The notes beneath the pieces were generated by a model that saw only the letters and a list, made by a program, of their open reading frames with translations, searched no databases and was not told the DNA's origin. Both the position numbers and the translations under genes were made by a program. From positions 78,393-142,392 of the forward strand of contig JBHOSK010000001.1 in assembly GCA_042584825.1 (NCBI GenBank): a DNA stretch of 64,000 nt, written 5' to 3'. Below are positions 1-64,000 of the stretch, one piece after another. Positions within the stretch are counted from its first letter, which is position 1. Each line of letters begins with the position of its first letter. The stretch comes from Candidatus Aenigmatarchaeota archaeon. Lineage in GTDB: Archaea > Aenigmatarchaeota > Aenigmatarchaeia > GW2011-AR5.

Positions 1-1
1 T

Positions 2-1075
2 GCTCAGGGTAGAAAAGCAGCCAATATATTGAAAGATCTTGGTATTTATGATGAATATGTTAAAATACCTGGTCAAAAAATATACGGTATTATATTGAGT
101 TCACCAAACGGAACACATGTAAACGTAGACATAACAGACCGTGGTAATCCAGCACCAGGATATGTCCATAAAAGAGAAATACTCGATGATTTCTTATACA
201 AAAATGCAGAAAAACTGGTAAAAACAAAAACACTAGAAGCCACAGACGTTATTATTGAAGATAATTTTGTTAAAGGTATTATAGGAAAGAACGCTAACGG
301 TGAAACAGAAGAAATACGCGGAAAAGTGTTACTAGCAGCAGACGGTGCACACAGCATAGTAGCAAGAAAGTTCAAACTTAATGATAATACAGCTGAACAC
401 AATATTTCAGGATTAAGAATTTATTATAAAAATGTAAAAGACACGACAGACAGAATTGAGATACATCTTGTCAAATCTCTATTACCTGGCTATTTCTGGA
501 TATTCCCATTACCAGACAACCAGGCCAATGTCGGTTTAGGAATGATTGTAAAGGACATGCAAGAAAAGAAAATTAACCTAAAAGAAGCGGTTTTGAAAGA
601 AATAAAAGAAAATCCGATTTTCAAAGATAGATTTAAAGACGCTGAACCGATTGAAGACGTTAAAGGATGGCCATTACCAGTCGCAAGCCATCATAGAAAA
701 TGTTATGGTAATGGATTTTTGTTGCTTGGTGATGCAGCAGGTCTTATTGATCCACTAAGTGGAGAAGGTGTTGGAAACGCAATGATATCAGGAAAACACG
801 CTGCTGCTATATCAATTCAAGCACTTGAAAAGAATAATTTCTCAGAAAACACACTGAAAAAATATGATAAAGATCTTTGGGATGAGATAAAGGATGAAAT
901 TAAAGCAAGTCACAGACTCCAAAGACTTGGTAAAAAATTCCCACACCTTATTGATAAACTGTTTGTGAAGGCGTCAAAAGATGAAGAATTTAGAAAGAAG
1001 TTTGAAGGAATGTTACCATATACAGCAGGCAAAAAAAAGATAGGTACTCGTGAATTTTTAAAGGCTCTGTTGTAA
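2..1075 (+). CDS. Geranylgeranyl reductase family FAD-dependent oxidoreductase (5' end outside window)
   Basis: Reading frame is open to the window edge. GDAAGLIDPLSGEGVGNAM signature and overall pattern match archaeal GGR-family lipid reductases. Confidence 0.75.
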   Translation, partial: AQGRKAANILKDLGIYDEYVKIPGQKIYGIILSSPNGTHVNVDITDRGNPAPGYVHKREILDDFLYKNAEKLVKTKTLEATDVIIEDNFVKGIIGKNANGETEEIRGKVLLAADGAHSIVARKFKLNDNTAEHNISGLRIYYKNVKDTTDRIEIHLVKSLLPGYFWIFPLPDNQANVGLGMIVKDMQEKKINLKEAVLKEIKENPIFKDRFKDAEPIEDVKGWPLPVASHHRKCYGNGFLLLGDAAGLIDPLSGEGVGNAMISGKHAAAISIQALEKNNFSENTLKKYDKDLWDEIKDEIKASHRLQRLGKKFPHLIDKLFVKASKDEEFRKKFEGMLPYTAGKKKIGTREFLKALL

Positions 1076-1084
1076 TTTTTTCTT

Positions 1085-1690
1085 ATGAAAATGATATCAC
1101 AAGGTGCAGAAGCAAAGTTATTCAAGGACAAGGATATATTGACAAAGGAAAGAATAAAGAAATCCTATCGTCTTGAAGAAATAGACCACATGCTTAGAAA
1201 GAGACGAACAAAAAAAGAAGCAAAACTTTTAGCTAGAGCTAAACGTGCAGGCGTTTTAACACCCAAAATAATAGATGTTGATAAATATTCAATAAAAATG
1301 GAATTTATAGAAGGATCAATTGTAAAGGACATCGTCAACAAAAAAAACCATAAAAAGCTCGCCGAATTAATTGCAAACGGTGTTGGGAAACTGCATTCAA
1401 GCGATATAATACACGGAGATTTAACAACATCAAATATGATATTGAAAAATGATGACCTATTTTTCATAGATTTTGGTCTTGGTTTTCATTCGTCCAGAAT
1501 AGAGGATAAAGCCAATGACATATATTTATTGCGTCAAATAATAGAATCAACCCACTTTGAGGTGTTTGAGAGCTTCTGGGATACTTTTTTAAGCATTTAT
1601 GCAAAAAAGTACAAAGACTCAAGGACCGTTATAAGCACAATTAAAAAGATTGAAAAACGCGGTCGATACAGAAAACGCAAAAGTGACTGA
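1085..1690 (+). CDS. bud32: Bud32/PRPK-type serine/threonine kinase (KEOPS subunit)
   Basis: Catalytic loop HGDLTTSNMIL and DFG-like FIDFGLG. The ~200 aa minimal kinase size is typical of Bud32. Confidence 0.8.
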   Translation: MKMISQGAEAKLFKDKDILTKERIKKSYRLEEIDHMLRKRRTKKEAKLLARAKRAGVLTPKIIDVDKYSIKMEFIEGSIVKDIVNKKNHKKLAELIANGVGKLHSSDIIHGDLTTSNMILKNDDLFFIDFGLGFHSSRIEDKANDIYLLRQIIESTHFEVFESFWDTFLSIYAKKYKDSRTVISTIKKIEKRGRYRKRKSD

Positions 1691-1740
1691 CGTATTGAAA
1701 ATACGTCCGTAATATCGAATATTAAGAACGGTGAATATAA

Positions 1741-2139
1741 ATGACTACAAAAACAGCAAAAAAAAGTAAAGATCAAAAATACGATAAAGAAGAAGTAATA
1801 AAACTAGTTAAGAAACTAGAAAAAGAAGGACACGGTCCAAGTATGATAGGTCTTATTCTACGTGATCAATATGGAATTTCTACAACACGATCTTATGGTT
1901 TAAGAACAGCAAAGCTTGTTGAAAGAAAGGAAGTTCCTGAAGACATGTACAATCTACTAGTAAAGGTAGTAGCACTTCATACACACATGGCTGCGAATAA
2001 ACGTGACTCAACATCAAAACACGGTCTTGAGAAAGCTGAATCCAAAATAAGAAGATTAGGAAAATACTACAAAAGAAAAGGACACTTACCAGAAAATTGG
2101 AAATACACAATTGAGTCAGCACGATTGTTAGTGCGATAA
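1741..2139 (+). CDS. rps15: 30S ribosomal protein S15 (uS15/S13e)
   Basis: C-terminal HGLEKAESKIRRLGKYYKRKGHLPENWKY and LRDQYGI pattern of archaeal S15P. Confidence 0.9.
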   Translation: MTTKTAKKSKDQKYDKEEVIKLVKKLEKEGHGPSMIGLILRDQYGISTTRSYGLRTAKLVERKEVPEDMYNLLVKVVALHTHMAANKRDSTSKHGLEKAESKIRRLGKYYKRKGHLPENWKYTIESARLLVR

Positions 2140-2203
2140 TTTGAAATAACCACTTTCCAGACCCTTTCGACAGACTTTTATCCATTTTTGTTATAATCTT
2201 ATT

Positions 2204-3592
2204 ATGGTTTTCAGTCGCCAGAGTATAGTAGATTATTATTCAAATGAACGCATTCTAGAACAATTGGTTAAAAATGCAAAGTCTCGTGAGGTTGCTGGAG
2301 CTTTATTTTCAGGAGCATACGAAAAAAGACCAAACATGATACAATTTCCAAACGATGTTGTGCAAATGGTGAAAAACGGGGTTACATCTTTTCATTTTTC
2401 TGTTGAACACTGGAAATATCCAATGGCTGTTACAAGAAGCAATTATGAAGATCTGAGAATCGGTTGGGACATAATTATAGATATCGATTCAAAATTAGGT
2501 ATAGAAGACGGTAAAATTACAGCAATTATGATATGTGATTTTCTAGAAAAATATAATATAAAGAACTATGGAATAAAATTCTCTGGTTCACGCGGATTCC
2601 ATATTTCACTACCATGGATAATGTTTCCGAATGAGATAGACTATAGACCATTAGCAAAAAGATATCCAGAAGTGTCAAGAATAATAGCAAATTTTATTAG
2701 AAAAAATATCAAAGACACCCTGATGAAAACACTGGTAAAAAGAAAAGGAGCAAAAGAACTATTTTCCTTATTAGAGACAAAACCCTCAGAACTTGATCCA
2801 TTCTATTTTGTAGATGTAGAAAACAACTGGGGAGCACGTCATCTATTCAGAGCACCATTTTCATTAAATGAGAAAAAATGGCTTTCCTCTGTCCCCCTAA
2901 ATAGAGAAAAACTAGAAAAATTTGAAATAAAAGACGCGCACCCACTTCATGTTTTAAAGAATATTGATAAGAACATACCAGATTTTATTAAGGGTGAGGA
3001 AAATGAAGCAACATCATTACTTACAGATGCACTTGACTGGCAAGCAACAATGAAAACATATGAAAAACCAAAAGAAAAAAAACCCATATCAATAGACAAA
3101 CAAATACCAGAAAAACTGTTTCCACCATGTATAAAGAATATTCTGAATGGTCTGGGTGATGGTAGAAAGCGCTCACTTTTCACATTACTCCACTTTCTTA
3201 GGTTAATGAATTGGCCGCAAAAAGAGATACAAGAAAAAGTCATTGAGTGGAATGAAAAAAATACTCCACCATTACCTAATAATTTAATTATAGGCCAATT
3301 ACGGTGGGCAGCACAGAATCATCTTAATCCAAACAACTGTAGCGCAGATGTGTATTATAGAGGTACAATAAATGTTTGCGCACCAGACCCAACATGTAAA
3401 TCAGGAAGTGACAGAATAAAAATAAGAAACCCACTAGCATACCCATTCAAAAAAATGCGTGCTGCACAAAGAGAAAAACCAAAAAAGAAAATTTTCATTA
3501 AACAATATCAATGTGGTATTTGTGATAAGGGATTCAAGAACAAAAAATCACTTAAAATACATAAATCAAGAACTCACAAAATTTATGACTGA
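2204..3592 (+). CDS. priS: DNA primase, single-chain PriS-PriL(CTD)-like fusion with C-terminal C2H2 zinc finger
   Basis: AEP primase motifs DIIIDIDS and FSGSRGFHISLPW in the N-terminal half. LFPPCIKNIL...RSLFTLLHFLRLMNW plus NNCSAD..NVCAPDPTC (4 Cys) resembles the PriL Fe-S C-terminal domain. The terminal YQCGICDKGFKNKKSLKIHKSRTH is a C2H2 finger. Confidence 0.75.
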   Translation: MVFSRQSIVDYYSNERILEQLVKNAKSREVAGALFSGAYEKRPNMIQFPNDVVQMVKNGVTSFHFSVEHWKYPMAVTRSNYEDLRIGWDIIIDIDSKLGIEDGKITAIMICDFLEKYNIKNYGIKFSGSRGFHISLPWIMFPNEIDYRPLAKRYPEVSRIIANFIRKNIKDTLMKTLVKRKGAKELFSLLETKPSELDPFYFVDVENNWGARHLFRAPFSLNEKKWLSSVPLNREKLEKFEIKDAHPLHVLKNIDKNIPDFIKGEENEATSLLTDALDWQATMKTYEKPKEKKPISIDKQIPEKLFPPCIKNILNGLGDGRKRSLFTLLHFLRLMNWPQKEIQEKVIEWNEKNTPPLPNNLIIGQLRWAAQNHLNPNNCSADVYYRGTINVCAPDPTCKSGSDRIKIRNPLAYPFKKMRAAQREKPKKKIFIKQYQCGICDKGFKNKKSLKIHKSRTHKIYD

Positions 3593-3627
3593 ACGTGTTT
3601 TTAATCCTTTTCCGCCTTATTCTAAAC

Positions 3628-4140
3628 ATGCTTACATTTGAAAAGATTCGCGATTTAGAACGTCAAGAGAGCATGGACAAAAACCTAGGAAAATTACCAG
3701 AAAATTTCATTGATGATGTGGACGAATATTTAGAAAGGAAAAAAGGTACAGATGAACGCGAATTAAAAAACATTAAAAATACAATAAAACGTCTTTTTGA
3801 TTTAAGGGAAAAAAAGATGCTAGATATGTCCTTATATTCAGTAAAGACAGGAATGCCGGTAGAAAACCTAACAAAGAAAGAAAAAGGAACATTTGATAAA
3901 TTGGTAGCTATATTAAAAGAGTATCGTAAAGAATTCTTCTCAAGCCTATCCATAAAGAAACCAGAAGTTAATAAACCCCAAAAGATTTTATATAGAGTAA
4001 AAAAACCATTACCAGAATTTGTTGGACCAGATTTAAAGATATATGAACTTAAAGAAAATGAGCTCATAGAAGACTTACCAAAACCTTTAAACGATTTATT
4101 GATAAAAGAAGGGGTTATAGAAAGGATAGAAAATGAGTGA
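3628..4140 (+). CDS. Putative GINS-family replication protein (hypothetical)
   Basis: Small K/E-rich helical ORF directly downstream of the primase, matching the conserved archaeal priS-gins neighbourhood. Start moved to ATG 3628. Homology not verifiable by eye. Confidence 0.4.
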   Translation: MLTFEKIRDLERQESMDKNLGKLPENFIDDVDEYLERKKGTDERELKNIKNTIKRLFDLREKKMLDMSLYSVKTGMPVENLTKKEKGTFDKLVAILKEYRKEFFSSLSIKKPEVNKPQKILYRVKKPLPEFVGPDLKIYELKENELIEDLPKPLNDLLIKEGVIERIENE

Positions 4141-4184
4141 AGTTTATAAGAGCTTCTGTGATTATATAGTGAGACGTGATTTAA

Positions 4185-4463
4185 ATGAAATATCCAAAAA
4201 AAGCAAGACGCTATTGTCCGTTTTGTAAAAAACATACAGAACACAAAGTTGAACAAGCAAAAAGAAAGCCAAGAAGAAAGGATACTCAAAGCCAGCGTAG
4301 GTTTAATAGAAAACTTCGTGGTTATGGATCTTTTCCTAAAGAAAATCCGAAAGGAAGAGAAAAACCAACAAGAAAGATTGACTTTAGGTTCGTGTGTTCA
4401 GAATGTAAAAAGAAACATAGCATAGGAAAAGGATTTAGAGTAAAGAAACTTGAAATGGTATAA
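4185..4463 (+). CDS. rpl44e: 50S ribosomal protein L44e
   Basis: [12 protein letters not shown]...CSECKKKH four-Cys ribbon and the basic [15 protein letters not shown] segment are typical of L44e. Confidence 0.9.
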
Positions 4464-4640
4464 ACAATATATAGTTTCTTTTGACTATTATTAATTAGGT
4501 TATAAAAAATGCTTGATGAAATCGAAAAAAGAATTATTTTTGATGAAAGAATCATGAGAATAGAGGAGTACATAACAACAGAAAGAAATGCAATTCAACT
4601 CGCTTTAATCAAAAAATGGTGTTAAGAGAAAGGTGATACA

Positions 4641-5318
4641 ATGGTTTTTGAAACATTAATAGCAATACCTGTTCTGGCAGTAACGTTGTATGCCATCGTA
4701 ATTTTAATAATAATAAATTTTTTCTATAAGATTCTGATAAATCAAGAAGAAGCCAAGGCGTTGAAAGAAAAAACAAAACTTATACGAAGTAGAATGAAAG
4801 AATATCAAAAATCAGGTAACAAAGAAAAAACATCAGAACTTATGTCAGAAATGATGCAAGACCAAAACAAGTTAATGCGAATGACCATGAAACCAATGAT
4901 AGTTTCTTTCATTATTGTTATTGTTCTCTTACCAGGTATCAACAACATGTATGGTGATCTTCTTGTGCCAATGGAAAATGGTTTTGCTGACTTCCAGTTA
5001 AATGAAAAAGATTATTCATTACAATTTTCTGAAAATAACATAGATGTAATATCAAACGGAGAAGACGTATTTTCATGCGAGGTACCTTGTACACAAAAAA
5101 TTAATGATTTGAATTATATTGTAAAACTACGGGACGACTCTATGGTATTTGCCCCAATCGCTGCAAAATTACCCGTACCAATAAAATTCTTTATTTTGGG
5201 CCAGGACGCAGTAATCGACGGGGAAGATGAAGTAGTTATAGGCTGGTTAGCTTGGTACATAATTCTATCAATACCAATTGCTATTATAATCCGCCGTACA
5301 TTCAAAATCCATATGTAA
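4641..5318 (+). CDS. DUF106/EMC3/Oxa1-like membrane protein (putative insertase) with an inserted soluble segment
   Basis: N-terminal TM, then a K/E-rich coiled segment (EEAKALKEKTKLIRSRMKEYQKSG...NKLMRMTMKPM), then further TMs. An RBS-like GGTGA precedes the ATG. Confidence 0.55.
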   Translation: MVFETLIAIPVLAVTLYAIVILIIINFFYKILINQEEAKALKEKTKLIRSRMKEYQKSGNKEKTSELMSEMMQDQNKLMRMTMKPMIVSFIIVIVLLPGINNMYGDLLVPMENGFADFQLNEKDYSLQFSENNIDVISNGEDVFSCEVPCTQKINDLNYIVKLRDDSMVFAPIAAKLPVPIKFFILGQDAVIDGEDEVVIGWLAWYIILSIPIAIIIRRTFKIHM

Positions 5319-5366
5319 TCTAATTCTTCCAACATCTTTTTTACGCATGAAAACAAGATTAATTAT

Positions 5367-8300
5367 ATGTTAAAGTTTATAGTCTTCGTGATTTTCATAA
5401 TTGCTATAATAGTCATGGAACCGTTTATCTTTGAATTTGTTCAGGGTGCAATTCAACCCGCGGTTGAGGGAGATGTTAAAGAAGTTTTAATTTATGACAG
5501 TGGTAGAACAGCTTATTTTAATTTGAATGTAGATGAGACAAAGGAGATTGCACAAGTTAAATTTATTTTTACAACGCATTCTGGAAAAGAATATGAATAT
5601 GAAATATTGGAAGGTAAGCAAGATGTGACCGTAACTTTCAGTAAGGGTGTTCTCGATATGATACTTGATAGAGAACCGCAAGAAACATATGATTACCAAG
5701 TTGATGCAGAGGACATTGAGTTTTTGTATAATTTCAATGAAATAGAAAAAATCGATGCTATATTAACATACACTACTGGAGATGTTGGAGATGACGACGA
5801 CACCGGTGATGATGATACAGGAGATGATGATTCAGGAGACGACGACACCGGTGATGATGACAGTGGAGACGACGACACCGGTGATGATGACACCGGAGAT
5901 GATTCAGGAGACGACGACACCGGTGATGATGACACAGGAGACGACGATGACGATGGAAATGAAACTTGCACACCCATTTGCACTGGATTAGTATGCGGTG
6001 ATGATGGTTGTGGTGGTTCTTGTGGAACGTGTGGTGACAGCAACGAATGTACAACCGATTCATGTGCAGGAGGTTTGTGTGAATATACAAATCTACCTGA
6101 CGGAACAATCTGTTCTGGCGGAACGTGTCAAACAGGAATATGTGTTGAATGTGTTTTAGACAGTGAATGTGATGATTCTATTGACTGTACCCACGATTCG
6201 TGTAATTCTGGAAGTTGTGAGAATAATCCCGACAATTCCCTTTGTAGTGATGGTGATGTTTGTGATCGTGTCTATGGATGTGTACCCGAAATTCATATTA
6301 ATGACTTTTGGCTTGCTGGTCAAGGAGACAGCCCTTATTATTTAGACACCGAAAACGCACACTATATCTTAGAAACAGATGTTACAACTCCTGGGGTAGC
6401 CTTTGCTATGATTAGTAACGGCATTGTATTTGATTTGAATGGGCATATCATTACTTACAATAATGCTCCTCCGATTGAAATTGACAACAATGATTTTCAA
6501 GAAGGTTCTGGAACAAATGTTCCTGGTTGGGATCTATCTCTTGCACCCGATACAAGCGTTGGTCCTTCTGTCTTTAGTCATTTAGATGAATATGCTAATG
6601 AAAGAGCGCTAATAGTCGATACACCCAATACCAATAACCAATATATTGAGAGTGTTGATATTACCTTGGAACCGAATACAAATTATTCCCTTTATATGAG
6701 ACCTTTTTCTGCTGTTATTGGTTGGGAAACTCCTATAAATGAAACTCCTTTGATTATTTTGCGACTAAAAAACCACCCAGAAGTCAATCTTACATATCAA
6801 CAAAGAAGTAATCGTGGTGTTGCATACGTTACTGCAAGTTTTAATACTGACGGAACGATGTGGACTGATAAAGTTGTTATTGAAATCTTGAATTCCCAAT
6901 ATGCAAACGAAGGACATATTTATGTTGAGAATGTAGGCATTGTTCGTGGAAGAAGTCCAGGAATTCTAATTGGCGTTCAAAGTTGGAAAAATTATGATTA
7001 TCCTGAAGTTAATAGGTATGGCTTTTCTGATTATTCAACAGTAAAGAACGGTATAATCAAACAGGGCGATGGTATGAGTGAATTTTCTCACGGTGTTTAT
7101 GGTATCAGAAACAATGAAGTTCACGACCTTGATATTACTGTTAGTGGCCCAAACACGGCAAATGTAAAAACAGTTAATACTGTGCATGATAATAATTTAT
7201 TCAACAATGTCGAATGGATCACTTCGAGGGACAATTTCCATGGTGCTGTGATTTCCGGTACATATAATGCATATAATAATGTTATTGAAGGAGGTTGTCA
7301 GAATGGTATTGTCCCAGTCGATAATTCGGTTATCCACCACAACACCATTTCCTTGAAATCCCACTATACCAACGGTTACGCCATTCAGGGATATGGAGTT
7401 GACGATTCCTTATTTTATTCAAACAATATTGATTGCACAGGCGATGGCTATGCGTGCAGGGGTATTTTTGTTGGAGGTGGTTCACAAAATATAGAAGCTT
7501 TTGATAATCAGGTTATTGTTCAAGAGTTGGCAAGAGTTCAGGAATATGGTGGATGTCAAGGAGGATCTTTGTCCGGGGCTTACGGCATACAGTTTGAAAC
7601 ATCAAACAACATCAGCGTGTACAACAACGATGTAACAGCAATTTCAACCGAATGTGCTGCTAATGCGCTTCGATTGAACGGTGATGTTTCAAATAGAGAC
7701 AATAAAGTGTATGATAATATTTTTAAGGTAAAAAGATATCCAGTTAATCCAACAGATTTCTTCCCTGTGGCTACAACTGTAAAAATCGGTGGAGGTATAG
7801 AAAATAGTCGGGAAACATTCTTTATTTTCAATAATACATTTATTACAAATCATAGATATTTTTCAGTGCATGAAATATCTGACTTACATTTTGTAAACAC
7901 AACTTTTATCATTGATCAAGAAAACCTTGAAAACCCGTTTGAACCTTATGTTGCTGAATATTACGAAGGTTATAATGAATATGATTTACCAAAAATTGAT
8001 TCGATTAAATTAATTGATAATACATATCCGGATGGATCAACAGGTGATATAATAAAAGAGCAAAGAATCCATAAGAAATTTTATACTGATTTTGGTGTTG
8101 ATGAAAATTGTTCTTATTATTACTCTTGGACGTTAGACTTGTTTGTTCACGATGATGGGAATCCAATTGATTCTGCAACTGTTATTATCCGAAATGTAAA
8201 TAATGATGTTATTGTAGATTCTACGACCAATAGCTATGGTAAGTTAAATGTTGTGCTGGACGAATTTTATCGAAAAGGAGAAAATACAATAGAGTTTAAC

Positions 8301-8396
8301 CCGTATACAATTGAAATTATTAAATCTGGCTATGATAATTTTAATACAGAGATTATTATGGATAGAACAAGAACACTTGAAGTCGATTTATCTTAA
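5367..8396 (+). CDS. Large secreted/surface protein: acidic tandem repeat, Cys-rich module, parallel beta-helix, C-terminal Ig-like domain
   Basis: N-terminal hydrophobic anchor. (G-D-D-D-T/S)n tract. CTPICTGLVCGDDGCGGSCGTC...CTTDSC module. Repeated hxxNxh turns (VHDNNLF, YNNVIEG, HHNTIS, YSNNID, FDNQVI, YNNDVT, YDNIFK, FNNTFI) typical of PbH1 beta-helix. C-terminal CarboxypepD_reg-like segment. Confidence 0.7.
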   Translation: MLKFIVFVIFIIAIIVMEPFIFEFVQGAIQPAVEGDVKEVLIYDSGRTAYFNLNVDETKEIAQVKFIFTTHSGKEYEYEILEGKQDVTVTFSKGVLDMILDREPQETYDYQVDAEDIEFLYNFNEIEKIDAILTYTTGDVGDDDDTGDDDTGDDDSGDDDTGDDDSGDDDTGDDDTGDDSGDDDTGDDDTGDDDDDGNETCTPICTGLVCGDDGCGGSCGTCGDSNECTTDSCAGGLCEYTNLPDGTICSGGTCQTGICVECVLDSECDDSIDCTHDSCNSGSCENNPDNSLCSDGDVCDRVYGCVPEIHINDFWLAGQGDSPYYLDTENAHYILETDVTTPGVAFAMISNGIVFDLNGHIITYNNAPPIEIDNNDFQEGSGTNVPGWDLSLAPDTSVGPSVFSHLDEYANERALIVDTPNTNNQYIESVDITLEPNTNYSLYMRPFSAVIGWETPINETPLIILRLKNHPEVNLTYQQRSNRGVAYVTASFNTDGTMWTDKVVIEILNSQYANEGHIYVENVGIVRGRSPGILIGVQSWKNYDYPEVNRYGFSDYSTVKNGIIKQGDGMSEFSHGVYGIRNNEVHDLDITVSGPNTANVKTVNTVHDNNLFNNVEWITSRDNFHGAVISGTYNAYNNVIEGGCQNGIVPVDNSVIHHNTISLKSHYTNGYAIQGYGVDDSLFYSNNIDCTGDGYACRGIFVGGGSQNIEAFDNQVIVQELARVQEYGGCQGGSLSGAYGIQFETSNNISVYNNDVTAISTECAANALRLNGDVSNRDNKVYDNIFKVKRYPVNPTDFFPVATTVKIGGGIENSRETFFIFNNTFITNHRYFSVHEISDLHFVNTTFIIDQENLENPFEPYVAEYYEGYNEYDLPKIDSIKLIDNTYPDGSTGDIIKEQRIHKKFYTDFGVDENCSYYYSWTLDLFVHDDGNPIDSATVIIRNVNNDVIVDSTTNSYGKLNVVLDEFYRKGENTIEFNPYTIEIIKSGYDNFNTEIIMDRTRTLEVDLS
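5787..5954. repeat. In-frame tandem repeat encoding (GDDDT/S)n acidic tract, with a 30-nt higher-order unit
   Basis: ggagacgacgacaccggtgatgatgaca(gt/cc/ca) occurs three times (5835, 5865, 5907) within a 15-nt periodic GAT/GAC tract. Confidence 0.9.
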
Positions 8397-8443
8397 TAAA
8401 TTGACACAAAATCTTTTTTTACTAAGAAATCTAACTGTTTGAT

Positions 8444-10132
8444 ATGGAAAACAGGCTTTTACTAATAATTCTCATCGCGTGTCTAGTTCTGATAAGTGCT
8501 TGCACTGAGCAAGCTCGAGATCTAATGAACCAAACCAATAATGAAGCCGGTGGTGATGACAGTTACGATGGATGTGGTAATGGAATCTGTGATTATGATG
8601 AAACCTGTGACAGTTGCATTGCTGATTGTGGTCTTTGTGTAGTATGTGGTGATTCTATCTGCGACAGCGATGAAACCTGTATTACATGTCCTGGAGATTG
8701 TGGTATATGCGGCAATGATGACACAGGCGATAATGATGACGACACTGATGGCGATAACGACGATGATGACATCGGTACCGGGGGTGGTACCGGAGGTGGT
8801 TCTGGTAGTGGTTCTGGAGATCCTGCACCATGCACACCCATTTGCACTGGATTAGAATGCGGTGACGATGGTTGTTCGGGTTCCTGTGGAACTTGTGATG
8901 ACAGTAACGAATGCACAACCGATTCATGTGCAGGAGGTTTATGTGTCTATACAAACGTTACAAATGGTACTGCTTGTACTGGTGGTGTTTGTTTTTCAGG
9001 TTCGTGCGTCGAATGTATTTTAGATAGCGATTGTGATGATTCTGTCGCTTGTACTGTTGATACTTGTGCAAGTAATGTTTGTGTTAATACACCCGATGAT
9101 AACTTGTGTGGTACCAATGAAGTGTGCGTTGCTGATACTGGTTGTGTTTATGTTGATCCAGGAGAACCAGTTATTCTTAGTGTTTCAGCTCCGCTGGAAC
9201 AAGGACAAGACATTACAATTACTGGAAGTGGATTTGGTGTTAAGGAAAACGTCACTCCTATGTTATGGGATGATTTCGAAGACGGTGTGGCTGGTGAGAA
9301 CTTAACTGATCCAAAAGTAGGTTCTTGGGAAATTTCCCACGGTCAAACCAGTCCTTGGCCCTACTTCTCAGATGGACAAAGCCATTCTGGAAGTCTAGCT
9401 ATGTACGGAAGCAACAACAGGGGATTGAGTAGTTATATTTATACCCGCTTCCCTCAAGTTGAAGGTAATTTCATATGGTCATTCTGGTTTTGGCATGATC
9501 ATGAAGAGTGTACACAAAATTGTGCACAAAATGAATGCTGCGGTCAAACAAAAATCATGCAACTCTGGGGAACACAACCATACACAAGAGATTATGATCC
9601 CGGAGTAATGTCTGGAGGCGCTGCTGGAACATGGTTTATCAGTTATGTGGTTACTGATTATGGGAGTGACAATTCCCAGGAAAGTTGGTATACAGGTGCA
9701 CCATCTCGAGGAGAGTGGCACAGATTTGACGCTATTCTTAAACAAGGCGGAGATAACGTATCTGATGGAAGCGTAGAGTTACTTGTAGATCAAGAGCGTA
9801 TTTATTATAAACCTGACATTATTACAAGAGATGATGGCCAATGGTGGGACAGGGCACTATTCTTCTATGGATTCACTAACTGGCATACCGACATATTTGT
9901 TGAAAGGTACTTAGACGATGTTTATTTCGATTCATCTTGGGCTAGAATTGAATTATGTGACAACCAAACCAAGAATTTATCCACACAATGTGAAATACAA
10001 CCTCCGCACACAACGTGGTCTGATACGTCAATTCAGTTCACAACAAACCTGGGAAGTTTTACAACAGAACAATTATATTTGTTCGTTATTGATGAATATG
10101 GAACTGTAAGCAATGGATATCCAGTTACTTAA
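8444..10132 (+). CDS. Secreted lipobox-type surface protein with Cys-rich repeats, an acidic/Gly-rich linker and the Cys-rich module shared with 5367-8396
   Basis: Signal LLLIILIACLVLISAC. CGNGICDYDETCDSC / CGDSICDSDETCITC repeats. D-rich then GTGGGTGGGSGSGSG linker. CTPICTGLECGDDGCSGSCGTC...CTTDSCAGGLC is near-identical to the neighbouring gene. Confidence 0.7.
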   Translation: MENRLLLIILIACLVLISACTEQARDLMNQTNNEAGGDDSYDGCGNGICDYDETCDSCIADCGLCVVCGDSICDSDETCITCPGDCGICGNDDTGDNDDDTDGDNDDDDIGTGGGTGGGSGSGSGDPAPCTPICTGLECGDDGCSGSCGTCDDSNECTTDSCAGGLCVYTNVTNGTACTGGVCFSGSCVECILDSDCDDSVACTVDTCASNVCVNTPDDNLCGTNEVCVADTGCVYVDPGEPVILSVSAPLEQGQDITITGSGFGVKENVTPMLWDDFEDGVAGENLTDPKVGSWEISHGQTSPWPYFSDGQSHSGSLAMYGSNNRGLSSYIYTRFPQVEGNFIWSFWFWHDHEECTQNCAQNECCGQTKIMQLWGTQPYTRDYDPGVMSGGAAGTWFISYVVTDYGSDNSQESWYTGAPSRGEWHRFDAILKQGGDNVSDGSVELLVDQERIYYKPDIITRDDGQWWDRALFFYGFTNWHTDIFVERYLDDVYFDSSWARIELCDNQTKNLSTQCEIQPPHTTWSDTSIQFTTNLGSFTTEQLYLFVIDEYGTVSNGYPVT

Positions 10133-10168
10133 GTTATATAAAATTTAATTATCAATTAAGTGTTAATC

Positions 10169-11119
10169 ATGAAAGAATTCTTAGTCCGGAGCGAAGAAAT
10201 TGCTTTAATGGAATATGGTAGATATCCTGGTTCTAGATCAGTTGATGAACTAGTAAGCAATGGAATAATAATACTTGATAAATGGCAAGGCGTTACTTCA
10301 CGTAAAGTTGTTGAAATTATACAGAAACTTTTTAGTGCAAAAAAAGCCGGTCACTCTGGTACTCTTGATCCGAATGTTTCTGGTGTATTACCTATTACAC
10401 TTAACAACGCATGCAAAGCTATGCCCGCTTTACAGGGATTGGATAAGGAATACATTGGAATAATGAAATTACATAAGGACGCTAACATGCCTCAGATAAA
10501 GAGCGCCATGAAAAGATTAACCGGGGTTGTTACCCAAACCCCACCAGTAAAATCTGCCGTTGCTCGCCGTCCTCGACAACGACACGTATATTCTTTTGAG
10601 ATGCTAGAAAAGAATGATAAAGACGTCCTGTTTCGTGTTTCTTGTCAAGCCGGCACATATGTACGGTTATTATGTCATAAAGTTGGACAAATACTTGGTG
10701 TGGGTGCTAATATGGCAGAGCTTCGTCGTACGCGGGTTGGTTCATTTACAGAAAAAGATTGTATAACCCTAAATGATTTAGAAAAAGCATTAGAACAATG
10801 GATTGATTCAGCAAATGAAAATATAAAAGAGTTTATCAAACCCGTTGAAATAGTAGAAGACAACATAGGCACAGTGATTGTAAAAGATTCTGCAATTTAC
10901 ACCATAACACACGGTTCCCCACTCTATGCAACAGGTATAAGCAAAATAGATAAAGCAATTTTATCCGATGATAAAGTTGCCTTAATGTCACTGAAAGGCG
11001 AGCTCATTGGACTAGGAACAGCAAAAATGAATGCAACAGAAATGAAAAGAAAGAAAACACTTGCAGTAAAAACAGATAGAATTATAATTGACAAGAAAGT
11101 GTATCCTAAGTTACGATGA
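10169..11119 (+). CDS. cbf5: tRNA/rRNA pseudouridine synthase Cbf5 (H/ACA RNP catalytic subunit) with PUA domain
   Basis: TruB catalytic motif HSGTLDPNVSGVLPI. The C-terminal PUA-like segment VIVKDSAIYTITHGSPLY. Start set at ATG 10169. Confidence 0.9.
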   Translation: MKEFLVRSEEIALMEYGRYPGSRSVDELVSNGIIILDKWQGVTSRKVVEIIQKLFSAKKAGHSGTLDPNVSGVLPITLNNACKAMPALQGLDKEYIGIMKLHKDANMPQIKSAMKRLTGVVTQTPPVKSAVARRPRQRHVYSFEMLEKNDKDVLFRVSCQAGTYVRLLCHKVGQILGVGANMAELRRTRVGSFTEKDCITLNDLEKALEQWIDSANENIKEFIKPVEIVEDNIGTVIVKDSAIYTITHGSPLYATGISKIDKAILSDDKVALMSLKGELIGLGTAKMNATEMKRKKTLAVKTDRIIIDKKVYPKLR

Positions 11120-11121
11120 AG

Positions 11122-11703
11122 TTATTCTTCACTTAAATCTTTCTTTAATCCTTTCCACCATCTTTCAGGATCACTTTTCAATACCTTATAAATTTCTTTT
11201 GCAGTCTTTGTTCTTAGAACCTGACCACCACGGTCAAACATATCTTTGACTTCCATGTTTCCAGTGTTCATTATGTCTTTTACCTGAAATATCAGATCTA
11301 ACTTGTCAGCATCATTTGCAATTTGAGCCTCTAAGGTCTTCTTTTCATTAAATTCTTCCATTAGTTCTTTGTACTCATTTCCAATATCTTCAGGCATCCA
11401 TTTTGCTTGCTCCTTGATAACCTTATTCTCAGCATTTGTTCTATCAATATAGTTTTGTGTGATTTTGTGAATATCATTTATCCTTGTTTCATGCAAATCA
11501 TGGAAAATCAACATTTTCATTACCTTTTCCCTGTCAGCACCCTCTATTTTTGCTATTAGATAACCTATCAGTGTTGCTCTGTGTGCATGATCTGCGATAC
11601 TTTCAGGATTATCTACACCATGTATCCAGAAACCACTTCTTTTTAGTTTCTTCAATAAACCAGCTTCCTGTAGAAGCTTTACCAAGTTTTCCATTTCAGT
11701 CAT
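11122..11703 (-). CDS. HD-domain phosphohydrolase (YfbR-like 5'-nucleotidase family)
   Basis: ESIADHAHR...IFHDLHETRINDI HD motifs. Start set at ATG 11703 (MTEMENL). Confidence 0.7.
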   Translation of the reverse strand: MTEMENLVKLLQEAGLLKKLKRSGFWIHGVDNPESIADHAHRATLIGYLIAKIEGADREKVMKMLIFHDLHETRINDIHKITQNYIDRTNAENKVIKEQAKWMPEDIGNEYKELMEEFNEKKTLEAQIANDADKLDLIFQVKDIMNTGNMEVKDMFDRGGQVLRTKTAKEIYKVLKSDPERWWKGLKKDLSEE

Positions 11704-11764
11704 GTTAACACTATTGAAAAGTAAAGCTTTTAAATTATAAAAGTTGAGAAACCTAAAAATAACT

Positions 11765-13024
11765 ATGAAAAAAACGAATTTCCTTTTCATAACAGAATGG
11801 AATAACGATTTTCTTATTTTAAAGCTAAAGCAAGAAGGTCACAACATTAAAATACACCCTACAAAATATGGAAGAGCTTTCAAGGGCATCTTAAATAAAA
11901 ATGACTATGTTAAAGATTGGAAATCTTTTGTAGACTGGGCAGATATAATAATTTTTGATTCTGTTGGACATGGAGCTGAAGCAGATCGTTTGCGCAAGCA
12001 GGGTAAGAAAGTAATCGGTGGAAGTCGATATACAGACAAATTAGAGCTTGATAGGGAATTTGGACAAAAAGAATTGCAAAAAACAGGTATTAAAATACTA
12101 AAAGAAACCGAGTTCGATTCCAAATCCAAAGTAATAAGATTTATTAGAAAAAACCCAAAAAGATATGTTTTCAAGCCGTGTGGAACAAGCGATATGGATA
12201 CTACATTTATAGGCGAAGCCAAAGATGGTAAAGACTTAATAGAATTAATAAAAAGCGACAAAAGATTAAATAAAATAAAAAAATTCTTTTTACAGGAATA
12301 TGTTCAGGGCATTGAGGTAGCTGTAGGCGCATTTTTTAATGGCAACGATTTTGTTGAACCAATAAATGTTAATTTTGAACACAAAAGACTTTTCACAGGC
12401 GATCTGGGACCACTGACATGGGAAATGGGGACATTGATATGTTTTACAAAACAGAAAAAACTTTTCAATAAAACACTACTTAAATTAAAAAATAAAATAA
12501 AAGAATCCGGCTATGTTGGTTATTTAGATATAAACTGCATTGTCAATAAAGATGGTATACATCCTTTAGAATTTACATCAAGATTTGGTTATCCACATGC
12601 TGCTATTATGTGGGAAGGATCAAAAGATAATGCAGCAGAAACCATAATAAAATTCGTTTCAGGTAAAAAATGTTATTGGGCACCAGAAAAAGGATTTAAT
12701 ATTGGAATTGTCATAACAACCCCACCATTTCCTTACCACGATAAAATAGAATTAAAAAAATATGCAGATTTGCCCATTGAATTTAAAGATAAAAAATTAG
12801 CTGGAATATATTTTTCAGATGTTATCAAAAAAGATGATAAATTTCTTACAGACGGTTTCACACCACTAATAGTTGCTGCGCATGCACAAACATTTGAAAA
12901 AGCCAGGAAAGTCGTTTACGAAAGAGTGAAAAAAATATCAATAGAAAACATGTACTACAGAACCGATATAGGATCTAAATGGATAGTCGCTTCGAAGAAG
13001 CTAAGAAAGTTGGGGTATGTCTAA
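11765..13024 (+). CDS. ATP-grasp protein, divergent phosphoribosylamine-glycine ligase (PurD)-like
   Basis: FEHKRLFTGDLGPLTWEMG resembles the PurD DHKR..GD.GPNTGGMG motif. ATP-grasp core LQEYVQGIEVAVGAFFNG. Start at ATG 11765. Confidence 0.55.
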   Translation: MKKTNFLFITEWNNDFLILKLKQEGHNIKIHPTKYGRAFKGILNKNDYVKDWKSFVDWADIIIFDSVGHGAEADRLRKQGKKVIGGSRYTDKLELDREFGQKELQKTGIKILKETEFDSKSKVIRFIRKNPKRYVFKPCGTSDMDTTFIGEAKDGKDLIELIKSDKRLNKIKKFFLQEYVQGIEVAVGAFFNGNDFVEPINVNFEHKRLFTGDLGPLTWEMGTLICFTKQKKLFNKTLLKLKNKIKESGYVGYLDINCIVNKDGIHPLEFTSRFGYPHAAIMWEGSKDNAAETIIKFVSGKKCYWAPEKGFNIGIVITTPPFPYHDKIELKKYADLPIEFKDKKLAGIYFSDVIKKDDKFLTDGFTPLIVAAHAQTFEKARKVVYERVKKISIENMYYRTDIGSKWIVASKKLRKLGYV

Positions 13025-13696
13025 TCCTCTGTAGTGTCTTTCATATATTTCATTCAATTTTTCGTTAATTTCCTTTAGTCTTTTGATGTCAACACCGGAT
13101 TTTTCCAACACATTAAGATGACTAAGCACATATGCATGTACTTCATCTTGCCACACCGCAGGATGATATTCATCATTTTCTAACATTTTTTCAATAGATT
13201 CCAAAACATCTCCATTCATTCCTTTTAGTGTTTCTACTACCTCTTTCCTGTAATTTGTATTAACATAAAACATAGCATGAGAAATTTCATGACTCAATAG
13301 TTCATCATCACTATCATGACAAGTACCAATTATGTAAAACATTCCAGTTTTGCTTTTGAATAACTTAAGAAAAGCCTTTTCTTCTTCACTTAACGGATCA
13401 AAAACACCTTCAATAAACGGTTCAATCACCCAAGATGGTATGTTAAACCCTTCCCAATCGTCATGGTAGCTATGTTTACCACCTTCAGAATACCACTCTT
13501 CAAATTCTTGTTTAGTGAACACTCTTCCGCGCCAATCAGACGACTCATAAAATTCTTGGAATCTCATGAAGGTGTTGCATAGCTGTTTTTTACTAGGAAA
13601 AGTGATAAGTACTATTTTATCTCCTAATTCTCTCAGTTTTATGTCTTTCATGTCAACAACCTCAAACTCCGAACTTGATATTGTACAATTGAGCAT
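13001..13696 (-). CDS. Hypothetical protein with HExxH motif (HEISH)
   Basis: Intact 231-aa ORF with native K/E-rich composition and a single HEISH putative zinc-binding motif. No family recognised. Its 3' end overlaps the convergent 11765-13024 gene by 24 nt. Confidence 0.45.
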   Translation of the reverse strand: MLNCTISSSEFEVVDMKDIKLRELGDKIVLITFPSKKQLCNTFMRFQEFYESSDWRGRVFTKQEFEEWYSEGGKHSYHDDWEGFNIPSWVIEPFIEGVFDPLSEEEKAFLKLFKSKTGMFYIIGTCHDSDDELLSHEISHAMFYVNTNYRKEVVETLKGMNGDVLESIEKMLENDEYHPAVWQDEVHAYVLSHLNVLEKSGVDIKRLKEINEKLNEIYERHYRGLDIPQLS

Positions 13697-13800
13697 ATTT
13701 AAAGCTTTGTATTGTGTAGTAACTATATAGTAATAACATTAAGAATGCTGATAATTTCTATTTATTAAACTATATGACATCTTATTTAGGAAAAGACGTT

Positions 13801-13917
13801 GCTGGGATGGCAGAGACCGTAAAGTACGAAGTACTTCTATGGCTGAATTGGACTATAGCGCCAGCCTGGAAAGCTGGTATCCGAAAGGGTGCAGGGGTTC
13901 GAATCCCTTTCCCAGCG
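13801..13917 (+). tRNA. tRNA-Ser(GGA) with a 32-nt non-canonical intron between acceptor stem and D stem
   Basis: Acceptor GCTGGGA/TCCCAGC. After removing 13810-13841 the D arm is GCTG-AATTGGACTA-TAGC. Anticodon arm CCAGC-CTGGAAA-GCTGG. Long variable arm ATCC-GAAA-GGGT. T arm AGGGG-TTCGAAT-CCCTT. Discriminator G, no encoded CCA. Confidence 0.8.
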
Positions 13918-13983
13918 CTATTTACTACTTTTAAAAGGTAACAAACCGAAAACTTTATATACTGGTTCTTAGTAAATAAATGC

Positions 13984-14538
13984 ATGTCAGAATTAATAGT
14001 TTTTTGTAACCCCGGTCAAGTGTATAGAGGAAGATCTGAGTTAGATGTTGCAAGAGCTTATACTGAGATGGCTATTACTGAATATGATAGATTGGTTGGT
14101 TTTCGATCAGATTACAGTGACCACGCTGAAACACCCGACTTTGAATATGTTACTGGAAGAAAAGGAGGCCGCGATTTGCAATTAACCCTATTCGCTCGAC
14201 AACCAATGATAAAAGTTGGAAATGTTAATGCACCATTTACTTCATCAAGTTATCTTTTTAATCCAACCATAGAACACAGAGATTTACTATTACCAGATTT
14301 AGATATTGTTCAATTAGACGGACCTTCACAAGTCAGAGATGCGGCAGATGCAATATCAGAATTTTATCGAGATCACGGATGGACAGTTCATATATTTGAC
14401 GGATCTGTACCAAAAACAACAACAGTTAAACCAACATCTGATAGATTAGGTGGTTCTATTGAAATATATTCTCCTGATGTATTGCGAGAAATTGCTAAAG
14501 AAAGAGTAGGTTACGATAAAGATAGATTATGTTTCTAA
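13984..14538 (+). CDS. Orphan protein, Lys-poor/Arg-Asp-rich composition class
   Basis: 184-aa ORF with 6 K vs 16 R by my count. TATA-like ctttatatac lies ~22 nt upstream. First module after tRNA-Ser. No family recognised. Confidence 0.5.
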   Translation: MSELIVFCNPGQVYRGRSELDVARAYTEMAITEYDRLVGFRSDYSDHAETPDFEYVTGRKGGRDLQLTLFARQPMIKVGNVNAPFTSSSYLFNPTIEHRDLLLPDLDIVQLDGPSQVRDAADAISEFYRDHGWTVHIFDGSVPKTTTVKPTSDRLGGSIEIYSPDVLREIAKERVGYDKDRLCF

Positions 14539-14540
14539 GG

Positions 14541-14578
14541 AAGGGAGTCTCCTTTTTCAGAACAGCCCTTTCCCAGCG
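14541..14578. repeat. Degenerate copy of tRNA-Ser 3' region (att-like repeat R2)
   Basis: aagggagtctcctttttcagaacagCCCTTTCCCAGCG. The last 13 nt are identical to tRNA-Ser 13905-13917, and the leading aaggg matches tRNA 13885-13889. Confidence 0.6.
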
Positions 14579-14595
14579 TAACACACCGGTGTTAC
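14578..14595. terminator. Hairpin between convergent genes (GTAACAC-ACCG-GTGTTAC)
   Basis: 7-bp perfect stem with a 4-nt loop, immediately after repeat R2, between the stop codons of 13984-14538 (+) and 14604-14786 (-). Confidence 0.35.
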
Positions 14596-14603
14596 CGGAA
14601 ATC

Positions 14604-14786
14604 TTATCTTTTCTTCTTTTCAGATAAGCCCATGAAAAAGAACGCAATACCAATTATGAATGAAACTATCGCAAGCATAATAGGTATGAATGCATCATAG
14701 TTCAATATGCCTGGTGATGCATAGAATATCAACGCAACTATTATCATGACAATTCCAACAGAGAAATTATATGTATTTTGATCCAT
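14604..14786 (-). CDS. Small two-TM membrane protein
   Basis: 60-aa ORF with two hydrophobic helices and a KKKR tail. TATA-like aatatttatatag lies ~35 nt upstream. Confidence 0.4.
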   Translation of the reverse strand: MDQNTYNFSVGIVMIIVALIFYASPGILNYDAFIPIMLAIVSFIIGIAFFFMGLSEKKKR

Positions 14787-14834
14787 GTTATCACATCTTT
14801 ATTTTTTTAATTTTCATCTATATAAATATTAAAA

Positions 14835-14871
14835 AAGGGAGTCTCGTTCTACAAAACACCATTTCCCAGCA
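14835..14871. repeat. Degenerate copy of tRNA-Ser 3' region (att-like repeat R3)
   Basis: aagggagtctcgttctacaaaacaccaTTTCCCAGCa. It shares aagggagtctc and tttcccagc with R2 (about 75-80 percent identity over ~40 nt) and overlaps the last codons of ORF 14849-15463. Confidence 0.55.
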
Positions 14872-15463
14872 CAACATCCCGTCTAAGATTTAGTCTGGCA
14901 TATGCAAGAAAATCCTGATATTCGATACTATCTCCTGATCTCCTAATAACTTCAAAAAAACGATCACTCATCATGATCCCATCTCTCGTAGCTGTTTTTG
15001 ACCAGTCATCGTCGTCAATACCAGCAAAAGGAACAAGAAGATTACTATCCTCCATCAGAACAAAACCTGAGGTCGGGTGAAAGTATATTATACCAGATTC
15101 ACGTGATCCAGATTCGTATTCACGTACGTTTTCTTCTGTTGGACCAATTCTTCCTAATAATCTTCTAAATCTAACATGGCTAAGAGAAGTTTCACCAACT
15201 AAGTCCATCACACCCCTATCACCAACAGACGCATAAGGAACTATCACAGGAACGTACCTGGGGGCTACTACATTACGATATTTACGATCATCAGCATCAG
15301 GTGGACAAAATGCATGAGCTTTATCCCGAACTACAACCGGAGTACACTCTTCCTCTATTCCTACCCTACCACATCTTCCTATCTCGCGGTATTGGGTTTC
15401 AAATATAGTATTTAAACAACCATCTTTCTTTGCTGACATTTTTGGCCCGTGTATAAGTCTCAT
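14849..15463 (-). CDS. Orphan protein, Lys-poor/Arg-rich composition class
   Basis: ~204-aa ORF from ATG 15463. TATA-like atttataag lies ~25-30 nt upstream. No family recognised. Confidence 0.5.
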   Translation of the reverse strand: MRLIHGPKMSAKKDGCLNTIFETQYREIGRCGRVGIEEECTPVVVRDKAHAFCPPDADDRKYRNVVAPRYVPVIVPYASVGDRGVMDLVGETSLSHVRFRRLLGRIGPTEENVREYESGSRESGIIYFHPTSGFVLMEDSNLLVPFAGIDDDDWSKTATRDGIMMSDRFFEVIRRSGDSIEYQDFLAYARLNLRRDVVLGNGVL

Positions 15464-15689
15464 AAACACAATAGGGCAAAAACACTTATAAATCTTTCGA
15501 TCTGTACCTACTGTTTAGTTAAGAATTCTCCTTTTTTACCCAAAAATCAAATTTGGTTTATAAACAAAATCACAAAAATGGAGATAAATATATAAACAAG
15601 CCCCGAATTTTGCCATATATTTATTGTTACTACTTATATGTGGTGAACAATACAAATCTTTAAATACTGATCCCCGGTTCTAACTAATT

Positions 15690-16019
15690 GTGATTGATAT
15701 GACAACTGGAAAAGCATATGGATTTTTTGACTGTGATGCCCCTAAAGCGAGAGTAATGGGGGAAATGCCACATATTCGTAGCGCTGTTGGAACACCAGAT
15801 AGATTACAGCTTTATTTAACCGAAGGTATGGATCCTCAAGGTATGGGTAACAGGTATGAATTTGAAGTAAGACATCCTGGTGCAAGTAATAGAAGAGCAG
15901 CAACCGAAGCTACCATAGTTCTTAATCAAACCTATCAATCTCCTGCTTTTAGAAATGGCGGACCTTTTACAGGAGAAATTGTTTTTGAAGAAAAAGGCGA
16001 ACGTGTCTATAGAGAGTAA
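15690..16019 (+). CDS. Orphan protein, Lys-poor composition class
   Basis: 109-aa ORF (GTG 15690, or ATG 15699). TATA-like tctttaaatac lies ~30 nt upstream. Divergent from 14849-15463. Confidence 0.45.
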   Translation: MIDMTTGKAYGFFDCDAPKARVMGEMPHIRSAVGTPDRLQLYLTEGMDPQGMGNRYEFEVRHPGASNRRAATEATIVLNQTYQSPAFRNGGPFTGEIVFEEKGERVYRE

Positions 16020-16041
16020 TTTATCCAGAGTTTTTCCAGCG
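16011..16041. repeat. Third degenerate tRNA-Ser 3'-like repeat (R4), followed by a hairpin
   Basis: agagagtaatttatccagagTTTTTCCAGCG aligns to R2 with a short deletion. It is followed by hairpin AAATTACT-gaaaaaat-AGTAATTT (16045-16068). Confidence 0.4.
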
Positions 16042-16108
16042 TAGAAATTACTGAAAAAATAGTAATTTTATTCATAAATATTAAAATAAAAATAAAAAAT
16101 CAAGTGAT

Positions 16109-16387
16109 TTATCTTCTTCTTGTTGTTCTTCTTCCTCTTGTTTCTGTCCTTCTCCTAGTTCCGGTTCTTTCCCGTCTTCCGGTTTCTGTCCTTCTTTCTG
16201 TTATTCTTCTTATTTCTGATCTTGTTTCTACTGCTCTTCTTGCTTCAGCAGCTTCTCTTCTTGCTTCAGCAGATTCACGTCTTGCTTCAGCAGCTTCTCT
16301 TCTTGCGTCCGCAGCTTCTCTTCTTGCTTCAGAAATTTCTCTTTCAAATCTTCTTTCTGATCTTCTTTCTGTTCTTCTTTCTTCCAT
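16109..16387 (-). CDS. Arg/Glu-rich heptad-repeat protein (EARREAA)n; strand assignment uncertain
   Basis: MEERRTERRSERRFEREISEARREAADARREAAEARRESAEARREAAEARR... The ORF is preceded by GGGGGTGA 5 nt upstream of ATG 16387 and uses AGA/GAA/GCT codons. A mirror Leu/Ser-rich ORF is open on the + strand. Confidence 0.45.
   Translation of the reverse strand: MEERRTERRSERRFEREISEARREAADARREAAEARRESAEARREAAEARRAVETRSEIRRITERRTETGRRERTGTRRRTETRGRRTTRRR
16238..16342. repeat. 5 x 21-nt tandem repeat (tcttgcttcagcagcttctct)
   Basis: Unit starts at 16238, 16259, 16280, 16301 and 16322. It encodes the heptad EARREAA on the minus strand. Confidence 0.9.
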
Positions 16388-16628
16388 ATTTTCACCCCCT
16401 TTCATTTGAAAAGTACGATTATCTAATTTTGTTACTAAAATGACAACCCCACCCTAAAAATATGGGTTTTACATCAAATAAAGATTACATCACGATAAAA
16501 TCACAAGATTTTCGTCTATAGTTCAAAGAACACGATACATTTCCTGACATAAGCATAACATTACACGGTTATAGAAGAAATCACAAAACCGGATATTTTT
16601 ATACCACATCTTAACAATATAATATATA

Positions 16629-17165
16629 ATGAAACTTTCAGAGACCATAGTGGGAAAAACCTATACGAGAGTTTTCGTATATATTTTGGTTTTTAACATT
16701 ATTTTTGCATTCGGAGCCATCGTGTTGCACGAGGCAGGTCATTTGTATACAGGAATTTTTATTGAAGAATGTACTAGTGGAAAAATTATACTATTTGATA
16801 CAGAAGCAGATGGTCCTTATACAGAACTTGATTGTCCACCCACAGCCAATATTGTATTATTGCGCCTCAGCTCATTCTTTCTATTAGTACCAATTGGTTT
16901 AATTTTCTTTCTATTAAAGGAATTTCCTGAGAGATACTTCCTTGTTGTTATCTTAGGATTTTCAATTTACTTGAGTGCAATTGATATGAGTCGGATAGCC
17001 AATTCAGCAATAATTGAATACATAAGCATAATCATAGGGTTGGGCATATACTTTTTAGGAGAGTATCTGGTAGCACAAAAGACTTTAATTAGATTTAGAG
17101 AAAAACTATACATAACAACCCTTAGAGAGAGGCACAATTACAAAGGAGTGGATATAAAATGGTAG
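16629..17165 (+). CDS. Polytopic membrane protein with HEAGH motif (putative intramembrane metalloprotease)
   Basis: HExxH (VLHEAGHLY) at the end of the first TM helix, plus 4-5 further hydrophobic helices. Confidence 0.4.
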   Translation: MKLSETIVGKTYTRVFVYILVFNIIFAFGAIVLHEAGHLYTGIFIEECTSGKIILFDTEADGPYTELDCPPTANIVLLRLSSFFLLVPIGLIFFLLKEFPERYFLVVILGFSIYLSAIDMSRIANSAIIEYISIIIGLGIYFLGEYLVAQKTLIRFREKLYITTLRERHNYKGVDIKW

Positions 17166-17767
17166 TATTACAGACAGAACATTTCCCGTTGTTATTAATT
17201 TTATTTTTTTCAGCCATCGCAGTTTTGATAGTATTCGCCATAAAGCATTTTATATCAGACCATATTTTAAAAAAAATAGTATTAGAAAAGCCGGTCATCT
17301 TGTTAATGGGTCCTCCTAGCTCGGGAAAGAAGGAAATTGCAGAAAAGCTCGTAGAAAGGAAAATAAAAGGAAGGACATACCCATTTATAGGAAGATTCTG
17401 GACTTCTAACATGTCCATAAAAAATAAAGATTTTAATTTAGTTTGCTTTTATACAATGAAAGATCATAGCACGCTTAAAAAAGACAATATAATACTTCTT
17501 GACAAAAAACCCAAGATAATTGTTTTCGTTGCGAATATTTATTCAGATTATCATAAAATAGAAAGTCAGGGAAACATATTCAGAGAAGTCAAAAGATTCT
17601 TTCCAAAGACCCCGACAATTGTTGTTATGAATAAATACGTCAAAAGTAGAGAAAAAATGAACCACATCAAAAGAATATTTGGAAGCAGTTTGCTCACTGT
17701 TCCTGTAGATAGGAAAAAAGGAATAGTAAAATTGAGAAACGCCATGAAAAATAAAGTTATTGGTTAA
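17159..17767 (+). CDS. Membrane-anchored P-loop NTPase, divergent small-GTPase-like
   Basis: N-terminal TM. Walker A-like GPPSSGKK. VVMNKYV resembles the NKxD specificity motif. RBS aggagtg. Start overlaps the upstream stop by 7 nt. Confidence 0.45.
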   Translation: MVVLQTEHFPLLLILFFSAIAVLIVFAIKHFISDHILKKIVLEKPVILLMGPPSSGKKEIAEKLVERKIKGRTYPFIGRFWTSNMSIKNKDFNLVCFYTMKDHSTLKKDNIILLDKKPKIIVFVANIYSDYHKIESQGNIFREVKRFFPKTPTIVVMNKYVKSREKMNHIKRIFGSSLLTVPVDRKKGIVKLRNAMKNKVIG

Positions 17768-17780
17768 TAAGGAACATCCA

Positions 17781-19277
17781 CTATTTCTTAAATTTCAATC
17801 CAACAATTACACCAATAACAAGTACAATCACAACAACAGCTAACACATACATAATTGGTATTTCTTTTTCAGTTGTTTGTTCGTCAAACGCACCCACTGG
17901 TTGTTCATTAGGCGGCAGATTACTTTCAGGTGTTGTATCATATAACTGAGGTTCGTTTGTTTCTTCTTCTGGTTGCGCTTCATCTATTATCTCTTCATCA
18001 GGCCCACCAAAAGCATAAAGATGTCCATCAGAATTAGAACCTATGTAAACAGTTCCGTCTGTTCCAATAGCAGGCGAACCAATAATGCCTCCTATTAAAG
18101 GACCTTTGAATTTCCATTTTTCAGTACCATCAGGATTCAAAGCATAAAAATAACCGCTGTTAGAACCAAAATAAATTGTACCATCTGCACCTATTGCTGC
18201 TGAAGAGCTTACTCCTTCATATGCTGGTGGAGTTTCAAATTTCCATTCCAAGGTTCCATCAGGATTGAAAGCATAAAAATAAGAGTTCCACGCCCCGACA
18301 TAAATTGTTCCATCTTTTCCAATCGCAGGAACAGCGCTTATTCCATTTAAATGATATAGATCAACATAACCTCTTTGATCTTCAGGAATATCGTCAAGAT
18401 TATCTACTACTTCAACTTCATACGTCCATTCCAAGGTTCCATCAGGATTTATTGCATATACTTTGCCTTCTTTAGAACCTATATAGACCATACCATTATC
18501 CGCAACACTTGGTGAAGATTCCTGCCATGTTTCAAATGCGTAGTTCCACACGAGATCACCATCTCTATTTAATGTATTAATCAGGCCGACGACATTACCG
18601 TCCTTGATTGGTGTTGCTCCGCCTACATAAAGTTCTCCGTTTATCCCTATTGCTGTTGAAGGATGTACATGAGTTGTTTCAAATTTCCATTTTTCAGTCC
18701 CATCAGGATTAACAGCAAACAAATAACCTACTTCATCAGAAGATCCCTTTTCATAAATATATGACCCAATATAGATTGTTCCATCATCATCTATAGTAGG
18801 AGAACACCATATTGAATCACTACGTTTAACCGGAAATTTCCATTTTTCAGTCCCATCAGGATTAACAGCAAACAAATAGTTTGCTAAAGATGTAAAATAA
18901 ATCACACCGCTACTATCAATAGCAGGAGTTGAAATTATTCCATGGAAGTTTCCTGGATACGCTTCACTCTCAACAGGTTCTCCAGCATCAAATACCCATT
19001 TTTCAGTCCCATCAGGATTAACAGCATACATATCACTGTTCTGTGTTCCAACATAAATTGTTCCATCTTCTCCAATAACAGGAGAAGAATAAATTGCACT
19101 CCCAGCGTCAAATTTCCACTTAATGGTACCATCTACATGACTTGTATCGTAAGGGCTTACTCCTGTGTGTTGTACATTGCCCATCAACATTGGCCAAGCA
19201 CTATCAGCTAGCTGTGCATTAGCAACACCAACAAATAAAAAAAGTATTATAATTGATAACAAAAAACATTTTTTCAT
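17781..19277 (-). CDS. Secreted PQQ-like beta-propeller repeat protein with C-terminal TM anchor
   Basis: Signal peptide. Reiterated AVNPDGTEKWKF / DGTIY(I/V)GS blades. Thr/Glu/Pro-rich linker, then a TM helix and KFKK tail. Confidence 0.75.
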   Translation of the reverse strand: MKKCFLLSIIILFLFVGVANAQLADSAWPMLMGNVQHTGVSPYDTSHVDGTIKWKFDAGSAIYSSPVIGEDGTIYVGTQNSDMYAVNPDGTEKWVFDAGEPVESEAYPGNFHGIISTPAIDSSGVIYFTSLANYLFAVNPDGTEKWKFPVKRSDSIWCSPTIDDDGTIYIGSYIYEKGSSDEVGYLFAVNPDGTEKWKFETTHVHPSTAIGINGELYVGGATPIKDGNVVGLINTLNRDGDLVWNYAFETWQESSPSVADNGMVYIGSKEGKVYAINPDGTLEWTYEVEVVDNLDDIPEDQRGYVDLYHLNGISAVPAIGKDGTIYVGAWNSYFYAFNPDGTLEWKFETPPAYEGVSSSAAIGADGTIYFGSNSGYFYALNPDGTEKWKFKGPLIGGIIGSPAIGTDGTVYIGSNSDGHLYAFGGPDEEIIDEAQPEEETNEPQLYDTTPESNLPPNEQPVGAFDEQTTEKEIPIMYVLAVVVIVLVIGVIVGLKFKK

Positions 19278-19360
19278 ATTATATTATTGAATAAGCTTGG
19301 ATATAACTTTAATAATATTTTTTATATTCAGCATGACAAGATTAATAATAAGGTAATTTA

Positions 19361-20863
19361 ATGAAAACAAAATTTTTACTAATAATTCTAATTGCTTGCC
19401 TAGTTTTCATAAGCGCTTGCGCTGAGCAAGATCACAACAACCAAGATTCTCATCGAGGAGACGGACCCCAATTTAATTATGATAATGAAGACCTAACACC
19501 TGTACCAGCACCAAACGTAGAAGGGAAAATACAAGGTTATTGGAGTTCACAGGCTAACATGGTTATTTCCGATTTAGATGATGCTGAAAAGATGAAAGAA
19601 ATTGGTATCAACACAGTCACATTTTCACCACTGTTATCCCATACACAAGAAGGTTTAGTCACCGAACAACAAGGTACAGAATCAATGATCAAATTCGCAA
19701 TCAATAAAGCACATTCTGCCGGATTTCGTGTGATGCTTGAAACAACACCTATGAATGCCGGTGAGATTGCACCATTAGTAACTGATCCAGAATTATTCCA
19801 AAGTGAAATGACACGCGTCGCTATTAAATATGCTAAAATTGCTGAAGAATATAATGTAGAATATTTTGCTCCTATAGTAGAACCTGTTCATCATATGAGT
19901 GTTGAAGAATCTGATAAATGGATGCAGGAAGTTTTACCAAAGCTTAGAGAAGTTTATAGCGGACCACTAATGTGGAAAAAACAAGAAATGCATTTAACTG
20001 AAACGAAAGAATGGGACCAAGATCATATCATGGAGATAGGATTCAGATTAAGTGGTTCCAGCTTCCGAATAAATATGAAATCCTCATATGAACACAAAAT
20101 TTTACTAGATATCAAAGAAAGTATGATACGACTTGAAGAGTGGGTCAATAATGAAGAAAAATTAGAGATTGAGCACCCCATAAACATAGACAAATCTGAG
20201 TGGCATTTACTAAACGTGGAAATAGAAGATCAACAAATAAGAATTTTCATGGACAATGAAATGATTATTGAACACGAAGATGACAGCGGAGTAATAGGAG
20301 GTTATTCATTAAGCTCCGATGGTGTTCGGATAAATCAGTTTGAAATTACTGATTTATCAGGCGTACCACTTCTGGTAGAGGATTTCAATAATCTTAACAA
20401 TTGGAAAACTCGGTATGGATGGGAATTAGAGGACAATGAAATTATTGTTACATCAACAGAAGAATCATCACTGGTTCATGACGTAGATTTCAGCGGTTAT
20501 GATTACATAGCCATTGACACATTCAAGAGAGGACAAGTACATACTAATGAGGAATATATTGAATATCTTAGATTTGTGATAGACAAAACCAATCAACAGG
20601 CTGAAACAGACGGGGTTCCATATGTTATTATAGCAGAATTCGGTGGATCCATTATGGAGGAAATAGGATGGATTGATACAGACGAAAGGGCAAAAATACC
20701 CATGACCGAAGATGAACTCGCAGAAGTGACAAGGATGGTTCTGGAGCTCGCTGAAGATAAAGTAGACGGCTATATGTACAATGGCTGGGATATTGAAGGC
20801 CAGGGAATAAACGTATTACCAAAGATTGAGGCAGTTATCAGGGAATGGTACAATAGCCACTGA
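19361..20863 (+). CDS. Lipobox-type secreted protein, possible TIM-barrel glycosidase-like fold with an inserted jelly-roll domain
   Basis: Signal LLIILIACLVFISAC is near-identical to that of 8444-10132. The fold assignment is only a pattern impression. Confidence 0.3.
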   Translation: MKTKFLLIILIACLVFISACAEQDHNNQDSHRGDGPQFNYDNEDLTPVPAPNVEGKIQGYWSSQANMVISDLDDAEKMKEIGINTVTFSPLLSHTQEGLVTEQQGTESMIKFAINKAHSAGFRVMLETTPMNAGEIAPLVTDPELFQSEMTRVAIKYAKIAEEYNVEYFAPIVEPVHHMSVEESDKWMQEVLPKLREVYSGPLMWKKQEMHLTETKEWDQDHIMEIGFRLSGSSFRINMKSSYEHKILLDIKESMIRLEEWVNNEEKLEIEHPINIDKSEWHLLNVEIEDQQIRIFMDNEMIIEHEDDSGVIGGYSLSSDGVRINQFEITDLSGVPLLVEDFNNLNNWKTRYGWELEDNEIIVTSTEESSLVHDVDFSGYDYIAIDTFKRGQVHTNEEYIEYLRFVIDKTNQQAETDGVPYVIIAEFGGSIMEEIGWIDTDERAKIPMTEDELAEVTRMVLELAEDKVDGYMYNGWDIEGQGINVLPKIEAVIREWYNSH

Positions 20864-20913
20864 TACTCTGCTATAAAAACCTTTAAATTTCTTTTCAAAT
20901 ATAACGTTTACTT

Positions 20914-21225
20914 GTGCTCAGTATAGCAGATGGCTATTTGTTTTTCAAACCAGACCCAAAATATCATAGAAGATTTTCTATTACACATATAGAGGAAACA
21001 ATGAGAAATAATGGCAATCCAGATGCAACAACAGGTAATATGTTAGGTAGTACTCCATACAGAAGATTGGATGTTAGTGGGGTTTCCAACGCATTTTCAC
21101 TATGGCGAACAATAGCAAGAAATAGAAGAGAATTGGGCATTACAGAACCGATATATGTAGACAGAAGGGTTCATAGAGGGGTTAGTGGAGCTATGACATA
21201 TTTAAAAAGCTTAGGTGCGAAATAA
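20914..21225 (+). CDS. Orphan protein, Lys-poor/Arg-rich composition class
   Basis: 103-aa ORF (GTG start). ctataaaaacctttaaat box upstream. Sits directly before rpl10e. Confidence 0.4.
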   Translation: MLSIADGYLFFKPDPKYHRRFSITHIEETMRNNGNPDATTGNMLGSTPYRRLDVSGVSNAFSLWRTIARNRRELGITEPIYVDRRVHRGVSGAMTYLKSLGAK

Positions 21226-21272
21226 TAACGAGGACAATAAGATACAAAGTATCTCCATAATCGGTGAATACA

Positions 21273-21791
21273 ATGGCAGGATTAAGACCAGGAAGATGTT
21301 ATAGAAGAGTTAAAAGACCCTACACGAGACAGTCAATGCGTGTACCTAGAAAAAGCTATGTTAAAGGAGTACCAAAACCAAAGATAGCACAGTTTGAGAT
21401 GGGTAAATTAGGTAAATATGATAAGAAAGTTTTCCTTGTTTCTGGAACAAATGTTCAAATAAGACACAATGCACTAGAAGCCGCAAGAGTTATTACCGTA
21501 CAAACATTGGATAAAGGAATAGGAAAAGGCGGAGACTATTTTGTTAAAATAAGAATATACCCACACCACGTTCTTAGAGAAAACGCACTTGCTACTGGTG
21601 CTGGTGCAGACCGTTTTCAACAGGGAATGAGACAATCATTCGGTAAACCAGTTGGAACTGCTGCACAAGTTAAAAAAGGTCAAAAAATAATCGAAGTTCG
21701 TGTTGATGGAAAAAATGAAAAACTGGGTCGACTCGCACTAAAAAAAGCATCTTATAAAATGCCTACAAAATGTGACGTTATTGTTGAATAA
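21273..21791 (+). CDS. rpl10e: 50S ribosomal protein L10e (uL16)
   Basis: N-terminal GLRPGRCYRRVKRPYTRQS and the overall uL16 pattern. Confidence 0.9.
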   Translation: MAGLRPGRCYRRVKRPYTRQSMRVPRKSYVKGVPKPKIAQFEMGKLGKYDKKVFLVSGTNVQIRHNALEAARVITVQTLDKGIGKGGDYFVKIRIYPHHVLRENALATGAGADRFQQGMRQSFGKPVGTAAQVKKGQKIIEVRVDGKNEKLGRLALKKASYKMPTKCDVIVE

Positions 21792-21865
21792 ATTTATTCT
21801 AACAAATAGGGTTTTGACCCTAAAAAAACAAAGCTTTAAAAAGGCCCCACTGATAAAATTGATTT

Positions 21866-22672
21866 ATGGCAGAAACCCTTGATAGAGATTCATTGAAAGC
21901 ACTAAGTACAGACACAAGACAAGACATTGTTAAACTTCTTTCTAAAAGACCTTACACAGCATCTGAACTTTCTAAGTTGTTAAAGAAACACGTAACAACA
22001 ATTACTGAACACCTTGAAATTTTAGAAAAGTCTGGTTTGATTAAAAGAAAAGACAGTAAAAACAAATGGATATATTACGAACTTAGTAACAAGGGAGAAA
22101 AGATTTTCAAACCAACTTATTATACTTGGGTGATCACCCTATCACTTGCACTTGTGATTATGGTGTTTGTTTCATTGTTCCAAGCATTTGGCGGAGGAAT
22201 TATTAGTGGACAAACAATGGCAGCATCACAAGATATGAGAACAACAATTGAATCAACCAATGTAGACGACATTAATGTTGTTGTTGGTGATATCGTAGTA
22301 CAGGGTGAATCTAGATATATACCAATAGAAATTACATCTGGTAAAACAAGCAAAGTGATACCAATAGAAATACAACAAGACGTAGTTGAAACCGGAACAA
22401 CCGCAATGATACCGATTAATTTAGATGATTTGAGAAACAAAGATATAGAAATAAAAATATTAGAGTCAAGGAAAAGAAACAATAAAGAATACGTACCAAT
22501 TGAAATTTCAATTAAAGATAAAGCAGAAGAATTAACAGCACCCGTTTCTGGTGCTGGTACAGATTCTTGTGAAGATTCATATGCTGAAAAAGAAAATTCA
22601 ATATCAATCATAGATACAGCAGGTAACAGAAGAAGAATCCCAATTGATATTAACATAGAATATGATGAGTAA
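21866..22672 (+). CDS. ArsR-family winged-helix regulator fused to a TM helix and an extracytoplasmic domain
   Basis: LKALSTDTRQDIVKLLSKRPYTASELSKLLKKHVTTITEHLEILEKSGLI HTH, then the hydrophobic segment WVITLSLALVIMVFVSLF. Confidence 0.65.
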   Translation: MAETLDRDSLKALSTDTRQDIVKLLSKRPYTASELSKLLKKHVTTITEHLEILEKSGLIKRKDSKNKWIYYELSNKGEKIFKPTYYTWVITLSLALVIMVFVSLFQAFGGGIISGQTMAASQDMRTTIESTNVDDINVVVGDIVVQGESRYIPIEITSGKTSKVIPIEIQQDVVETGTTAMIPINLDDLRNKDIEIKILESRKRNNKEYVPIEISIKDKAEELTAPVSGAGTDSCEDSYAEKENSISIIDTAGNRRRIPIDINIEYDE

Positions 22673-22829
22673 TTTAACAATAGGGCGAATACCCTATTTT
22701 TTCTTCCTATTTAAAAAGCATCTTTCGAGAACATAATTTTATCTTGTATACCCCAGAAAGATTAACGACCCCACGTCGGGGCGTTTTTTCTTTCATAATA
22801 AACAAGATTAAAAAACGGAGGAAAAAATT

Positions 22830-23645
22830 ATGAAAACACAACAAATACTTGCTGTTCTTATAGCTATCGTAGCTGTAAGTGGAGTTGGTTTTGCTGCAAT
22901 GCCACAACACAAGGTAGATCCTCAACAATATACGGACGCTGCTGACATCCTATCAGTATTGGGTGTGGAAGTTAACGAAGATGACACAAGACCGATGCGG
23001 GACATAGCACTTTATGACGAAGAAAAACCTGCAAGCAGAATATATCCGTATTACCCTTACCCACAATACCAAAATGAAGATCTATATCCAAACGTAATTG
23101 TATTCAAAGGTGTAGCAGTAAAGGATACTGTTGAACCAGCAGCATTCATTGCATTTCAAAGAACATACCCTGCAGCAGAATATACTACAACAAACTCTCT
23201 AGTACCCCACTATGAACCTTTATACAACTACAATTATCTAATCATAAATGGTGAATTAATAGAACTAACACACAAAGACACCGATTTTGATTGGAGAACG
23301 CAAACACTTGTGGTAACATTCAGAGATGAAGCTGGCAAAGAAGCAACACTCGTAGTTAAGTTCTACAGAATAGCTGGAAGAACTGTAATGTTCATGAGCG
23401 GTGAATATGACGGATACACATTCAACATGGAAAGAATTCCATACAGAGGTCTGACAACACTAATCGAAATATTACAAAGCTACGATTACAATTACGAAGA
23501 ACCATATCCAAAACCAATCCCAATGCCATACCCAGCAGAACCCGACTATGATCAACCAGACTATGGCCATTATCGTGGATTAGGACCACTTCCAATGGAA
23601 CAAACGCAAGTAAATGAGATATTAGAAATGTTCGAAAACAGATAA
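22830..23645 (+). CDS. Secreted Tyr/Pro-rich acidic protein (hypothetical)
   Basis: Signal/anchor ILAVLIAIVAVSGVGFAA. YPYYPYPQY and PYPKPIPMPYP tracts. Lys-poor. Confidence 0.45.
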   Translation: MKTQQILAVLIAIVAVSGVGFAAMPQHKVDPQQYTDAADILSVLGVEVNEDDTRPMRDIALYDEEKPASRIYPYYPYPQYQNEDLYPNVIVFKGVAVKDTVEPAAFIAFQRTYPAAEYTTTNSLVPHYEPLYNYNYLIINGELIELTHKDTDFDWRTQTLVVTFRDEAGKEATLVVKFYRIAGRTVMFMSGEYDGYTFNMERIPYRGLTTLIEILQSYDYNYEEPYPKPIPMPYPAEPDYDQPDYGHYRGLGPLPMEQTQVNEILEMFENR

Positions 23646-23686
23646 GATTTTTGATTTTTCTTTTTATTATATTCTTCTTTTAAGTT

Positions 23687-24283
23687 TTATTCAAAACCAA
23701 AATCCTTTAATTCATATTTGAATTCTTCTCCACGTATTTTCATGATTTCTCTTGCAAGTAACCAGAAAATAAGAGCAATAGATTTCTTTGCTTTGTTATT
23801 GGCTGGTAGAACAATATCAATAAAGGAAGTTTCATTACTTGTGTCAGCAATACCTATAATTGGTGTCCTCATTTGCACAGCTTCTTTTATTGCTTGTTTA
23901 TCATGCAAAGGATCTAAAATAATCAAAACCTCAGCTTCCATAAAATTCTTATAAGTAGGATTTGTAAGAGAACCTGGCATAAATCTTCCAAGAACAGATT
24001 TTGCATTCACAACATCGCAGAATTTTTTAATAGCCTCAAAGCCACTTTCCCGTTTAGTAACAATAAGTATTCTTTCTTTATTTGCAAGCATTTTTGAAGT
24101 ATATCTTATTCTTTCATCAAGCGTGCCTATATTGAGAACAGCGAGACCATTTGGCCTTATTTTATAAATAAACCGTTTCATGTCAGCAGTTTTGAAGGTC
24201 ATGCCTATATGAACACCCGAAGAAAGATATTTTTCCCTAGATATTAACAAACGTTCTTTGACCTCTGTTGTTTTTTCTGCCAT
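23687..24283 (-). CDS. rps2: 30S ribosomal protein S2 (uS2)
   Basis: YLSSGVHIGMTFKTADMKRFIYKIRPNGLAVLNI and the C-terminal uS2 pattern. Confidence 0.9.
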   Translation of the reverse strand: MAEKTTEVKERLLISREKYLSSGVHIGMTFKTADMKRFIYKIRPNGLAVLNIGTLDERIRYTSKMLANKERILIVTKRESGFEAIKKFCDVVNAKSVLGRFMPGSLTNPTYKNFMEAEVLIILDPLHDKQAIKEAVQMRTPIIGIADTSNETSFIDIVLPANNKAKKSIALIFWLLAREIMKIRGEEFKYELKDFGFE

Positions 24284-24346
24284 TATATCACATTTTACCT
24301 ACAATCATACGTCATTATATTTAGAACAGAAAAACTTAAAAATAGA

Positions 24347-24550
24347 TTATTTTTTCCCTTTTTCAGCTTTCTTCAAAAATCGCCTTACTGTTATTGGTAA
24401 TACATTTTTCTCAAATTCGTGGTTAGATATCAATCTAGGGTCACTTTCACCGGTTTTTATGAGTACAGGTGCACCCATAGATATCTGTAATGCACGTGCA
24501 GCTATTATTCTTGTTTTCTCAAACCGAGTAAGTTCATTATAATAAAACAT
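24347..24550 (-). CDS. rpoK: DNA-directed RNA polymerase subunit K (Rpb6)
   Basis: [22 protein letters not shown] is the hallmark of RpoK/Rpb6. Confidence 0.85.
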
Positions 24551-24562
24551 TAGAATACCATC

Positions 24563-25330
24563 TCAACCTATATATCTGACTTGATCATCTTTCTTCGGTA
24601 TATGTTGCAACATCTTCTTATAGATATCCTCAGTCTTTTTAATCTTTTGCTCCATCTCTTTTATAGTTTTTTCGAGCTTTGAAAGATCAATTTTAATGCC
24701 AAACATTTTCTTCAGAACCTGCAATATCCTGTCAGCTGCTTTAGGATCCGTAAGAAGCGGGAGATCAAATGTTTCACCCATAAGACAAAGGCCTTTCATG
24801 TTTTTCAATTTACCTAGTCCCAAAAGCAGTCCAGAAGCACCAACAATAGTACCTATCGTATGTTCTTTACCAAAATCAATATCATATTTTTCATATTTTT
24901 TCAATAACGCTTTATCATTAACAGCACCAATAACACGAGGATCAGTGACTTCTCTACCCTCAGTAAATCCACCCAAAGTTACTATCTCTTTAACACCGAG
25001 TTTAGCGCAAAAATCAATAACCTTATTGCACACATCATAATGACCTTCAGGAGAAATGCTTTGTGTATCACCAGTTAATATAATGATATCTCTTTTCTTC
25101 GTCTTCATATAATAGAATTCAAATTTTAGCACATCTGCTACAGAATCATCGTGTATAATAACAAGCGGTAAAAAGTGAGGAGAATATACTTCTGCAAATT
25201 TTTCCAATTTCAACTCATGGGTTATATATCCAACGGCAACCCTACCAACATTTCCTATTCCTGGTAGACCTTCGATCAGAACAGGATTTTTAAATTTCAC
25301 ATTTTTAAGAACCTTAATTTGTGTTTCCAT
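24563..25330 (-). CDS. PAC2-family proteasome assembly chaperone-like protein
   Basis: N-terminal LIEGLPGIGNVGRVA motif and ~250 aa size. It sits in the conserved position next to nop10. Confidence 0.65.
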   Translation of the reverse strand: METQIKVLKNVKFKNPVLIEGLPGIGNVGRVAVGYITHELKLEKFAEVYSPHFLPLVIIHDDSVADVLKFEFYYMKTKKRDIIILTGDTQSISPEGHYDVCNKVIDFCAKLGVKEIVTLGGFTEGREVTDPRVIGAVNDKALLKKYEKYDIDFGKEHTIGTIVGASGLLLGLGKLKNMKGLCLMGETFDLPLLTDPKAADRILQVLKKMFGIKIDLSKLEKTIKEMEQKIKKTEDIYKKMLQHIPKKDDQVRYIG

Positions 25331-25362
25331 TAAAGATCACTTGTTTTTTTTATTTAAATAAT

Positions 25363-25449
25363 TTAGGGATGTGCTGTTTTGGTTTTTTTACCGCACTTAC
25401 ACGCAAATTTCATTGTATATCCACACTTGAGGCATTTCCTTAATTCCAT
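25363..25449 (-). CDS. nop10: Minimal Nop10 (zinc-ribbon only, 28 aa)
   Basis: MELRKCLKCGYTMKFACKCGKKTKTAHP. It matches the Nop10 N-terminal ribbon ending in AHP and sits immediately downstream of aIF2-alpha, as in most archaea. Not in the ORF track (<60 aa). Confidence 0.6.
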   Translation of the reverse strand: MELRKCLKCGYTMKFACKCGKKTKTAHP

Positions 25450-26202
25450 TTAATGAATAACCTCCATACTGGATTCTATTTTTTTATTACTTTTCAAGAT
25501 GTCTTCAACAGTTTTAACAAATTCTTTTTCACCCTTTTTAGCATCTTTTGTCTTGTATTTTATAAGATAATCCGGAGCAGAAATGTAATGAACACCCATA
25601 CCAGACTTTTCTATCTTTTTCAAAACACCCTTTATTACTTCTAATCCATCAGGCTCAAAACTTTTTAACTGAACACTCATCTTTAATTCAAATTCCTTTT
25701 TTCCCATTGTTTTTTCTGCGAGTTCCTTTATCTTTACAAACCATTCTTTTTTCAAGATTTTTTCAACCCTTTCAGGATTTTTATTTACAGTTTTAAATGC
25801 GTCATACAGTGTTCCAAAATTCTCTTGTAAAGGCACAATCACTTCTTTTTTAATTTCTGAAAATGTTGTATTCATGTCTTTCGCTGTAATTTCAAATAAT
25901 TTTTCAATTTTCTGATCAAATTTATATTGTTTAATTTTATCATTTTTTTGTTTTTCATCAACCCTCTTTATAGACAAATAAAGATGATCACCAGATATTC
26001 TAACTACTTTTGCAACAAAAATCTGGTTTAATTTAACATATTTCCTTATGTCGCTTACCCAACCTCTTTTTACTTCAGATATGTGTATCATACCTTCTGC
26101 GTTATATTCTTCTAATTCTGCTATTGCAGAATTGGGACTCACGCTTTTAATTCTACATAAAACAAGTTCTCCTGAACCAGGGAAACCCTTCTTTTTGACC
26201 AT
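25450..26202 (-). CDS. eif2a: Translation initiation factor aIF2 alpha subunit
   Basis: N-terminal S1 domain GELVLCRIKSVSPNSAIAELEEYNAEGMIHISEV, with size and order S27e-aIF2a-Nop10. Confidence 0.9.
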   Translation of the reverse strand: MVKKKGFPGSGELVLCRIKSVSPNSAIAELEEYNAEGMIHISEVKRGWVSDIRKYVKLNQIFVAKVVRISGDHLYLSIKRVDEKQKNDKIKQYKFDQKIEKLFEITAKDMNTTFSEIKKEVIVPLQENFGTLYDAFKTVNKNPERVEKILKKEWFVKIKELAEKTMGKKEFELKMSVQLKSFEPDGLEVIKGVLKKIEKSGMGVHYISAPDYLIKYKTKDAKKGEKEFVKTVEDILKSNKKIESSMEVIH

Positions 26203-26213
26203 CTGTTTTACAC

Positions 26214-26378
26214 CTATAACACATGTAGTGCACGAGTCTTTATAATAGCTTTACCTCCGGTAGATTGAGCTAATATAGTATTACACACAAGGCATTTTAC
26301 ATCAATAGTAGCCTTGTTGAATATAGCCTGTTCGTTCTTGCACTTTCTGCATTTTACTTTTAAAAATACTCCTGACAT
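26214..26378 (-). CDS. rps27e: 30S ribosomal protein S27e
   Basis: MSGVFLKVKCRKCKNEQAIFNKATIDVKCLVCNTILAQSTGGKA is the C4 ribbon of S27e. Not in the ORF track (<60 aa). Confidence 0.85.
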   Translation of the reverse strand: MSGVFLKVKCRKCKNEQAIFNKATIDVKCLVCNTILAQSTGGKAIIKTRALHVL

Positions 26379-26475
26379 ATAATTCACCATATATAGTACT
26401 TTATTAATTATAAAGTATTTTAACCAAAATTAATAATTACGAACAGTTTAAATACTTTTCTTTTTTTATAGTTAA

Positions 26476-26802
26476 ATGATACCTATGACAGACGCAAATA
26501 AAGTGTTAGAGGTAATAGAACTTGCTAGAGAAACCGGTAAACTTAGAAAAGGTATAAACGAATCAACAAAAGCAATTGAACGTGGAGACGCAAAATTAAT
26601 CATAATAGCTGACGACATATCACCACCTGAAATTGTAATGCACTTAGAACCCCTTTGTGAAGAAAAGAAAATTAAGTTAGTGAAGGTTCCTAGTAAGTCT
26701 GAATTAGGAAGAGCCGCAGGACTAGACGTACCAACTACATCTATAGCTATTGTAGATGCAGGAGATGGAAAAGGTAAGTTAGAATTGCTTCTTAAACAAT
26801 GA
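26476..26802 (+). CDS. rpl7ae: 50S ribosomal protein L7Ae (also sRNP component)
   Basis: GKLRKGINESTKAIERGDAKLIIIADDISPPEIVMHLEPLCEEKKI matches L7Ae/L30e. Confidence 0.9.
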   Translation: MIPMTDANKVLEVIELARETGKLRKGINESTKAIERGDAKLIIIADDISPPEIVMHLEPLCEEKKIKLVKVPSKSELGRAAGLDVPTTSIAIVDAGDGKGKLELLLKQ

Positions 26803-26840
26803 GTTTAATAACTAAACTGACATTGTTTAAGCAATAGGTA

Positions 26841-27065
26841 ATGAAAGTGATAACTATGGAAGACGCAACACCTGCTGAAGTAATCTCGATTCTAAAGAGA
26901 TCTGGCACTAAAGGAATAATCAGAGCTAGGTGTCGTGTTGTTGATGGTAAAGATAAAGGAAAAATATTAACAAGAAATCTTATTGGTCCAATAAAACTGG
27001 GCGACCTTGTAATGCTTCGGGAAACTGAGATGGATTCTAGCGGAAGTTTTGGTGAGAGGAGATAA
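26841..27065 (+). CDS. rps28e: 30S ribosomal protein S28e
   Basis: AEVISILKRSGTKGIIRARCRVVDGKDKGKILTRNLIGPIKLGDLVMLRETE. Confidence 0.9.
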   Translation: MKVITMEDATPAEVISILKRSGTKGIIRARCRVVDGKDKGKILTRNLIGPIKLGDLVMLRETEMDSSGSFGERR

Positions 27066-27067
27066 AT

Positions 27068-27238
27068 ATGGCAAAATGCTCTTTTTGTAAAGTTATTATA
27101 GAAAAAGGAAGAGGAAAAATGTACGTTGAAAAAACAGGAAAAATATCATGGTTTTGCAGCAGCAAATGTGAAAAGAATACACTTCAACTAAAACGTGACC
27201 CAAGAAATTTCAAATGGGCAAGAGAACGGGTGGAGTAA
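27068..27238 (+). CDS. rpl24e: 50S ribosomal protein L24e
   Basis: MAKCSFCKVIIEKGRGKMYVEKTGKISWFCSSKCEKN zinc-ribbon pattern. Not in the ORF track (<60 aa). Confidence 0.85.
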   Translation: MAKCSFCKVIIEKGRGKMYVEKTGKISWFCSSKCEKNTLQLKRDPRNFKWARERVE

Positions 27239-27478
27239 ATGAATACAGGGAGACCAAGACCACGCAATGATCTAAGAATGGATCAGATACCAGAAACACC
27301 ATATTCTTTTGAAGCAGACGGTACTTATGGGAGAATAAGAGTTACTATACACAGTGCACGACAAGACCAACCAAACACAGCTCCATTTTATTTTACTGCA
27401 GGAACACAACCTAATAGTGGAACCCTTTCAGGATCAGATACTATAGGAGACGTAAAAGAAACCTTCGTCAGTAAATAG
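27239..27478 (+). CDS. Orphan protein, Lys-poor composition class, abutting rpl24e
   Basis: 79-aa ORF whose ATG directly follows the L24e stop (TAAATG). 2 K vs 7 R. Arg is mostly AGA. No family recognised. Confidence 0.45.
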   Translation: MNTGRPRPRNDLRMDQIPETPYSFEADGTYGRIRVTIHSARQDQPNTAPFYFTAGTQPNSGTLSGSDTIGDVKETFVSK

Positions 27479-27509
27479 GTAAAAAGAATTGAATATAAAC
27501 AATAAACAC

Positions 27510-28019
27510 CTATCTTCTATCTATTTTCCCTAACAAAGAAATAATATCACTTCTTGTCAAAATACCAATAATTTTATTGTTTCTTACAACAGGTAATGTT
27601 TCTATATCTCTTTCATTCATGAGTTTTGCAGCTTTGTAAATATCATCTTTATCACTTATGCACAATACTTTCTTCTTCATTATAGATTTCACAGGTCTTT
27701 TGATAACTTTTTTTATGGATCTCTTTATTCCATCGTATTCTTCTCCCGTTATAGTAGCCATAACAAGTGTTAATGCATTTTGATTTTGTATACCCGAATG
27801 AGCATCTATTGATTTTAGAACATCAGTCTTTGTCACAATGCCAACCACTTTTTTCTGACCATCTACAATAGGACAACTGCTTATATCATTTCTAGAAAGC
27901 ATGTGTATTGCGGTTTGTATTTTATCACCCTGTTTAAGACACAGCGGCTTTCTTGTCATCACGTCTTTTACCTTCATATCTAATTTTTGGTTTAGCATGA
28001 ATAAAAAGATTGACAACAT
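27510..28019 (-). CDS. CBS-domain pair protein
   Basis: Two CBS repeats (VKDVMTRKP...IVDGQKKVVGIVTKTDVL; VKSIMKKKVLCIS...VVRNNKIIGILTRSDII). ttaaaaagg box 23 nt upstream of ATG 28019. Confidence 0.85.
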   Translation of the reverse strand: MLSIFLFMLNQKLDMKVKDVMTRKPLCLKQGDKIQTAIHMLSRNDISSCPIVDGQKKVVGIVTKTDVLKSIDAHSGIQNQNALTLVMATITGEEYDGIKRSIKKVIKRPVKSIMKKKVLCISDKDDIYKAAKLMNERDIETLPVVRNNKIIGILTRSDIISLLGKIDRR

Positions 28020-28127
28020 CGAGTAAAAAACGACCAGAAAAACCTTTTTAATTCTTTGCTCTCAATATTTAAAGGATTACTATATAATAAACAGTACCAA
28101 AATCTAAAAATCTAAGAATGTGGTTGA

Positions 28128-28673
28128 ATGGCTGAAAAAAACGAACCCCAACAATTGAGAAAAATTATCAGAATTATGGAAACAGACATAGATGGATCCA
28201 TGTATATTATACGAGCTCTTAGAAAAATAAAGGGTGTAAGTTTTATGTTCGCAAATGCAGTTTGCATTAAAATGAATATTGATCCAAAAGCAAAGGTAGG
28301 TACACTAGATCAAGAACAACTCGAAAAAATAAGAGAAATGATAAAAACCCCAGACCTTCCATCTTGGATGATAAACAGAAGAAACGATCCAGAAACAGGT
28401 AAAGATGGTCATTTAGCAGGAAGCGCAATAATGTTAAGTTTAAGGGAAGACGTTAACACAATGAGAAAAACAAGATCATATCGTGGTATTCGTCATGAAT
28501 TAGGTTTGCCTGTGCGTGGTCAACGTACAAGAAGCAGTTTTAGAAAAAATAAAACAGTAGGTGTTTCCAAGAAAAAAGCAATGCAAGCAAAAAGCGGAAA
28601 AAAGAAGGGATCAACAGGCGGATCAAAAGGATCAAAAAAAGGCGGATCAAAAAAAGGCGGAAAGAAAAAATAA
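28128..28673 (+). CDS. rps13: 30S ribosomal protein S13 (uS13) with Lys/Gly-rich tail
   Basis: IIRIMETDIDGSMYIIRALRKIKGVSFMFANAVC...RGIRHELGLPVRGQRTRS. Confidence 0.9.
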   Translation: MAEKNEPQQLRKIIRIMETDIDGSMYIIRALRKIKGVSFMFANAVCIKMNIDPKAKVGTLDQEQLEKIREMIKTPDLPSWMINRRNDPETGKDGHLAGSAIMLSLREDVNTMRKTRSYRGIRHELGLPVRGQRTRSSFRKNKTVGVSKKKAMQAKSGKKKGSTGGSKGSKKGGSKKGGKKK

Positions 28674-28682
28674 GGTGAAATA

Positions 28683-29177
28683 ATGGGACATCCAAAAAAA
28701 CATCGAAGAAAAACATCAAATCCATTTAGACCTTACGATAAAGAAAGAATACAACGAGAAAAAACGATCATGAAAGAGTTTGGATTAAGAAGAAAAAAAG
28801 AAATAAGAAAAGCTGAAAGTATTTTAAGAAATTTCCGAAGAAGAGCTAGAAGATTACAAGCATCCAAAGACGAAAACAAGGAAAAGGCACTTTTTGATAA
28901 ATTACATAAAATGGGACTTGTTAAACCAAGCGCAAAATTAGAAGAAGTTTTGGAAATTAATGTTGAAGATATTTTGTCAAGAAGACTTCAAACAGTTATT
29001 TACAAAAAAGGTCTTGCAAATACAGTAAGTCAAGCAAGACAAACAATAACACACGGACACATTTGTATAGATGATAGACGAGTAAAATGGCCAGGTGTTA
29101 TGGTTACAGTTGATTTAGAAAATAAAATTGAACTTAATAAAAAAATGCATGGAACTTTAAAGGGGGTATCTGAATGA
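28683..29177 (+). CDS. rps4: 30S ribosomal protein S4 (uS4)
   Basis: [24 protein letters not shown]-terminus and the S4 domain [18 protein letters not shown]. Confidence 0.9.
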
Positions 29178-29560
29178 CAGAGAAATGGGCCATAGCGCAT
29201 ATTTTTTCATCATCGAATAACACAATTATTCACATCACAGACATTACTGGATCTGAAACAATTGCAATTACATCAGGTGGTATGGTTACTGATAAAGACA
29301 TGAATAAAGGAAAACCCTTCAGCGCAATGATAGCTGCTAAAAAGGCAGCCGAAAAAGCAAGAGAATATGGGATAACACACATGAACATTAAAATAAGAGC
29401 TCCTGGAGGTAATAAATCCAAAATACCTGGTCAAGGAGCACAACCAGCTATTCGTGCACTTGCACGAGTTGGTTTCAGAATTGGTCAAATAGAAGATATA
29501 ACACCAATATCACACGATTGCTCAAGGAAGAAGGGTGGTCGACGTGGTAGACGTGTATAA
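29174..29560 (+). CDS. rps11: 30S ribosomal protein S11 (uS11)
   Basis: [28 protein letters not shown]...[27 protein letters not shown] overlap with rps4. Confidence 0.9.
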
Positions 29561-29595
29561 AAAGGAATCGAATATATAATTATAAACATAAAAAG

Positions 29596-30186
29596 GTGGT
29601 TAATATTTTGATAAAAGTTATTGAAAAAGAAGATAGAAAACTAAAATTCAATATAACCTGTGATATGGGATTTGCTAATGCACTTAGAAGAGTTTTAATG
29701 AACGAAGTACCTGTTCTGTCAATCGAAACAGTAAGTTTTGAAAAAAACACGTCAGGAATGTTTGATGAAATACTTGCACACAGACTTGGCTTAGTACCAC
29801 TAAAATTTGATAGAAAATTAATGACAAAAAAAGGTAGTTTATCTCAAGTTACCTTCTCATTAGAAAAAACAGGTCCATGTAACGTCACAGCAGGAGATCT
29901 TATTTCTAAAAGCGGTGAAGAAGCAGTGGACAAGGAAACACCACTCGTATCATTAGAGGAAAACCAAGAATTAAAATTCGACGCAGTTGCAGAACTTGGT
30001 GTAGGAAAAGAGCATTCAAAATGGCAATCATCTGTTGTAGGATATAAACAGGAAAAAGACGGTTATACATTCGAAGTTGAATCTGTGTGTGGCCTTACTG
30101 CAAAAGAACTGGTTGAATCAGCATTAGATGTTATTGAAGAAAAGGCAACAGAATTCGAAGCAGCATTCAAGAAAGCGATGAAGTAG
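29596..30186 (+). CDS. rpoD: DNA-directed RNA polymerase subunit D (Rpb3-like), short form
   Basis: FANALRRVLMNEVPVLSIETVSFEKNTSGMFDEILAHRLGLVPL. At 196 aa there is no Cys cluster domain. Confidence 0.8.
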   Translation: MVNILIKVIEKEDRKLKFNITCDMGFANALRRVLMNEVPVLSIETVSFEKNTSGMFDEILAHRLGLVPLKFDRKLMTKKGSLSQVTFSLEKTGPCNVTAGDLISKSGEEAVDKETPLVSLEENQELKFDAVAELGVGKEHSKWQSSVVGYKQEKDGYTFEVESVCGLTAKELVESALDVIEEKATEFEAAFKKAMK

Positions 30187-30279
30187 ATTTAAATAACTGC
30201 AACCAAACTTATTTCTAATAAGACAAAAAACAAATAATATATTAATTAGGAAAGCTTACATATTAAGAAGGAAAACCTT

Positions 30280-30420
30280 GCGGGGGTTTCCGAGCGGTCA
30301 AAGGAGCAGGACTTAAGATGGTATTAAGTTTATCTTAAGTTTGGAGTAGTTTATCTACAATGACATAAAAAGAAATCCTGTGGGTTAGTCCCTTCGTGAG
30401 TTCGAGTCTCACCCCCCGCA
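30280..30420 (+). tRNA. tRNA-Leu(UAA) with a 57-nt intron at the canonical 37/38 position
   Basis: Acceptor GCGGGGG/CCCCCGC. D arm TCC-GAGCGGTCAAA-GGA. Anticodon arm CAGGA-CTTAAGA...TCCTG. Long variable arm. T arm GTGAG-TTCGAGT-CTCAC. Intron segment TCTTAAGT is complementary to ACTTAAGA of the anticodon region. Confidence 0.85.
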
Positions 30421-30457
30421 ATTTTTGGTGCTAGTTTTAAGAAGATTACAGTTTCTA

Positions 30458-30895
30458 ATGTTTGAGATGGGCAAATTACAACCGGAACCACGACCGAGCG
30501 GATTAAGATACCAAGATGAAGAATTTGATGGCAAAATATACCGGATGGCCACTGCTATGGTACCAGGAACCATACACGAAGTCCCAGTCTCAGTAATTCC
30601 TGGAAAAACAGAAAAGAGAGGCGACGATTATCTAGGGTTTTGGGTAAAAACATCACCACACTCACCAACAGGCTTAAGATTAACTGCATTTCTCGAGTAT
30701 CACAACCCAACAACAATCCGACAAATAGAACAAAACGTAGCTCCTGCTTCTGGATTAGATGGTATACCATTAGCATATGTATTTTCACAGAATGATGGTG
30801 GTCCTGAAAGAAGGGTAATAGGATTTAGTCATAAATATGGAATACAAGACTCTCTTAGTATTCCTTTAAGAGATCCTAATCCAGATTCTGGATAA
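30458..30895 (+). CDS. Orphan protein, Lys-poor composition class, in the position where rpl18e is normally found
   Basis: 146-aa ORF from ATG 30458, starting 38 nt after tRNA-Leu. No resemblance to L18e noticed. Confidence 0.45.
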   Translation: MFEMGKLQPEPRPSGLRYQDEEFDGKIYRMATAMVPGTIHEVPVSVIPGKTEKRGDDYLGFWVKTSPHSPTGLRLTAFLEYHNPTTIRQIEQNVAPASGLDGIPLAYVFSQNDGGPERRVIGFSHKYGIQDSLSIPLRDPNPDSG

Positions 30896-30897
30896 AA

Positions 30898-30916
30898 CAC
30901 CATTTAAAAACTTTTG
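30898..30916 (+). promoter_or_regulatory. BRE/TATA-like promoter for the rpl13-rps9 operon
   Basis: caccaTTTAAAAActtttg ends ~11 nt before ATG 30927. The TATA core is ~17-24 nt upstream, consistent with a leaderless start. Confidence 0.5.
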
Positions 30917-30926
30917 CTAAGAAATA

Positions 30927-31346
30927 ATGTTGATGAGTATGACTATAAACATAGATGCAAAAAATGTGGTGCTTGGAAGGCTTGCAACTTTTGTAGCAAA
31001 GGAGCTAATAAAAGGCGAATCAGTTAACATCATAAATGCAGAAAAAGCCATTATTACAGGAAACCCAAGCAAGATAATAGATAGATACATGCAGCGCAGA
31101 AGACGTGGTACACCACATCACGGACCATTTATATCAAAAACCCCAGAAAAGATAGTTAAGAGAACAATTCGTGGAATGTTACCATTTCATTCAAAAAAAG
31201 GAAGAGACTACTATAAAAAACTAAAAGTCTATGTTTCAATACCAGATAAGCTTGATGGAGAAAAAAAGGAAATCAAGGCAAAAGAAATCAGATCAGAGTT
31301 TATAACAATTGGAAAGTTATCAAAGGCATTAGGATATAAGGTGTGA
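30927..31346 (+). CDS. rpl13: 50S ribosomal protein L13 (uL13)
   Basis: INIDAKNVVLGRLATFVAKELIKGESVNIINAEKAIITG. Confidence 0.9.
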   Translation: MLMSMTINIDAKNVVLGRLATFVAKELIKGESVNIINAEKAIITGNPSKIIDRYMQRRRRGTPHHGPFISKTPEKIVKRTIRGMLPFHSKKGRDYYKKLKVYVSIPDKLDGEKKEIKAKEIRSEFITIGKLSKALGYKV

Positions 31347-31771
31347 AGATGGCAAAGAAAACAAAAAAAGAAACCAACATAATTTGTGTGGGAAAAAGAA
31401 AAAAAGCAGTTGCCAGAGCTGTAATTAAAAAAGGTACAGGTAAAATTAGAATAAATAAAAAACCACTAGATTTTTTCGATAATTATAAGAAATTAAGAAT
31501 AAACGAAGCTATTCTTCTTGCAGAAAATGCTGCAAAAGAAGTTGATATTAGTGTAACTGTTACTGGTGGAGGAGCATGGGGCCAAGTGGATGCTGCAAGA
31601 ACAGCAATCGCAAACGCAATCCTACAATACTCAAAAAATCCAGAATTAAGAAAAACATATGTTGCATATGATCGTTCATTACTAATTTCAGACCCAAGAA
31701 GAACAGAACAACACAAGCCATCAAGAAGTAGCAAAGGACCAAGAAGAGGCAAACAGCAAAGTAAGAGATAG
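31343..31771 (+). CDS. rps9: 30S ribosomal protein S9 (uS9)
   Basis: CVGKRKKAVARAVIKKGTGKIRINKKPL...C-terminal KPSRSSKGPRRGKQQSKR. Confidence 0.9.
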   Translation: MKMAKKTKKETNIICVGKRKKAVARAVIKKGTGKIRINKKPLDFFDNYKKLRINEAILLAENAAKEVDISVTVTGGGAWGQVDAARTAIANAILQYSKNPELRKTYVAYDRSLLISDPRRTEQHKPSRSSKGPRRGKQQSKR

Positions 31772-31845
31772 TGTTTTAAAGGTTTTTATATAGAAGATAC
31801 AAAAGTATATGATAAAACGAGACGCTTAAAATAGACGTGATATAA

Positions 31846-32040
31846 ATGATAATTCCTATTCGATGTATGACATGCGGAAAACCTTTAGCAGGCCTTTGGG
31901 AAAAATTTAAAGAACGCAGAACAAAAGGAGAAGATACAAAGAAAATTCTAGATTCACTTGGACTTGACAGATATTGTTGCAGAGCATTATTTCTAACACA
32001 CAAAGACGTTTTCCCAGAAACAACAAAATTCCATGTGTAA
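31846..32040 (+). CDS. rpoN: DNA-directed RNA polymerase subunit N (Rpb10)
   Basis: MIIPIRCMTCGKPLAGLWEKF...LGLDRYCCRALFLTH. Confidence 0.9.
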   Translation: MIIPIRCMTCGKPLAGLWEKFKERRTKGEDTKKILDSLGLDRYCCRALFLTHKDVFPETTKFHV

Positions 32041-32056
32041 AAACAATATATAAATT

Positions 32057-32314
32057 GTGATAAAATTGCCAAAATATGAACTAGTAGCGAGAGGAGCAGT
32101 AAGGGAACAAAGAATCCGCGCACTTTGGAAACAAGGTAATAGTAGATACGCCCATTTTCTAGAAGGATTAACACCAGGTACACACTATACAAGAGACCAA
32201 ATAGCAATAGGTGTCGCTATTGGTTTTCAAGAATATCCAGGAGAAAAAAAACCAATCCCATCAGAATTCACACAACGAGCAATAAGAAAAGGTGATTTGA
32301 GGATTGTTAATTAA
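32057..32314 (+). CDS. Orphan protein, Arg-rich composition class
   Basis: 85-aa ORF (GTG start) 16 nt after the rpoN stop. No family recognised. Confidence 0.4.
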   Translation: MIKLPKYELVARGAVREQRIRALWKQGNSRYAHFLEGLTPGTHYTRDQIAIGVAIGFQEYPGEKKPIPSEFTQRAIRKGDLRIVN

Positions 32315-32363
32315 CTAGTCTCTCTTTTTAAGTCTTTACCGCACTTATAATAATTGTGGTTTT

Positions 32364-33125
32364 ATGGTAGGAGCAATGTTATCAGGTCTTTCAAAAAATC
32401 TGTTCGACGATAGAGTAACTCCATCCGACGCAAGTAGATTTCTTAGTGATGCCGAGGACCCTACAACTACATATGAAACTGCTCCGCTTTTTGGAAACAG
32501 TAATCCAAGACCACCAACCGAAACTTATTTTGATCATAACCTAACTGGAACAGGAACCCTTGCATGGTATCTAGATCCTTTAGAAGTCGAAGATGCATAT
32601 CCAGCAGCAGGCAGAGAATTAAGAAGATTAATCGGGCCAAACCCAATAATGGCTTACAATCCAGATGTTGCAAAAAGAAGCATGCTTTATGGAGAAAATG
32701 AATTATTGGAATCAATAGACGATCACGAAAAAACACACGGCGCACAACAAGCAAAACAGCACATAAAGAGAATAGGTGCAAGAACACAGTTTGGAACATT
32801 GCCTATAGGAGAAATGATAATAGAAGGTTCTGTTGAATACGCTTTAGATAGAAGACACACAGAAATGAGTAGAAAAGGAAGAAGAGTTGCAAAAGCACCA
32901 AGCAGATATTTTGACAGAAGAATGGGTAGATCAACATACGGCATTTATAGAGAATTTGTATATGATTTAGAAGGACTACAGAAAGGTGTTACCAGAAGAG
33001 TATTCAAAGCAGCCGAACGCGGAGGAGCAAATGCTGTATTAAGAACACTACAATCAGTAAAAGGAATTGACAGATTGATATCAAAATACGCTTTGGAATT
33101 AACTGGAGCATCAAGATTAAACTAG
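32364..33125 (+). CDS. Orphan protein with HExxH motif (HEKTH), Lys-poor composition class
   Basis: 253-aa ORF. IDDHEKTHGAQQ is a possible metalloprotease motif. No signal peptide seen. Confidence 0.45.
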   Translation: MVGAMLSGLSKNLFDDRVTPSDASRFLSDAEDPTTTYETAPLFGNSNPRPPTETYFDHNLTGTGTLAWYLDPLEVEDAYPAAGRELRRLIGPNPIMAYNPDVAKRSMLYGENELLESIDDHEKTHGAQQAKQHIKRIGARTQFGTLPIGEMIIEGSVEYALDRRHTEMSRKGRRVAKAPSRYFDRRMGRSTYGIYREFVYDLEGLQKGVTRRVFKAAERGGANAVLRTLQSVKGIDRLISKYALELTGASRLN

Positions 33126-33126
33126 G

Positions 33127-33315
33127 TTAACCAATTATAATCTTATTTTTACCCTTGAATTTTGTACCAATTTTTGTTTCATCAGGAGTATAACCTTTTT
33201 GAAGCAATTTTATTTCTTCGTATGCCTTAATATGCTGTCTGCCATGTATTTTAAGCGATCTTTTATTCTTGAATTTTTTACCACAAACAAAACATTTTAC
33301 TACCATAACAATCAA
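33127..33315 (-). CDS. Stand-alone C2H2 zinc-finger protein
   Basis: CFVCGKKFKNKRSLKIHGRQH is a classical C-x2-C-x12-H-x4-H finger. Its core FKNK(K/R)SLKIH is shared with the primase C-terminus. Confidence 0.6.
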   Translation of the reverse strand: MIVMVVKCFVCGKKFKNKRSLKIHGRQHIKAYEEIKLLQKGYTPDETKIGTKFKGKNKIIIG

Positions 33316-33343
33316 TGATAAGTAAGGTGCAAAAATATAAAAA

Positions 33344-34429
33344 TCAAAATTTCTTTAATAATGATACGGCATCCTTACTTAGACCAACTTCTGCTGCAAG
33401 TTTTCTCTTTTTTGCTATCTGCTTGAAAAGCGGTATGTAAGTTCTGGCTATTCTTTTTGATTCACCGGTTTTTCCTGCTATTTCCTCTAAGAGGGCATTA
33501 ATTTTACTTTTTCTATATCTCGGAGGACGATATATGAAAAATTTTCTACTCATTTCTTTCTTACTTTTTGCTATTCCGAACAAAACCAAATTATAGTATT
33601 TCATTAAAGACCACGACTGTCTTCTTATTATACGAGAAGAAATTATATCATACAACGAAAGATATTCATATGCTGCAGGTAAATCCTCATTTGAATATTC
33701 TTCAGCTAAATTTTCTGATACCCAATTAATTATTTCATCCATACGCTTGTCCGAGTTCCTTATCGCATCTGAAACATTATCCATATCCCATGTTTTGAAT
33801 ATCACTTTCAGTGTATTGAATATATTATCTTTCTTTGGTCGTGATTCATTATGTTTTACGTTCTCTTCATTTACTTCATCCATTAAACTTAGATCAATTA
33901 GCGCAGAACGTACATCACCATTGCACATATTAGCAAACTGTCTTAAACAACCCTCATCGTATTTGATGTTCTCTGCATCACACACCCTTTTCAAAAACCC
34001 CGTCAGGTGCAACGAATTTACTTTATTGAATTTAATCATATCACAATATCTTCTGATATTTCTATGTTTGTAAGGATCACTTGTATAAACAACCACAGGA
34101 TGATGACTGTTCTTAATTATCTCAATTGTTTTACTTTCTTTTTCAGCATCAACGTCTATCACTATAATCTTACCTTTAAAGAAGAAGCTGACTTGATTAA
34201 GGCCTTTTAGAAAATCTTTTACATCCTTACCATCAAATTCAATCAATTGATGTTTAATATCATCTGAAATTAATTTTATACTTAAACTCTTGCCACAACC
34301 AGGTGGACCATGTATAAGAATTCCGCGCCCCTTTTCATAACTACTAATATAGGCCCTTATTTCATCTATTTGCTTCTTAATTCCGATTACTCCCTCTCTA
34401 TCTTTTGGCGAATATTTATCAACAAACAT
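33344..34429 (-). CDS. AAA+ ATPase, replication factor C large-subunit-like (short)
   Basis: FVDKYSPKD start typical of RFC. Walker A HGPPGCGKSL. Walker B IIVIDVD. C-terminal helical domain. Confidence 0.55.
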   Translation of the reverse strand: MFVDKYSPKDREGVIGIKKQIDEIRAYISSYEKGRGILIHGPPGCGKSLSIKLISDDIKHQLIEFDGKDVKDFLKGLNQVSFFFKGKIIVIDVDAEKESKTIEIIKNSHHPVVVYTSDPYKHRNIRRYCDMIKFNKVNSLHLTGFLKRVCDAENIKYDEGCLRQFANMCNGDVRSALIDLSLMDEVNEENVKHNESRPKKDNIFNTLKVIFKTWDMDNVSDAIRNSDKRMDEIINWVSENLAEEYSNEDLPAAYEYLSLYDIISSRIIRRQSWSLMKYYNLVLFGIAKSKKEMSRKFFIYRPPRYRKSKINALLEEIAGKTGESKRIARTYIPLFKQIAKKRKLAAEVGLSKDAVSLLKKF

Positions 34430-34497
34430 TATTATAACATTGAAAGAAATTGTTTAAAAATCATCTTTTTATTTAATCTAAACGAAAAAGATATATT

Positions 34498-34857
34498 ATG
34501 AAAGGTCAGTGGTTTATAATATCAGCAGTTGTTGCTTCGGGTGCCTTTTTAGCAATATCGGTACTTTTTCGTGGCTACTTCATTTTAGATAGTAATATAA
34601 TTTCACAGATGGATGAGGACTTCTATTTTCAAAACATAAAACAAGAATTATATCGAATAGAAGGTATGCAGGGCGACTGTGAAAGAAATGTTGTTGAGTT
34701 CGCCGAATTTGCAAAGCAATCAATGGCAAAAAAAGGATATTATTTGTTTGTGAATTATACTGGTAGTTGTCCATATGTATTTGGCATACTACTCGCGTCG
34801 GAGCGCGCAGTATATTACGAAAATGTTATTCCAGAAGAAATTTTAGGTAGTCCTTAG
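34498..34857 (+). CDS. Putative archaeal type IV pilin-like protein (class III signal peptide)
   Basis: MKGQWFIISAVVASGAFLAISVLF. A KG|Q prepilin-type cleavage motif is followed by a hydrophobic helix. Confidence 0.35.
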   Translation: MKGQWFIISAVVASGAFLAISVLFRGYFILDSNIISQMDEDFYFQNIKQELYRIEGMQGDCERNVVEFAEFAKQSMAKKGYYLFVNYTGSCPYVFGILLASERAVYYENVIPEEILGSP

Positions 34858-35154
34858 TTATGCAACAACGATGACCTGTGCGTGTGGAACATCATTTATT
34901 TTCATTACACAATCTCCATTAACAATATTATTATCAATAAGAAGAGATACAATATTATTTCCTGTTGCATTTATTATTGTTGCTCGACTTGCAAGTTCAA
35001 GTGCTTTTTTTTCATCACAATCTTCATTTCCATAGAAGTCTTTACTTAATTCAATTTCAATATTTTGGTCCTTTATTGTTTTTCCCAATAAATCTTTATC
35101 ACATATTGCAAGTAAAGTTTCGTCACTCCTTTGCATTATTTTATAGCTAAACAT
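34858..35154 (-). CDS. DUF424-family conserved archaeal protein
   Basis: LLAICDKDLLGKTI...FYGNE...INATGNNIVSLLIDNNIV pattern. Confidence 0.55.
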   Translation of the reverse strand: MFSYKIMQRSDETLLAICDKDLLGKTIKDQNIEIELSKDFYGNEDCDEKKALELASRATIINATGNNIVSLLIDNNIVNGDCVMKINDVPHAQVIVVA

Positions 35155-35155
35155 C

Positions 35156-35572
35156 TTAGACCCTCTTTATTGGCCTGCTAGCACCACAAGCCTCACATCT
35201 TATGAAAAATGTTTTCTCCCTTTTGACAAATGATGTATCAAGTTTTTTACACTCATTACATGTAACATATTCTTTTACGTAATCCAGTATTCTTTTTGAT
35301 ATAAGATCTTCATTTAATTTTCCCATAAGAACAAGTTCGTTACCTTTGATAGTTCCAGGAACAGCCAATTCTTTAAACAAATATTTTGCCATTTGTTCGG
35401 GTTCACGTCTCAAAACCTTTGCAATAGTCGAAAAATTTCTAATTACCGTCTGTCTACCTACTTTTTGAACACTCGGCCTAGGTATTTCTAATCTGCTTTC
35501 TGTTTGCTTTATCTCAGGCAACTTTTTTTTCGCCGCATCAAGCATCTTTTCATAATCACTTAAATCATTCAT
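35156..35572 (-). CDS. eif2b: Translation initiation factor aIF2 beta subunit
   Basis: YEKMLDAAKKKLPE N-terminus and C-terminal ribbon CNECKKLDTSFVKREKTFFIRCEACGASRPI. Confidence 0.85.
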   Translation of the reverse strand: MNDLSDYEKMLDAAKKKLPEIKQTESRLEIPRPSVQKVGRQTVIRNFSTIAKVLRREPEQMAKYLFKELAVPGTIKGNELVLMGKLNEDLISKRILDYVKEYVTCNECKKLDTSFVKREKTFFIRCEACGASRPIKRV

Positions 35573-35942
35573 ATTTCTTCAACACTTCTAGATATTTTGT
35601 CTGTGCACTTTTTATAGTACCAGTCACTCCTAAGATTTTTACAATTATTTTTGTTTCTCCTATGTATTGTATAAGCGACAGTACAGCTCTTAGTTCTTCT
35701 ATATAATTATGATCAACCTTTATAACTCCACGCTTAGTTTCTGCAACATATAAATTTTTTATCAAAAACACTTTAGCTTCTGATGATTTTAAATCACCCA
35801 AAAATCCTAATAATGTGTTCCAAACCGCAGAAGAAAAGTCAGAATATTCTATTTTTTCATCTGATAATATTTCAAATACAACATATCTTTTCTTTCCCCT
35901 TAAACTTTGGGGCAATATCTTAGGTCTTGATTCTTCTGCCAT
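35565..35942 (-). CDS. RNase P protein component Pop5 (Rpp14)
   Basis: LRGKKRYVVFEILSDEKI start, ~125 aa, directly downstream of the Rpp30-like gene. Confidence 0.65.
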   Translation of the reverse strand: MAEESRPKILPQSLRGKKRYVVFEILSDEKIEYSDFSSAVWNTLLGFLGDLKSSEAKVFLIKNLYVAETKRGVIKVDHNYIEELRAVLSLIQYIGETKIIVKILGVTGTIKSAQTKYLEVLKKYE

Positions 35943-35946
35943 ATTA

Positions 35947-36642
35947 TCAATCCTCTACTACCTTCACACCTTCCCATCTTTTGTTAGCCAACTTTTCCCT
36001 GTTTCTTTTAACAATATTTTCTGGTATTGTAGACGTCGAGCTTATCGATTTAGGTAAATCAAGTCCAAGCAAATGGGATATTGATGCTAATTCTCTTCCA
36101 GAACGTAATCCCCACCTTCTTATTGGAGATGAGGTTGTTACGACGTTTGCACCATATTTTTTACATAACTGAACGTTCTTTCTCATTAACATAAGTATCC
36201 TTGTTCTGAATGTTTTGTACGATTCAAGTATCTCACGAAAATTAACCTCTATTGCAACGTTATTGTCAGATGCAGCTTTCACACATATATGATCTAAACC
36301 AGAATCCCTTCTATTTAATTCAGGATGACATACAATATCAACCATTGAATTTTCACAGGCAGCACGGTTAACGTCATAATCACCACCATGTACCATTATT
36401 ACTTCTGCTTTCTTGCGCGCTTTATCAATCATTTTATTTAGCTCTTCCGGCGTCGCTGCTTTTATCATAACCGAATTCACTAGATCAAAATCATCTCTTT
36501 CAGGGACTTCCTCTTGATAAGGCCAATATCTTACTATGCCTAAACCACCCAGGCCAAGTCTTTTGGCCATTTCCACCATTTCTTCTATACTATCCTCTCC
36601 TATAGAGAAATTCGTATGTACATGTAAATCATAAAACGCCAT
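35947..36642 (-). CDS. RNase P protein component Rpp30 (PHP-like TIM barrel)
   Basis: MAFYDLHVHTNFS start, ~230 aa, adjacent to pop5. Confidence 0.7.
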   Translation of the reverse strand: MAFYDLHVHTNFSIGEDSIEEMVEMAKRLGLGGLGIVRYWPYQEEVPERDDFDLVNSVMIKAATPEELNKMIDKARKKAEVIMVHGGDYDVNRAACENSMVDIVCHPELNRRDSGLDHICVKAASDNNVAIEVNFREILESYKTFRTRILMLMRKNVQLCKKYGANVVTTSSPIRRWGLRSGRELASISHLLGLDLPKSISSTSTIPENIVKRNREKLANKRWEGVKVVED

Positions 36643-36688
36643 TATTATCCCTAATACAACTATTAATAAAACCTTTAAAAATAGGATT

Positions 36689-37102
36689 TTAAAGCCTAGA
36701 AATAAGTTCTTTCAAACTTTCATACCCAGTAGTATCATATTCATCGCTTAGAAATTCATCTTTTGTAACCCACCTGAATTCTTGTATATTTTCTTCGTTA
36801 GATGGATTTTTTGTTGTATCAACATTGGTGTGTTTTGGTTTGCACAGAAAAGTATTGCAAACAACCTGCTTTTTATCTACTATCCTGAAGAACCACCAGA
36901 CGCCCATCGGATTGATAATATCAACGTCAAGCCCGGTTTCTTCTTTTATTTCACGATGTAAGGTATCGTGCGGATTTTCACCATAAACTATTTTACCACC
37001 AGGCAAATCCCAGAAAGTTTTTCCTTTATACAAAGTTTTTATTAGAAGAAACTTATCCCCATCTTGAATAATAGCCTTAACAGCACTAAGAACATCTACC
37101 AT
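36689..37102 (-). CDS. NUDIX hydrolase
   Basis: Nudix box GGKIVYGENPHDTLHREIKEETGL. Confidence 0.85.
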   Translation of the reverse strand: MVDVLSAVKAIIQDGDKFLLIKTLYKGKTFWDLPGGKIVYGENPHDTLHREIKEETGLDVDIINPMGVWWFFRIVDKKQVVCNTFLCKPKHTNVDTTKNPSNEENIQEFRWVTKDEFLSDEYDTTGYESLKELISRL

Positions 37103-37127
37103 AAATAAGAATGAGTATTACATGCTT

Positions 37128-37763
37128 TTATTTCTTCAATTTTTTGTATTCCACATACGAATAAACAATAGTATACGCACTTGATAAAAGTATAGGCACA
37201 AGAAGCAACCATATTGCAATATCCATCAATATAATTCCAAATAAGGCAATAATACCAGAAACCCTGAATAAAACACCACCACGTTTGTGTGTTTTCTCCC
37301 ATACAACTTTACTGCTTAATGTCCATGGAGTTTTAATGCCAACAAACCAGTTCTGTTTTAATTTTCCTAATATGGACCCGATATAATAAAACAAAATACC
37401 AAAAGCAGGTACAATCATTTGTGTCATGTTGAATGTAACATTAATTGCCCATAACGTAGTCAGTATATGAAAATAAAAGAAAAATGCTATAATAACAAAC
37501 ATCAACCCCTCATAATATTTATCAAAAGTTTTGTAATTTTTCTTAAGCGGATCTATTCTTGGTAATAAAATGAAGAGTAACAGAATAAACACAGAAAACA
37601 CAGGCATCAGGAAGATGCCAAGATCTTTTGACATATATCCATCTACCTCACCGTCTGCATTCCAGTGTGACGGTATTTTTTCGGGCAGACTTGGATAAAC
37701 GTAGATACTAATAGCAAAAGCAATTATTATCAATGCTGCTGCTGGTATAACACTCTTCATCAT
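37128..37763 (-). CDS. SdpI/YhfL-family membrane protein (DUF1648 + SdpI)
   Basis: LPEKIPSHWNADGEVDGY motif after the first TM, plus 5-6 TM helices. Confidence 0.65.
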   Translation of the reverse strand: MMKSVIPAAALIIIAFAISIYVYPSLPEKIPSHWNADGEVDGYMSKDLGIFLMPVFSVFILLLFILLPRIDPLKKNYKTFDKYYEGLMFVIIAFFFYFHILTTLWAINVTFNMTQMIVPAFGILFYYIGSILGKLKQNWFVGIKTPWTLSSKVVWEKTHKRGGVLFRVSGIIALFGIILMDIAIWLLLVPILLSSAYTIVYSYVEYKKLKK

Positions 37764-37786
37764 AATTATTCTTTGAAATAACAGAA

Positions 37787-39010
37787 TTAATACTTTTTGC
37801 TAACCAAGAAGTCTTTCAAAGTTCTTCTTTTCAATATAATAGAATTCTTTTTGTATTCGTCAATGGGAATCGATAGTTTGCTTCCTATATGTTTGAGTGC
37901 ATCGCCCAATGTTTCAAATTTCATTGGTTTATTTTTCATCGCATTTCTTGCTGTCTCTCGTACAACCCAGACACCAAGAGGCACAACATACTTTTCACTT
38001 ATCTCTCTGAAAACAACAGCTCTTGCCTGTTTTTTTCTTTTATGTAAATATTCAACAACACCAAACCTAGCAGCATAGTAACCCCCACCCTGTTTGTCCG
38101 CGTACGTAGTACGCCCTTTGTATGGTTCGTATTCAGGAACAATTATTGGTTTTGCAAGATTTTGTGACCAAAAGCTTCTAGGTGACCAAGCTTCAAACCC
38201 TTCATATTCCCATTGATCAGGTGTAAGCAAAATAAGAAAATGATTTCCCAGATATTCTGATTCAAAAACAAGATAATCATTTATTATTTTATTTTTTTTC
38301 ACTTCGGTAATCATGTTTTTTGTTAAAATATCATCTGTTGCAGTTATTGACCAACGCGTGGGAACTATTTTCTTTTTATCATCCGCACCCAAAAGTCCCG
38401 ATGATAAAACAGTTGTTATTTTGTATACATCTTCACCAGCATCATAAAGCATTTTAGATTGTTCTGTTGTTTTCAATTCATCATTAACGATATTCTCAAC
38501 CTTTCTCTTTATAGAAATATTTTCAGTTACTCTTAGCTTTCGCAGCAAAGCCGAAGGACCCATTGGCTGGGTAACATCAGATAAACTTATTTTATACACC
38601 GGTTTCTTGGCGAAGCCCAGTTCTATATCTGTTGGCTTTTTGGCCAACGCAAGATCTTGTGTATCTGATACTATACGAGATCTAGAAAATATATTTTCTT
38701 TATGCTTACTACGTATTGTGAGTGAGCGCATTTCAATTATATTCATGTAATCTGTGCCAAACCACCCACTAGGACTATCTGTGATTTTTTTTTCTGTGGT
38801 TTCCGGGGAAATCGTTGCCATTGGACCAACAAACACATTTGGATATCCAAAACGACCAACAAACACAGAAGGTGACGGACCAAAAAAATCTTCACCTATT
38901 TCTGCAAAGCGGGGGGCTATTTTTATTTTCTCCAAAAGCGGGCATCTTTTCCAACCGCACAACATCTTAGAAGCTTTACACTTGATACACATTTCAGCAG
39001 GAACTTTCAT
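37787..39010 (-). CDS. Nre-family (NreA-like) DNA repair-associated protein
   Basis: N-terminal Cys cluster CIKCKASKMLCGWKRCPLL and ~400 aa conserved archaeal architecture (COG1602-like). Confidence 0.5.
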   Translation of the reverse strand: MKVPAEMCIKCKASKMLCGWKRCPLLEKIKIAPRFAEIGEDFFGPSPSVFVGRFGYPNVFVGPMATISPETTEKKITDSPSGWFGTDYMNIIEMRSLTIRSKHKENIFSRSRIVSDTQDLALAKKPTDIELGFAKKPVYKISLSDVTQPMGPSALLRKLRVTENISIKRKVENIVNDELKTTEQSKMLYDAGEDVYKITTVLSSGLLGADDKKKIVPTRWSITATDDILTKNMITEVKKNKIINDYLVFESEYLGNHFLILLTPDQWEYEGFEAWSPRSFWSQNLAKPIIVPEYEPYKGRTTYADKQGGGYYAARFGVVEYLHKRKKQARAVVFREISEKYVVPLGVWVVRETARNAMKNKPMKFETLGDALKHIGSKLSIPIDEYKKNSIILKRRTLKDFLVSKKY

Positions 39011-39061
39011 GAGAAAAATAACGATTAATTAGATAAAAAACTTGTCAGTGGGTGTGGAAAG

Positions 39062-39268
39062 TTAATTTCTCCTTACTTCAAGTTCCTTACCAACCTTGTG
39101 AATTTGAACTTCTGTTCGATTTCCAGCAATACCTGCTATATATCTAAATGGTCCTCCGTTGGCCATGCTACTATAGAATTCACTCCTATGAGTTGAAGGC
39201 AATTCATATCGACCAATATGTATTTGTCCTCCCCTTACCCGTATCGTACCTTTAGCAATAACTTTCAT
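39062..39268 (-). CDS. Orphan small protein, Arg-rich composition class
   Basis: 68-aa ORF with beta-strand-like pattern IRVRGGQIHIGRYEL...TEVQIHKVGKELEV. Confidence 0.35.
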   Translation of the reverse strand: MKVIAKGTIRVRGGQIHIGRYELPSTHRSEFYSSMANGGPFRYIAGIAGNRTEVQIHKVGKELEVRRN

Positions 39269-39304
39269 TCAATCACCAAATAGAATTAAATTAAAAGAAA
39301 AAAA

Positions 39305-39592
39305 TTACTTTTTCTTGGATTTTTTTTCTCTGGAAGCCCATTTTAGATCTTCATATTCGATCCAAGAGATTATCAATCCTAGGACTATCAGGACTATACC
39401 GAATATCCCTGCGAACACTGTTACAAATGCCCCGAATGTTGTGGGCATAGCAACACCAGATCTAAAGAAAAATTCATTCAGACCGTGATGTCCAAACAGT
39501 GGAGCTGCATACCAATATACTCCTATTAGGAATACGATAATTCCAACTATCAACTTAATTGCTGCATGCATTTTTTCACACCCGTTTACCAC
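39305..39592 (-). CDS. Small membrane protein (3 TM) with Lys-rich tail
   Basis: Hydrophobic helices, with a C-terminal SREKKSKKK. Confidence 0.4.
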   Translation of the reverse strand: MVNGCEKMHAAIKLIVGIIVFLIGVYWYAAPLFGHHGLNEFFFRSGVAMPTTFGAFVTVFAGIFGIVLIVLGLIISWIEYEDLKWASREKKSKKK

Positions 39593-39681
39593 TTAAAGAC
39601 ACTAAATAATGCCTTGTTTTTAAATATTTACCTTGTTTTAAAATATTTAAATCTATATGCACTAAAAGCATAGTGATAGTC

Positions 39682-40206
39682 ATGTCATTTAATCAAAGAT
39701 TGAAAAATACCTGGAGAACCAGTGGTATGCGGAAGGAAACAATCAGAACCTGGAGAAAACAAACCGTTGTTAAAAAAATAAGCAGACCAACAAGGATTGA
39801 TAGAGCTCATGCTTTGGGTTACAAAGCAAAACAAGGATTTTCTTTGATAAGGACAAGAATAAAGAAAGGAGGTCGTAAAAGACCCCACAGAACAAAAGGA
39901 CACAAACCTTCAAAATCAGGTCATGTATCATATACAACAAAACAAAGCCTACAGTCAATTGCCGAAAAAAGAGCTTCAAGAAAATTCCCAAATTTAGAAG
40001 TACTTAATTCTTATTATGCAGCTGAAGACGGGCAATACAAGTATTATGAAGTAATATTTTTAGATCCAAAGCATCCAACAATAATCAAGAATAAAGACAC
40101 AAAATGGATTACTCGTCAGACACGTCGTGTATATCGTGGTAAAACAAGTGCAGCCAAAAAATCACGAAATCTAGGACATCATCCAAAAAAGAGAAAGAAA
40201 TTCTAG
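39682..40206 (+). CDS. rpl15e: 50S ribosomal protein L15e
   Basis: RAHALGYKAKQGFSLIRTRIKKGGRKRPHRTKGHKPSKSG. Confidence 0.9.
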   Translation: MSFNQRLKNTWRTSGMRKETIRTWRKQTVVKKISRPTRIDRAHALGYKAKQGFSLIRTRIKKGGRKRPHRTKGHKPSKSGHVSYTTKQSLQSIAEKRASRKFPNLEVLNSYYAAEDGQYKYYEVIFLDPKHPTIIKNKDTKWITRQTRRVYRGKTSAAKKSRNLGHHPKKRKKF

Positions 40207-40292
40207 TGTTGATATAAGACATTTTTACTATTCCTATGATACTTTTAGGGTTAGTTAAAATCTTTAATAGGAATTTCTATAAAATACGATAT

Positions 40293-40664
40293 ATGGAACC
40301 ACAACAAATCAAAAAAGTAATGAGAAAATACGGAAAAGCTTGGGAAATGCAGGATACTAAACTCCTTCTTGAATGTTTCACAAAAAATGGAAAATATCAA
40401 GAAAGCCCATTAACAAGGCCTTATTGTGGGCATAAAGAAATAGAAAAATTCTGGAATAAAAACAGTCAAAATACAAAGAACATTAAATTCAAAACCAAGA
40501 GATGTACGATTTCTCAAGACAAAAAAACAGGATTTGTTGAGTGGGAATGTAAAAACATTTGGAAGGGTAAAAACCACCATATGGTTGGAATTATGATTCT
40601 AAAAATGAAAGGGAATAAAATTTCTTATCTGAATGAATATTGGAATTCTAAGACGTCGAAATAA
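40293..40664 (+). CDS. SnoaL/NTF2-like domain protein
   Basis: KKVMRKYGKAWEMQDTKLLLECFTKNGKYQESPL...GHKEIEKFW pattern. Start at ATG 40293. Confidence 0.5.
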   Translation: MEPQQIKKVMRKYGKAWEMQDTKLLLECFTKNGKYQESPLTRPYCGHKEIEKFWNKNSQNTKNIKFKTKRCTISQDKKTGFVEWECKNIWKGKNHHMVGIMILKMKGNKISYLNEYWNSKTSK

Positions 40665-40684
40665 GTACTATTGAGGTAAATGAA

Positions 40685-41284
40685 ATGATGCACAAAAAAA
40701 CACCAGAAATTGTTACACCAGAAGATTCAAAATCATATACTGGTGGACCTGTTGGTATTTCAGGACCCCCAGGAGCGGGTAAGACTATTATTGGAAAAAA
40801 GATTGCAAAGAAATTAGGCGTCGCTTTTTATGATCTTGATGAGATAATATCTAAAAAAGTAGGATTGAAAAATACCAAAGAAATAATTGAAAAGTACGGA
40901 CGCCCATATTTCTGGAAAAATGAACACGTTTGTATAAAAGAAATTTTCAAAAGAAAGAGTAAACCATATGTTCTTGCCTTTAGCGGTGGAGTTATTTGTC
41001 ATAGAAACACCACTCCTTTGAAAGAAAAAAATAAAACTTTAATAAAGAAAAATATTTTCCACATTTGTCTGATGCCATCGAGCAATTTAAAGGAGTCTGT
41101 GAGTATATTGTGGCCAAGACACGACGATGGTAAAAGAGCTGGTGTTAAGACTTCGAATCAATTACAATCATACCTGAAAACAAGAATGTCACAATATACA
41201 GAAGGTGTGGATAGAATAGTTTATACGTACTATGCTCCAATTGAAAAAGTCGTTCCTGCTGTTTTGGAAATATTGAAGAAGTAG
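40685..41284 (+). CDS. P-loop kinase, shikimate-kinase/AAA_33-like
   Basis: GISGPPGAGKTIIGKKIAKKLGVAFYDLDEIISKKVG resembles the AroK N-terminus. Confidence 0.5.
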   Translation: MMHKKTPEIVTPEDSKSYTGGPVGISGPPGAGKTIIGKKIAKKLGVAFYDLDEIISKKVGLKNTKEIIEKYGRPYFWKNEHVCIKEIFKRKSKPYVLAFSGGVICHRNTTPLKEKNKTLIKKNIFHICLMPSSNLKESVSILWPRHDDGKRAGVKTSNQLQSYLKTRMSQYTEGVDRIVYTYYAPIEKVVPAVLEILKK

Positions 41285-41767
41285 CTACCCTTCTCCCACT
41301 CCATCGTCAGGATCTTTTGGTTTGGTTAATTCCATTTTTAAATATTTTTTCCCCGCCATAGGTACATGAGCCCTACAGTTTTCTGGTTTTACATTTGCTC
41401 TTCGACGTGTTATAGAGTAACCCGTATGTTCCTCTATTTTACCAAATATGTAATCCGCGGTTTCCATGAATTCGTCACACGGCATGCTTCTTCTTGCGCG
41501 ATCAGGTTGTGATCCACCCCAGTGTCTATCTCCTGTGTATTCTGCTCTTATCGTTGTCAAAACTTGAAACGGTGTGGTATTTTCAACACGAATATTTCCT
41601 ATACCTATAGTCCTTAATTCTTCAGAACCGGCCAGAGTTTCGAGAAATGTATAAACTTCGTCAGGATTTAATTTTTGTTGACTTAAACACCCATCTGATA
41701 TTAGTTTAGCTTGTCTGTATTCTGAGGGCATTCTTGAAATAAACATATTACGCATCCACTTATTCAT
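41285..41767 (-). CDS. Orphan protein, Lys-poor/Arg-rich composition class
   Basis: 160-aa ORF from ATG 41767. Its stop codon directly abuts the stop of the convergent 40685-41284 gene (tag|cta). Confidence 0.45.
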   Translation of the reverse strand: MNKWMRNMFISRMPSEYRQAKLISDGCLSQQKLNPDEVYTFLETLAGSEELRTIGIGNIRVENTTPFQVLTTIRAEYTGDRHWGGSQPDRARRSMPCDEFMETADYIFGKIEEHTGYSITRRRANVKPENCRAHVPMAGKKYLKMELTKPKDPDDGVGEG

Positions 41768-41885
41768 ATTATTCACCTTTTCATCATTTACTATCACTAA
41801 GTAGTATTGAATACATATATAATTATCTCGTTGTTTTTTTATCAAAAGGAAATATTTAAATACATTAATTACAATATGATAAAAT

Positions 41886-42908
41886 ATGGTTGAAAAAAAT
41901 AAGGAGTATGATATTCCTTTAAAACTCCTCTCAATAAAGGACAGAAGAATAATAAAAGAACTATTCGATAATGCCAGAACCCCTTATTCTGTCGTTGCAA
42001 AAAAAGTAGGATTAAGCAAGGAAGTTGTGAACTACAGAATAAAAAAATTAATAGAAAGGGGAATAATAATCAGATTTAACACAGTTATTGATGTAAACAG
42101 GCTAGGATGGCAGATATATTTTATCAATATCCGATTAAGAAATATTAATAATATCATCGAAGAAAAAATAATTAAATCAATGATCGCCCATCCAAACGTA
42201 GCACAAGTTTTGAAATGCATGGGAAACAGTGACATTATATTGAAAGTTTTTGTCAAAGATTATCTTGATGCAAATAACATAATGAAAAATTTTGAAATAG
42301 AATTTAAACCCCATATCGATGAATATGAAATCAATCTAATTGAGAACGAATCTACAATACCACTACCTTTTTTTTATGAGCCATTCAAAATCAAAAAGCT
42401 CGTTGAAATACCCAAAAAAGACACAACACCTTTTTCTGCATCATCAACAGATCTACAGATACTAAAAAAAATATCACAAAATGCAAGATTACCAACATCA
42501 GAAATTGCAAAAGAAATGAATATGTCACGAGAACTTGTAAGACACCATTTAAAAAAACTTGAAAAAAACAAAATTATTTTAAAATACAGACCAAGCGCGT
42601 GGTCAGGAAGTAAAGCAATTGGATATAATTGGTATTTGGTAATGCTTAGATTAAATAAAATCAGCAAATTAACACACAAAAAATTACAATTCTATGCTAT
42701 AAACCACCCCAACATGACTTATTATTACAAATCAACAGGTCAGCACGATATACAATTTGAAATAAGATTAAAAACAAACGACGAACTAAATCAGGTGTTA
42801 ATGGATATAAGAAGCATACTGAAAAATGAACTCAAATCCATAGAATTGTCAATTATTTTAAAAGAATACAAATATACCTATTTTCCTGATTGTTTGTTGA
42901 ATTTTTAA
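41886..42908 (+). CDS. Tandem-duplicated Lrp/AsnC-family transcriptional regulator
   Basis: Two HTH_AsnC units (DRRIIKELFDNARTPYSVVAKKVGLSKEVVNYRIKKL; DLQILKKISQNARLPTSEIAKEMNMSRELVRHHLKKL), each followed by a RAM-like domain. Confidence 0.75.
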   Translation: MVEKNKEYDIPLKLLSIKDRRIIKELFDNARTPYSVVAKKVGLSKEVVNYRIKKLIERGIIIRFNTVIDVNRLGWQIYFINIRLRNINNIIEEKIIKSMIAHPNVAQVLKCMGNSDIILKVFVKDYLDANNIMKNFEIEFKPHIDEYEINLIENESTIPLPFFYEPFKIKKLVEIPKKDTTPFSASSTDLQILKKISQNARLPTSEIAKEMNMSRELVRHHLKKLEKNKIILKYRPSAWSGSKAIGYNWYLVMLRLNKISKLTHKKLQFYAINHPNMTYYYKSTGQHDIQFEIRLKTNDELNQVLMDIRSILKNELKSIELSIILKEYKYTYFPDCLLNF

Positions 42909-42953
42909 GATTTATTCCCATCAACACGGACGACATTTTAACGCGAGGAAAAG

Positions 42954-43709
42954 TTATCTAACGATTGCTTCGGTGAAGTCTATTGGATGTCCTCTATTAC
43001 CGTGTGGATAAAAAGTCAGTTTTCTTTGACTTCTTGATAAAGGCATATCACCAGTGAATTCAAGATCTCCAAAATGTGTTAAACCTGTTGGATCGTATTC
43101 TTCTGGTTTCTGAAATGAACCATGTTGAATTCTACCACCATCAGCAAAAAACAATAGATATGCTTGCGGGACAGTCATCGAATCTGTTGTATCGTACCTT
43201 GTATCGATATCATCAACAATATCACCCACAGCTTGTGGTAGCCCACTATCAACAGCTCTTGCAGCAAAAACCGTTTTAACAATTCTGGAAGGCCCAGTAA
43301 ATACCATACCAGCATCAATACCTTCTCCTCCTACAATTGGTAAATGTTCATTTTCTTCTGTTGGCTCTCTCAAAACCTGTTCACCGAATTCTTCTATATC
43401 TGTATGCATTTCATCTTGAGTTGGGTGCCTAAAGTGTATGATCATTTTTGCTAAAACTAATCCAGACCTATCTCTTTTTAATGAATATTGGCCGATTCCT
43501 CCTGGACCTGCGTGATAACTCCAACAATTAATAGCTTCTTTTGCGCTTTCTCCATAAACATCTTGAAGTCTTTGAAATTCTCCATTCCCTGGATATATAG
43601 CAACAGGAGCGAACATGTCAAGACCTTGTTCTGACCATGTTGATAATAACCCATAAGTAAATGTGCGTGAGTCAATTTCTCTCATTTCAATATGTACCAT
43701 ATAAATCAC
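42954..43709 (-). CDS. Orphan protein, acidic Lys-poor composition class
   Basis: 251-aa ORF. A tandemly duplicated TATA-containing 18-mer lies just upstream. Confidence 0.5.
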   Translation of the reverse strand: MIYMVHIEMREIDSRTFTYGLLSTWSEQGLDMFAPVAIYPGNGEFQRLQDVYGESAKEAINCWSYHAGPGGIGQYSLKRDRSGLVLAKMIIHFRHPTQDEMHTDIEEFGEQVLREPTEENEHLPIVGGEGIDAGMVFTGPSRIVKTVFAARAVDSGLPQAVGDIVDDIDTRYDTTDSMTVPQAYLLFFADGGRIQHGSFQKPEEYDPTGLTHFGDLEFTGDMPLSRSQRKLTFYPHGNRGHPIDFTEAIVR

Positions 43710-43728
43710 TAAGGGTATTTTTTACTGA

Positions 43729-43764
43729 CCCAATAAACTTTTTAAACCCAATAAACTTTTTAAA
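43729..43764. repeat. Perfect 2 x 18-bp tandem duplication (cccaataaactttttaaa) containing a TATA-like box
   Basis: 43729-43746 and 43747-43764 are identical. The reverse complement reads TTTAAAAAGTTTATTGGG, ~30 nt upstream of the 42954-43709 start. Confidence 0.85.
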
Positions 43765-43842
43765 ATAGCCCACCATCAGCACGTAAAGCCCAATTGAGGC
43801 TTACACCAAAACCTTTATTTTCTGTCCAGATGAGTTATTTTC

Positions 43843-44148
43843 ATGGCTTATGAACTTCTGATCACAATTGCTGCAGGATTTGCCGGTGGTGTGCTAAGAG
43901 CCGCCATAGGGACGTTAAAGTGGCAAATTCGCACAAATACACGAAAAAAGAAGTTCTCTCCATGGTACTTTTTGGCCACATTTCTTCTAGCAGGCCTTAT
44001 GGGGCTTGTAGCAGGCTTATACATCATGAATGACCCACGATTCGCCATACTAGCAGGCTATGCAGGCACGGATTTCATTGACGGTGTCTATAAAATGAGG
44101 ATGAAACGACACCGGGAAGGATATTATAGGTCAACAAAACCAAAATAA
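43843..44148 (+). CDS. Small membrane protein (2-3 TM)
   Basis: Gly/Ala-rich hydrophobic helices and a basic C-terminus. Confidence 0.4.
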   Translation: MAYELLITIAAGFAGGVLRAAIGTLKWQIRTNTRKKKFSPWYFLATFLLAGLMGLVAGLYIMNDPRFAILAGYAGTDFIDGVYKMRMKRHREGYYRSTKPK

Positions 44149-44245
44149 AACTTATCTATAAATAAGTTTGTATTAATAGACAAGACTAACATACAGAAAG
44201 GCAACAATAACAATTTTTCTATATGTTCAACAAGGAGGTAAAAGC

Positions 44246-44443
44246 ATGAGTAGATTCGAAGACAGAGGTCATGGAGACAGAGGCCACGGTCACAGCGGTG
44301 GCGGTGGATTCAATAGAGGACCTCGTGAAATGCATAAAGCAACCTGTTCAGAATGTAATCAAGAATGTGAAGTTCCATTCAAACCAACAGACGGCAGGCC
44401 AATTTATTGTAGAGAATGTTTCAAGAAGAAAAGAAAATTCTAA
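44246..44443 (+). CDS. CxxC-x17-CxxC zinc-ribbon protein with Gly/His/Arg-rich N-terminus
   Basis: CSECNQECEVPFKPTDGRPIYCRECF. A strong SD-like aaggaggt lies 7 nt upstream. Confidence 0.5.
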   Translation: MSRFEDRGHGDRGHGHSGGGGFNRGPREMHKATCSECNQECEVPFKPTDGRPIYCRECFKKKRKF

Positions 44444-44489
44444 TTTTCTTGTAAACTTGAGTATTCTAAAAGTACTAAATTTTTATTTT

Positions 44490-44687
44490 TTACCTTTCAT
44501 TTTCAACTGTTTGTTTATGTCTGTACAATATTTCTCCAGTATCTGGATTAATAAATTCTTCAAATGGATATGTACTAGGTCCACCAGTATCGCAGCTTGG
44601 TCTATGATATGTTCCCAATACCCAACCCTTTCTAGTATCTTGCTGTAACAAAACAGCGGTACGCATTTCATCAAAATGTAAAACCAT
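44490..44687 (-). CDS. Orphan small protein, Lys-poor composition class
   Basis: 65-aa ORF. No family recognised. Confidence 0.3.
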   Translation of the reverse strand: MVLHFDEMRTAVLLQQDTRKGWVLGTYHRPSCDTGGPSTYPFEEFINPDTGEILYRHKQTVENER

Positions 44688-44707
44688 AGTAACTTATTCC
44701 ACTACAC

Positions 44708-46417
44708 CTATTTCAACTTTTTCAACATCGATTTTAACGGTAGTGTATTTATTACATCTTTCTTTTGAGCCCATCCTCTACGAGCCTGGGCTATTCCTAA
44801 ATTAAGATAATTATAATGACTCATATCATGAGCATCAGTGTCTATGCATAACTTTGCACCAACAGAAACAGCCATCCTTATATGGTCATCCTTTAGATCA
44901 AGCCTTCCGGGTGGAGAATCTATCTCAAGTATTGTTCCGGTTCTTTTAGCAGTATCAATTATTTTCTCAATATCCATATCACATGCTTCGCGTTTCTGAA
45001 TTATTCTTCCGGTTGGATGAAACAAAATATCAACATGCTCATTTTCCATTACATTGATTATACGCTTTGTCATGTCGCTACGCGATAAACGAAAAGCAGA
45101 ATGAATACCGGCGCCAACACAATCCAGATCCTTCAAAACACTACTCTTAATGTCAACCCCACCGTCTTTCATTATGTTTAATTCAGCACCCTTCAATATT
45201 CTAAAACCAGAAATTTTTTTATTCAACTTATCGATTTCCTTACCCTGTTTCAACAACTTTTTCTCGTCTATTCCCCAAGCAAGACTTTTGGTGTGATCTG
45301 TAATAGAAATATATTTTAGCCCATGCTGCTTCGCAGCATTGGCCATTTGCTCAATTGTATGTGAACCGTCTGACCAGGTTGTTTGTATTTGCAGATCTCC
45401 CAGTAAAGAACCATATTTGATCAATTTTGGTAATTTATTTTTCTTCGCAATTTCAATTTCACCTGTATTTTCTCTCATTTCTGGTTCTATGTAACGCAAG
45501 CCAAGTGTCTTGTACAGTTCTTCTTCGGTTTTTCCAGCTATCTGTTTCTGCCCGCTAAACAATCCATATTCACTTAGTTTCAATTTCTTTTGTATAGCTA
45601 TTCTTCGTAATGCAACATTATGGGTCTTACTACCTGTAAAATAATTCAACGCAGCACCATAACTTTTTTCTTTTACCACACGAAGATCTGCATCCATCCC
45701 ATTTTCTAAAAGTACTGTAGACTTTGTCTTACCTTTTCCAAATACGTTTATTACCTCTTTCATCTTGGTGAAGTAATCCATTACTTTTTCCGGTTCATTA
45801 GAAATAACTAAAATATCTATGTCACCCACCGTTTCTTTTCTGCGTCTAAAAGAACCAGCAATTACTGCTTTCTTAACATACGGTAAATCATTCAACCTTT
45901 TCTCTATCTCAGTTGCTAATGAAAACGTATATCCGATTAAATAACGACCTTTACTTTTTTTTACAAAACCAATACCTTTCAATATGTTTTTTTCACTTTT
46001 TTCACCAAACCCTTCCAACTTACTTATTTTTCCTTTTTTCGCGACAGCTTCCAAATCCTTCACGTTTTTCACTTTTAATTTCTTGTATAGAACAAATATT
46101 TTCCTAGGTCCCATTCCTTCAATCCGCGATAGCGTTTCAATATCAACAGGCACTTCTTTTTTCAGTTTTTCATAATATCTTAATTTACCTGTTTTTACCA
46201 ATTCCTCAATCTTCTCAGCAATGCCCCTGCCAATACCGCGTATCTTTTCCAGAGCAGCAATACCACCCCTTTCATACGTTATTCCTACGTCTTCCGGTAA
46301 AGATTCAATGATCTGTGCAGCCTTCTCATAGGCCTTTATCTTAAAAACAAGATCTTCCTTCATTTCAAGATAAAGTGCAATATTATACAGAATTTTAGCT
46401 ATCTCCTGGTTTTTCAT
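44708..46417 (-). CDS. polX: Family X DNA polymerase with C-terminal PHP domain
   Basis: N-terminal NQEIAKILYNIALYLEMKEDLVFKIKAYEKAA (8-kDa/HhH). Nucleotidyltransferase GSFRRRKETVGDIDILV. PHP motifs ITDHT...DTDAH. Confidence 0.85.
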   Translation of the reverse strand: MKNQEIAKILYNIALYLEMKEDLVFKIKAYEKAAQIIESLPEDVGITYERGGIAALEKIRGIGRGIAEKIEELVKTGKLRYYEKLKKEVPVDIETLSRIEGMGPRKIFVLYKKLKVKNVKDLEAVAKKGKISKLEGFGEKSEKNILKGIGFVKKSKGRYLIGYTFSLATEIEKRLNDLPYVKKAVIAGSFRRRKETVGDIDILVISNEPEKVMDYFTKMKEVINVFGKGKTKSTVLLENGMDADLRVVKEKSYGAALNYFTGSKTHNVALRRIAIQKKLKLSEYGLFSGQKQIAGKTEEELYKTLGLRYIEPEMRENTGEIEIAKKNKLPKLIKYGSLLGDLQIQTTWSDGSHTIEQMANAAKQHGLKYISITDHTKSLAWGIDEKKLLKQGKEIDKLNKKISGFRILKGAELNIMKDGGVDIKSSVLKDLDCVGAGIHSAFRLSRSDMTKRIINVMENEHVDILFHPTGRIIQKREACDMDIEKIIDTAKRTGTILEIDSPPGRLDLKDDHIRMAVSVGAKLCIDTDAHDMSHYNYLNLGIAQARRGWAQKKDVINTLPLKSMLKKLK

Positions 46418-46611
46418 GATTATTATTTAGAATAGATATTAATATAGTCACTTTCCACAACCCTCAGTTCATTTTAAAAACGTTGGTATCATCATTAATA
46501 AGAACAAAGTATACTTGGTCAGTAGTTCTGAAGTAAAACATTTTACGATGCTTTGCATCGTGTATCTGAATTATTTCCGTAATCACTGACCATATAACGG
46601 AGGGAATAAAA

Positions 46612-46950
46612 ATGGTAAAATTCGAAACAATAAAAAGCGATGAAGTAAAATTCGGCGCAAACAACTTCCTTGAAATTGCAAGAAAAAAAGCAGTAACAGA
46701 CGATGGAGAAAATGAATTCATCTCTGTATCAAGAGGATTCGTTGACAACACAGGCGCAAGAAGATACAGAAAATCAATATCTGTACCTCTTGTAACTGAA
46801 GTTATCGATTTCGTTTCTGGCAAAGTAAAGGAAATGGGTGAAGGCGCAAAATCGCTTGAAGAAACAAAAAAAGAAATGACAGAAAACGATGTAGAAAAAC
46901 AACAAGAAGCACCACAAGAAGAAGCAAAACCAGAAGGCGCAGAAGAGTAA
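46612..46950 (+). CDS. Hypothetical protein with acidic tail (possibly PC4/YdbC-like ssDNA-binding fold)
   Basis: RBS ggaggg upstream. KFGANNFLEIARKK...FISVSRGF pattern. The fold call is only an impression. Confidence 0.3.
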   Translation: MVKFETIKSDEVKFGANNFLEIARKKAVTDDGENEFISVSRGFVDNTGARRYRKSISVPLVTEVIDFVSGKVKEMGEGAKSLEETKKEMTENDVEKQQEAPQEEAKPEGAEE

Positions 46951-47001
46951 GAACATAAATAATACATTTACGTTCTTGACATTATTTTTTCTTTTTATCT
47001 T

Positions 47002-48669
47002 TTACATTTTCTCAATAGTATTTATGCCAAGCATTTTCAATCCGTTTTTCAACACAATAGCGGTTGCTTTAACAAAAGCAAGTTTTGATTCCTCGTTATC
47101 AGAACCAATTATTTTTTCATCATGATAATACTCATTAAACAATAGCGCAAGTTCGTGCAGATAATTAGCAACATAATTTGGTTTTAGTTGTTTTGCTGCA
47201 TCTTTTAAAATTAAAGGAAACATAGAAAGTTTTTTTATTATCATAAATTCTTTTTCATCTTGAAGTGAAGTTATTTTTTCTTTTTTCTCACTTTTTCTCA
47301 ATATAGATCTTGCACGAGCATATGTGTATAATAAATATGGTCCGGTGTTACCCTCAAAACTTATCGCCTTTTCTGGTTCAAACATCAAATCCCTTACCGG
47401 CTCAACTTTCAGGTAATAATATTTTATTGCAGCAAGCATTATTTCTCGTGCCCGTAGTTCTGTTTCTTTTTTATCTAAATCTTTGTATCTTTGTTTTATT
47501 GCTTTTCGCGCAAGACCCAGGATGTCGTGCATCAAATCATCTGCATCAATAACTCTTCCTTCCCTACTTTTCATTCTACCGCTTCGTAGATGCACCAACC
47601 CGTATGATAAGTGTGTTAATTTATAATCGTAACCAAGCAAGTTCATAATCTTGAACAGTTGTTTCAAATAAATTATTTGTTCAGAAGCAACCACCCATAT
47701 CGATTCATTTACTTTATGTTTTTCAAACTTTTCAACAGTTAATGGCATATCTTGTGTAAGATACGTTGAAGTGCCGTCACTTCTTACGATATATTTATCT
47801 GGTAGTCCCCATTTCTCAAGTTTTGCTAAAACAGCACCCGCCGTATCTTTTTTGAAAACACCTTTTTTCCAACCTTCCTCTATAATTGGTTTTGCTTTCT
47901 TGTAAATTTCACTTTCAAAAAACCAATCATCAAATTCAGAACCAAAATTTTTGTATGTTTCTTTCATTCCGTCAATAGCCCACTTGTTCATTTTTTTCCA
48001 CAGTGCAATCGTTGCTTTATCTCCTTTTTCCCATTTGTTTAACATTTCTTTTGATTCTTCTTTTATTTTTTCATCTTTCTTTGATTCCTGTTCAAACATA
48101 ACATAAAAATCACCAACAAGGTGATCACCTTTCTTGCCTGCTTTTTTAGGATCAGTGCCTTCACCCCACTTTTGGTAAGCAAGCATTGATTTGCAAATAT
48201 GAATTCCTCTATCATTTACTAGATTTGCTTTTACTACAGTATTACCTGTAAAATCAAGTATGCGTGAGATACTCATGCCAATTGAATCATTTCTAAGATG
48301 GCCAATATGTAATGGCTTGTTAGAATTGGGTGCACTATACTCAACAAGTATCCTGTTTTTTCCCTTTCTCTTTGAACCGTATTTACTTCCAAGCTTAATT
48401 ACGTCTTTCATAATAATTTTTGAAAACTCATGATAGTTTATATGAAAATTGACAAATGGCCCAACACTTTTTACTTCTCCTATCAACGAGAACTTTTTCT
48501 TGTTTTTTCTTATTTCTTCAATAAACTGCTTAGAAAGCCCTTCGGGCTTATCCTCTATAGTAAAGCATGGTAATGCAAGATCAGCAATATCCTTTGGTGG
48601 TGCTTTCAATAATTTTGCATATCCACCAACCACCTTTTCAACTTGTTTTCTAAATAACTCAAATGTCAT
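47002..48669 (-). CDS. argS: Arginyl-tRNA synthetase
   Basis: Class I HIGH motif SAPNSNKPLHIGHLRN, with a C-terminal DALR anticodon-binding-like region. Confidence 0.9.
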   Translation of the reverse strand: MTFELFRKQVEKVVGGYAKLLKAPPKDIADLALPCFTIEDKPEGLSKQFIEEIRKNKKKFSLIGEVKSVGPFVNFHINYHEFSKIIMKDVIKLGSKYGSKRKGKNRILVEYSAPNSNKPLHIGHLRNDSIGMSISRILDFTGNTVVKANLVNDRGIHICKSMLAYQKWGEGTDPKKAGKKGDHLVGDFYVMFEQESKKDEKIKEESKEMLNKWEKGDKATIALWKKMNKWAIDGMKETYKNFGSEFDDWFFESEIYKKAKPIIEEGWKKGVFKKDTAGAVLAKLEKWGLPDKYIVRSDGTSTYLTQDMPLTVEKFEKHKVNESIWVVASEQIIYLKQLFKIMNLLGYDYKLTHLSYGLVHLRSGRMKSREGRVIDADDLMHDILGLARKAIKQRYKDLDKKETELRAREIMLAAIKYYYLKVEPVRDLMFEPEKAISFEGNTGPYLLYTYARARSILRKSEKKEKITSLQDEKEFMIIKKLSMFPLILKDAAKQLKPNYVANYLHELALLFNEYYHDEKIIGSDNEESKLAFVKATAIVLKNGLKMLGINTIEKM

Positions 48670-48701
48670 GTATAATTATTCACTTTTGTTATTTTTAAGT
48701 T

Positions 48702-50000
48702 TTACAAGTCCTTATCTGTTAGATTTGTTATGTCAATTCCCTTTTCTAAGAATTCGCCTCTTTTAATAAATACAGCTTTTACACTCTCAGCGCCAAAGAA
48801 TTCCTTGGCAAATTTTATAGTTTCCTTAGGATCAAATGCTGCGCAAGTAAAGATGTTAAGACATACATATCCCCAATAATTTGAAATATGTGCTACTATG
48901 GAACTCGTCTCTATCAACTGAACAACAGTTAACCCAGAAGTTTTAGCCTTTCCATGACCAAAATTCTTTACTACAGTATCACCGTATCTTTTCATTTTCA
49001 GAACATTATCACACAAGTTAGCAACAAATTCTCTCCATTTTTCTTCTGATTTTATTGTTTCTTGATTACATCCAGACAAATCTAGTACAAGTTCTTCACC
49101 ATAATACGCCTTGGATAAATGATTTTCTATATATCTTGGTAATTTTGCAGAAGCAATGTGTTTTTCTGGTGAATAATAGTGCGTTTTAATTCCACTTTCG
49201 TTATATCTCTTTTCCAATTCTTCCTTATTAAAATTAAATACGCCTTTTTTGTTTGAAGCAGCGAGAAAAGTGAATTCACCACCCTGATATGTAGGAACAT
49301 TTGACGTAAATACAGCCAGATCATCAAAAATTTCTTTTGATTGTCTGTAGTTTGAAGGCATATCATCCTCTTGAAGAAATGATGATCCTGTTTGTCTTAC
49401 AACAATACCATCATCAGATAACACACCCTCAATATCAAGATAAAATTCTCTTGTGAATAATGAAACAGCCGGTCCAATAGGATCTGGAGAATCCACAATA
49501 ATTACATCGTATTTTACACCTTCTTTTTTCGTACGTTCAATGAAAATTTTTCCATCTTCAAAATATTTATGAAGTCGTGGATCATTAAAAGCACCACCAG
49601 ATATCTTAGGCATGTGTTTTACACAAAGATCAACAACTTCTTTATCAATCTCAACAAAATCTATTCGATCAACATCATGTTTGACTATTTGTTTCAGTAT
49701 TCCACCGTCACCACCACCAATAACCAAAATTCTTTTTGGATTAGGGTGTGTGAACATAGAAAAATGGCAAAGCATTTCATGATAAAAGAATTCATCTTTT
49801 TCAGTTGTCTGGAAAATACCATCCAGAATCAACATTCTACCATAACGCTCAGTATCAACAATAACAATATCCTGTAATTTCTTCCCGTTCAGCTGACTTT
49901 GTGTCTCAATTATCTTTTCTTTTACTTTTACAGAAAGCGCTGTATCAGTATATAGGTCTTCTCTGAACCACAAATCACCATTAACAACTTCAAACCCCAT
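48702..50000 (-). CDS. speE: Spermidine synthase (aminopropyltransferase) fused to a C-terminal AdoMetDC (SpeH/SpeD)-like domain
   Basis: N-terminal: LILDGIFQTTEKDEFFYHEML, VLVIGGGDGGILKQIVKH, IVDSPDPIGPA. C-terminal ~120 aa: LDLSGC...VVQLIETSSIVAHISNYWGYVCLNIFTC matches the class-1 AdoMetDC pattern (ES..H....G....D.FTC). Confidence 0.75.
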   Translation of the reverse strand: MGFEVVNGDLWFREDLYTDTALSVKVKEKIIETQSQLNGKKLQDIVIVDTERYGRMLILDGIFQTTEKDEFFYHEMLCHFSMFTHPNPKRILVIGGGDGGILKQIVKHDVDRIDFVEIDKEVVDLCVKHMPKISGGAFNDPRLHKYFEDGKIFIERTKKEGVKYDVIIVDSPDPIGPAVSLFTREFYLDIEGVLSDDGIVVRQTGSSFLQEDDMPSNYRQSKEIFDDLAVFTSNVPTYQGGEFTFLAASNKKGVFNFNKEELEKRYNESGIKTHYYSPEKHIASAKLPRYIENHLSKAYYGEELVLDLSGCNQETIKSEEKWREFVANLCDNVLKMKRYGDTVVKNFGHGKAKTSGLTVVQLIETSSIVAHISNYWGYVCLNIFTCAAFDPKETIKFAKEFFGAESVKAVFIKRGEFLEKGIDITNLTDKDL

Positions 50001-50043
50001 TTATATCACTCGAAATTATTGACCCAAAAACGTATTTAAACTT

Positions 50044-51069
50044 TTATTCCACAACAACAGTCTCAATCTGCCCCAAATCGCAAAAATTTGTTGAATAGTT
50101 ATACGCACCAGCATTCAGGAAAACAAGTTTATCACCAATTTTAGGCGAAGCCAGAAATACACGATACCTGAAAACATCCAGTGAACACGGCGTACATCCC
50201 TTTATCACATAGTTTTCCCCGGTTTCCAATTCACCATCTATCATCAATCTTGTATGCGCAGCGAATGTATCCATAGCAGAATTGTACACAGAACAATCAA
50301 CAACAATGTTATTATTGTAAATGTTTATTATTTTTGCTTCCAATGACACAGCTGGGCCTGCGATAAAGCGACCTGGCTCAACAATCATTTTTATTCCATT
50401 ATCATTTAACCAGCCCTTTAGGGCTTTCACGTTTTCAAATATATGTGGAAGAACTTCCACATTATGGTTCTTGTATCTAACAGGAAACCCACCACCAATA
50501 TCCAATATATCAATGCTATCCAGTGTTTCTTTATTCAAAATATCTTCTAACTCTTCTTTCAATAGCCATTCACTTATATTTTGTGTTTTTCTGTGAAAAT
50601 GTATACCAAGTTTGTCAATACTTTTATTAGCGCGAAGCGCTGGTATAAGCTTATTAACTTGGTCTGAATACATTCCAAAAACAAAATGTTTTCCAGTATG
50701 AATTGTCCTTTCTTTCAATCTCATTCTCAATAATAAATTGATCTTTTTTTCTTTTTTCTCGAGTGCTTGAAGAAGTGCGTTAAGATCACGTTCATTGTCA
50801 ACAATGAATGAAGTTATTCCCTTTTCTAATAAAGAAACAATCTCATTTTCTGTCCAACTTTGTGGAAGAAACCAAACTCTTTTCTTATCTTTTATAGTGT
50901 CAATAGATTCAGAAAAATGTAAACTGAACATCGCGTCTGTCTGTTCTTCTAATATAGGAGCAATATTTTTGTTTGTTTTAACACTGTAAGAGACTACGTC
51001 AGATAAATCTTTCATTATATTATACTGTTCTATTGCTTTTTTCCTGCTCAATAAAAACCTTGCACTCAT
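50044..51069 (-). CDS. PLP-dependent Orn/DAP/Arg decarboxylase family enzyme (group IV)
   Basis: PLP lysine motif YSVKTN, DIGGGFPV, and the C-terminal GCTPCSLDV pattern. Confidence 0.7.
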   Translation of the reverse strand: MSARFLLSRKKAIEQYNIMKDLSDVVSYSVKTNKNIAPILEEQTDAMFSLHFSESIDTIKDKKRVWFLPQSWTENEIVSLLEKGITSFIVDNERDLNALLQALEKKEKKINLLLRMRLKERTIHTGKHFVFGMYSDQVNKLIPALRANKSIDKLGIHFHRKTQNISEWLLKEELEDILNKETLDSIDILDIGGGFPVRYKNHNVEVLPHIFENVKALKGWLNDNGIKMIVEPGRFIAGPAVSLEAKIINIYNNNIVVDCSVYNSAMDTFAAHTRLMIDGELETGENYVIKGCTPCSLDVFRYRVFLASPKIGDKLVFLNAGAYNYSTNFCDLGQIETVVVE

Positions 51070-52004
51070 TTTACCAGACCCTTTTTATTTAATTCTTCCA
51101 GCACACTGCACATAACCAGAGGAAATGTTATTGTAACATCACCTATAACAGTTACAGCATCTGAATTATCTTTTATTTTTCCCCAACTTTTGGCTTCTTT
51201 TGTTGTTGCACCACTCATACTTCCCGAGTAATGACGGGATGTAGTCATGTAAACTGCATAGTCTAATCCACCATTCAATAAACACGAAAATATTGCATGA
51301 TGTTTTGACACACCACCACCAAGACATATTGCACCTTTTTTATCATCCTGTGATGTGAAGAAAAGAATATTTGAAAAATCCTTTACAACATCAACCATGA
51401 AATCAGGATTATCTTGCTGAAACATGAATAAATGAAAACCAAACGCACCATCTGTTATTGCTGGGCAAAATATAGGAACATCTTTCTTTGCTGCTTGATA
51501 TAGAATAGAAGCGTTATCTTCCATCATCAAACCAATTTCTTTTAGCATTTCAGACACTGGCCAATTTTTCTTCTTTTCATATAATTTTTTCAGCATCTGT
51601 CTCATCATACCTTCAAATTTCTCATAACTTTTATTTTTAATAAACAAATTTCCAACACGATTTACACCCTCTTCATAAAGAGCAAAATCATCTGAATCAA
51701 AACTACCTACTACAAAATCCTCGCCCATCGATCTCATTATATCTTCTTCAATTGCACCAACAGTTGTAACAACCGAATCAGCCATTCCCAATTCAATAAG
51801 TTGTGCAAAAAATCCACGTAATCCTGATGTAACCATATTTGATGTAAAAGTCAAGAATATTTTTGCACCAGTCTCACGCATTTTTAATATCGTTTCTTTT
51901 GCGCGAGCAAGTTCAACACTTTGAAATCCAACAGCGCCAAGGCTATTCACAAAGTCATCGACCTTGATACCTTCTGACCATCTAAAATCCTTAACATGTG
52001 ACAT
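51066..52004 (-). CDS. dys: Deoxyhypusine synthase
   Basis: FLTFTSNMVTSGLRG, GGGVSKHH and the overall DHS pattern. ATGA overlap with the downstream decarboxylase. Confidence 0.9.
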   Translation of the reverse strand: MSHVKDFRWSEGIKVDDFVNSLGAVGFQSVELARAKETILKMRETGAKIFLTFTSNMVTSGLRGFFAQLIELGMADSVVTTVGAIEEDIMRSMGEDFVVGSFDSDDFALYEEGVNRVGNLFIKNKSYEKFEGMMRQMLKKLYEKKKNWPVSEMLKEIGLMMEDNASILYQAAKKDVPIFCPAITDGAFGFHLFMFQQDNPDFMVDVVKDFSNILFFTSQDDKKGAICLGGGVSKHHAIFSCLLNGGLDYAVYMTTSRHYSGSMSGATTKEAKSWGKIKDNSDAVTVIGDVTITFPLVMCSVLEELNKKGLVK

Positions 52005-52092
52005 ATTTTCACCTAAGTTTATCTAAAAGAAGTAGTTTACGGTTGTGTCATTGTTTTGCGAAACAAGATAAACATGATTAGTATTTTGATAG

Positions 52093-52112
52093 AAAGGTTT
52101 TTAAATGGGATA
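52093..52112 (-). promoter_or_regulatory. BRE/TATA-like element, copy 1 of a 20-bp perfect direct repeat
   Basis: aaaggtttttaaatgggata. The reverse complement tatcccaTTTAAAAAccttt lies ~90 nt upstream of the dys ATG, which has its own aggtga RBS. Confidence 0.45.
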
Positions 52113-52123
52113 ATTTTATACAA

Positions 52124-52810
52124 TCAAATCTCTTCGCAAAAAGAGAATCCAGGATCTTCTCTTGCCACAAGTTCTTCGTACCTCTGAAGACACTTACCGG
52201 CCATTAGATTTTGTCTTAAGGTTAACAAAGCACCTCTATTATTACTTATAAACCGCATGTCCTTTTCTAATTGTTTTTTCTGCCTTCTGGAAGGCCTGCC
52301 ACGAACTATAGTCGATGCAGGAACAATAGATTGTAAACACTGTGTAGAAACATATACTTCAGTATCAATCAATTTTCGTAAAGCAACAATTTCCCCCCTT
52401 CTTTGATCAGTTAGTGTCATATCCTGAAAACAAGGCATAGTTCTTGTGAATTCTGATATGCCCGAAGAATGCATACCAGCCTCTGGTGGTAATTCCAAAA
52501 CCCAATCCTCTGGAAAAGCAGCACATGCAAGATATCTTGAAGTATCATAAACCGAGCACCTTGATCTTTGCCTGTCAAGACTAGGACACGGAACTTTAGC
52601 CGCAGGCGTTGCATAAAAAGTTCCTTGATTAGATGGTGCAATAGTCCAGTCCTTACATAAAGTTGCGTATGTTCTATAGAAACTGCCCCCAACACCTCTC
52701 TTTTTCCTACTAAACCATGCTCTGTATATATCCCCTAATGTAACTGGTATTACATCAATATCTGTGCAGCATTTAACACAGTTCCCTGGATCACACCTGA
52801 ATTCAGACAT
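52124..52810 (-). CDS. YkgJ/UPF0153-like Cys-cluster protein, Lys-poor composition class
   Basis: CDPGNCVKCCTDIDV and PCPSLDRQRSRCSVYDTSRYLACAAFP match the CxxCC...CPfL....C.IY..RP..C motifs. Start at ATG 52810. Confidence 0.45.
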   Translation of the reverse strand: MSEFRCDPGNCVKCCTDIDVIPVTLGDIYRAWFSRKKRGVGGSFYRTYATLCKDWTIAPSNQGTFYATPAAKVPCPSLDRQRSRCSVYDTSRYLACAAFPEDWVLELPPEAGMHSSGISEFTRTMPCFQDMTLTDQRRGEIVALRKLIDTEVYVSTQCLQSIVPASTIVRGRPSRRQKKQLEKDMRFISNNRGALLTLRQNLMAGKCLQRYEELVAREDPGFSFCEEI

Positions 52811-52828
52811 GATCTTAGATAGACACAA

Positions 52829-52848
52829 AAAGGTTTTTAAATGGGATA
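52829..52848 (-). promoter_or_regulatory. BRE/TATA-like promoter of 52124-52810, copy 2 of the 20-bp direct repeat
   Basis: Identical 20-mer. The TATA core lies ~23 nt upstream of ATG 52810 (leaderless geometry). Confidence 0.55.
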
Positions 52849-52855
52849 TTACTCA

Positions 52856-54061
52856 CTAAAGAAGAAATAGATCGTCTTGCCTTTTATTTAATACTTCTGG
52901 TGCACCGCGTGTAACTAATACATCAAATTCTGTTGCTATTCTACCCTGTCTTCCCTCAGGATCAATTACACTTGGTTCTGAAGTAAGAACCATACCAGCT
53001 TCAAGTCTTCGGTGAGGTTTATCACCATACTTAGGCATTGGTGAAGCAGCAATAGGTCCTATACCATGAACACCCTCTGCTGACAATGTATGACCTAAAG
53101 CATGATTAAATTCTTCATAACCAGCTCCTGTTATTATATCTCTGCCTGCTGCATCAACATCAAGACCTCTCATTCCAGGAACCATTTTATCTATTGCAGC
53201 ATCTCTTGCCCTTGCTTGTAATATAAACATGTCTCTTACTCTTTCTGTTTCTCTGTCATTATTCGGATCTGCTAGGAAGTAGGTTCGTTGTAGATCTCCA
53301 GGCATATTTGTATCTGGGTCCTTTACACCAAAATCTGTGAATAAAACATAACCAGGTGTTATTACATCATCCCCTGGTTCATGATGACCCCTTACAGAAT
53401 TATTTCTAACAGCAACAATAGGACAACTGTTTCTTGCCCATGATGATTGAACACCTAAACGATCCATTTGTTCATGGAAAAATGTAGAAATTTCTCTTTC
53501 ACTTACACCTGCTCTCAAAACCTCACACTCAGCTGCATCAAATATATCATCTGTCATTCTGACAGCTTTTCTAAGTCCTTCTATTTCTTCAGGAGTTCTT
53601 ATTGCATATGCTGAATATAAAACATTCTCAGCGGCACTTGAAGAAATTCTTACATCAGAACCCCTTAAAGCGCGTCGTACGTTCAATAACATACCATAAT
53701 TAGTTACATCTAATGCTGCAGTATCTCTTGATGTAGCTATTCCCAATTTTGTAACACCAGACTTTTGTATTTCCTGTGCTATTGCACCCGACGGATCATC
53801 CGTATATCCATATTCACTGACACGATACAACTCTTTAGGAACATTACCAGCATCGTGCACATTGGCCACAACAACAGGTTTTCTTCTTCCTGGTAAAACA
53901 AGAATAGCATGAGGTGCTGATAATCCTGCACCCATTAATTGATATCTTAAATCGCCCGGATTCTCAATTTCTCTTCCCAAAAAAGCCAATCCATCTAATC
54001 CATAACGTTCAAGGTTTCTAGAAATCATGTTAAGCCGATATGCAACTCGTTGCTCATCCAT
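52856..54061 (-). CDS. M24-family metallopeptidase (Xaa-Pro aminopeptidase/creatinase-like), Lys-poor composition class
   Basis: Pita-bread motifs VLFTDFG, FNHALGHTLSAEGVHGIGP, GMVLTSEP. 10 Lys in ~400 aa. ttaaaaagg box ~25 nt upstream of ATG 54061. Confidence 0.75.
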   Translation of the reverse strand: MDEQRVAYRLNMISRNLERYGLDGLAFLGREIENPGDLRYQLMGAGLSAPHAILVLPGRRKPVVVANVHDAGNVPKELYRVSEYGYTDDPSGAIAQEIQKSGVTKLGIATSRDTAALDVTNYGMLLNVRRALRGSDVRISSSAAENVLYSAYAIRTPEEIEGLRKAVRMTDDIFDAAECEVLRAGVSEREISTFFHEQMDRLGVQSSWARNSCPIVAVRNNSVRGHHEPGDDVITPGYVLFTDFGVKDPDTNMPGDLQRTYFLADPNNDRETERVRDMFILQARARDAAIDKMVPGMRGLDVDAAGRDIITGAGYEEFNHALGHTLSAEGVHGIGPIAASPMPKYGDKPHRRLEAGMVLTSEPSVIDPEGRQGRIATEFDVLVTRGAPEVLNKRQDDLFLL

Positions 54062-54220
54062 CTTTATTATTAGATTATCAACCTTTTTAAAAATAAGCAG
54101 CACCATTGCATCAATAGTTTAGCGTTACGTATGTAATTTATATACATCACAACGAAATCAGGAATTTTATTCAGAAGAAGTGGTTTCTTCGGTTCTTCCA
54201 TAAAGATATCGGAATTCTAG

Positions 54221-54481
54221 CTACTTATCCTTCATTTTTTGCTTTAGTTTTTGATATTCCTTTTCCTCAGATATTACCTTGTTAGTATGGTATGTATTCA
54301 CGTAATGGAATGCTAATCCAACGCCCCAGAATACGGTTACCCAATAGAACCACAGGGCACCACGTGTTAATATGATATTAATGAAAAAAAGCATAACGTT
54401 GATGATGATATATGCACCTAGATGGCTTTTGAAGTCAACCCTTTCCTTCGCCATTCTTCTCAATTCCCTTTCATTTACCAT
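54221..54481 (-). CDS. 2TM-domain membrane protein
   Basis: ERVDFKSHLGAYIIINVMLFFINI...WFYWVTVFWGVGLAFHY pattern. Confidence 0.5.
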   Translation of the reverse strand: MVNERELRRMAKERVDFKSHLGAYIIINVMLFFINIILTRGALWFYWVTVFWGVGLAFHYVNTYHTNKVISEEKEYQKLKQKMKDK

Positions 54482-54579
54482 ATCATCACAATAAATTGAT
54501 TTATCCTGTATGTATATAAATTAATTCTTCTCTCTATAATCCCTATCGAGGATTATTCCACCAAGAGCACTCAAAAAGT

Positions 54580-54963
54580 TTATTTTTCCATTATTGATTT
54601 TAATTTATCAAGTGTCTCCTGTGAAAAGGGATCAATGAGTTCTCCGTTTTCAACCCATTCAAAATAGATTAATTCAGTTGAATTGTCATCCAGAGGTATG
54701 TATGTATACTGTACTCTATAATCACTGTCTTTCTGACGAAGAGTGAAAATATCATTTGTTTTGAATTCAATAACCTCATACTCAGTCCATACACCATCTT
54801 TGTTTTTGTTCGAATAGATAGTTCCTACTTTAACAGGAAATTTATTTGCCTTTTCTTCCGATATACTTTCAACCCATTTTGGAGTATTTGTGGGGTTAGT
54901 AGTAAAACGAAATACGTCAGAAACAGGACGTTTTATTTCTACACTGACTTTATTTTTTTTCAT
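54580..54963 (-). CDS. SRPBCC-superfamily (polyketide cyclase/AHSA1-like) protein
   Basis: VEIKRPVSDVFRFTTNPTNTPKW start, ~125 aa. Confidence 0.55.
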   Translation of the reverse strand: MKKNKVSVEIKRPVSDVFRFTTNPTNTPKWVESISEEKANKFPVKVGTIYSNKNKDGVWTEYEVIEFKTNDIFTLRQKDSDYRVQYTYIPLDDNSTELIYFEWVENGELIDPFSQETLDKLKSIMEK

Positions 54964-55085
54964 AATCTGAATTTAGAAGAAGCTTATTTAAGAGTTAAGC
55001 AGGTCCAGCTATTCCTTCGTCACCTATACCAGAATATTCATTACCATTAACAGTGAAAGTATCACCGTCAGAAATAACTACTATA

Positions 55086-56132
55086 CTAACGATTTGCTGC
55101 TTCAATACAAAAACTCTTAGCTTCCTCGTCCGATATGATCTTATCACATATTGTAGGATCATTTAATGTGTTAGCAATATTATGATAACAGTTTGTAGAT
55201 TCAGGACTTATTTTATCACACACATCAACATCTAATTTAGTGACAGCATAGCTAAAATAGCAGGGGGTTATTATATCGATATCTGATGTTTGTTCACATA
55301 TGGTAGCATCTGAATTTAAAATGGCTAACTTTGTAAAACAAAAACTCTCTATACAACTAGATGCATCATTCTCAAAGACAGCAATACAATCTATTTTGTA
55401 ATTAGCATCTTCAAATAATTCACACATCGAAACATCTAGTGTACTGTTCGGTTCTCTGATCTGGTAAAATATATCTTTATAGCAATTGTGTTCATTTGTA
55501 GTTGAGAATCCGAATGCAATATTAGAACAGAATTGGGGTTGACCAGAAGCTATAGCAGTTTCAAATATACATTCGTTGTATGCACGGCTATTGCGATCAG
55601 CATTCTCTGTATCAGAACTTACAACACCTTCACATAATGTAGGATCTTTTAACTCTAAAGCAAGGGTAACAAAACATTCATCCTTCAACACATTATTTTC
55701 TATATCATTACAATTGTTTTCAAGGGTATTTTTTGAAATTTCGTTTAAGCAGAAGTCCTTGTAGTGAACAGTTTCTGTCGAAGATCCACTACCTATATTC
55801 ATCATGTTAGCCATCCATGATTTTATATTAACAACTGTTGTGGCCCCAACCAGACCACGACAAGTATCTATATCATTCAGATTGATGGCAACATACACTT
55901 TACAAGAATCCATATTATATTTATATTTTTCTCCAATATATTCACAAATCGAATAATCTGTACTATCTTTTATGAAATAATTATAACAATCTAGCTCTGT
56001 TCTGTCATTAGTACTACCAGCACCTGAATCATATCCATCACACATCTCTATATCTGTTGGTGGCCATGTTGTAACAGTACACCCACTCACCGTTAGTACA
56101 CTAATTATCAACAAGAGTGGAAGATATTTCAT
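55086..56132 (-). CDS. Secreted lipobox-type Cys-rich repeat protein
   Basis: Signal LLLIISVLTVSGC. More than 30 Cys in recurring D..C(Y/F)......C patterns. Paralogous to 63706-63999. Confidence 0.55.
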   Translation of the reverse strand: MKYLPLLLIISVLTVSGCTVTTWPPTDIEMCDGYDSGAGSTNDRTELDCYNYFIKDSTDYSICEYIGEKYKYNMDSCKVYVAINLNDIDTCRGLVGATTVVNIKSWMANMMNIGSGSSTETVHYKDFCLNEISKNTLENNCNDIENNVLKDECFVTLALELKDPTLCEGVVSSDTENADRNSRAYNECIFETAIASGQPQFCSNIAFGFSTTNEHNCYKDIFYQIREPNSTLDVSMCELFEDANYKIDCIAVFENDASSCIESFCFTKLAILNSDATICEQTSDIDIITPCYFSYAVTKLDVDVCDKISPESTNCYHNIANTLNDPTICDKIISDEEAKSFCIEAANR

Positions 56133-56204
56133 AATAAGAATTGGTGTGCTTCTGGTTTAAAGTTTTAAGAAGATTTCTGAGATTCCATCAATAGGTGTGA
56201 TTAG

Positions 56205-56789
56205 ATGAAAAAGAACAATCAATATGTATTGCTCGCCGTATTATTCATAGTAGCTATTGCTACTATTTCTGGTATGATATCATCTACTGGACAAATAACT
56301 GGAAGAGCTACTCAGTCCAGCTCTCAGCCTGACCAAACATGTAGAGAGGTGACTGAAACTTATACGGAAACAGTACCTTATACGGTTCAAGAGCCTTATG
56401 AAGCAGTAGAAGATTATGATTATTATCCAACATATTCTATTGTTCAAAACAAAAAGAGTGGAGAGTGGAATTTTGACAGAGGTTATTTCGCAAGAAATAC
56501 AGTAAAAATAAAAAATACAGGAGATTCGGGTACATGGTATACAGTAACATCAACTTTTGAAACGTTACAAGACGGAGAGAAAGATGTCAATTCTAGACAC
56601 TTTATAGAACCAGATGAAACAATAACATTTGTAAATGAATATGACGTAAACACGGGCGAGAATTGGCAGGTAAATAACGTTAATGTTGATATCGAATCTG
56701 TAATAAAGCAAAGAACCGTAACAAAACATCGTACAGTAACAAAATACAGGGATGAAGAGAAAACAAGAATCAAGACCGTTTGTGAGTAA
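56205..56789 (+). CDS. N-terminally anchored extracellular protein (hypothetical)
   Basis: TM VLLAVLFIVAIATISGMI, then a Thr/Glu/Tyr-rich beta-like domain. C-terminal duplicated RTVTKH/RTVTKY. Confidence 0.45.
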   Translation: MKKNNQYVLLAVLFIVAIATISGMISSTGQITGRATQSSSQPDQTCREVTETYTETVPYTVQEPYEAVEDYDYYPTYSIVQNKKSGEWNFDRGYFARNTVKIKNTGDSGTWYTVTSTFETLQDGEKDVNSRHFIEPDETITFVNEYDVNTGENWQVNNVNVDIESVIKQRTVTKHRTVTKYRDEEKTRIKTVCE

Positions 56790-56931
56790 ATTATTTTTTT
56801 TCTTTATAACTAATTCTAGTTTAGAGAAAGAGACCACGTCTTATCTGGAAGGTTCACACGACCAGAAATTTGCGGGAGGAAAATTTTCATTTAAATACTT
56901 TTCTGCGTCTAAAAACGCAAGGTGAGTAATA

Positions 56932-57096
56932 ATGTTCAGAAAAATATTCGAGAAGTTCTCAGGATTTGTAGAAGAAACTAGAAGAATTAATAGAGCGTAT
57001 AGAGAAGCTTTTGCTAATTGTTACGTAGGAACTCCACAAGAAGTTGCACGGAAAACAGAAGCTTGGGATTACGTTCATAGAATAACAAGATATTAA
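56932..57096 (+). CDS. Small hypothetical protein (54 aa)
   Basis: ORF below the track cutoff. RBS aaggtgag lies ~6 nt upstream, with hairpin tgcgt-ctaaaa-acgca just before it. Confidence 0.35.
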   Translation: MFRKIFEKFSGFVEETRRINRAYREAFANCYVGTPQEVARKTEAWDYVHRITRY

Positions 57097-57135
57097 TCTC
57101 TACTACTCTTTTGAAACATCCTTACCGATTCTATA

Positions 57136-57606
57136 TTATTCAATTATCTTCTCATATGCCTTTGCATAAAATTTGAATCCAGCCTTTTCATAGAAACCAT
57201 GAGCCCTTTTTAGTTCATTACTCGATTCCAACCGAACACATTTTATGCTATTTTCTTTTGCCCATTTTATTACAGCGTCAACCAGTTTTTCTGCCACGTT
57301 TTTGCCTTGAAATTCATCAACAACATACATTTCTTCAATTTCAGCACAACACCGGCCTTTTCTAATCTGTGGAATTTTATAAACCGTTACAATTCCAACA
57401 TAATTATTTTCATCCTTTGCTAAAAATATTGCTCCATCAGTAGAATCTACTACCTCATCAAAAACAGGACTTCCTGATTCCTTGGCAGCTGTTGAAATAA
57501 ACCCCTTTTCCGGATCAATTACTTGTATACATGCTGTTACAAAATCATCAAGTAGTTTCAAAACGACTTCCTTATGCGTTTTGTCAGCTTTCAATATTTC
57601 TATCAT
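57136..57606 (-). CDS. GNAT-family N-acetyltransferase
   Basis: Acetyl-CoA motif VVDEFQGKNVAEKLVDAV and the C-terminal AHGFYEKAGF. Confidence 0.85.
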   Translation of the reverse strand: MIEILKADKTHKEVVLKLLDDFVTACIQVIDPEKGFISTAAKESGSPVFDEVVDSTDGAIFLAKDENNYVGIVTVYKIPQIRKGRCCAEIEEMYVVDEFQGKNVAEKLVDAVIKWAKENSIKCVRLESSNELKRAHGFYEKAGFKFYAKAYEKIIE

Positions 57607-57657
57607 AATACTATTTAGAATATGTAATTATAAATTCGCTTACAACGAAGTCAGAAG

Positions 57658-57993
57658 TTATTGAACAGGTTCAGCAACTGGCGCTTCATCAGCACCATAC
57701 AATGTAGCACATTTAAGAGGTAAATATTCACCAGCTTCATTCCAGCCACGTCTTGCAGGATGAGAAGGTGTTCTTACATTCATTCTTACTCCTGTAACTG
57801 CACCTGAATCATCAGTAACAACAGTACAAGGATAGAATCTTGTATCACCCCAAGTTCTCTCAAAAAACGAGAAGTCGTGTCTTCTAACATAAACAGTATC
57901 TCCACTACTAAGACCGTCATAACTAGGTAACCGAGTTGCTTGACCTAATTCCAATATTCCTGTTGCTGTTGTCCCTGTCATAATATCACTCAT
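57658..57993 (-). CDS. Orphan protein, Lys-poor composition class
   Basis: Start placed at ATG 57993 (MSDIMTG), 17+ nt downstream of gctataaaaacc. The ORF-track start 58026 would leave only 8 nt to the divergent gene. Confidence 0.4.
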   Translation of the reverse strand: MSDIMTGTTATGILELGQATRLPSYDGLSSGDTVYVRRHDFSFFERTWGDTRFYPCTVVTDDSGAVTGVRMNVRTPSHPARRGWNEAGEYLPLKCATLYGADEAPVAEPVQ

Positions 57994-58004
57994 AGATAGA
58001 GATC

Positions 58005-58020
58005 GGAAGGTTTTTATAGC
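58005..58020. promoter_or_regulatory. Shared bidirectional TATA element (ggaaggTTTTTATAgc / gcTATAAAAAccttcc)
   Basis: It lies ~17-25 nt from both ATG 57993 (-) and ATG 58035 (+). Confidence 0.4.
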
Positions 58021-58034
58021 TTTCATATTTTAGG

Positions 58035-58646
58035 ATGTTTATGAGCCACAAAAAAGCAAAACTATTCTTCAAAAAAGACAAACATTTTAAAAATATAGAC
58101 GTACCAAAGATACCAGAAAGAAACAAAAGAAATCATTTTGATACTTTGGTAACATCTATAGTATATCAACAAATATCTGGAAAAGCAGCGTCATCCATCT
58201 ACAGTAGGCTGAAAGCCTACTGCAAAGGAAGAATAACACCCGAGAAAATATCTAAAACAAGACCAGCACAACTGAAGAAACTGGGTCTTTCTCCTCAAAA
58301 AACTTCATACATAAAAGACCTGTCCAAAAAATTCCTAAACAAGGAAGTGAACACACGAAAGTTTCCGTCATTGACAAATGACGAAGTCATAGAAGAGCTC
58401 ACAAAAATAAAAGGTATCGGAGTTTGGACAGCTCAGATGTTTCTCATATTTCATTTAGGAAGAGAAGACGTTTTTCCCGTGGCTGATTTAGGAGTCCAGA
58501 AAGCCTTCACAAAACTTTTTTCCGTCTCCGACGTAAGTCAAATGGAATCCATTTCAAAGAAGTGGGAACCTTACAGAACTTACGCATCACTAATGCTTTG
58601 GAAAACTATAGACACAGTAAATCCTGACGGTGAGAGTGATTGGTGA
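58035..58646 (+). CDS. HhH-GPD DNA glycosylase (AlkA-like 3-methyladenine glycosylase II)
   Basis: HhH motif LTKIKGIGVWTAQMFLIFHLGREDVFPVADLGV. Confidence 0.8.
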   Translation: MFMSHKKAKLFFKKDKHFKNIDVPKIPERNKRNHFDTLVTSIVYQQISGKAASSIYSRLKAYCKGRITPEKISKTRPAQLKKLGLSPQKTSYIKDLSKKFLNKEVNTRKFPSLTNDEVIEELTKIKGIGVWTAQMFLIFHLGREDVFPVADLGVQKAFTKLFSVSDVSQMESISKKWEPYRTYASLMLWKTIDTVNPDGESDW

Positions 58647-58674
58647 AGAAAACTCGGGGCAGAATTTACGTATT

Positions 58675-58689
58675 TTAAAAAGGCTTTTG
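58675..58689 (+). promoter_or_regulatory. TATA-like promoter of 58703-58972
   Basis: TTAAAAAGGCTTTTG ends 14 nt before the ATG. The same 15-mer recurs at 58976-58990. Confidence 0.5.
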
Positions 58690-58702
58690 TGTCATTTCTA
58701 TC

Positions 58703-58972
58703 ATGAGCGCTTATAGAATTGATTTTTCACCGAAACCAACCTTCACATTGGGTATATTATCAGCTGCAGCCCTTCTTTCTTGCTTATCATTAGGTGTAGT
58801 AACCTATGTTTTTATCGGTGGATCTAGTAGAGATGAAAGACCACCCGCATATGAAGTTCAAAAAGCTAATGTCACAGGTAATCCAGAACCAGATGAATTT
58901 TTTATTCAGGACGGAGACACAACTTATGTGTCAATTGATGGAAGACCCACCGGAAACAGACTACCCGATTAA
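58703..58972 (+). CDS. Orphan N-terminally anchored small protein, Lys-poor composition class
   Basis: 89-aa ORF. TM FTLGILSAAALLSCLSLGVVTYVFIGG, then an acidic/Pro-rich domain. Confidence 0.45.
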   Translation: MSAYRIDFSPKPTFTLGILSAAALLSCLSLGVVTYVFIGGSSRDERPPAYEVQKANVTGNPEPDEFFIQDGDTTYVSIDGRPTGNRLPD

Positions 58973-58975
58973 CTC

Positions 58976-58990
58976 TTAAAAAGGCTTTTG
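58976..58990 (+). promoter_or_regulatory. TATA-like promoter of the 59008-62076 adhesin gene
   Basis: Identical 15-mer TTAAAAAGGCTTTTG, 18 nt before GTG 59008. Confidence 0.5.
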
Positions 58991-59007
58991 GAGTCAGATT
59001 ATAATGG

Positions 59008-62000
59008 GTGTGGATTACGAAATCTGTAACTGTAATATTCATAATCACAATGAGTTTATTTCTATTTAGTCAAGTTGCTAGCGCTGAAACCATAATTTAT
59101 GATGATTTCTCTACAGGTCCGTTGAACGAGACTAAATGGGAAATAGAATGTTTTGAAGAAGAAGCAGGATGCCATAGCGAAGTCTGGGTTGATGAGGAAA
59201 ACGAAACCTTTCATATAGCTGAACCAGAACCACACGGATTAGCTCTTTCAAAAGGCACGACCGTGTATCTTACTGAATATAGTTTTAGTGTAGGAAATGA
59301 GTTGGATTGGGATTTTTATTATAGGGAAAATATAGGAAATCAGGTTGTATGTTTTACATTTGGCGGAGAACAGACGCTATCTTGTGTAGGATATTGGAAT
59401 GGTGAACAATACGATGGAAACATTGCAGGAGATTATCATTATAAAATAAAAATTTTGGATGAAAATACATTATTTGTTAATTTCACCAAGCCCGATAACA
59501 CAACAGTTACACGAACTGTTAATATAGAGAACATATTAAACGGTTTTAAATTTGGGGCTAATGCTGGCCATGATGGAGTAATTCATGTGGATTATGATAA
59601 TTTTGTTATAACAGCACCACCACTCTCATACGAATACCAAGTTGATGAATATACACTTGGTTTATGGCATCTTGATGAAGGCGAAGGTACAATAGCTTAT
59701 GATGAAACCGGAATATTTCATGGAACAATAAATGGAGCAACCTGGACAGACAATACCGCTCCTATAGGAGGTAGTGATTATTCGCTTAGTTTTGACGGTA
59801 ATGATTGTGTCACTATTACAACAGGAACGAATGGTGTTAATGGAGAACCTTTTGAAGAATTTACTTTAGAAGCCTGGGTATATCCCACAAGCCATCAAGG
59901 TATACAAACTTTTTTATCTGATGTGTCTGTCGATGGTCTAATAGAATTGAAATCTACTCACGTGGGAAGTGGAAAATTTAGGATAGAGAGGTACGCGGAT
60001 AGTTATCAGATTGCAGAGGATCCAAACATACACGACCTTTTTAATTGGTATCATGTCGCAGGTACATGGAACGGATTAATATTAAAACTATACGTTAACG
60101 GAGAACCCGTTGATTCTGTCGATTCTGTTGGTGAATATGAATCTAGTGGTGGTGTTAGTATAGGTTGCTATCCTGGTGGTAACAATCCTTATGTTGGTAT
60201 TGTAGATGAAGTGAGAATAAGTAACACCGCCCGAGAAGATTTTAACAATACTAACATGTATTTGATTCCAATAGGGAATAAAGAAATAAATGAAAACGAA
60301 ACATTAATAATTGATTTGAATGCAACCAACCCCAATAATAGTACATTAACCTATTACACAAATGCAGCAGAAGTTTTACCAAGTCCTTTTGAATTTGATT
60401 CTGAAGAAGGATTTTTCGTTTGGATACCCACATTCAATGATGCTGGAATATATGAAGTCATGTTTAGTGTAACTGATGGAGAACATTGGGATTCTGAAAC
60501 AATTAACATAACGGTTATTAATGTGAATAGAGCACCTATTCTTGACCCAATAGGTGATAGAGAAATAAATGAAAATGAAACATTAATAATAGATACCAAT
60601 GCGACAGATCCAGACAACGACACTTTGATATATTTTGTAATGCCATGGATTTACAGCACATATATTTTCGATAATGATACAGGAATCTTTGAATGGACGC
60701 CAACATTTGATGATGCTGGAGAATACGAAATTTTATTTGGTGTCACAGATGGCTATATCGGAGACTCTGAACTAATTGATGTCACTGTTCATAATGTAAA
60801 TAGACTACCAATATTGGATCAAATTGGTAATAAAGAAGTTGATGAAAATAATATTTTGTCAATATTAGTAAATGCAAGCGACCCCGACAATGATGATTTG
60901 TTATACTATACAAATGCAGCAGAAATTTTACCAAGTACATTTTATTTCAATACGTATACTGGTGAATTTAATTGGATACCAACCTATTATGATGCTGGAG
61001 AGTATGAAGTTACATTTAATGTAACAGATGGAGAATATTGGGCTTCTGAAACAATAACAATAACTGTTAATAATGTTCCTTTCACCGATTTTGTCATATA
61101 TCCTGATGAAATCATATTCAGTAATGATAACCCAATGAAATATGAAATTGTTACAATGACAGCATTTTTCCATAACTTACTAGAAATAGATCCCGATGAA
61201 GTTCTTGTCAGATTTTATTCAGGAGAACCATCTAATGAAACATTTATTGGTGAAGATCTGATTGAAATACGAGGTCGAAGTAGTTTTTTTGCACAAATAG
61301 AATGGTCACCACAAATGCAGGGTGATTATGATATTCATATTTGGATTGATCCTTTGGATGAAATACCAGAGGCGTACGAAGACAACAACATAGCATCAAA
61401 AGAAATTCATGTACATACAAAACCAGATATACGCATACGTGATAGTGATATGGCATTCAGTGATAATTATCCAGATCATGGAGAAGAAATAATGATAATG
61501 GCTATGTTAAGAAATGTTGAGTCAATACCTATCGGGCAATTTACTGTAAGAGTTTATGATGATCACTGGCAAAATATAATTGGCCAGACTGAAATGTCAT
61601 TAGATCCATTTGAAACAGACATTGTAATAATGTATTGGAATACAACATTTGGCCACCATGATATACACGTTTATGCTGACAGCAGATTTATCATAGATGA
61701 ACTTAACGAAACTAACAATCACGCTATAAAAAACATCTACGTTAACAGAGTACCTACATTAAGCGCAATTGAAGACAGACAAATTTTTGAAACACAAACT
61801 CTTGTAATAGACGCTGACGCATTTGATCCAGATTTTGATCCATTATTATATTATACAGACGCTGATCAAGTTTTACCATCATCATTTGATTTTGATTCTG
61901 AAACTGGAATTTTTGAATGGACACCAACATACAGCGATGCTGGTTCTTATTTTGTTACATTCAATGTCACAGATAGTTATGCTTGGGATGAAGAAACAAT

Positions 62001-62076
62001 AGAAATAACGGTTAACAACGCACACCATGGTGGTAAATTCTTATATGAAATGATGGATCAAGGCGGCGGGATATAA
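59008..62076 (+). CDS. Large surface adhesin-like protein: signal peptide, two jelly-roll/LamG-like regions, 4 cadherin/He_PIG-like repeats, 2 CARDB-like domains
   Basis: Signal ...LFLFSQVASA. LamG-like FTLEAWVYPT...WYHVAGTWNG..LKLYVNGE. Four ~90-aa repeats (IGxxEINENETLIID.NATDPDND.L.YYTNA...F.F....G.F.W.PT..DAG.YEV.F.VTDG). CARDB-like segments with the E.NE.NN ending. Confidence 0.7.
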   Translation: MWITKSVTVIFIITMSLFLFSQVASAETIIYDDFSTGPLNETKWEIECFEEEAGCHSEVWVDEENETFHIAEPEPHGLALSKGTTVYLTEYSFSVGNELDWDFYYRENIGNQVVCFTFGGEQTLSCVGYWNGEQYDGNIAGDYHYKIKILDENTLFVNFTKPDNTTVTRTVNIENILNGFKFGANAGHDGVIHVDYDNFVITAPPLSYEYQVDEYTLGLWHLDEGEGTIAYDETGIFHGTINGATWTDNTAPIGGSDYSLSFDGNDCVTITTGTNGVNGEPFEEFTLEAWVYPTSHQGIQTFLSDVSVDGLIELKSTHVGSGKFRIERYADSYQIAEDPNIHDLFNWYHVAGTWNGLILKLYVNGEPVDSVDSVGEYESSGGVSIGCYPGGNNPYVGIVDEVRISNTAREDFNNTNMYLIPIGNKEINENETLIIDLNATNPNNSTLTYYTNAAEVLPSPFEFDSEEGFFVWIPTFNDAGIYEVMFSVTDGEHWDSETINITVINVNRAPILDPIGDREINENETLIIDTNATDPDNDTLIYFVMPWIYSTYIFDNDTGIFEWTPTFDDAGEYEILFGVTDGYIGDSELIDVTVHNVNRLPILDQIGNKEVDENNILSILVNASDPDNDDLLYYTNAAEILPSTFYFNTYTGEFNWIPTYYDAGEYEVTFNVTDGEYWASETITITVNNVPFTDFVIYPDEIIFSNDNPMKYEIVTMTAFFHNLLEIDPDEVLVRFYSGEPSNETFIGEDLIEIRGRSSFFAQIEWSPQMQGDYDIHIWIDPLDEIPEAYEDNNIASKEIHVHTKPDIRIRDSDMAFSDNYPDHGEEIMIMAMLRNVESIPIGQFTVRVYDDHWQNIIGQTEMSLDPFETDIVIMYWNTTFGHHDIHVYADSRFIIDELNETNNHAIKNIYVNRVPTLSAIEDRQIFETQTLVIDADAFDPDFDPLLYYTDADQVLPSSFDFDSETGIFEWTPTYSDAGSYFVTFNVTDSYAWDEETIEITVNNAHHGGKFLYEMMDQGGGI

Positions 62077-62135
62077 TGAAACAAAATGCTAAGAGTGATA
62101 AACCGTTTAAGGTGTACAAGCATGTTAAGGAGAGG

Positions 62136-63638
62136 TTATTGTAAATTTTTTATTTCATCTATAGAAATAAATTTAACGTCTTTATAATCCTTCATCAGTG
62201 GATTCAAAGACGTGATTACAAGACCTTCAATTCTTTGATCTTTACATTTTATTTCGTGTTTTTTCATATTGTTTTTAATATACTCTATTTTCTTTAATAA
62301 GCTAGGTCTTTTCTTTGCAATAAGTACACCGTCTTTTGTTGTATATTCCTTACCTTCGACAACGCCCTTTAGATCTCTCAATATGTGATTATGAACTCTT
62401 AATTGTTCAAAAAAAGGTTTTATTTTCCAATTTTTAACTTCGCATACATAAACAACATCATCATTATAAGCAACACCGTCTATCTCTAAACTAGGTTTTT
62501 TCGGATTATCTTGGATATTTGGTATATATTCAAATCCGTTTTCTTCGAATTCTTTTTTTACAGCATGATTTTCAAATAATTTTCCTTTTTTACTTCTTAT
62601 ATTATTTAGAATATCTTTATGAATAATAGCATGCAGAAAAATGAATAATATTCTATAAAAATTGGGTGTAATAATAACCATTTCTTTATCATCTACACAA
62701 ACCTTTACAAAATAAGGAAATATATTATGGTTTTCATCGCCCATTAATAAATTATTTTTTACTTTTTCTAAATCAATTCCCGACATTGATACCCTTTTAT
62801 AGAAATCATCAATTTCGCTAACAATTGCTAGCTTGGAATTTCCTGTTAAAGGAAAAAAACCAAGTATATCCATAATATGATCTAATGCTAATCCAGATTT
62901 TTTAAGATAGTCGAAATTAAAAATTTTAGAAAAAATCACATTTTTTTGAAATGATGCATTAAGAGTATTAATGGCAGGAAATGCCATCTCAATAAAATTT
63001 TCTTTAGAGTATTTTATAACAGTGGGTTTTGTTTTCAGTGCTTTATCGTATTCGGCTTTATGTTTTCTTAGATACTTTTTTGCAGATCCTTTATTCATTA
63101 TTAATTCGGTTTCATAGCTTTTAACAATGTATTTCCATTCTTCTCTATATATTATTTTATAATTCTTTGAAATATCGCTTGAAGCTAAATTTACAAATGG
63201 AACATGTCTATCAAATTTATATGTGGCAATACCTTCAGAAATGTATACGTTTTCTTCAGCAATCTTTATTAAATTACTAAAAGTTTCTACAAATTTCTCA
63301 ACAGGTATTCCTAAGTCCTGAGATCCTTCAGGGTTTCCATCTTTCATTACCCTTTTAATTAAAATATTAGATGCTAACATGTTGTATATATCAATTTTTG
63401 GAATAACTTGAAAAAAATCAGAAGCGATCTTTTCTCTATAACCCATTAGGTGTACTATGAGTTTGTATTTATTGATTCTTGATATATACCTACTAAAGAG
63501 AAGGTTTATTTTACGCACCTTAAAATCGGATATTAGTTCAGCTTCTTCTTTCGGAAGAAAATTGATATTTTCACACTTAACACATACTTCTTGATCATCT
63601 AAAATGTATAATGGTAATTTGCACTTTTTACATGGCAT
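62136..63638 (-). CDS. Zinc-ribbon protein with C-terminal PD-(D/E)xK (NERD-like) nuclease motif
   Basis: N-terminal CKKCKLP...CVKCEN ribbon. C-terminal LEIDGVAYNDDVVYVCEVKNWK is a D...E-x-K signature. Confidence 0.4.
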   Translation of the reverse strand: MPCKKCKLPLYILDDQEVCVKCENINFLPKEEAELISDFKVRKINLLFSRYISRINKYKLIVHLMGYREKIASDFFQVIPKIDIYNMLASNILIKRVMKDGNPEGSQDLGIPVEKFVETFSNLIKIAEENVYISEGIATYKFDRHVPFVNLASSDISKNYKIIYREEWKYIVKSYETELIMNKGSAKKYLRKHKAEYDKALKTKPTVIKYSKENFIEMAFPAINTLNASFQKNVIFSKIFNFDYLKKSGLALDHIMDILGFFPLTGNSKLAIVSEIDDFYKRVSMSGIDLEKVKNNLLMGDENHNIFPYFVKVCVDDKEMVIITPNFYRILFIFLHAIIHKDILNNIRSKKGKLFENHAVKKEFEENGFEYIPNIQDNPKKPSLEIDGVAYNDDVVYVCEVKNWKIKPFFEQLRVHNHILRDLKGVVEGKEYTTKDGVLIAKKRPSLLKKIEYIKNNMKKHEIKCKDQRIEGLVITSLNPLMKDYKDVKFISIDEIKNLQ

Positions 63639-63705
63639 ATTATAAGAAGTTATCCAATATTTTTAAATAAATTCAGAGGTCTTGGAAAGTGCTTATACTT
63701 TCACA

Positions 63706-63999
63706 TTATTCTATAAAACTATAAAGATCCACAGCCCATTCACAATATTTTTTTGAATTAAGTGGATCAGAATCAGATAAATATAGACAAGGTACTTTAC
63801 TCAATGTTTGTTTAGCGACATCGGTATAACAATCTCCCTTTTCTTTTTCAGATATGATATTTTCACATATAAAATAATCAGGTTCTACTGTATGTACATA
63901 CCAAGAATAACACTCATCTCCGAGCTCTCTATTGACTATTGAACCACAATAATATGAGTCCGATTTCGCTCCAGCCAAGCACCAATTCAAAAAGTCTTG
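63706..63999 (-). CDS. Cys-rich repeat protein, C-terminal part (5' end outside window); paralog of 55086-56132
   Basis: Frame open to the window end. GDECYSWY..., FICENI...GDCYTDV..., KKYCEW patterns are like 55086-56132. Confidence 0.45.
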   Translation of the reverse strand, partial: QDFLNWCLAGAKSDSYYCGSIVNRELGDECYSWYVHTVEPDYFICENIISEKEKGDCYTDVAKQTLSKVPCLYLSDSDPLNSKKYCEWAVDLYSFIE

Positions 64000-64000
64000 G

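Follow-up and report, generated by a model that had tools for sequence, protein, structure and literature searches.

Background

Fragments of tRNA genes are known to arise by the integration of mobile elements (PMC9897764). In archaea, the attachment (att) sites used may measure just 8 bp, and repeated use of a single site gives rise to arrays (PMC6563490). Cis-mobilizable elements (CIMEs) retain their att sites after loss of the integrase and accumulate in tandem at the 3' ends of tRNA genes (PMC5704250). The locus described here lies immediately downstream of a tRNA-Ser(GGA) gene in a 64-kb window (the whole stretch of DNA analyzed, 64,000 nucleotides, from which all positions are counted) of a Candidatus Aenigmatarchaeota archaeon, a tiny-celled member of the DPANN group, where positions 13918 to ~16040 (possibly ~16400) appear to form a small islet whose DNA is foreign or accessory (Table 1).

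When compared to the archaeal elements that target tRNA genes (SSV/pTN3/TKV-type elements and cryptic elements of Thaumarchaeota; PMC6563490, PMC9897764, PMC5495485), the islet was found to share the same-orientation direct repeat of the tRNA 3' part, the intact tRNA at one end, the narrowly distributed cargo genes and the apparent re-use of one site into an array, and its short candidate att site falls within the reported archaeal range of 8-69 bp. The putative insert is bounded by direct repeats identical to the tRNA 3' end at 13/13 and 11/13 positions. Unlike these elements, the islet has neither an integrase nor any mobile-element hallmark gene, its units span 0.3-1.2 kb as compared to several to tens of kb, its identity to the tRNA is limited to 13 nt, and its host is a DPANN (Aenigmatarchaeota) genome. 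A split integrase of the SSV type was likewise not found, as ORF206, which overlaps the R3 repeat, showed no integrase similarity in Pfam or PHROGs.

Bacterial CIMEs and tandem accretion arrays (ICESt1-type; PMC5704250) resemble the islet in consisting of remnants without an integrase but with att sites retained, which successive site-specific integration has piled up in tandem, as we propose here, and in the related att arms common to neighboring units, as seen in R2 and R3. The islet comprises tandem units with related candidate att sites on both sides (tRNA core/R2, R2/R3, and probably R4) and no integration genes. CIMEs are however known from Firmicutes, where a cognate ICE or IME is present close by or elsewhere in the population, whereas the islet has no known partner and consists of much smaller, essentially single-gene units.

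Integron arrays and CALINs, including archaeal ones (PMC9668308), also consist of short, mostly single-gene modules parted by recombination-site-like repeats, and the ORF184 family is common to both, being found elsewhere as an attC cassette. In contrast to attC sites, the islet repeats lack R''/R' boxes and a palindromic fold; the anchor is a tRNA 3' end instead of an attI site beside intI; and the genes face both ways and have their own TATA-type promoters, whereas integron cassettes are mostly co-oriented and promoterless.

Table 1 Features of the tRNA-Ser(GGA) locus.
Feature	Position	Strand	Description
tRNA-Ser(GGA)	13801..13917	+	Intron-containing tRNA gene; Rfam RF00005, and ARAGORN after intron removal
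Core copy 0	13905..13917	+	CCCTTTCCCAGCG; tRNA-Ser 3' end
F1	13918..13983	+	Promoter (BRE/TATA ..CCGAAAACTTTATATACT..) and leader of ORF184; homologous to F2
ORF184	13984..14538	+	ACFLQN_00595; intact, conserved DPANN protein family, 15 homologues
R2	14536..14590	+	Non-tRNA arm 14536-14565 (holds AAGGGAGTCTC), exact 13-nt core 14566-14578, short tail
Hairpin	14578..14595	.	GTAACAC-ACCG-GTGTTAC, perfect 7 bp, between convergent ORF184 and ORF60
ORF60	14604..14786	-	ACFLQN_00600; small two-helix membrane protein, promoter ~14787-14830
R3	14830..14883	+	Arm 14830-14858, core CCATTTCCCAGCA (2 mismatches) 14859-14871, tail
ORF206	14849..15469	-	ACFLQN_00605 (204 aa in NCBI); near-orphan
F2	15622..15692	+	Promoter/leader of ORF109; homologous to F1
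ORF109	15690..16019	+	ACFLQN_00610 (106 aa in NCBI); rare protein
R4	16011..16043	+	Putative degenerate copy, AGAGAG...TTTTCCAGCGTA; 11/12 match to R2 12-mer
Hairpin	16044..16069	.	GAAATTACTG...AGTAATTTT, ~10 bp in predicted fold, between convergent ORF109 and the Arg/Glu-rich ORF
Arg/Glu-rich ORF	16109..16405	-	Low complexity; five 21-nt tandem units

The tRNA gene and its reiterated 3' end

The tRNA-Ser(GGA) gene scored 36.6 bits against the Rfam tRNA model at 13839-13910. A non-canonical intron of 32 nt following the 5' acceptor strand (~13808-13839, with exact borders ambiguous inside an ATGGC repeat) kept ARAGORN from calling the gene on the genomic sequence, and tRNA-Ser(gga) was called once positions 13808-13839 had been taken out. 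The gene is intact and does not encode CCA. Its last 13 nt comprise the 3' strand of the T-stem (CCCTT), the 3' strand of the acceptor (TCCCAGC) and the discriminator G. No further tRNA fragments were found in the Rfam search at E<=5; the 24-mer of the tRNA 3' end was absent from GTDB representative genomes, and the 20-mer from IMG/VR (exact-pattern scan).

The initial annotation had claimed an exact recurrence of these 13 nt at 14566-14578, and this was confirmed; a further copy, matching at 11/13 positions, starts at 14859, likewise on the + strand. With up to two mismatches allowed, the window contains 3 matches to CCCTTTCCCAGCG as compared to 0.32 expected, a count reached by 0/100 shuffles. 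Based on base composition, exact copies of the 13-mer like that found on the same strand 661 nt downstream are expected ~2e-4 times per window by chance, and ~4e-6 times when restricted to the same strand within 0.7 kb. Searching for TTTCCCAGCG with at most one mismatch gave five matches in the window, four of which lie at 13908-16041 on the + strand, from the tRNA on. The core copies are confined to 2.2 kb of one strand, with essentially none like them elsewhere in the 64 kb, and grow less perfect downstream, from 13/13 to 11/13 and then to a 10-mer that differs at one position.

R2 and R3 are genuinely homologous, sharing 79% identity over 43 nt (p<0.0005), ~30 nt of which are not tRNA-like, and AAGGGAGTCTC occurs in the window at 14541 and 14835 only. 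An nhmmer profile of R2/R3 gave self-hits with E values of 7e-16 and 5e-13, and the tRNA end was the next best match in the window. R4, also listed as a repeat in the initial annotation, matched the R2 12-mer at 11/12 positions and aligned locally to R2 (p=0.004) but was missed by the profile search of the window; it is moderately supported as a fourth, degenerate copy, less firmly than first claimed. A possible fifth decayed copy upstream of F2 (15570-15626) was rejected, as comparisons to R2, R3 and the tRNA gave p values of 0.18-0.28 and no nhmmer match was obtained.

Outside the 13-nt core, the tRNA showed no similarity to R2 (p=0.68) or R3 (p=0.14). The repeats are consequently not degraded duplicates of the tRNA from variable arm to acceptor, as had been proposed, and the aaggg match to the variable arm (13885-13889) is a chance one. 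The tRNA-derived part of R2 and R3 is 13 nt only, the remainder being a non-tRNA arm common to both: R2 and R3 match in their left arms, and to the right of the cores the tRNA and R2 sequences differ. The DNA 3' of R2 is unrelated to that 3' of R3 (p=0.77), and tandem duplication can therefore be discarded. R3 overlaps the final codons of ORF206, encoded on the opposite strand.

The modules delimited by the repeats measure 661, 293 and 1170 nt, in agreement with the 0.66, 0.29 and 1.17 kb first reported, and the hairpins following R2 and R4 both fold as described. No RNA fold common to R2 and R3, nor any tRNA-like fold, was found (z -1.7 and -0.2); R3 does not fold, and R2 gives two unrelated small hairpins.

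Three further origins of the repeats were considered and discarded. An assembly artefact was ruled out by reasoning alone, since chimeric joins would need repeats longer or more alike than these (13 nt, or 54 nt with 79% identity). A tRNA-primed retroelement was dismissed in the same way, the copies having the same sense as the tRNA and lacking the CCA complement of a primer-binding site. An IS element or MITE does not fit repeats that are direct, ~54 nt long and present in only two copies in 64 kb, with no transposase.

A second repeat pair, F1/F2, of ~65 nt, is found ahead of ORF184 and ORF109 (Smith-Waterman p<0.0005). The nhmmer profile of F1/F2 gave self-hits with E values of 8e-13 and 1e-16, and the next best match in the window had an E value of 5. 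A generic promoter consensus was rejected, as no other promoter in the window scored better than this, and so was paralogy of ORF184 and ORF109, as the two proteins share no similarity. Other genomes retain the TATA part of F1 in front of their ORF184 homologues.

Genes of the islet and searches for mobile-element functions

ORF184 was initially considered to be without a recognisable family, a view overturned by its 15 homologues with 44-59% identity and 36 invariant columns. No Pfam or PHROG match was obtained. The AlphaFold model (pLDDT 92.5) matched nothing in PDB or BFVD at E<=0.001; AdoMet decarboxylase, which it resembles weakly (probability 0.66, TM ~0.3), provides the best structural hint. 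One homologue, encoded on another contig, sits between attC-like repeats in an integron-like cassette array. ORF109 and ORF206, initially placed in the same class, are rare proteins with few homologues: ORF109 has 2 (~45% identity) in ordinary chromosomal context, and ORF206, which returned only itself in a word-index search, has one that is distant and full-length (190 aa, 31% identity, E 5e-11). The gene adjoining the ORF206 homologue presumably encodes ribosomal protein S6e, judging from its translated sequence. The structure model of ORF206 has a pLDDT of 29. Overall, homologues of ORF184, ORF109 and ORF206 are mostly found in ordinary chromosomal contexts. ORF60 is the sole gene between R2 and R3.

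ORF184, ORF206, ORF109 and the Arg/Glu-rich ORF are adjacent, and all four rank among the seven highest of 71 in Arg over Lys. The compositional deviation, initially noted for three of the islet ORFs, is mild in GC content (only +0.3 to +1.7 SD), and low Lys and high Arg form the clearer signal. The Arg/Glu-rich ORF, already noted after the modules and carrying 21-nt tandem repeats, shows the most extreme composition of the whole window and is a possible distal boundary of the islet.

The absence of an integrase from the locus, already remarked upon, extends to the whole window: no integrase, recombinase or transposase was matched in the islet ORFs or the ~59 ORFs of the 64 kb (Pfam; PHROGs), and replication, virion and conjugation genes were also not found in either by Pfam or PHROG. 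The rest of the window is core chromosome, encoding ribosomal proteins, RNA polymerase, RNase P, ArgRS and similar. No attC-like site was found anywhere in the window; the positive control for attC, the L041 repeat, has R'' and L'' boxes and a hairpin fold, with a fully canonical R' (GTTAAAT) in one copy only. A viral origin of the cargo was rejected, as there were no IMG/VR relatives, no PHROG matches and no BFVD structural match at E<=0.001.

A search for a sister genome via the flanking proteins gave none in the databases, all flanking proteins being singletons at 90% identity and the flanking protein searched against GTDB representative genomes having no relative there. Neither an attP-bearing element nor a second genome with the R element was found in the databases searched. 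The initial annotation had named occurrence of the motif at many sites unlinked to tRNA genes as a point against integration; the window is essentially free of such sites, and the 27 pattern matches found in JGI metagenomes all lie in unrelated contexts, with another gap length or GC content.

Origin of the repeats

We propose, with a probability of about one in two, that the repeats are att-site scars of successive site-specific insertions into the tRNA 3' end, now integrase-less remnants resembling CIMEs. Of the two alternatives offered initially, the stack of heavily eroded integrated elements is the better supported; the long duplicates of a tRNA segment are not retained. A tyrosine-recombinase-type integrase, now gone from the locus, would have exchanged strands inside the 13-nt core, with core copy 0 as the putative site of exchange. 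Every insertion would have restored the tRNA 3' end at its left junction and kept a second core copy, preceded by the element's own arm, at its right junction, and later insertions into the tRNA or an existing junction would have pushed older junctions downstream to decay. The repeats would thus be products of recombination, with the insertion events in the order just given. At least two of the inserted units would have had related attachment sites, given the ~30-nt non-tRNA arm common to R2 and R3, a homology that reaches beyond the core, as related elements supplying the element-side arms would predict. Loss of the recombinase, along with most of what the elements contained, would have followed, leaving remnants that each keep one or two expressed genes. 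The final 8 codons of ORF206 (VVLGNGVL) come from R3 and extend further than its only homologue, which is what a recombination junction would be expected to show.

The evidence for such insertions is that same-strand, reiterated and progressively less perfect cores run from the intact tRNA on and are absent elsewhere in the window, and that they part Lys-poor, narrowly distributed genes that are rare or patchy. The ORF184 homologue in a cassette array and the core-chromosome character of the rest of the window add to this. Against it stand modules of 0.29 and 0.66 kb, far below described integrated elements, and the survival in each module of an intact gene and its promoter, unexpected under simple decay. 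The differing sequences to the right of the tRNA and R2 cores, despite the matching left arms of R2 and R3, and the failure to find an attP-bearing element, a second genome with the R element or a sister genome also count against it. The F1/F2 repeat is left unexplained, the 64 kb contain no integrase, transposase, replication or virion gene, and the homologues of three of the cargo proteins occur mostly in ordinary chromosomal contexts.

In a different reading, which corresponds to the cassette-type alternative of the initial annotation, the islet would be a working or recently working array of single-gene cassettes, moved into and out of the tRNA 3' end by a trans-encoded recombinase. The units, small circles of promoter, ORF, arm and core, would use the tRNA end as attI and the arm-plus-core as attC, giving units of 0.3-0.7 kb on a common chassis with an F-type promoter/leader at the 5' side and the arm, 13-nt core and hairpin at the 3' side. 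The tRNA-R2 and R2-R3 intervals do contain one gene each, R2 and R3 differ in their right flanks despite a common arm, as if the site stood at one unit end, and both + strand units have the F1/F2 leader around unrelated ORFs and end in AGnGAG..TTTnCCAGCGTA plus a hairpin. The attC-flanked ORF184 homologue on another contig, and integrons reported in archaea including Aenigmatarchaeota (PMC9668308), point in the same direction. We nevertheless regard such an array as unlikely, with just two solid repeat copies at a single locus of a single genome, the 27 matches of the exact-pattern metagenome scan all in unrelated contexts, no recombinase in the window, genes in both orientations, repeats without hairpin or inverted-repeat architecture and a weak R4. 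The R3-R4 interval furthermore holds two genes, and the junction test between them gave p values of 0.18-0.28.

It also seems rather improbable that the repeats serve a function in cis (for example at 3' ends, in termination or in protein binding) and were reused through local duplication with no integration, their likeness to the tRNA end then being due to the same factor handling the tRNA 3' end. R3 follows no + strand gene and is antisense within the end of ORF206, R2 and R3 have no conserved RNA fold, the acceptor strand has no partner with which to build a tRNA-like helix, and none of the remaining ~60 genes of the window has the motif. In favor of a cis-acting role are the placement of R2 and R4 just 3' of + strand stop codons and ahead of hairpins, and F1/F2 as a case of regulatory DNA duplicated in the locus.

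Non-recombinational local duplication (slippage, gene conversion or segmental) combined with coincidence, the tRNA match being fortuitous or a conversion tract, is in our view no less improbable. Two unrelated repeat families in 2.2 kb do suggest a duplication-prone locus, and the lack of tRNA similarity outside the core is compatible with this, but the low chance expectation of an exact same-strand tRNA-end 13-mer within 0.7 kb, the unrelated flanks after R2 and R3 and the rise in mismatches with distance from the tRNA all argue otherwise. Finally, a degenerate integron cassette array, i.e. an attC cluster without integron integrase (CALIN), is highly improbable even though one ORF184 homologue lies between attC-like repeats and archaeal attC clusters of such type are known (PMC9668308), as it is largely refuted by the absence of any RYYYAAC...GTTRRRY pair with hairpin in 13.9-16.7 kb, and as neither R2 nor R3 folds into an imperfect palindrome, the genes have their own promoters and mixed orientation, and no IntI is encoded in the window.

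Implications

The islet most likely represents a known kind of event and, on present evidence, an ordinary type of feature, made up of unusually small pieces. Descriptions of mobile elements from DPANN archaea are, to our knowledge, few, and gene loss together with patchy gain is considered the main source of change in their tiny genomes. If the scars are what we take them to be, a tRNA-anchored islet with reiterated att sites would provide direct sequence evidence of site-specific gene acquisition in Aenigmatarchaeota, and the tRNA-Ser(GGA) gene would be a hotspot worth inspecting in related genomes. Should the units instead prove to be mobilisable single-gene cassettes, they would constitute a second archaeal cassette-capture system, unrelated to integrons, and the array would be a functional integron analogue with unrelated sites in which a tRNA replaces attI.

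A tRNA-Ser(GGA) gene with a reiterated 3' end

The window lies in a 143,942-nt contig from the metagenome-assembled genome of a Candidatus Aenigmatarchaeota (DPANN) archaeon; GC content is 34%. Around the islet, the ~2.2 kb downstream of tRNA-Ser, Pfam scans of about 59 window ORFs revealed an ordinary archaeal core chromosome, encoding a primase, Cbf5, ribosomal proteins, RNA polymerase subunit D, RNase P p30, eIF2 subunits, ArgRS, PolX and deoxyhypusine synthase, among others. Integrases, transposases and viral genes were all absent from these ORFs, which for the 64-kb window bears out the lack of an integrase recorded in the initial annotation. At the locus itself, NCBI annotates the hypothetical proteins ACFLQN_00595, 00600, 00605 and 00610. 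Past the islet, from 16629 on, are genes for a 178-aa membrane protein and a GTPase. Elsewhere in the window, two large ORFs adjacent to each other (1009 and 562 aa) matched nothing in Pfam at E<=1e-4; the 562-aa ORF shows the highest GC content (0.42) among window ORFs of >500 aa.

The tRNA-Ser gene was missed entirely by ARAGORN on the genomic sequence, and the Rfam tRNA model placed its only hit in the 64 kb at 13839-13910 (36.6 bits). The 5' acceptor strand, GCTGGGA, is found at 13801-13807, with 32 nt containing a small hairpin intervening before the remainder of the tRNA. Since ARAGORN called an 85-nt tRNA-Ser(GGA) with a long variable arm once these 32 nt were excised, the gene has the extent listed in the table and contains a 32-nt non-canonical intron near position 7/8, just past the 5' acceptor strand; a duplicated ATGGC makes the intron borders ambiguous. 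The last 13 nt of the tRNA, CCCTTTCCCAGCG, run from the T-stem 3' strand through the acceptor 3' strand to the discriminator.

This 13-nt core recurs downstream as first noticed, exactly in repeat R2 and with two mismatches in repeat R3. Three hits at <=2 mismatches were obtained against 0.32 expected, a number reached by no shuffle, and the chance expectation for an exact 13-mer, inferred from base composition, is ~2e-4 per whole window. The shorter TTTCCCAGCG, at <=1 mismatch, occurs five times, at 13908, 14569, 14862 and 16032 (all +) and at 30287. As four of the five sites cluster at 13908-16032 on the + strand, the motif is not a generic element in the available data, which cover the 64-kb window.

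R2 and R3 share 79% identity across 43 nt and the pattern AAGGGAGTCTC..TTTCCCAGC, the first part of which is confined to these two repeats within the window. An nhmmer profile built from both recovered its own sequences (self-hits, E 7e-16 and 5e-13), followed in the window by the tRNA end at E 0.85. Beyond the core, similarity between the tRNA and R2 or R3 was no better than shuffled (5' side p 0.68 and 0.14, 3' side p 0.25 and 0.92). The repeats are thus not degraded duplicates of the region from variable arm to acceptor, as had been proposed: only the core matches, the ~30-nt left arm is not tRNA-derived, and the 'aaggg' held to tie the repeats to the variable arm is a chance match. The proposed further copy, R4, matches R2 over TTTTCCAGCGTA (11/12) and in a gapped alignment (p=0.004), but was undetected by the R2/R3 profile. 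The hairpins described after R2 and R4 are real, and no RNA fold common to R2 and R3 was found.

A flanking 231-aa protein had no relative in GTDB representative genomes, and the flanking proteins are all singletons at 90% identity. The 24-mer of the tRNA 3' end is absent from GTDB representative genomes and the 20-mer from IMG/VR, while all 27 hits to the R-element pattern in JGI metagenomes lay in unrelated contexts.

Features of the window and of other contigs (L) carrying ORF184 homologues
Feature	Contig	Coordinates	Strand	Remark
ORF (1009 aa)	window	5367-8396		
ORF (562 aa)	window	8444-10132		
tRNA-Ser(GGA) gene	window	13801-13917		
F1	window	13918-13983		leader of ORF184
ORF184	window	13984-14538	+	
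R2	window	14536-14590		exact 13-mer at 14566
ORF60	window	14604-14786	-	between R2 and R3
R3	window	14830-14883		13-mer with two mismatches at 14859
ORF206	window	14849-15469	-	end overlaps R3
F2	window	15622-15692		leader of ORF109
ORF109	window	15690-16019	+	
Arg/Glu-rich ORF	window	16109-16405	-	98 aa
21-nt tandem units	window	16210-16339		five units
TTTGAATTTTGGCC ... GGCCAAAATTCAAA	L001	5931-6567		inverted repeat
TTTGAATTTTGGCC ... GGCCAAAATTCAAA	L041	98-737		inverted repeat
TTTGAATTTTGGCC ... GGCCAAAATTCAAA	L043	~3688-4340		inverted repeat
TTTGAATTTTGGCC ... GGCCAAAATTCAAA	L042	downstream of 3621		inverted repeat
AATACTGAGCCTTGCTCACTATATTTTAATTAAACTCTACGACAT element	L001	5582-5834 and 6917-6961		four copies
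TTCCCAGC	L003	5945-5952		8-mer
Cassette array	L041	1-3722		JGI 3300005096, Ga0072503_150878
Direct repeats	L041	1-100, 801-900, 1712-1811		~100 nt, 95-97% identical
Partial repeat copy	L041	3497-3528		

Genes and leaders of the islet

A second repeat pair precedes the two + strand genes. F1, the 65 nt separating the tRNA from the start of ORF184, is homologous to F2, the 65 nt upstream of ORF109 (Smith-Waterman p<0.0005), and a profile built from both gave E 8e-13 and 1e-16 for F1 and F2 (self-hits) and E 5 for the next best window site. Exact TTACTACTT and CTTTAWATACTG are common to the pair, each member contains a BRE/TATA-type promoter, and in other genomes the F1 TATA part is conserved ahead of the ORF184 homologues. 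ORF184 and ORF109 thus have a common 5' leader and, more weakly, a common 3' end (AGnGAG..TTTnCCAGCGTA plus hairpin); the encoded proteins are unrelated.

ORF206 has a single distant homologue (full-length, 31% identity, E 5e-11), adjoining a gene that we take, from its translated sequence, to encode ribosomal protein S6e. Because this homologue stops at ORF206 residue 198, the R3 core and arm supply the final 8 codons of ORF206, the appearance expected of a junction that had replaced the natural 3' end. ORF109 has two homologues (~45% identity) in an ordinary context. Three of the four ORFs between the repeats had been described as compositional outliers. GC deviates only mildly (+0.3 to +1.7 SD), whereas ORF184, ORF206, ORF109 and the Arg/Glu-rich ORF are all Lys-poor and rank among the top 7 of 71 ORFs for Arg/(Lys+Arg). 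The Arg/Glu-rich ORF is of low complexity, rich in Arg, Glu, Ala and Thr (35% Arg), and lies opposite a Leu/Ser-rich ORF of similar length, so that either strand, or neither, may be coding.

The ORF184 family

Described at first as lacking a recognisable family, ORF184 belongs, as an intact copy, to a conserved one, with 15 homologues (44-59% identity), 36 invariant columns and the invariant motifs SSSYLFNP and LLLPDLD. Its AlphaFold model was confident (pLDDT 92.5, pTM 0.89) and had no structural match in PDB or BFVD at E<=0.001, the best lead being that it weakly resembles AdoMet decarboxylase, a pyruvoyl enzyme (PDB 2iii, probability 0.66). The family may have a fold, or form an enzyme family, of DPANN archaea that has not been described before. 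The homologue of three longer contigs has housekeeping gene neighbours and neither an R-like repeat nor a nearby tRNA.

In contig L041, the homologue occurs in a cassette array delimited by direct repeats. The first two intervals hold a single gene each, the ORF184 homologue and then DUF5680, and in the last a 296-aa protein is encoded alongside a cupin/ectoine-synthase-like gene. The repeats contain an ATTTAAC...GTTAAAT pair, with GTTAAAT complete in only one copy, and fold into an attC-like hairpin, ATTTAAC-AGCGGTTTA...TAAACCGC-GA-TGTTAAAT (z -3.3 to -3.6). L041 is probably an archaeal-type integron or a cluster of attC sites (integron cassette recombination sites) without an integrase, with the ORF184 family as a cassette. 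Integron-type cassette arrays of this kind have been reported for archaea (PMC9668308).

Separately, the inverted repeat TTTGAATTTTGGCC ... GGCCAAAATTCAAA brackets ORF184 homologues and their promoter in four contigs, one arm ahead of the TATA box, its partner immediately past the stop codon, followed by a conserved AAACTCTGCGG stretch; it is a candidate end-to-end stem of the mRNA or a candidate pair of cassette ends. The window copy lacks this arrangement. In L001, a 580-kb DPANN contig, a 45-nt element, AATACTGAGCCTTGCTCACTATATTTTAATTAAACTCTACGACAT, which contains a small hairpin as well as a TATA-like box, flanks the ORF184 homologue and a PQ-loop gene (copies 69-80% identical), with no additional copies in the 12.5 kb examined. 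The 8-mer TTCCCAGC, part of the window core, is located in L003 (and also occurs in L004 and L005) ~50 nt upstream of the homologue's ATG, directly past a MazG gene stop. The post-hoc estimate for chance is ~0.003, a second copy is absent nearby, and coincidence may account for the match.

Origin of the islet

The best-supported and most economical reading, with a probability of roughly 0.5, is the classical one that the repeats and islet are eroded integrated elements derived from site-specific recombination at the tRNA 3' end. The stack of such elements initially suggested is retained on the strength of the reiterated cores and the related R2/R3 arms, without its long tRNA-derived repeats. 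Strand exchange inside the 13-nt core would rebuild the tRNA at the left and leave arm plus core at the right, and re-use of the site would stack the junctions, with the oldest furthest away and decayed the most (from 13/13 through 11/13 to a 10-mer carrying one change). Given the arm common to R2 and R3, at least two inserted units would have carried related attachment sites. Each component of this scheme has been documented in published work: fragments of tRNA are a product of integration (PMC9897764), archaeal att sites measure 8 to 69 bp and arrays arise via site re-use (PMC6563490), and cis-mobilizable elements (CIMEs) are integrase-less remnants that retain their att sites and build up as tandem series at the 3' ends of tRNA genes (PMC5704250).

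Not comfortably accommodated by integration scars are the extremely small units (0.29 and 0.66 kb), the intact promoter-bearing gene in each unit, the complete absence of mobile-element hallmark genes, and left arms that agree next to right-hand flanks that differ; the F1/F2 duplication has no explanation under such a model. These features keep alive a cassette-type origin, in which small units with a recombination site at one end are mobilised in trans, although its basis is two solid copies of the repeat, both from one genome, and we regard it as unlikely. That the repeats are regulatory elements seems quite improbable, R3 being antisense within a coding region and downstream of no + strand gene, and a similarly low probability applies to coincidence plus local duplication, against which stands the exact 13-mer on the same strand. 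A degenerate integron is very improbable, the attC test having failed (the architecture RYYYAAC...GTTRRRY is absent from the islet).

The feature first noticed at this locus is largely real. As eroded integrated elements at a tRNA gene, the islet would be a known kind of feature, here in a lineage for which, to our knowledge, mobile elements have been little described.

Follow-up and report, generated by a model that had tools for sequence, protein, structure and literature searches.

Accessory DNA usually has a GC content at third codon positions (GC3) lower than that of its neighbours, and a GC-rich proteome has raised alanine. The 1997 amelioration model of Lawrence and Ochman reportedly predicts deviations in the order GC2 > GC1 > GC3. 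Here we analyse 18 open reading frames (ORFs) that a first-pass annotation had listed in a 64-kb stretch of DNA (the window), part of a 144-kb contig from a Candidatus Aenigmatarchaeota metagenome-assembled genome (MAG) of approximately 34% GC. The source organism is a tiny symbiotic archaeon. The listed ORFs are Lys-poor and Arg-rich and make up about a fifth of the window's genes (Table 1).

In pooled counts from 17 candidates, Lys was 3.5% (backbone genes, 11.9%) and Arg 8.5% (4.7%). Pro (6.2 versus 3.3%), Gly (8.5 versus 5.9%) and Thr (6.7 versus 4.9%) were higher, and Ile (5.6 versus 9.2%) and Asn (3.3 versus 4.7%) lower, upholding the contrast first described. Ala, at 6.7%, was not raised, and Tyr was high. 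Recounting reproduced the reported 31 Lys and 14 Arg in the 201 aa of the backbone protein Bud32, 2 Lys and 7 Arg in the ORF at 27239 (AGA in five of the seven Arg codons) and 10 Lys in the 401 aa encoded at 52856, where we also counted 37 Arg; for the ORF at 13984 the 6 Lys stood, but there were 15 Arg, not 16. The codons are native, as had been claimed: relative synonymous codon usage was essentially the same as in the backbone, and 66% of candidate Arg codons were AGA. Candidate GC1, GC2 and GC3 were approximately 0.51, 0.44 and 0.22, against measured backbone values of 0.335 (GC2) and 0.26 (GC3) and a GC1 of about 0.43 taken from a per-gene table; the lower candidate GC3 was significant (p = 0.0025).

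Most members are annotated by NCBI as hypothetical proteins, and three (32057, 16109 and 57658) had no NCBI entry under the starts tried. Pfam matched only the two ORFs said at first to be the only recognisable ones (CxxCxxCC and Peptidase_M24), leaving 16 of the 18 without a match, but at least 6 of the 18 have a known family or homologs, and for these the label ‘orphan’ fails: the M24 aminopeptidase, the YkgJ-like protein, a family with an HExxH motif and three conserved families. The observation as a whole is thus partly confirmed.

Table 1 Listed ORFs, adjacent tRNA genes and flanking repeats, in window coordinates
Feature	Position	Strand	Details
tRNA gene	13801..13917	+	Rfam core match 13839-13910
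att-like repeats	13905..14871	+	CCCTTTCCCAGCG exact at 13905-13917 and 14566-14578; 2 mismatches at 14859-14871
fam-184 gene	13984..14538	+	K 6, R 15; conserved 184-aa family; TATA-like box at -30
Lys-poor gene MFC2142880.1	14849..15463	-	K 6, R 22
Lys-poor gene	15690..16019	+	NCBI start 15699, 106 aa
Arg/Glu low-complexity ORF	16109..16387	-	34 R in 92 aa; 21-nt tandem repeats
Small Lys-poor gene MFC2142887.1	20914..21225	+	Upstream of L10e
Secreted-looking protein	22830..23645	+	N-terminal signal-like segment; K 9, R 12
79-aa ORF	27239..27478	+	Fused to end of L7Ae-S28e-L24e operon
tRNA-Leu(UAA), 57-nt intron	30279..30421	+	Between RpoD and next ORF; by eye and ARAGORN intron option
Private ORF	30458..30895	+	RpoD / tRNA-Leu / x / L13 slot
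85-aa ORF	32057..32314	+	After RpoN; no Pfam match
HExxH-motif protein (HEKTH ... GEMIIEG), putative metallopeptidase	32364..33125	+	
68-aa Lys-poor ORF MFC2142920.1	39062..39268	-	Between Nre and next conserved gene
Conserved 135-160-aa family member	41285..41767	-	Homologs P0116-P0120, 36-44% identity
Conserved ~245-aa family member	42954..43709	-	Adjoins double-wHTH Lrp/AsnC regulator
65-aa Lys-poor ORF MFC2142930.1	44490..44687	-	
YkgJ-like unit	52093..52848		Exact 20-nt AAAGGTTTTTAAATGGGATA at 52093-52112 and 52829-52848
YkgJ-like CxxCxxCC protein	52124..52810	-	Pfam PF03692, E = 3.6e-5; 20-nt direct repeat both sides
M24 (Xaa-Pro-type) metallopeptidase	52856..54061	-	Pfam E = 1.5e-31
Lys-poor ORF	57658..57993	-	K 1, R 9; between GNAT gene and HhH-GPD gene
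58703 unit	58675..58990		Exact 15-nt TTAAAAAGGCTTTTG at 58675-58689 and 58976-58990
89-aa membrane-anchored ORF	58703..58972	+	Flanked by 15-nt copy of next gene's promoter

Our preferred, tentative reading (probability roughly 0.47) is that the listed ORFs are a heterogeneous, variable layer of accessory or inserted genes with a distinctive composition, neither one system nor true orphans; no paralogy was found among members. This layer would comprise three conserved families (fam-184 and those at 42954 and 41285) with metagenome or MAG homologs, one of them from a named Pacearchaeota; clade-restricted enzymes (the M24 aminopeptidase, the HExxH peptidase-like protein and the YkgJ-like Cys-rich protein); and small genome-private ORFs. 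Newcomers would be placed in the gaps separating conserved housekeeping operons, some directly 3′ of tRNA genes, some beside a duplicated promoter of the downstream gene and some appended to an operon with a Shine–Dalgarno-like site, and in none of these placements would the newcomer or the older gene lose expression. Low Lys, Ile and Asn and high Arg, Pro, Gly, Thr and GC2 may be a property of the accessory pool, the ancient core, but not the pool, having been driven Lys-rich, and we propose that the native look of third codon positions reflects a pool that is AT-rich at silent sites and near mutational equilibrium. We infer insertion as the origin of these genes, and likewise its mechanism and the cause of the pool's composition.

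Comparison with four syntenic relatives, limited to the region that they cover, showed that 27 of 30 Lys-normal genes have kept their place, against one of the five Lys-poor genes there (Fisher p = 0.003). At the L24e/CBS seam, relative L025 has a gap of ~30 bp, with no room for the ORF at 27239, which is absent. The ORF at 39062 was not found at the Nre seam in relatives, and the site after RpoN holds KsgA (RrnaAD) in relatives where the window has its 85-aa ORF. The ORFs that the window and L025 have in the slot between RpoD and L13 are unrelated to each other, and L015 has nothing there recognisable as a gene, its longest gap ORF overlapping the tRNA; tRNA-Leu(UAA) occupies the same slot in both relatives. 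The window's slot ORF had no homolog in 1.84 billion representative proteins, nor was one found for the ORF at 14849 in a mixed-profile search sensitive to about 33–40% identity.

Relatives have private Arg-rich ORFs at their own seams (L018:6866-7171, L018:9264-9548 and L025:570-992), and class-like genes show the low GC3 of accessory DNA in several higher-GC genomes: 0.29 for the L025 slot ORF (against about 0.46), 0.18 for P0097 in L038 (neighbours, 0.27–0.47) and 0.34 for the M24 gene in L001, below five of six neighbours (range 0.29–0.51). Composition also changes little with time: the backbone FYMINK shift between the window and relatives of 42–50% GC is only +1.9 to +6.5 residues per 100 aa, and the M24 and HExxH families are Arg-rich in all such relatives compared. 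The M24 gene, whose homologs are 55–58% identical, is Lys-poor in the window and in its three close relatives, and is a K/R outlier in L001 as well. Mobility is also suggested for fam-184, whose at least 15 homologs are 45–59% identical: the window copy shares 59% identity with that of L012, whereas the primases of the same genome pair share 33%, and different genes surround it in each of the four other genomes examined. Its AF2 model (pLDDT 92.9) had no PDB or viral fold match. Two members that look vertically inherited count against an accessory layer: the HExxH gene keeps its syntenic position in L013 and L015, though L025 and L016 lack it, and the 42954 family adjoins the same double-wHTH Lrp/AsnC regulator in Pacearchaeota too.

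Two members are enclosed by exact direct repeats. The 20-nt AAAGGTTTTTAAATGGGATA is a duplicated promoter-to-ATG region, common to the deoxyhypusine synthase and YkgJ-like genes; neither it nor the 15-nt TTAAAAAGGCTTTTG has further copies in the window, and none of 63 backbone genes has a flanking repeat of at least 12 nt within 90 nt. Two members lie directly 3′ of tRNA genes, bearing out the tRNA adjacency first noted. The tRNA at 13801, which on inspection is Ser-like, belongs to class II and carries an insertion following the 5′ acceptor strand, has its last 13 nt recurring downstream as CCCTTTCCCAGCG; three copies of this 3′-end core lie around 13984-14538 and 14604-14786, and a hairpin-plus-core module occurs twice (14541-14578 and 14835-14871). 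This 13-nt repeat is within background once flanks are widened and mismatches allowed, and convincing flanking repeats are confined to 2–3 of the 18 members. We found no integrase, transposase, attC-like array or other mobile-element gene near members in the window, and no match in PHROGs (10 candidates), PADLOC (10 candidates) or IMG/VR (six queries). These absences, the few repeats and a bimodality that is not significant (below) weigh against the accessory layer. The cassette-type insertion first suggested draws some support from the presence/absence pattern, the variable slot 3′ of tRNA-Leu and the repeats around 2–3 single-gene units, with no integrase or attC-like array found; the first-pass interpretation as a whole is partly supported.

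It is unlikely that the ORFs were acquired long ago from a donor or host of much higher GC, with silent sites ameliorated and proteins keeping donor amino-acid usage. The offsets from the backbone do follow the model's order (GC2, +0.10; GC1, +0.08; GC3, −0.04), the closest named M24 homologs outside the clade are bacterial (~30% identity), and amino-acid composition clearly changes more slowly than GC3 in this clade. By the Muto–Osawa and Lawrence–Ochman regressions, however, a GC2 of 0.44 would give a donor of ~63% GC and a GC1 of 0.51 one of ~39%, and these estimates disagree. GC3 lies under the native value, not over it, and the unraised Ala, high Tyr and prevalence of AGA fit this donor reading poorly. 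The three conserved families have their homologs among unannotated metagenome or MAG proteins, with a Pacearchaeota (DPANN) archaeon the sole named source; two of their contigs carry archaeal ribosomal-protein genes and, where the DNA is known, contigs are of 33–42% GC, so a high-GC donor is not indicated. Compared with their counterparts in higher-GC relatives, the window copies are also richer in Arg and poorer in Lys.

Selection for Lys avoidance or Arg preference, in an effector or stress regulon, is a live minority reading, although we think it rather improbable. Such proteins might have to be made even under lysine or tRNA-Lys limitation in a host-dependent cell, or might have to escape lysine-directed modification or proteolysis once delivered to the host. 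In all five families compared, the window copy was lower in Lys than its homologs, with differences of −0.1 to −3.9 points, and higher in Arg (+1.4 to +5.4 points), from small numbers per family, despite the window genome having the lowest GC of the clade; K/(K+R) of fam-184 was 0.29 in the window versus 0.56–0.67 in three other genomes of 33–40% GC. The backbone shifts oppositely, R-to-K exceeding K-to-R (50 versus 32 against L025; 18 versus 13 against L013), and since Ala is not raised the shift would be other than a plain GC effect. Yet Pro, Gly, Thr, Ile and Asn are shifted too, no signal, sequence or regulatory motif or promoter element was found to be common to members, signal peptides or transmembrane segments are limited to two of the 18 members, and no role obviously unites an aminopeptidase with a Cys-rich protein and assorted others. 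The suggestion of an effector or symbiosis set is neither supported nor contradicted by these data.

We likewise doubt that there is no class at all, the ORFs being picked by eye from the low end of K/R values that spread widely and without a break. Across the 82 genes available in 64 kb of one MAG, Silverman tests on K/(K+R) (p = 0.12) and on the GARP index (p = 0.17) leave unimodality standing, and a two-component beta-binomial fit (means 0.32 and 0.70, weight 0.215; LR 12.9) had a delta-BIC of ~0 relative to one component. The two coexisting protein populations first claimed are not proven, and the listed ORFs make up a shoulder of the distribution. Three members are borderline (22830, 41285 and 32057), the first because its Lys depletion is mild (class posterior 0.6), and genes outside the list have similar values (8444-10132 and 44246-44443); a single class was too strong a claim. 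However, non-conservation of position in relatives and absence of Pfam matches both track composition, and neither was a selection criterion; the top-ranked flanking repeats and the lower GC3 belong to the candidates, which also make up almost solely a second bump in the GARP-index histogram.

A spurious origin of the ORFs, as chance or antisense frames, is very improbable: several are short (65–110 aa), three lack NCBI entries and the weakest member, 16109..16387, is of low complexity and ambiguous strand, with an equally long ORF on the + strand, but the listed frame had the best native-codon score of six in 18/18, three-base periodicity was strong, no long ORFs compete and the long members have homologs or Pfam domains. 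The longest members reach 184–401 aa in a 34% GC genome, and five families are deeply conserved with invariant motifs. Of the upstream boxes ascribed to most members, one of TATA-like type was present between −18 and −45 in 9–10 of 18 candidates, about the backbone rate (29/63), and the others carry GGTGA/GGAGG-type sites instead. The listed ORFs are genuine protein-coding genes, expressed-looking and with native start signals, each preceded by a Shine–Dalgarno-like site or by a TATA-like box around −30.

What stood of the ‘class of orphan ORFs’ proposed in the first-pass annotation was a real compositional pattern, tied to a variable layer of the genome; its 18 Lys-poor, Arg-rich members (hereafter candidates, named in the table by their first coordinate) are neither an orphan set nor one family, nor was a single functional system demonstrated for them. 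A recount of composition bore out the residue counts given earlier and, pooled over 17 candidates, amino-acid usage, GC1 and GC2 departed strongly from those of the remaining, housekeeping genes (the backbone). Lys made up 3.5% of candidate residues against 11.9% in the backbone, with Ile (5.6% against 9.2%) and Asn (3.3% against 4.7%) also lower, and Arg (8.5% against 4.7%), Pro (6.2% against 3.3%), Gly (8.5% against 5.9%) and Thr (6.7% against 4.9%) higher; GC2 was 0.44 against 0.335. As had been claimed, the codons are native: per-amino-acid codon choice was alike in both groups, AGA accounting for 66% of candidate and 59% of backbone Arg codons, and GC3 (0.22) lying slightly below that of the backbone (0.26). 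No Lys/Arg split in DPANN archaea was reported in the literature searched.

The further proposal of two discrete protein populations was not established among the 82 window genes, for which a two-component beta-binomial fit assigned 21.5% of genes to a low component (mean 0.32, that of the other being 0.70), the comparison of one with two components yielded an LR of only 12.9 (delta-BIC about 0) and Silverman tests returned p = 0.12 and p = 0.17. What the candidates make up is a marked shoulder on the distribution.

The candidates are real genes with native expression signals, neither assembly chimeras (as the first-pass annotation had argued) nor shadow ORFs, because the listed frame had the top native-codon score among six frames for every candidate and each start is preceded by a TATA-like box or a GGTGA/GGAGG-type site. 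The box, previously ascribed to most of them, was found in about half, 28–37 nt before the start, which equals the rate for backbone genes; the rest carry the GGTGA/GGAGG-type sites. An out-of-frame or antisense artefact is rejected by these best-frame scores and by candidate GC1, GC2 and GC3 values that are not a permutation of backbone values. The weakest member is 16109, a low-complexity repeat ORF.

Exact-sequence look-ups assigned the window to a 143,942-bp MAG contig and its proteins to MFC2142866 to MFC2142947 (locus tags ACFLQN_00595 onward); GC was 0.29–0.40 per 2 kb across the window. By Pfam, the backbone is a typical archaeal housekeeping set: Bud32, primase, TruB and GARS; L10e, S2 and eIF2-alpha; L7Ae-S28e-L24e; S13-S4-S11-RpoD ... 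L13-S9-RpoN; RFC, RNase P subunits, Nre, L15e, PolX and ArgRS; and a polyamine/hypusine cluster. Syntenic contigs of same-clade relatives came from a metagenome scan with RNase P p30 (L015, 50% GC; L025, 42%; L016, 42%; L018, 44%) and from a homolog look-up (L013, 50%); GTDB representatives scanned with RpoD gave one distant, non-syntenic Aenigmatarchaeota contig only.

Candidates had been described as wedged into conserved gene junctions, or seams. In the synteny comparison, positional conservation within the shared region extended to 27 of 30 Lys-normal genes and to only 1 of 5 Lys-poor genes (Fisher p = 0.003). There is no room for candidate 27239 at the L24e–CBS seam of L025, and the HExxH gene (32364) occurs in L013 and L015 but in neither L025 nor L016. 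In every syntenic relative RpoN is followed by the gene for the KsgA/Dim1 rRNA dimethylase; the window has candidate 32057 in this place, and its KsgA may be encoded elsewhere in the genome. Neither an RpoK nor a KsgA-remnant identity found support for 32057. Lys-poor ORFs that are private to the relatives and lack Pfam matches also lie between conserved genes there. Three of the four listed are Arg-rich, the fourth, the L025 ORF of the RpoD–L13 slot (15326-15703), having 5.6% K and 6.4% R; most have GC3 below their neighbours’, and none had a homolog in the window or the other loci.

One seam could be followed in three genomes. A tRNA-Leu(UAA) gene opens the slot between RpoD and L13 in the window, L025 and L015, and is followed in the window and L025 by mutually unrelated ORFs without a Pfam match and in L015 by a gap of ~390 bp whose longest ORF overlaps the tRNA. 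L18e is expected in this slot in most archaea; none of the three genomes has it there, neither 30458 nor the corresponding ORFs in L025 and L015 gave any Pfam match, and a divergent L18e found no support. The intron-bearing tRNA-Leu copies were missed by default ARAGORN and by Rfam.

Coordinates of candidates, associated features and counterparts in related contigs (window positions unless a contig is named)
Feature	Position	Strand	Details
Candidate 13984 (fam-184)	13984-14538		well-conserved 184-aa family; at least 15 homologs, 45-59% identity
Candidate 16109	16109-16387		Arg/Glu repeats; alternative ORF on opposite strand
Candidate 30458	30458-30895		slot ORF between tRNA-Leu and L13
Candidate 32057	32057-32314		85-aa ORF, function unassigned
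Candidate 32364 (HExxH gene)	32364-33125		homologs 41-48% identity; HEKTH and GEMIIEG invariant in 4 sequences
Candidate 41285	41285-41767		homologs 36-44% identity
Candidate 42954	42954-43709		homologs 33-38% identity; one named source, a Pacearchaeota archaeon
Candidate 52124 (YkgJ-like)	52124-52810		CxxCxxCC domain (PF03692)
Candidate 52856 (M24)	52856-54061		three relatives, 55-58% identity; named hits further out bacterial, about 30%
Candidate 58703	58703-58972		
Exact 20-nt direct repeat	52093-52112 / 52829-52848		brackets candidate 52124
Exact 15-nt promoter copy	58675-58689 / 58976-58990		brackets candidate 58703
tRNA-Leu(UAA)	30279-30421	+	57-nt intron
tRNA-Leu(UAA), L025	15768-15914	-	63-nt intron
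tRNA-Leu(UAA), L015	17388-17469		no intron called
tRNA upstream of fam-184	13801-13917	+	Rfam match only 13839-13910
Interval after RpoN	32040-32370		no KsgA/Dim1
KsgA/Dim1, L013	752-1471		follows RpoN
KsgA/Dim1, L025	13490-14212		follows RpoN
Private seam ORFs, L018	6866-7171, 9264-9548		Lys-poor
Private seam ORFs, L025	570-992, 15326-15703		Lys-poor
Regulator beside candidate 42954	41886-42908		~340 aa
Regulator, Pacearchaeota contig L038	4116-5153		
42954-family gene, L038	6001-6729		
Zinc-finger protein	44246-44443	+	PF23477, E = 7e-19
Fused spermidine synthase / AdoMet decarboxylase	48702-50000	-	
Large acidic proteins	5367-8396, 8444-10132, 17781-19277, 55086-56132, 59008-62076		pI 4.1-4.2, all Arg-low

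The label ‘orphan’ fails for the group, as several candidates have homologs (table), and all-against-all BLAST detected no paralogy among them. Deep protein searches used as query alignments that mixed two or three unrelated candidates, since five-sequence mixes were too weak in local validation; checked locally, the smaller mixes still recovered homologs of at least about 33–40% identity. At that sensitivity 14849, 22830 and 30458 returned no homolog; short candidates were absent from the fetched relatives, their sole comparison set. The best conserved family, fam-184, shares 59% identity between two genomes whose primases share 33%; its confident model (pLDDT 92.9) had no sequence or fold match in the PDB and no match in a viral structure set. 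Candidate 52856 is assigned, from its sequence, to peptidase family M24, defined by a pita-bread domain with five metal ligands (D, D, H, E, E): it matches PF00557 (E = 1.5e-31) over profile positions 1–207 of 208, and the FTDFG..D, HALGH, SEP and EFD motifs, assigned as ligands by inspection, occur in it and its homologs. In the YkgJ-like protein the N-terminal Cys cluster domain PF03692 is matched marginally (E = 3.6e-5), its 24.8 bits lying just above the threshold of 23. The HExxH protein, a putative zinc metallopeptidase, had no Pfam or PDB sequence match, and a metagenome scan with its family returned nothing. The 42954 family, for which AF2 confidence was too low for use (pLDDT 50.7), adjoins a regulator with two winged-helix domains and an Lrp/AsnC ligand domain; the same adjacency in the window and a Pacearchaeota contig hints that the two may be a functional pair.

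Several members were probably inserted at tRNA 3′ ends, promoters and operon ends. The 20-nt repeat bracketing the YkgJ-like gene is the TATA-box region of a promoter, one copy of which would drive the deoxyhypusine synthase gene and the other the YkgJ-like gene; the 15-nt copy is common to 58703 and the downstream gene for a large surface protein. In both duplications similarity continues imperfectly to the start codons (the ATG at the YkgJ-like gene) with equal TATA-to-ATG spacing, and neither repeat has a further copy in the window. Flanking repeats of at least 12 nt within 90 nt were found for 0 of 63 backbone genes. At fam-184, the 13-nt 3′ end of the upstream tRNA recurs as an exact copy 28 nt past the stop codon, and a third copy, with 2 mismatches, follows the next small membrane ORF, each downstream copy sitting within a repeated hairpin-plus-core module. 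The 13-mer alone is within chance range, as repeat scores of 12–14 also occur around backbone genes with widened flanks.

Pfam searches detected no recombinase domain in 13001-17767 and no integrase, transposase, phage or plasmid genes among the candidates’ neighbours. A viral or defence origin is rejected for all candidates tested, with IMG/VR negative for six queries and PHROGs and PADLOC negative for ten candidates each. The annotation had also raised cassette-type insertion; the repeat scan revealed no attC-like family, and the units are dispersed, have their own promoters and lack an integrase.

As for the composition itself, there are hints that Lys/Arg usage is under selection. The window copy is lower in Lys and higher in Arg than its homologs, those of higher-GC relatives among them, in all five families compared, and the backbone shift runs the opposite way. 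The K/(K+R) of fam-184 is 0.29 in the window against 0.56–0.67 in other genomes of 33–40% GC, where the family lies only mildly below its neighbours. Against selection on these two residues, Pro, Gly, Thr, Ile and Asn are also shifted, numbers are small and the members have no signal or motif in common; a signal peptide or transmembrane segment was predicted in only 2 of the 18. Such selection could possibly reflect action at the symbiont–host interface, or translation when lysine is scarce.

Acquisition from a GC-rich donor, with later codon amelioration, fits poorly, and no donor was found. Classical regressions place the donor near 63% GC from GC2 and near 39% from GC1, and these disagree; the candidates show no rise in Ala, have high Tyr and encode Arg mainly with AGA. 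The homologs of the conserved families are unannotated metagenome or MAG proteins (one from a named Pacearchaeota) on contigs of 33–42% GC. In several higher-GC genomes class-like genes have GC3 below their neighbours’, so the ‘native codons’ of the window may owe as much to an AT3-rich accessory pool as to long residence. A recent GC drop of the whole genome with a lagging subset is rejected because the backbone barely differs from that of the 42–50% GC relatives: its proteins are 35–80% identical and near-unchanged in composition despite very different GC3 (window net +1.9 to +6.5 FYMINK residues per 100 aa), and the Lys-rich core is thus old and stable.

A single account of these observations would be a clade pool of single-gene cassettes that target tRNA 3′ ends and promoters and duplicate the site on insertion, leaving both the cargo and the downstream housekeeping gene with a promoter, the cargo being held Lys-poor and Arg-rich by selection; we give this full reading a probability of only about one in eight.

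The pattern varies a known theme, the contrast of core with accessory genes. Prokaryotic accessory genes and ORFans of atypical composition, together with the amelioration framework, were reportedly described by Lawrence and Ochman (1997) and Daubin and Ochman (2004). Like these genes, the candidates are lineage-restricted, mostly unannotated and compositionally unlike the core, are present or absent among close relatives, in some cases adjoin tRNA genes, and are in several instances lower in GC3 than the surrounding host genes of higher-GC relatives. Unlike them, they contrast with the core in amino-acid usage and GC1/GC2, not in synonymous codon usage, have more GC at coding positions (classic ORFans have more AT overall), and sit as single insertions within ribosomal-protein and RNA-polymerase operons without forming islands. 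A contrast visible only at the protein level, and single genes wedged into such operons with duplicated promoters, are the unusual features.

Other known systems share parts of this picture. Archaeal tRNA-targeted integrative elements use tyrosine recombinases and duplicate the tRNA 3′ end; in the window, copies of a tRNA 3′ end follow fam-184 and, with two mismatches, the next small ORF, and in three genomes another variable slot is found immediately 3′ of tRNA-Leu. The window units, however, lack an integrase, are 0.3–0.7 kb with one ORF each, and have a short (13-nt) repeat that alone is within chance range. Integron gene cassettes are likewise single-ORF units of a few hundred bases, with short bounding repeats and cargo mostly without assigned function, but the window has no intI, attI or array and no attC-type imperfect inverted repeats save one hairpin module seen twice, and its dispersed units each carry a promoter or ribosome-binding site. 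Lys-poor proteins that escape lysine-directed tagging (‘lysine deserts’), and AB-toxin A chains with their arginine-over-lysine bias, also combine strong Lys depletion with retained or increased Arg, in a protein subset and against the genome’s mutational bias. The candidate shift, in contrast, goes beyond Lys, there is no sign of export or of a tagging system targeting candidates, and they have no common function.

In the tiny genomes of DPANN archaea, at least a third of genes lack a known function. Should the variable layer prove to be marked by the Lys-poor, high-GC2 signature, this would offer cheap, alignment-free sorting of accessory from core genes in such MAGs, even where codon usage is silent, and would place the entry points of new genes into rigid operons next to duplicated promoters and 3′ of tRNAs. 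Selection on composition, if that is the cause, would instead delimit a functional class of proteins in an uncultured symbiont. Under either reading the single-gene units flanked by promoter copies are of population-level interest.

Several further genes of the window deserve mention. The large, very acidic proteins are probably surface proteins; Lys is 1.1–2.7% in 5367, 8444 and 59008 and 4.6–4.9% in 17781 and 55086. A 106-aa segment is common to 5367 and 8444 (68% identity), 17781 is a PQQ-like beta-propeller, and 8444, with a K/(K+R) of 0.33, was missing from the first list of candidates. Also outside that list is 44246, a further Arg-leaning small gene, whose Gly/His/Arg-rich product carries a treble-clef zinc finger. 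The fused spermidine synthase/AdoMet decarboxylase gene, between ArgRS and ornithine decarboxylase, is Lys-normal yet variable, the two flanking genes abutting in L025. For the tRNA at 13801, a matching 5′ acceptor strand (GCTGGGA) ~30 nt upstream of the Rfam match is suggestive of a non-canonical intron at about position 7/8. On inspection, this tRNA appears to be class II and Ser(GGA)-like.
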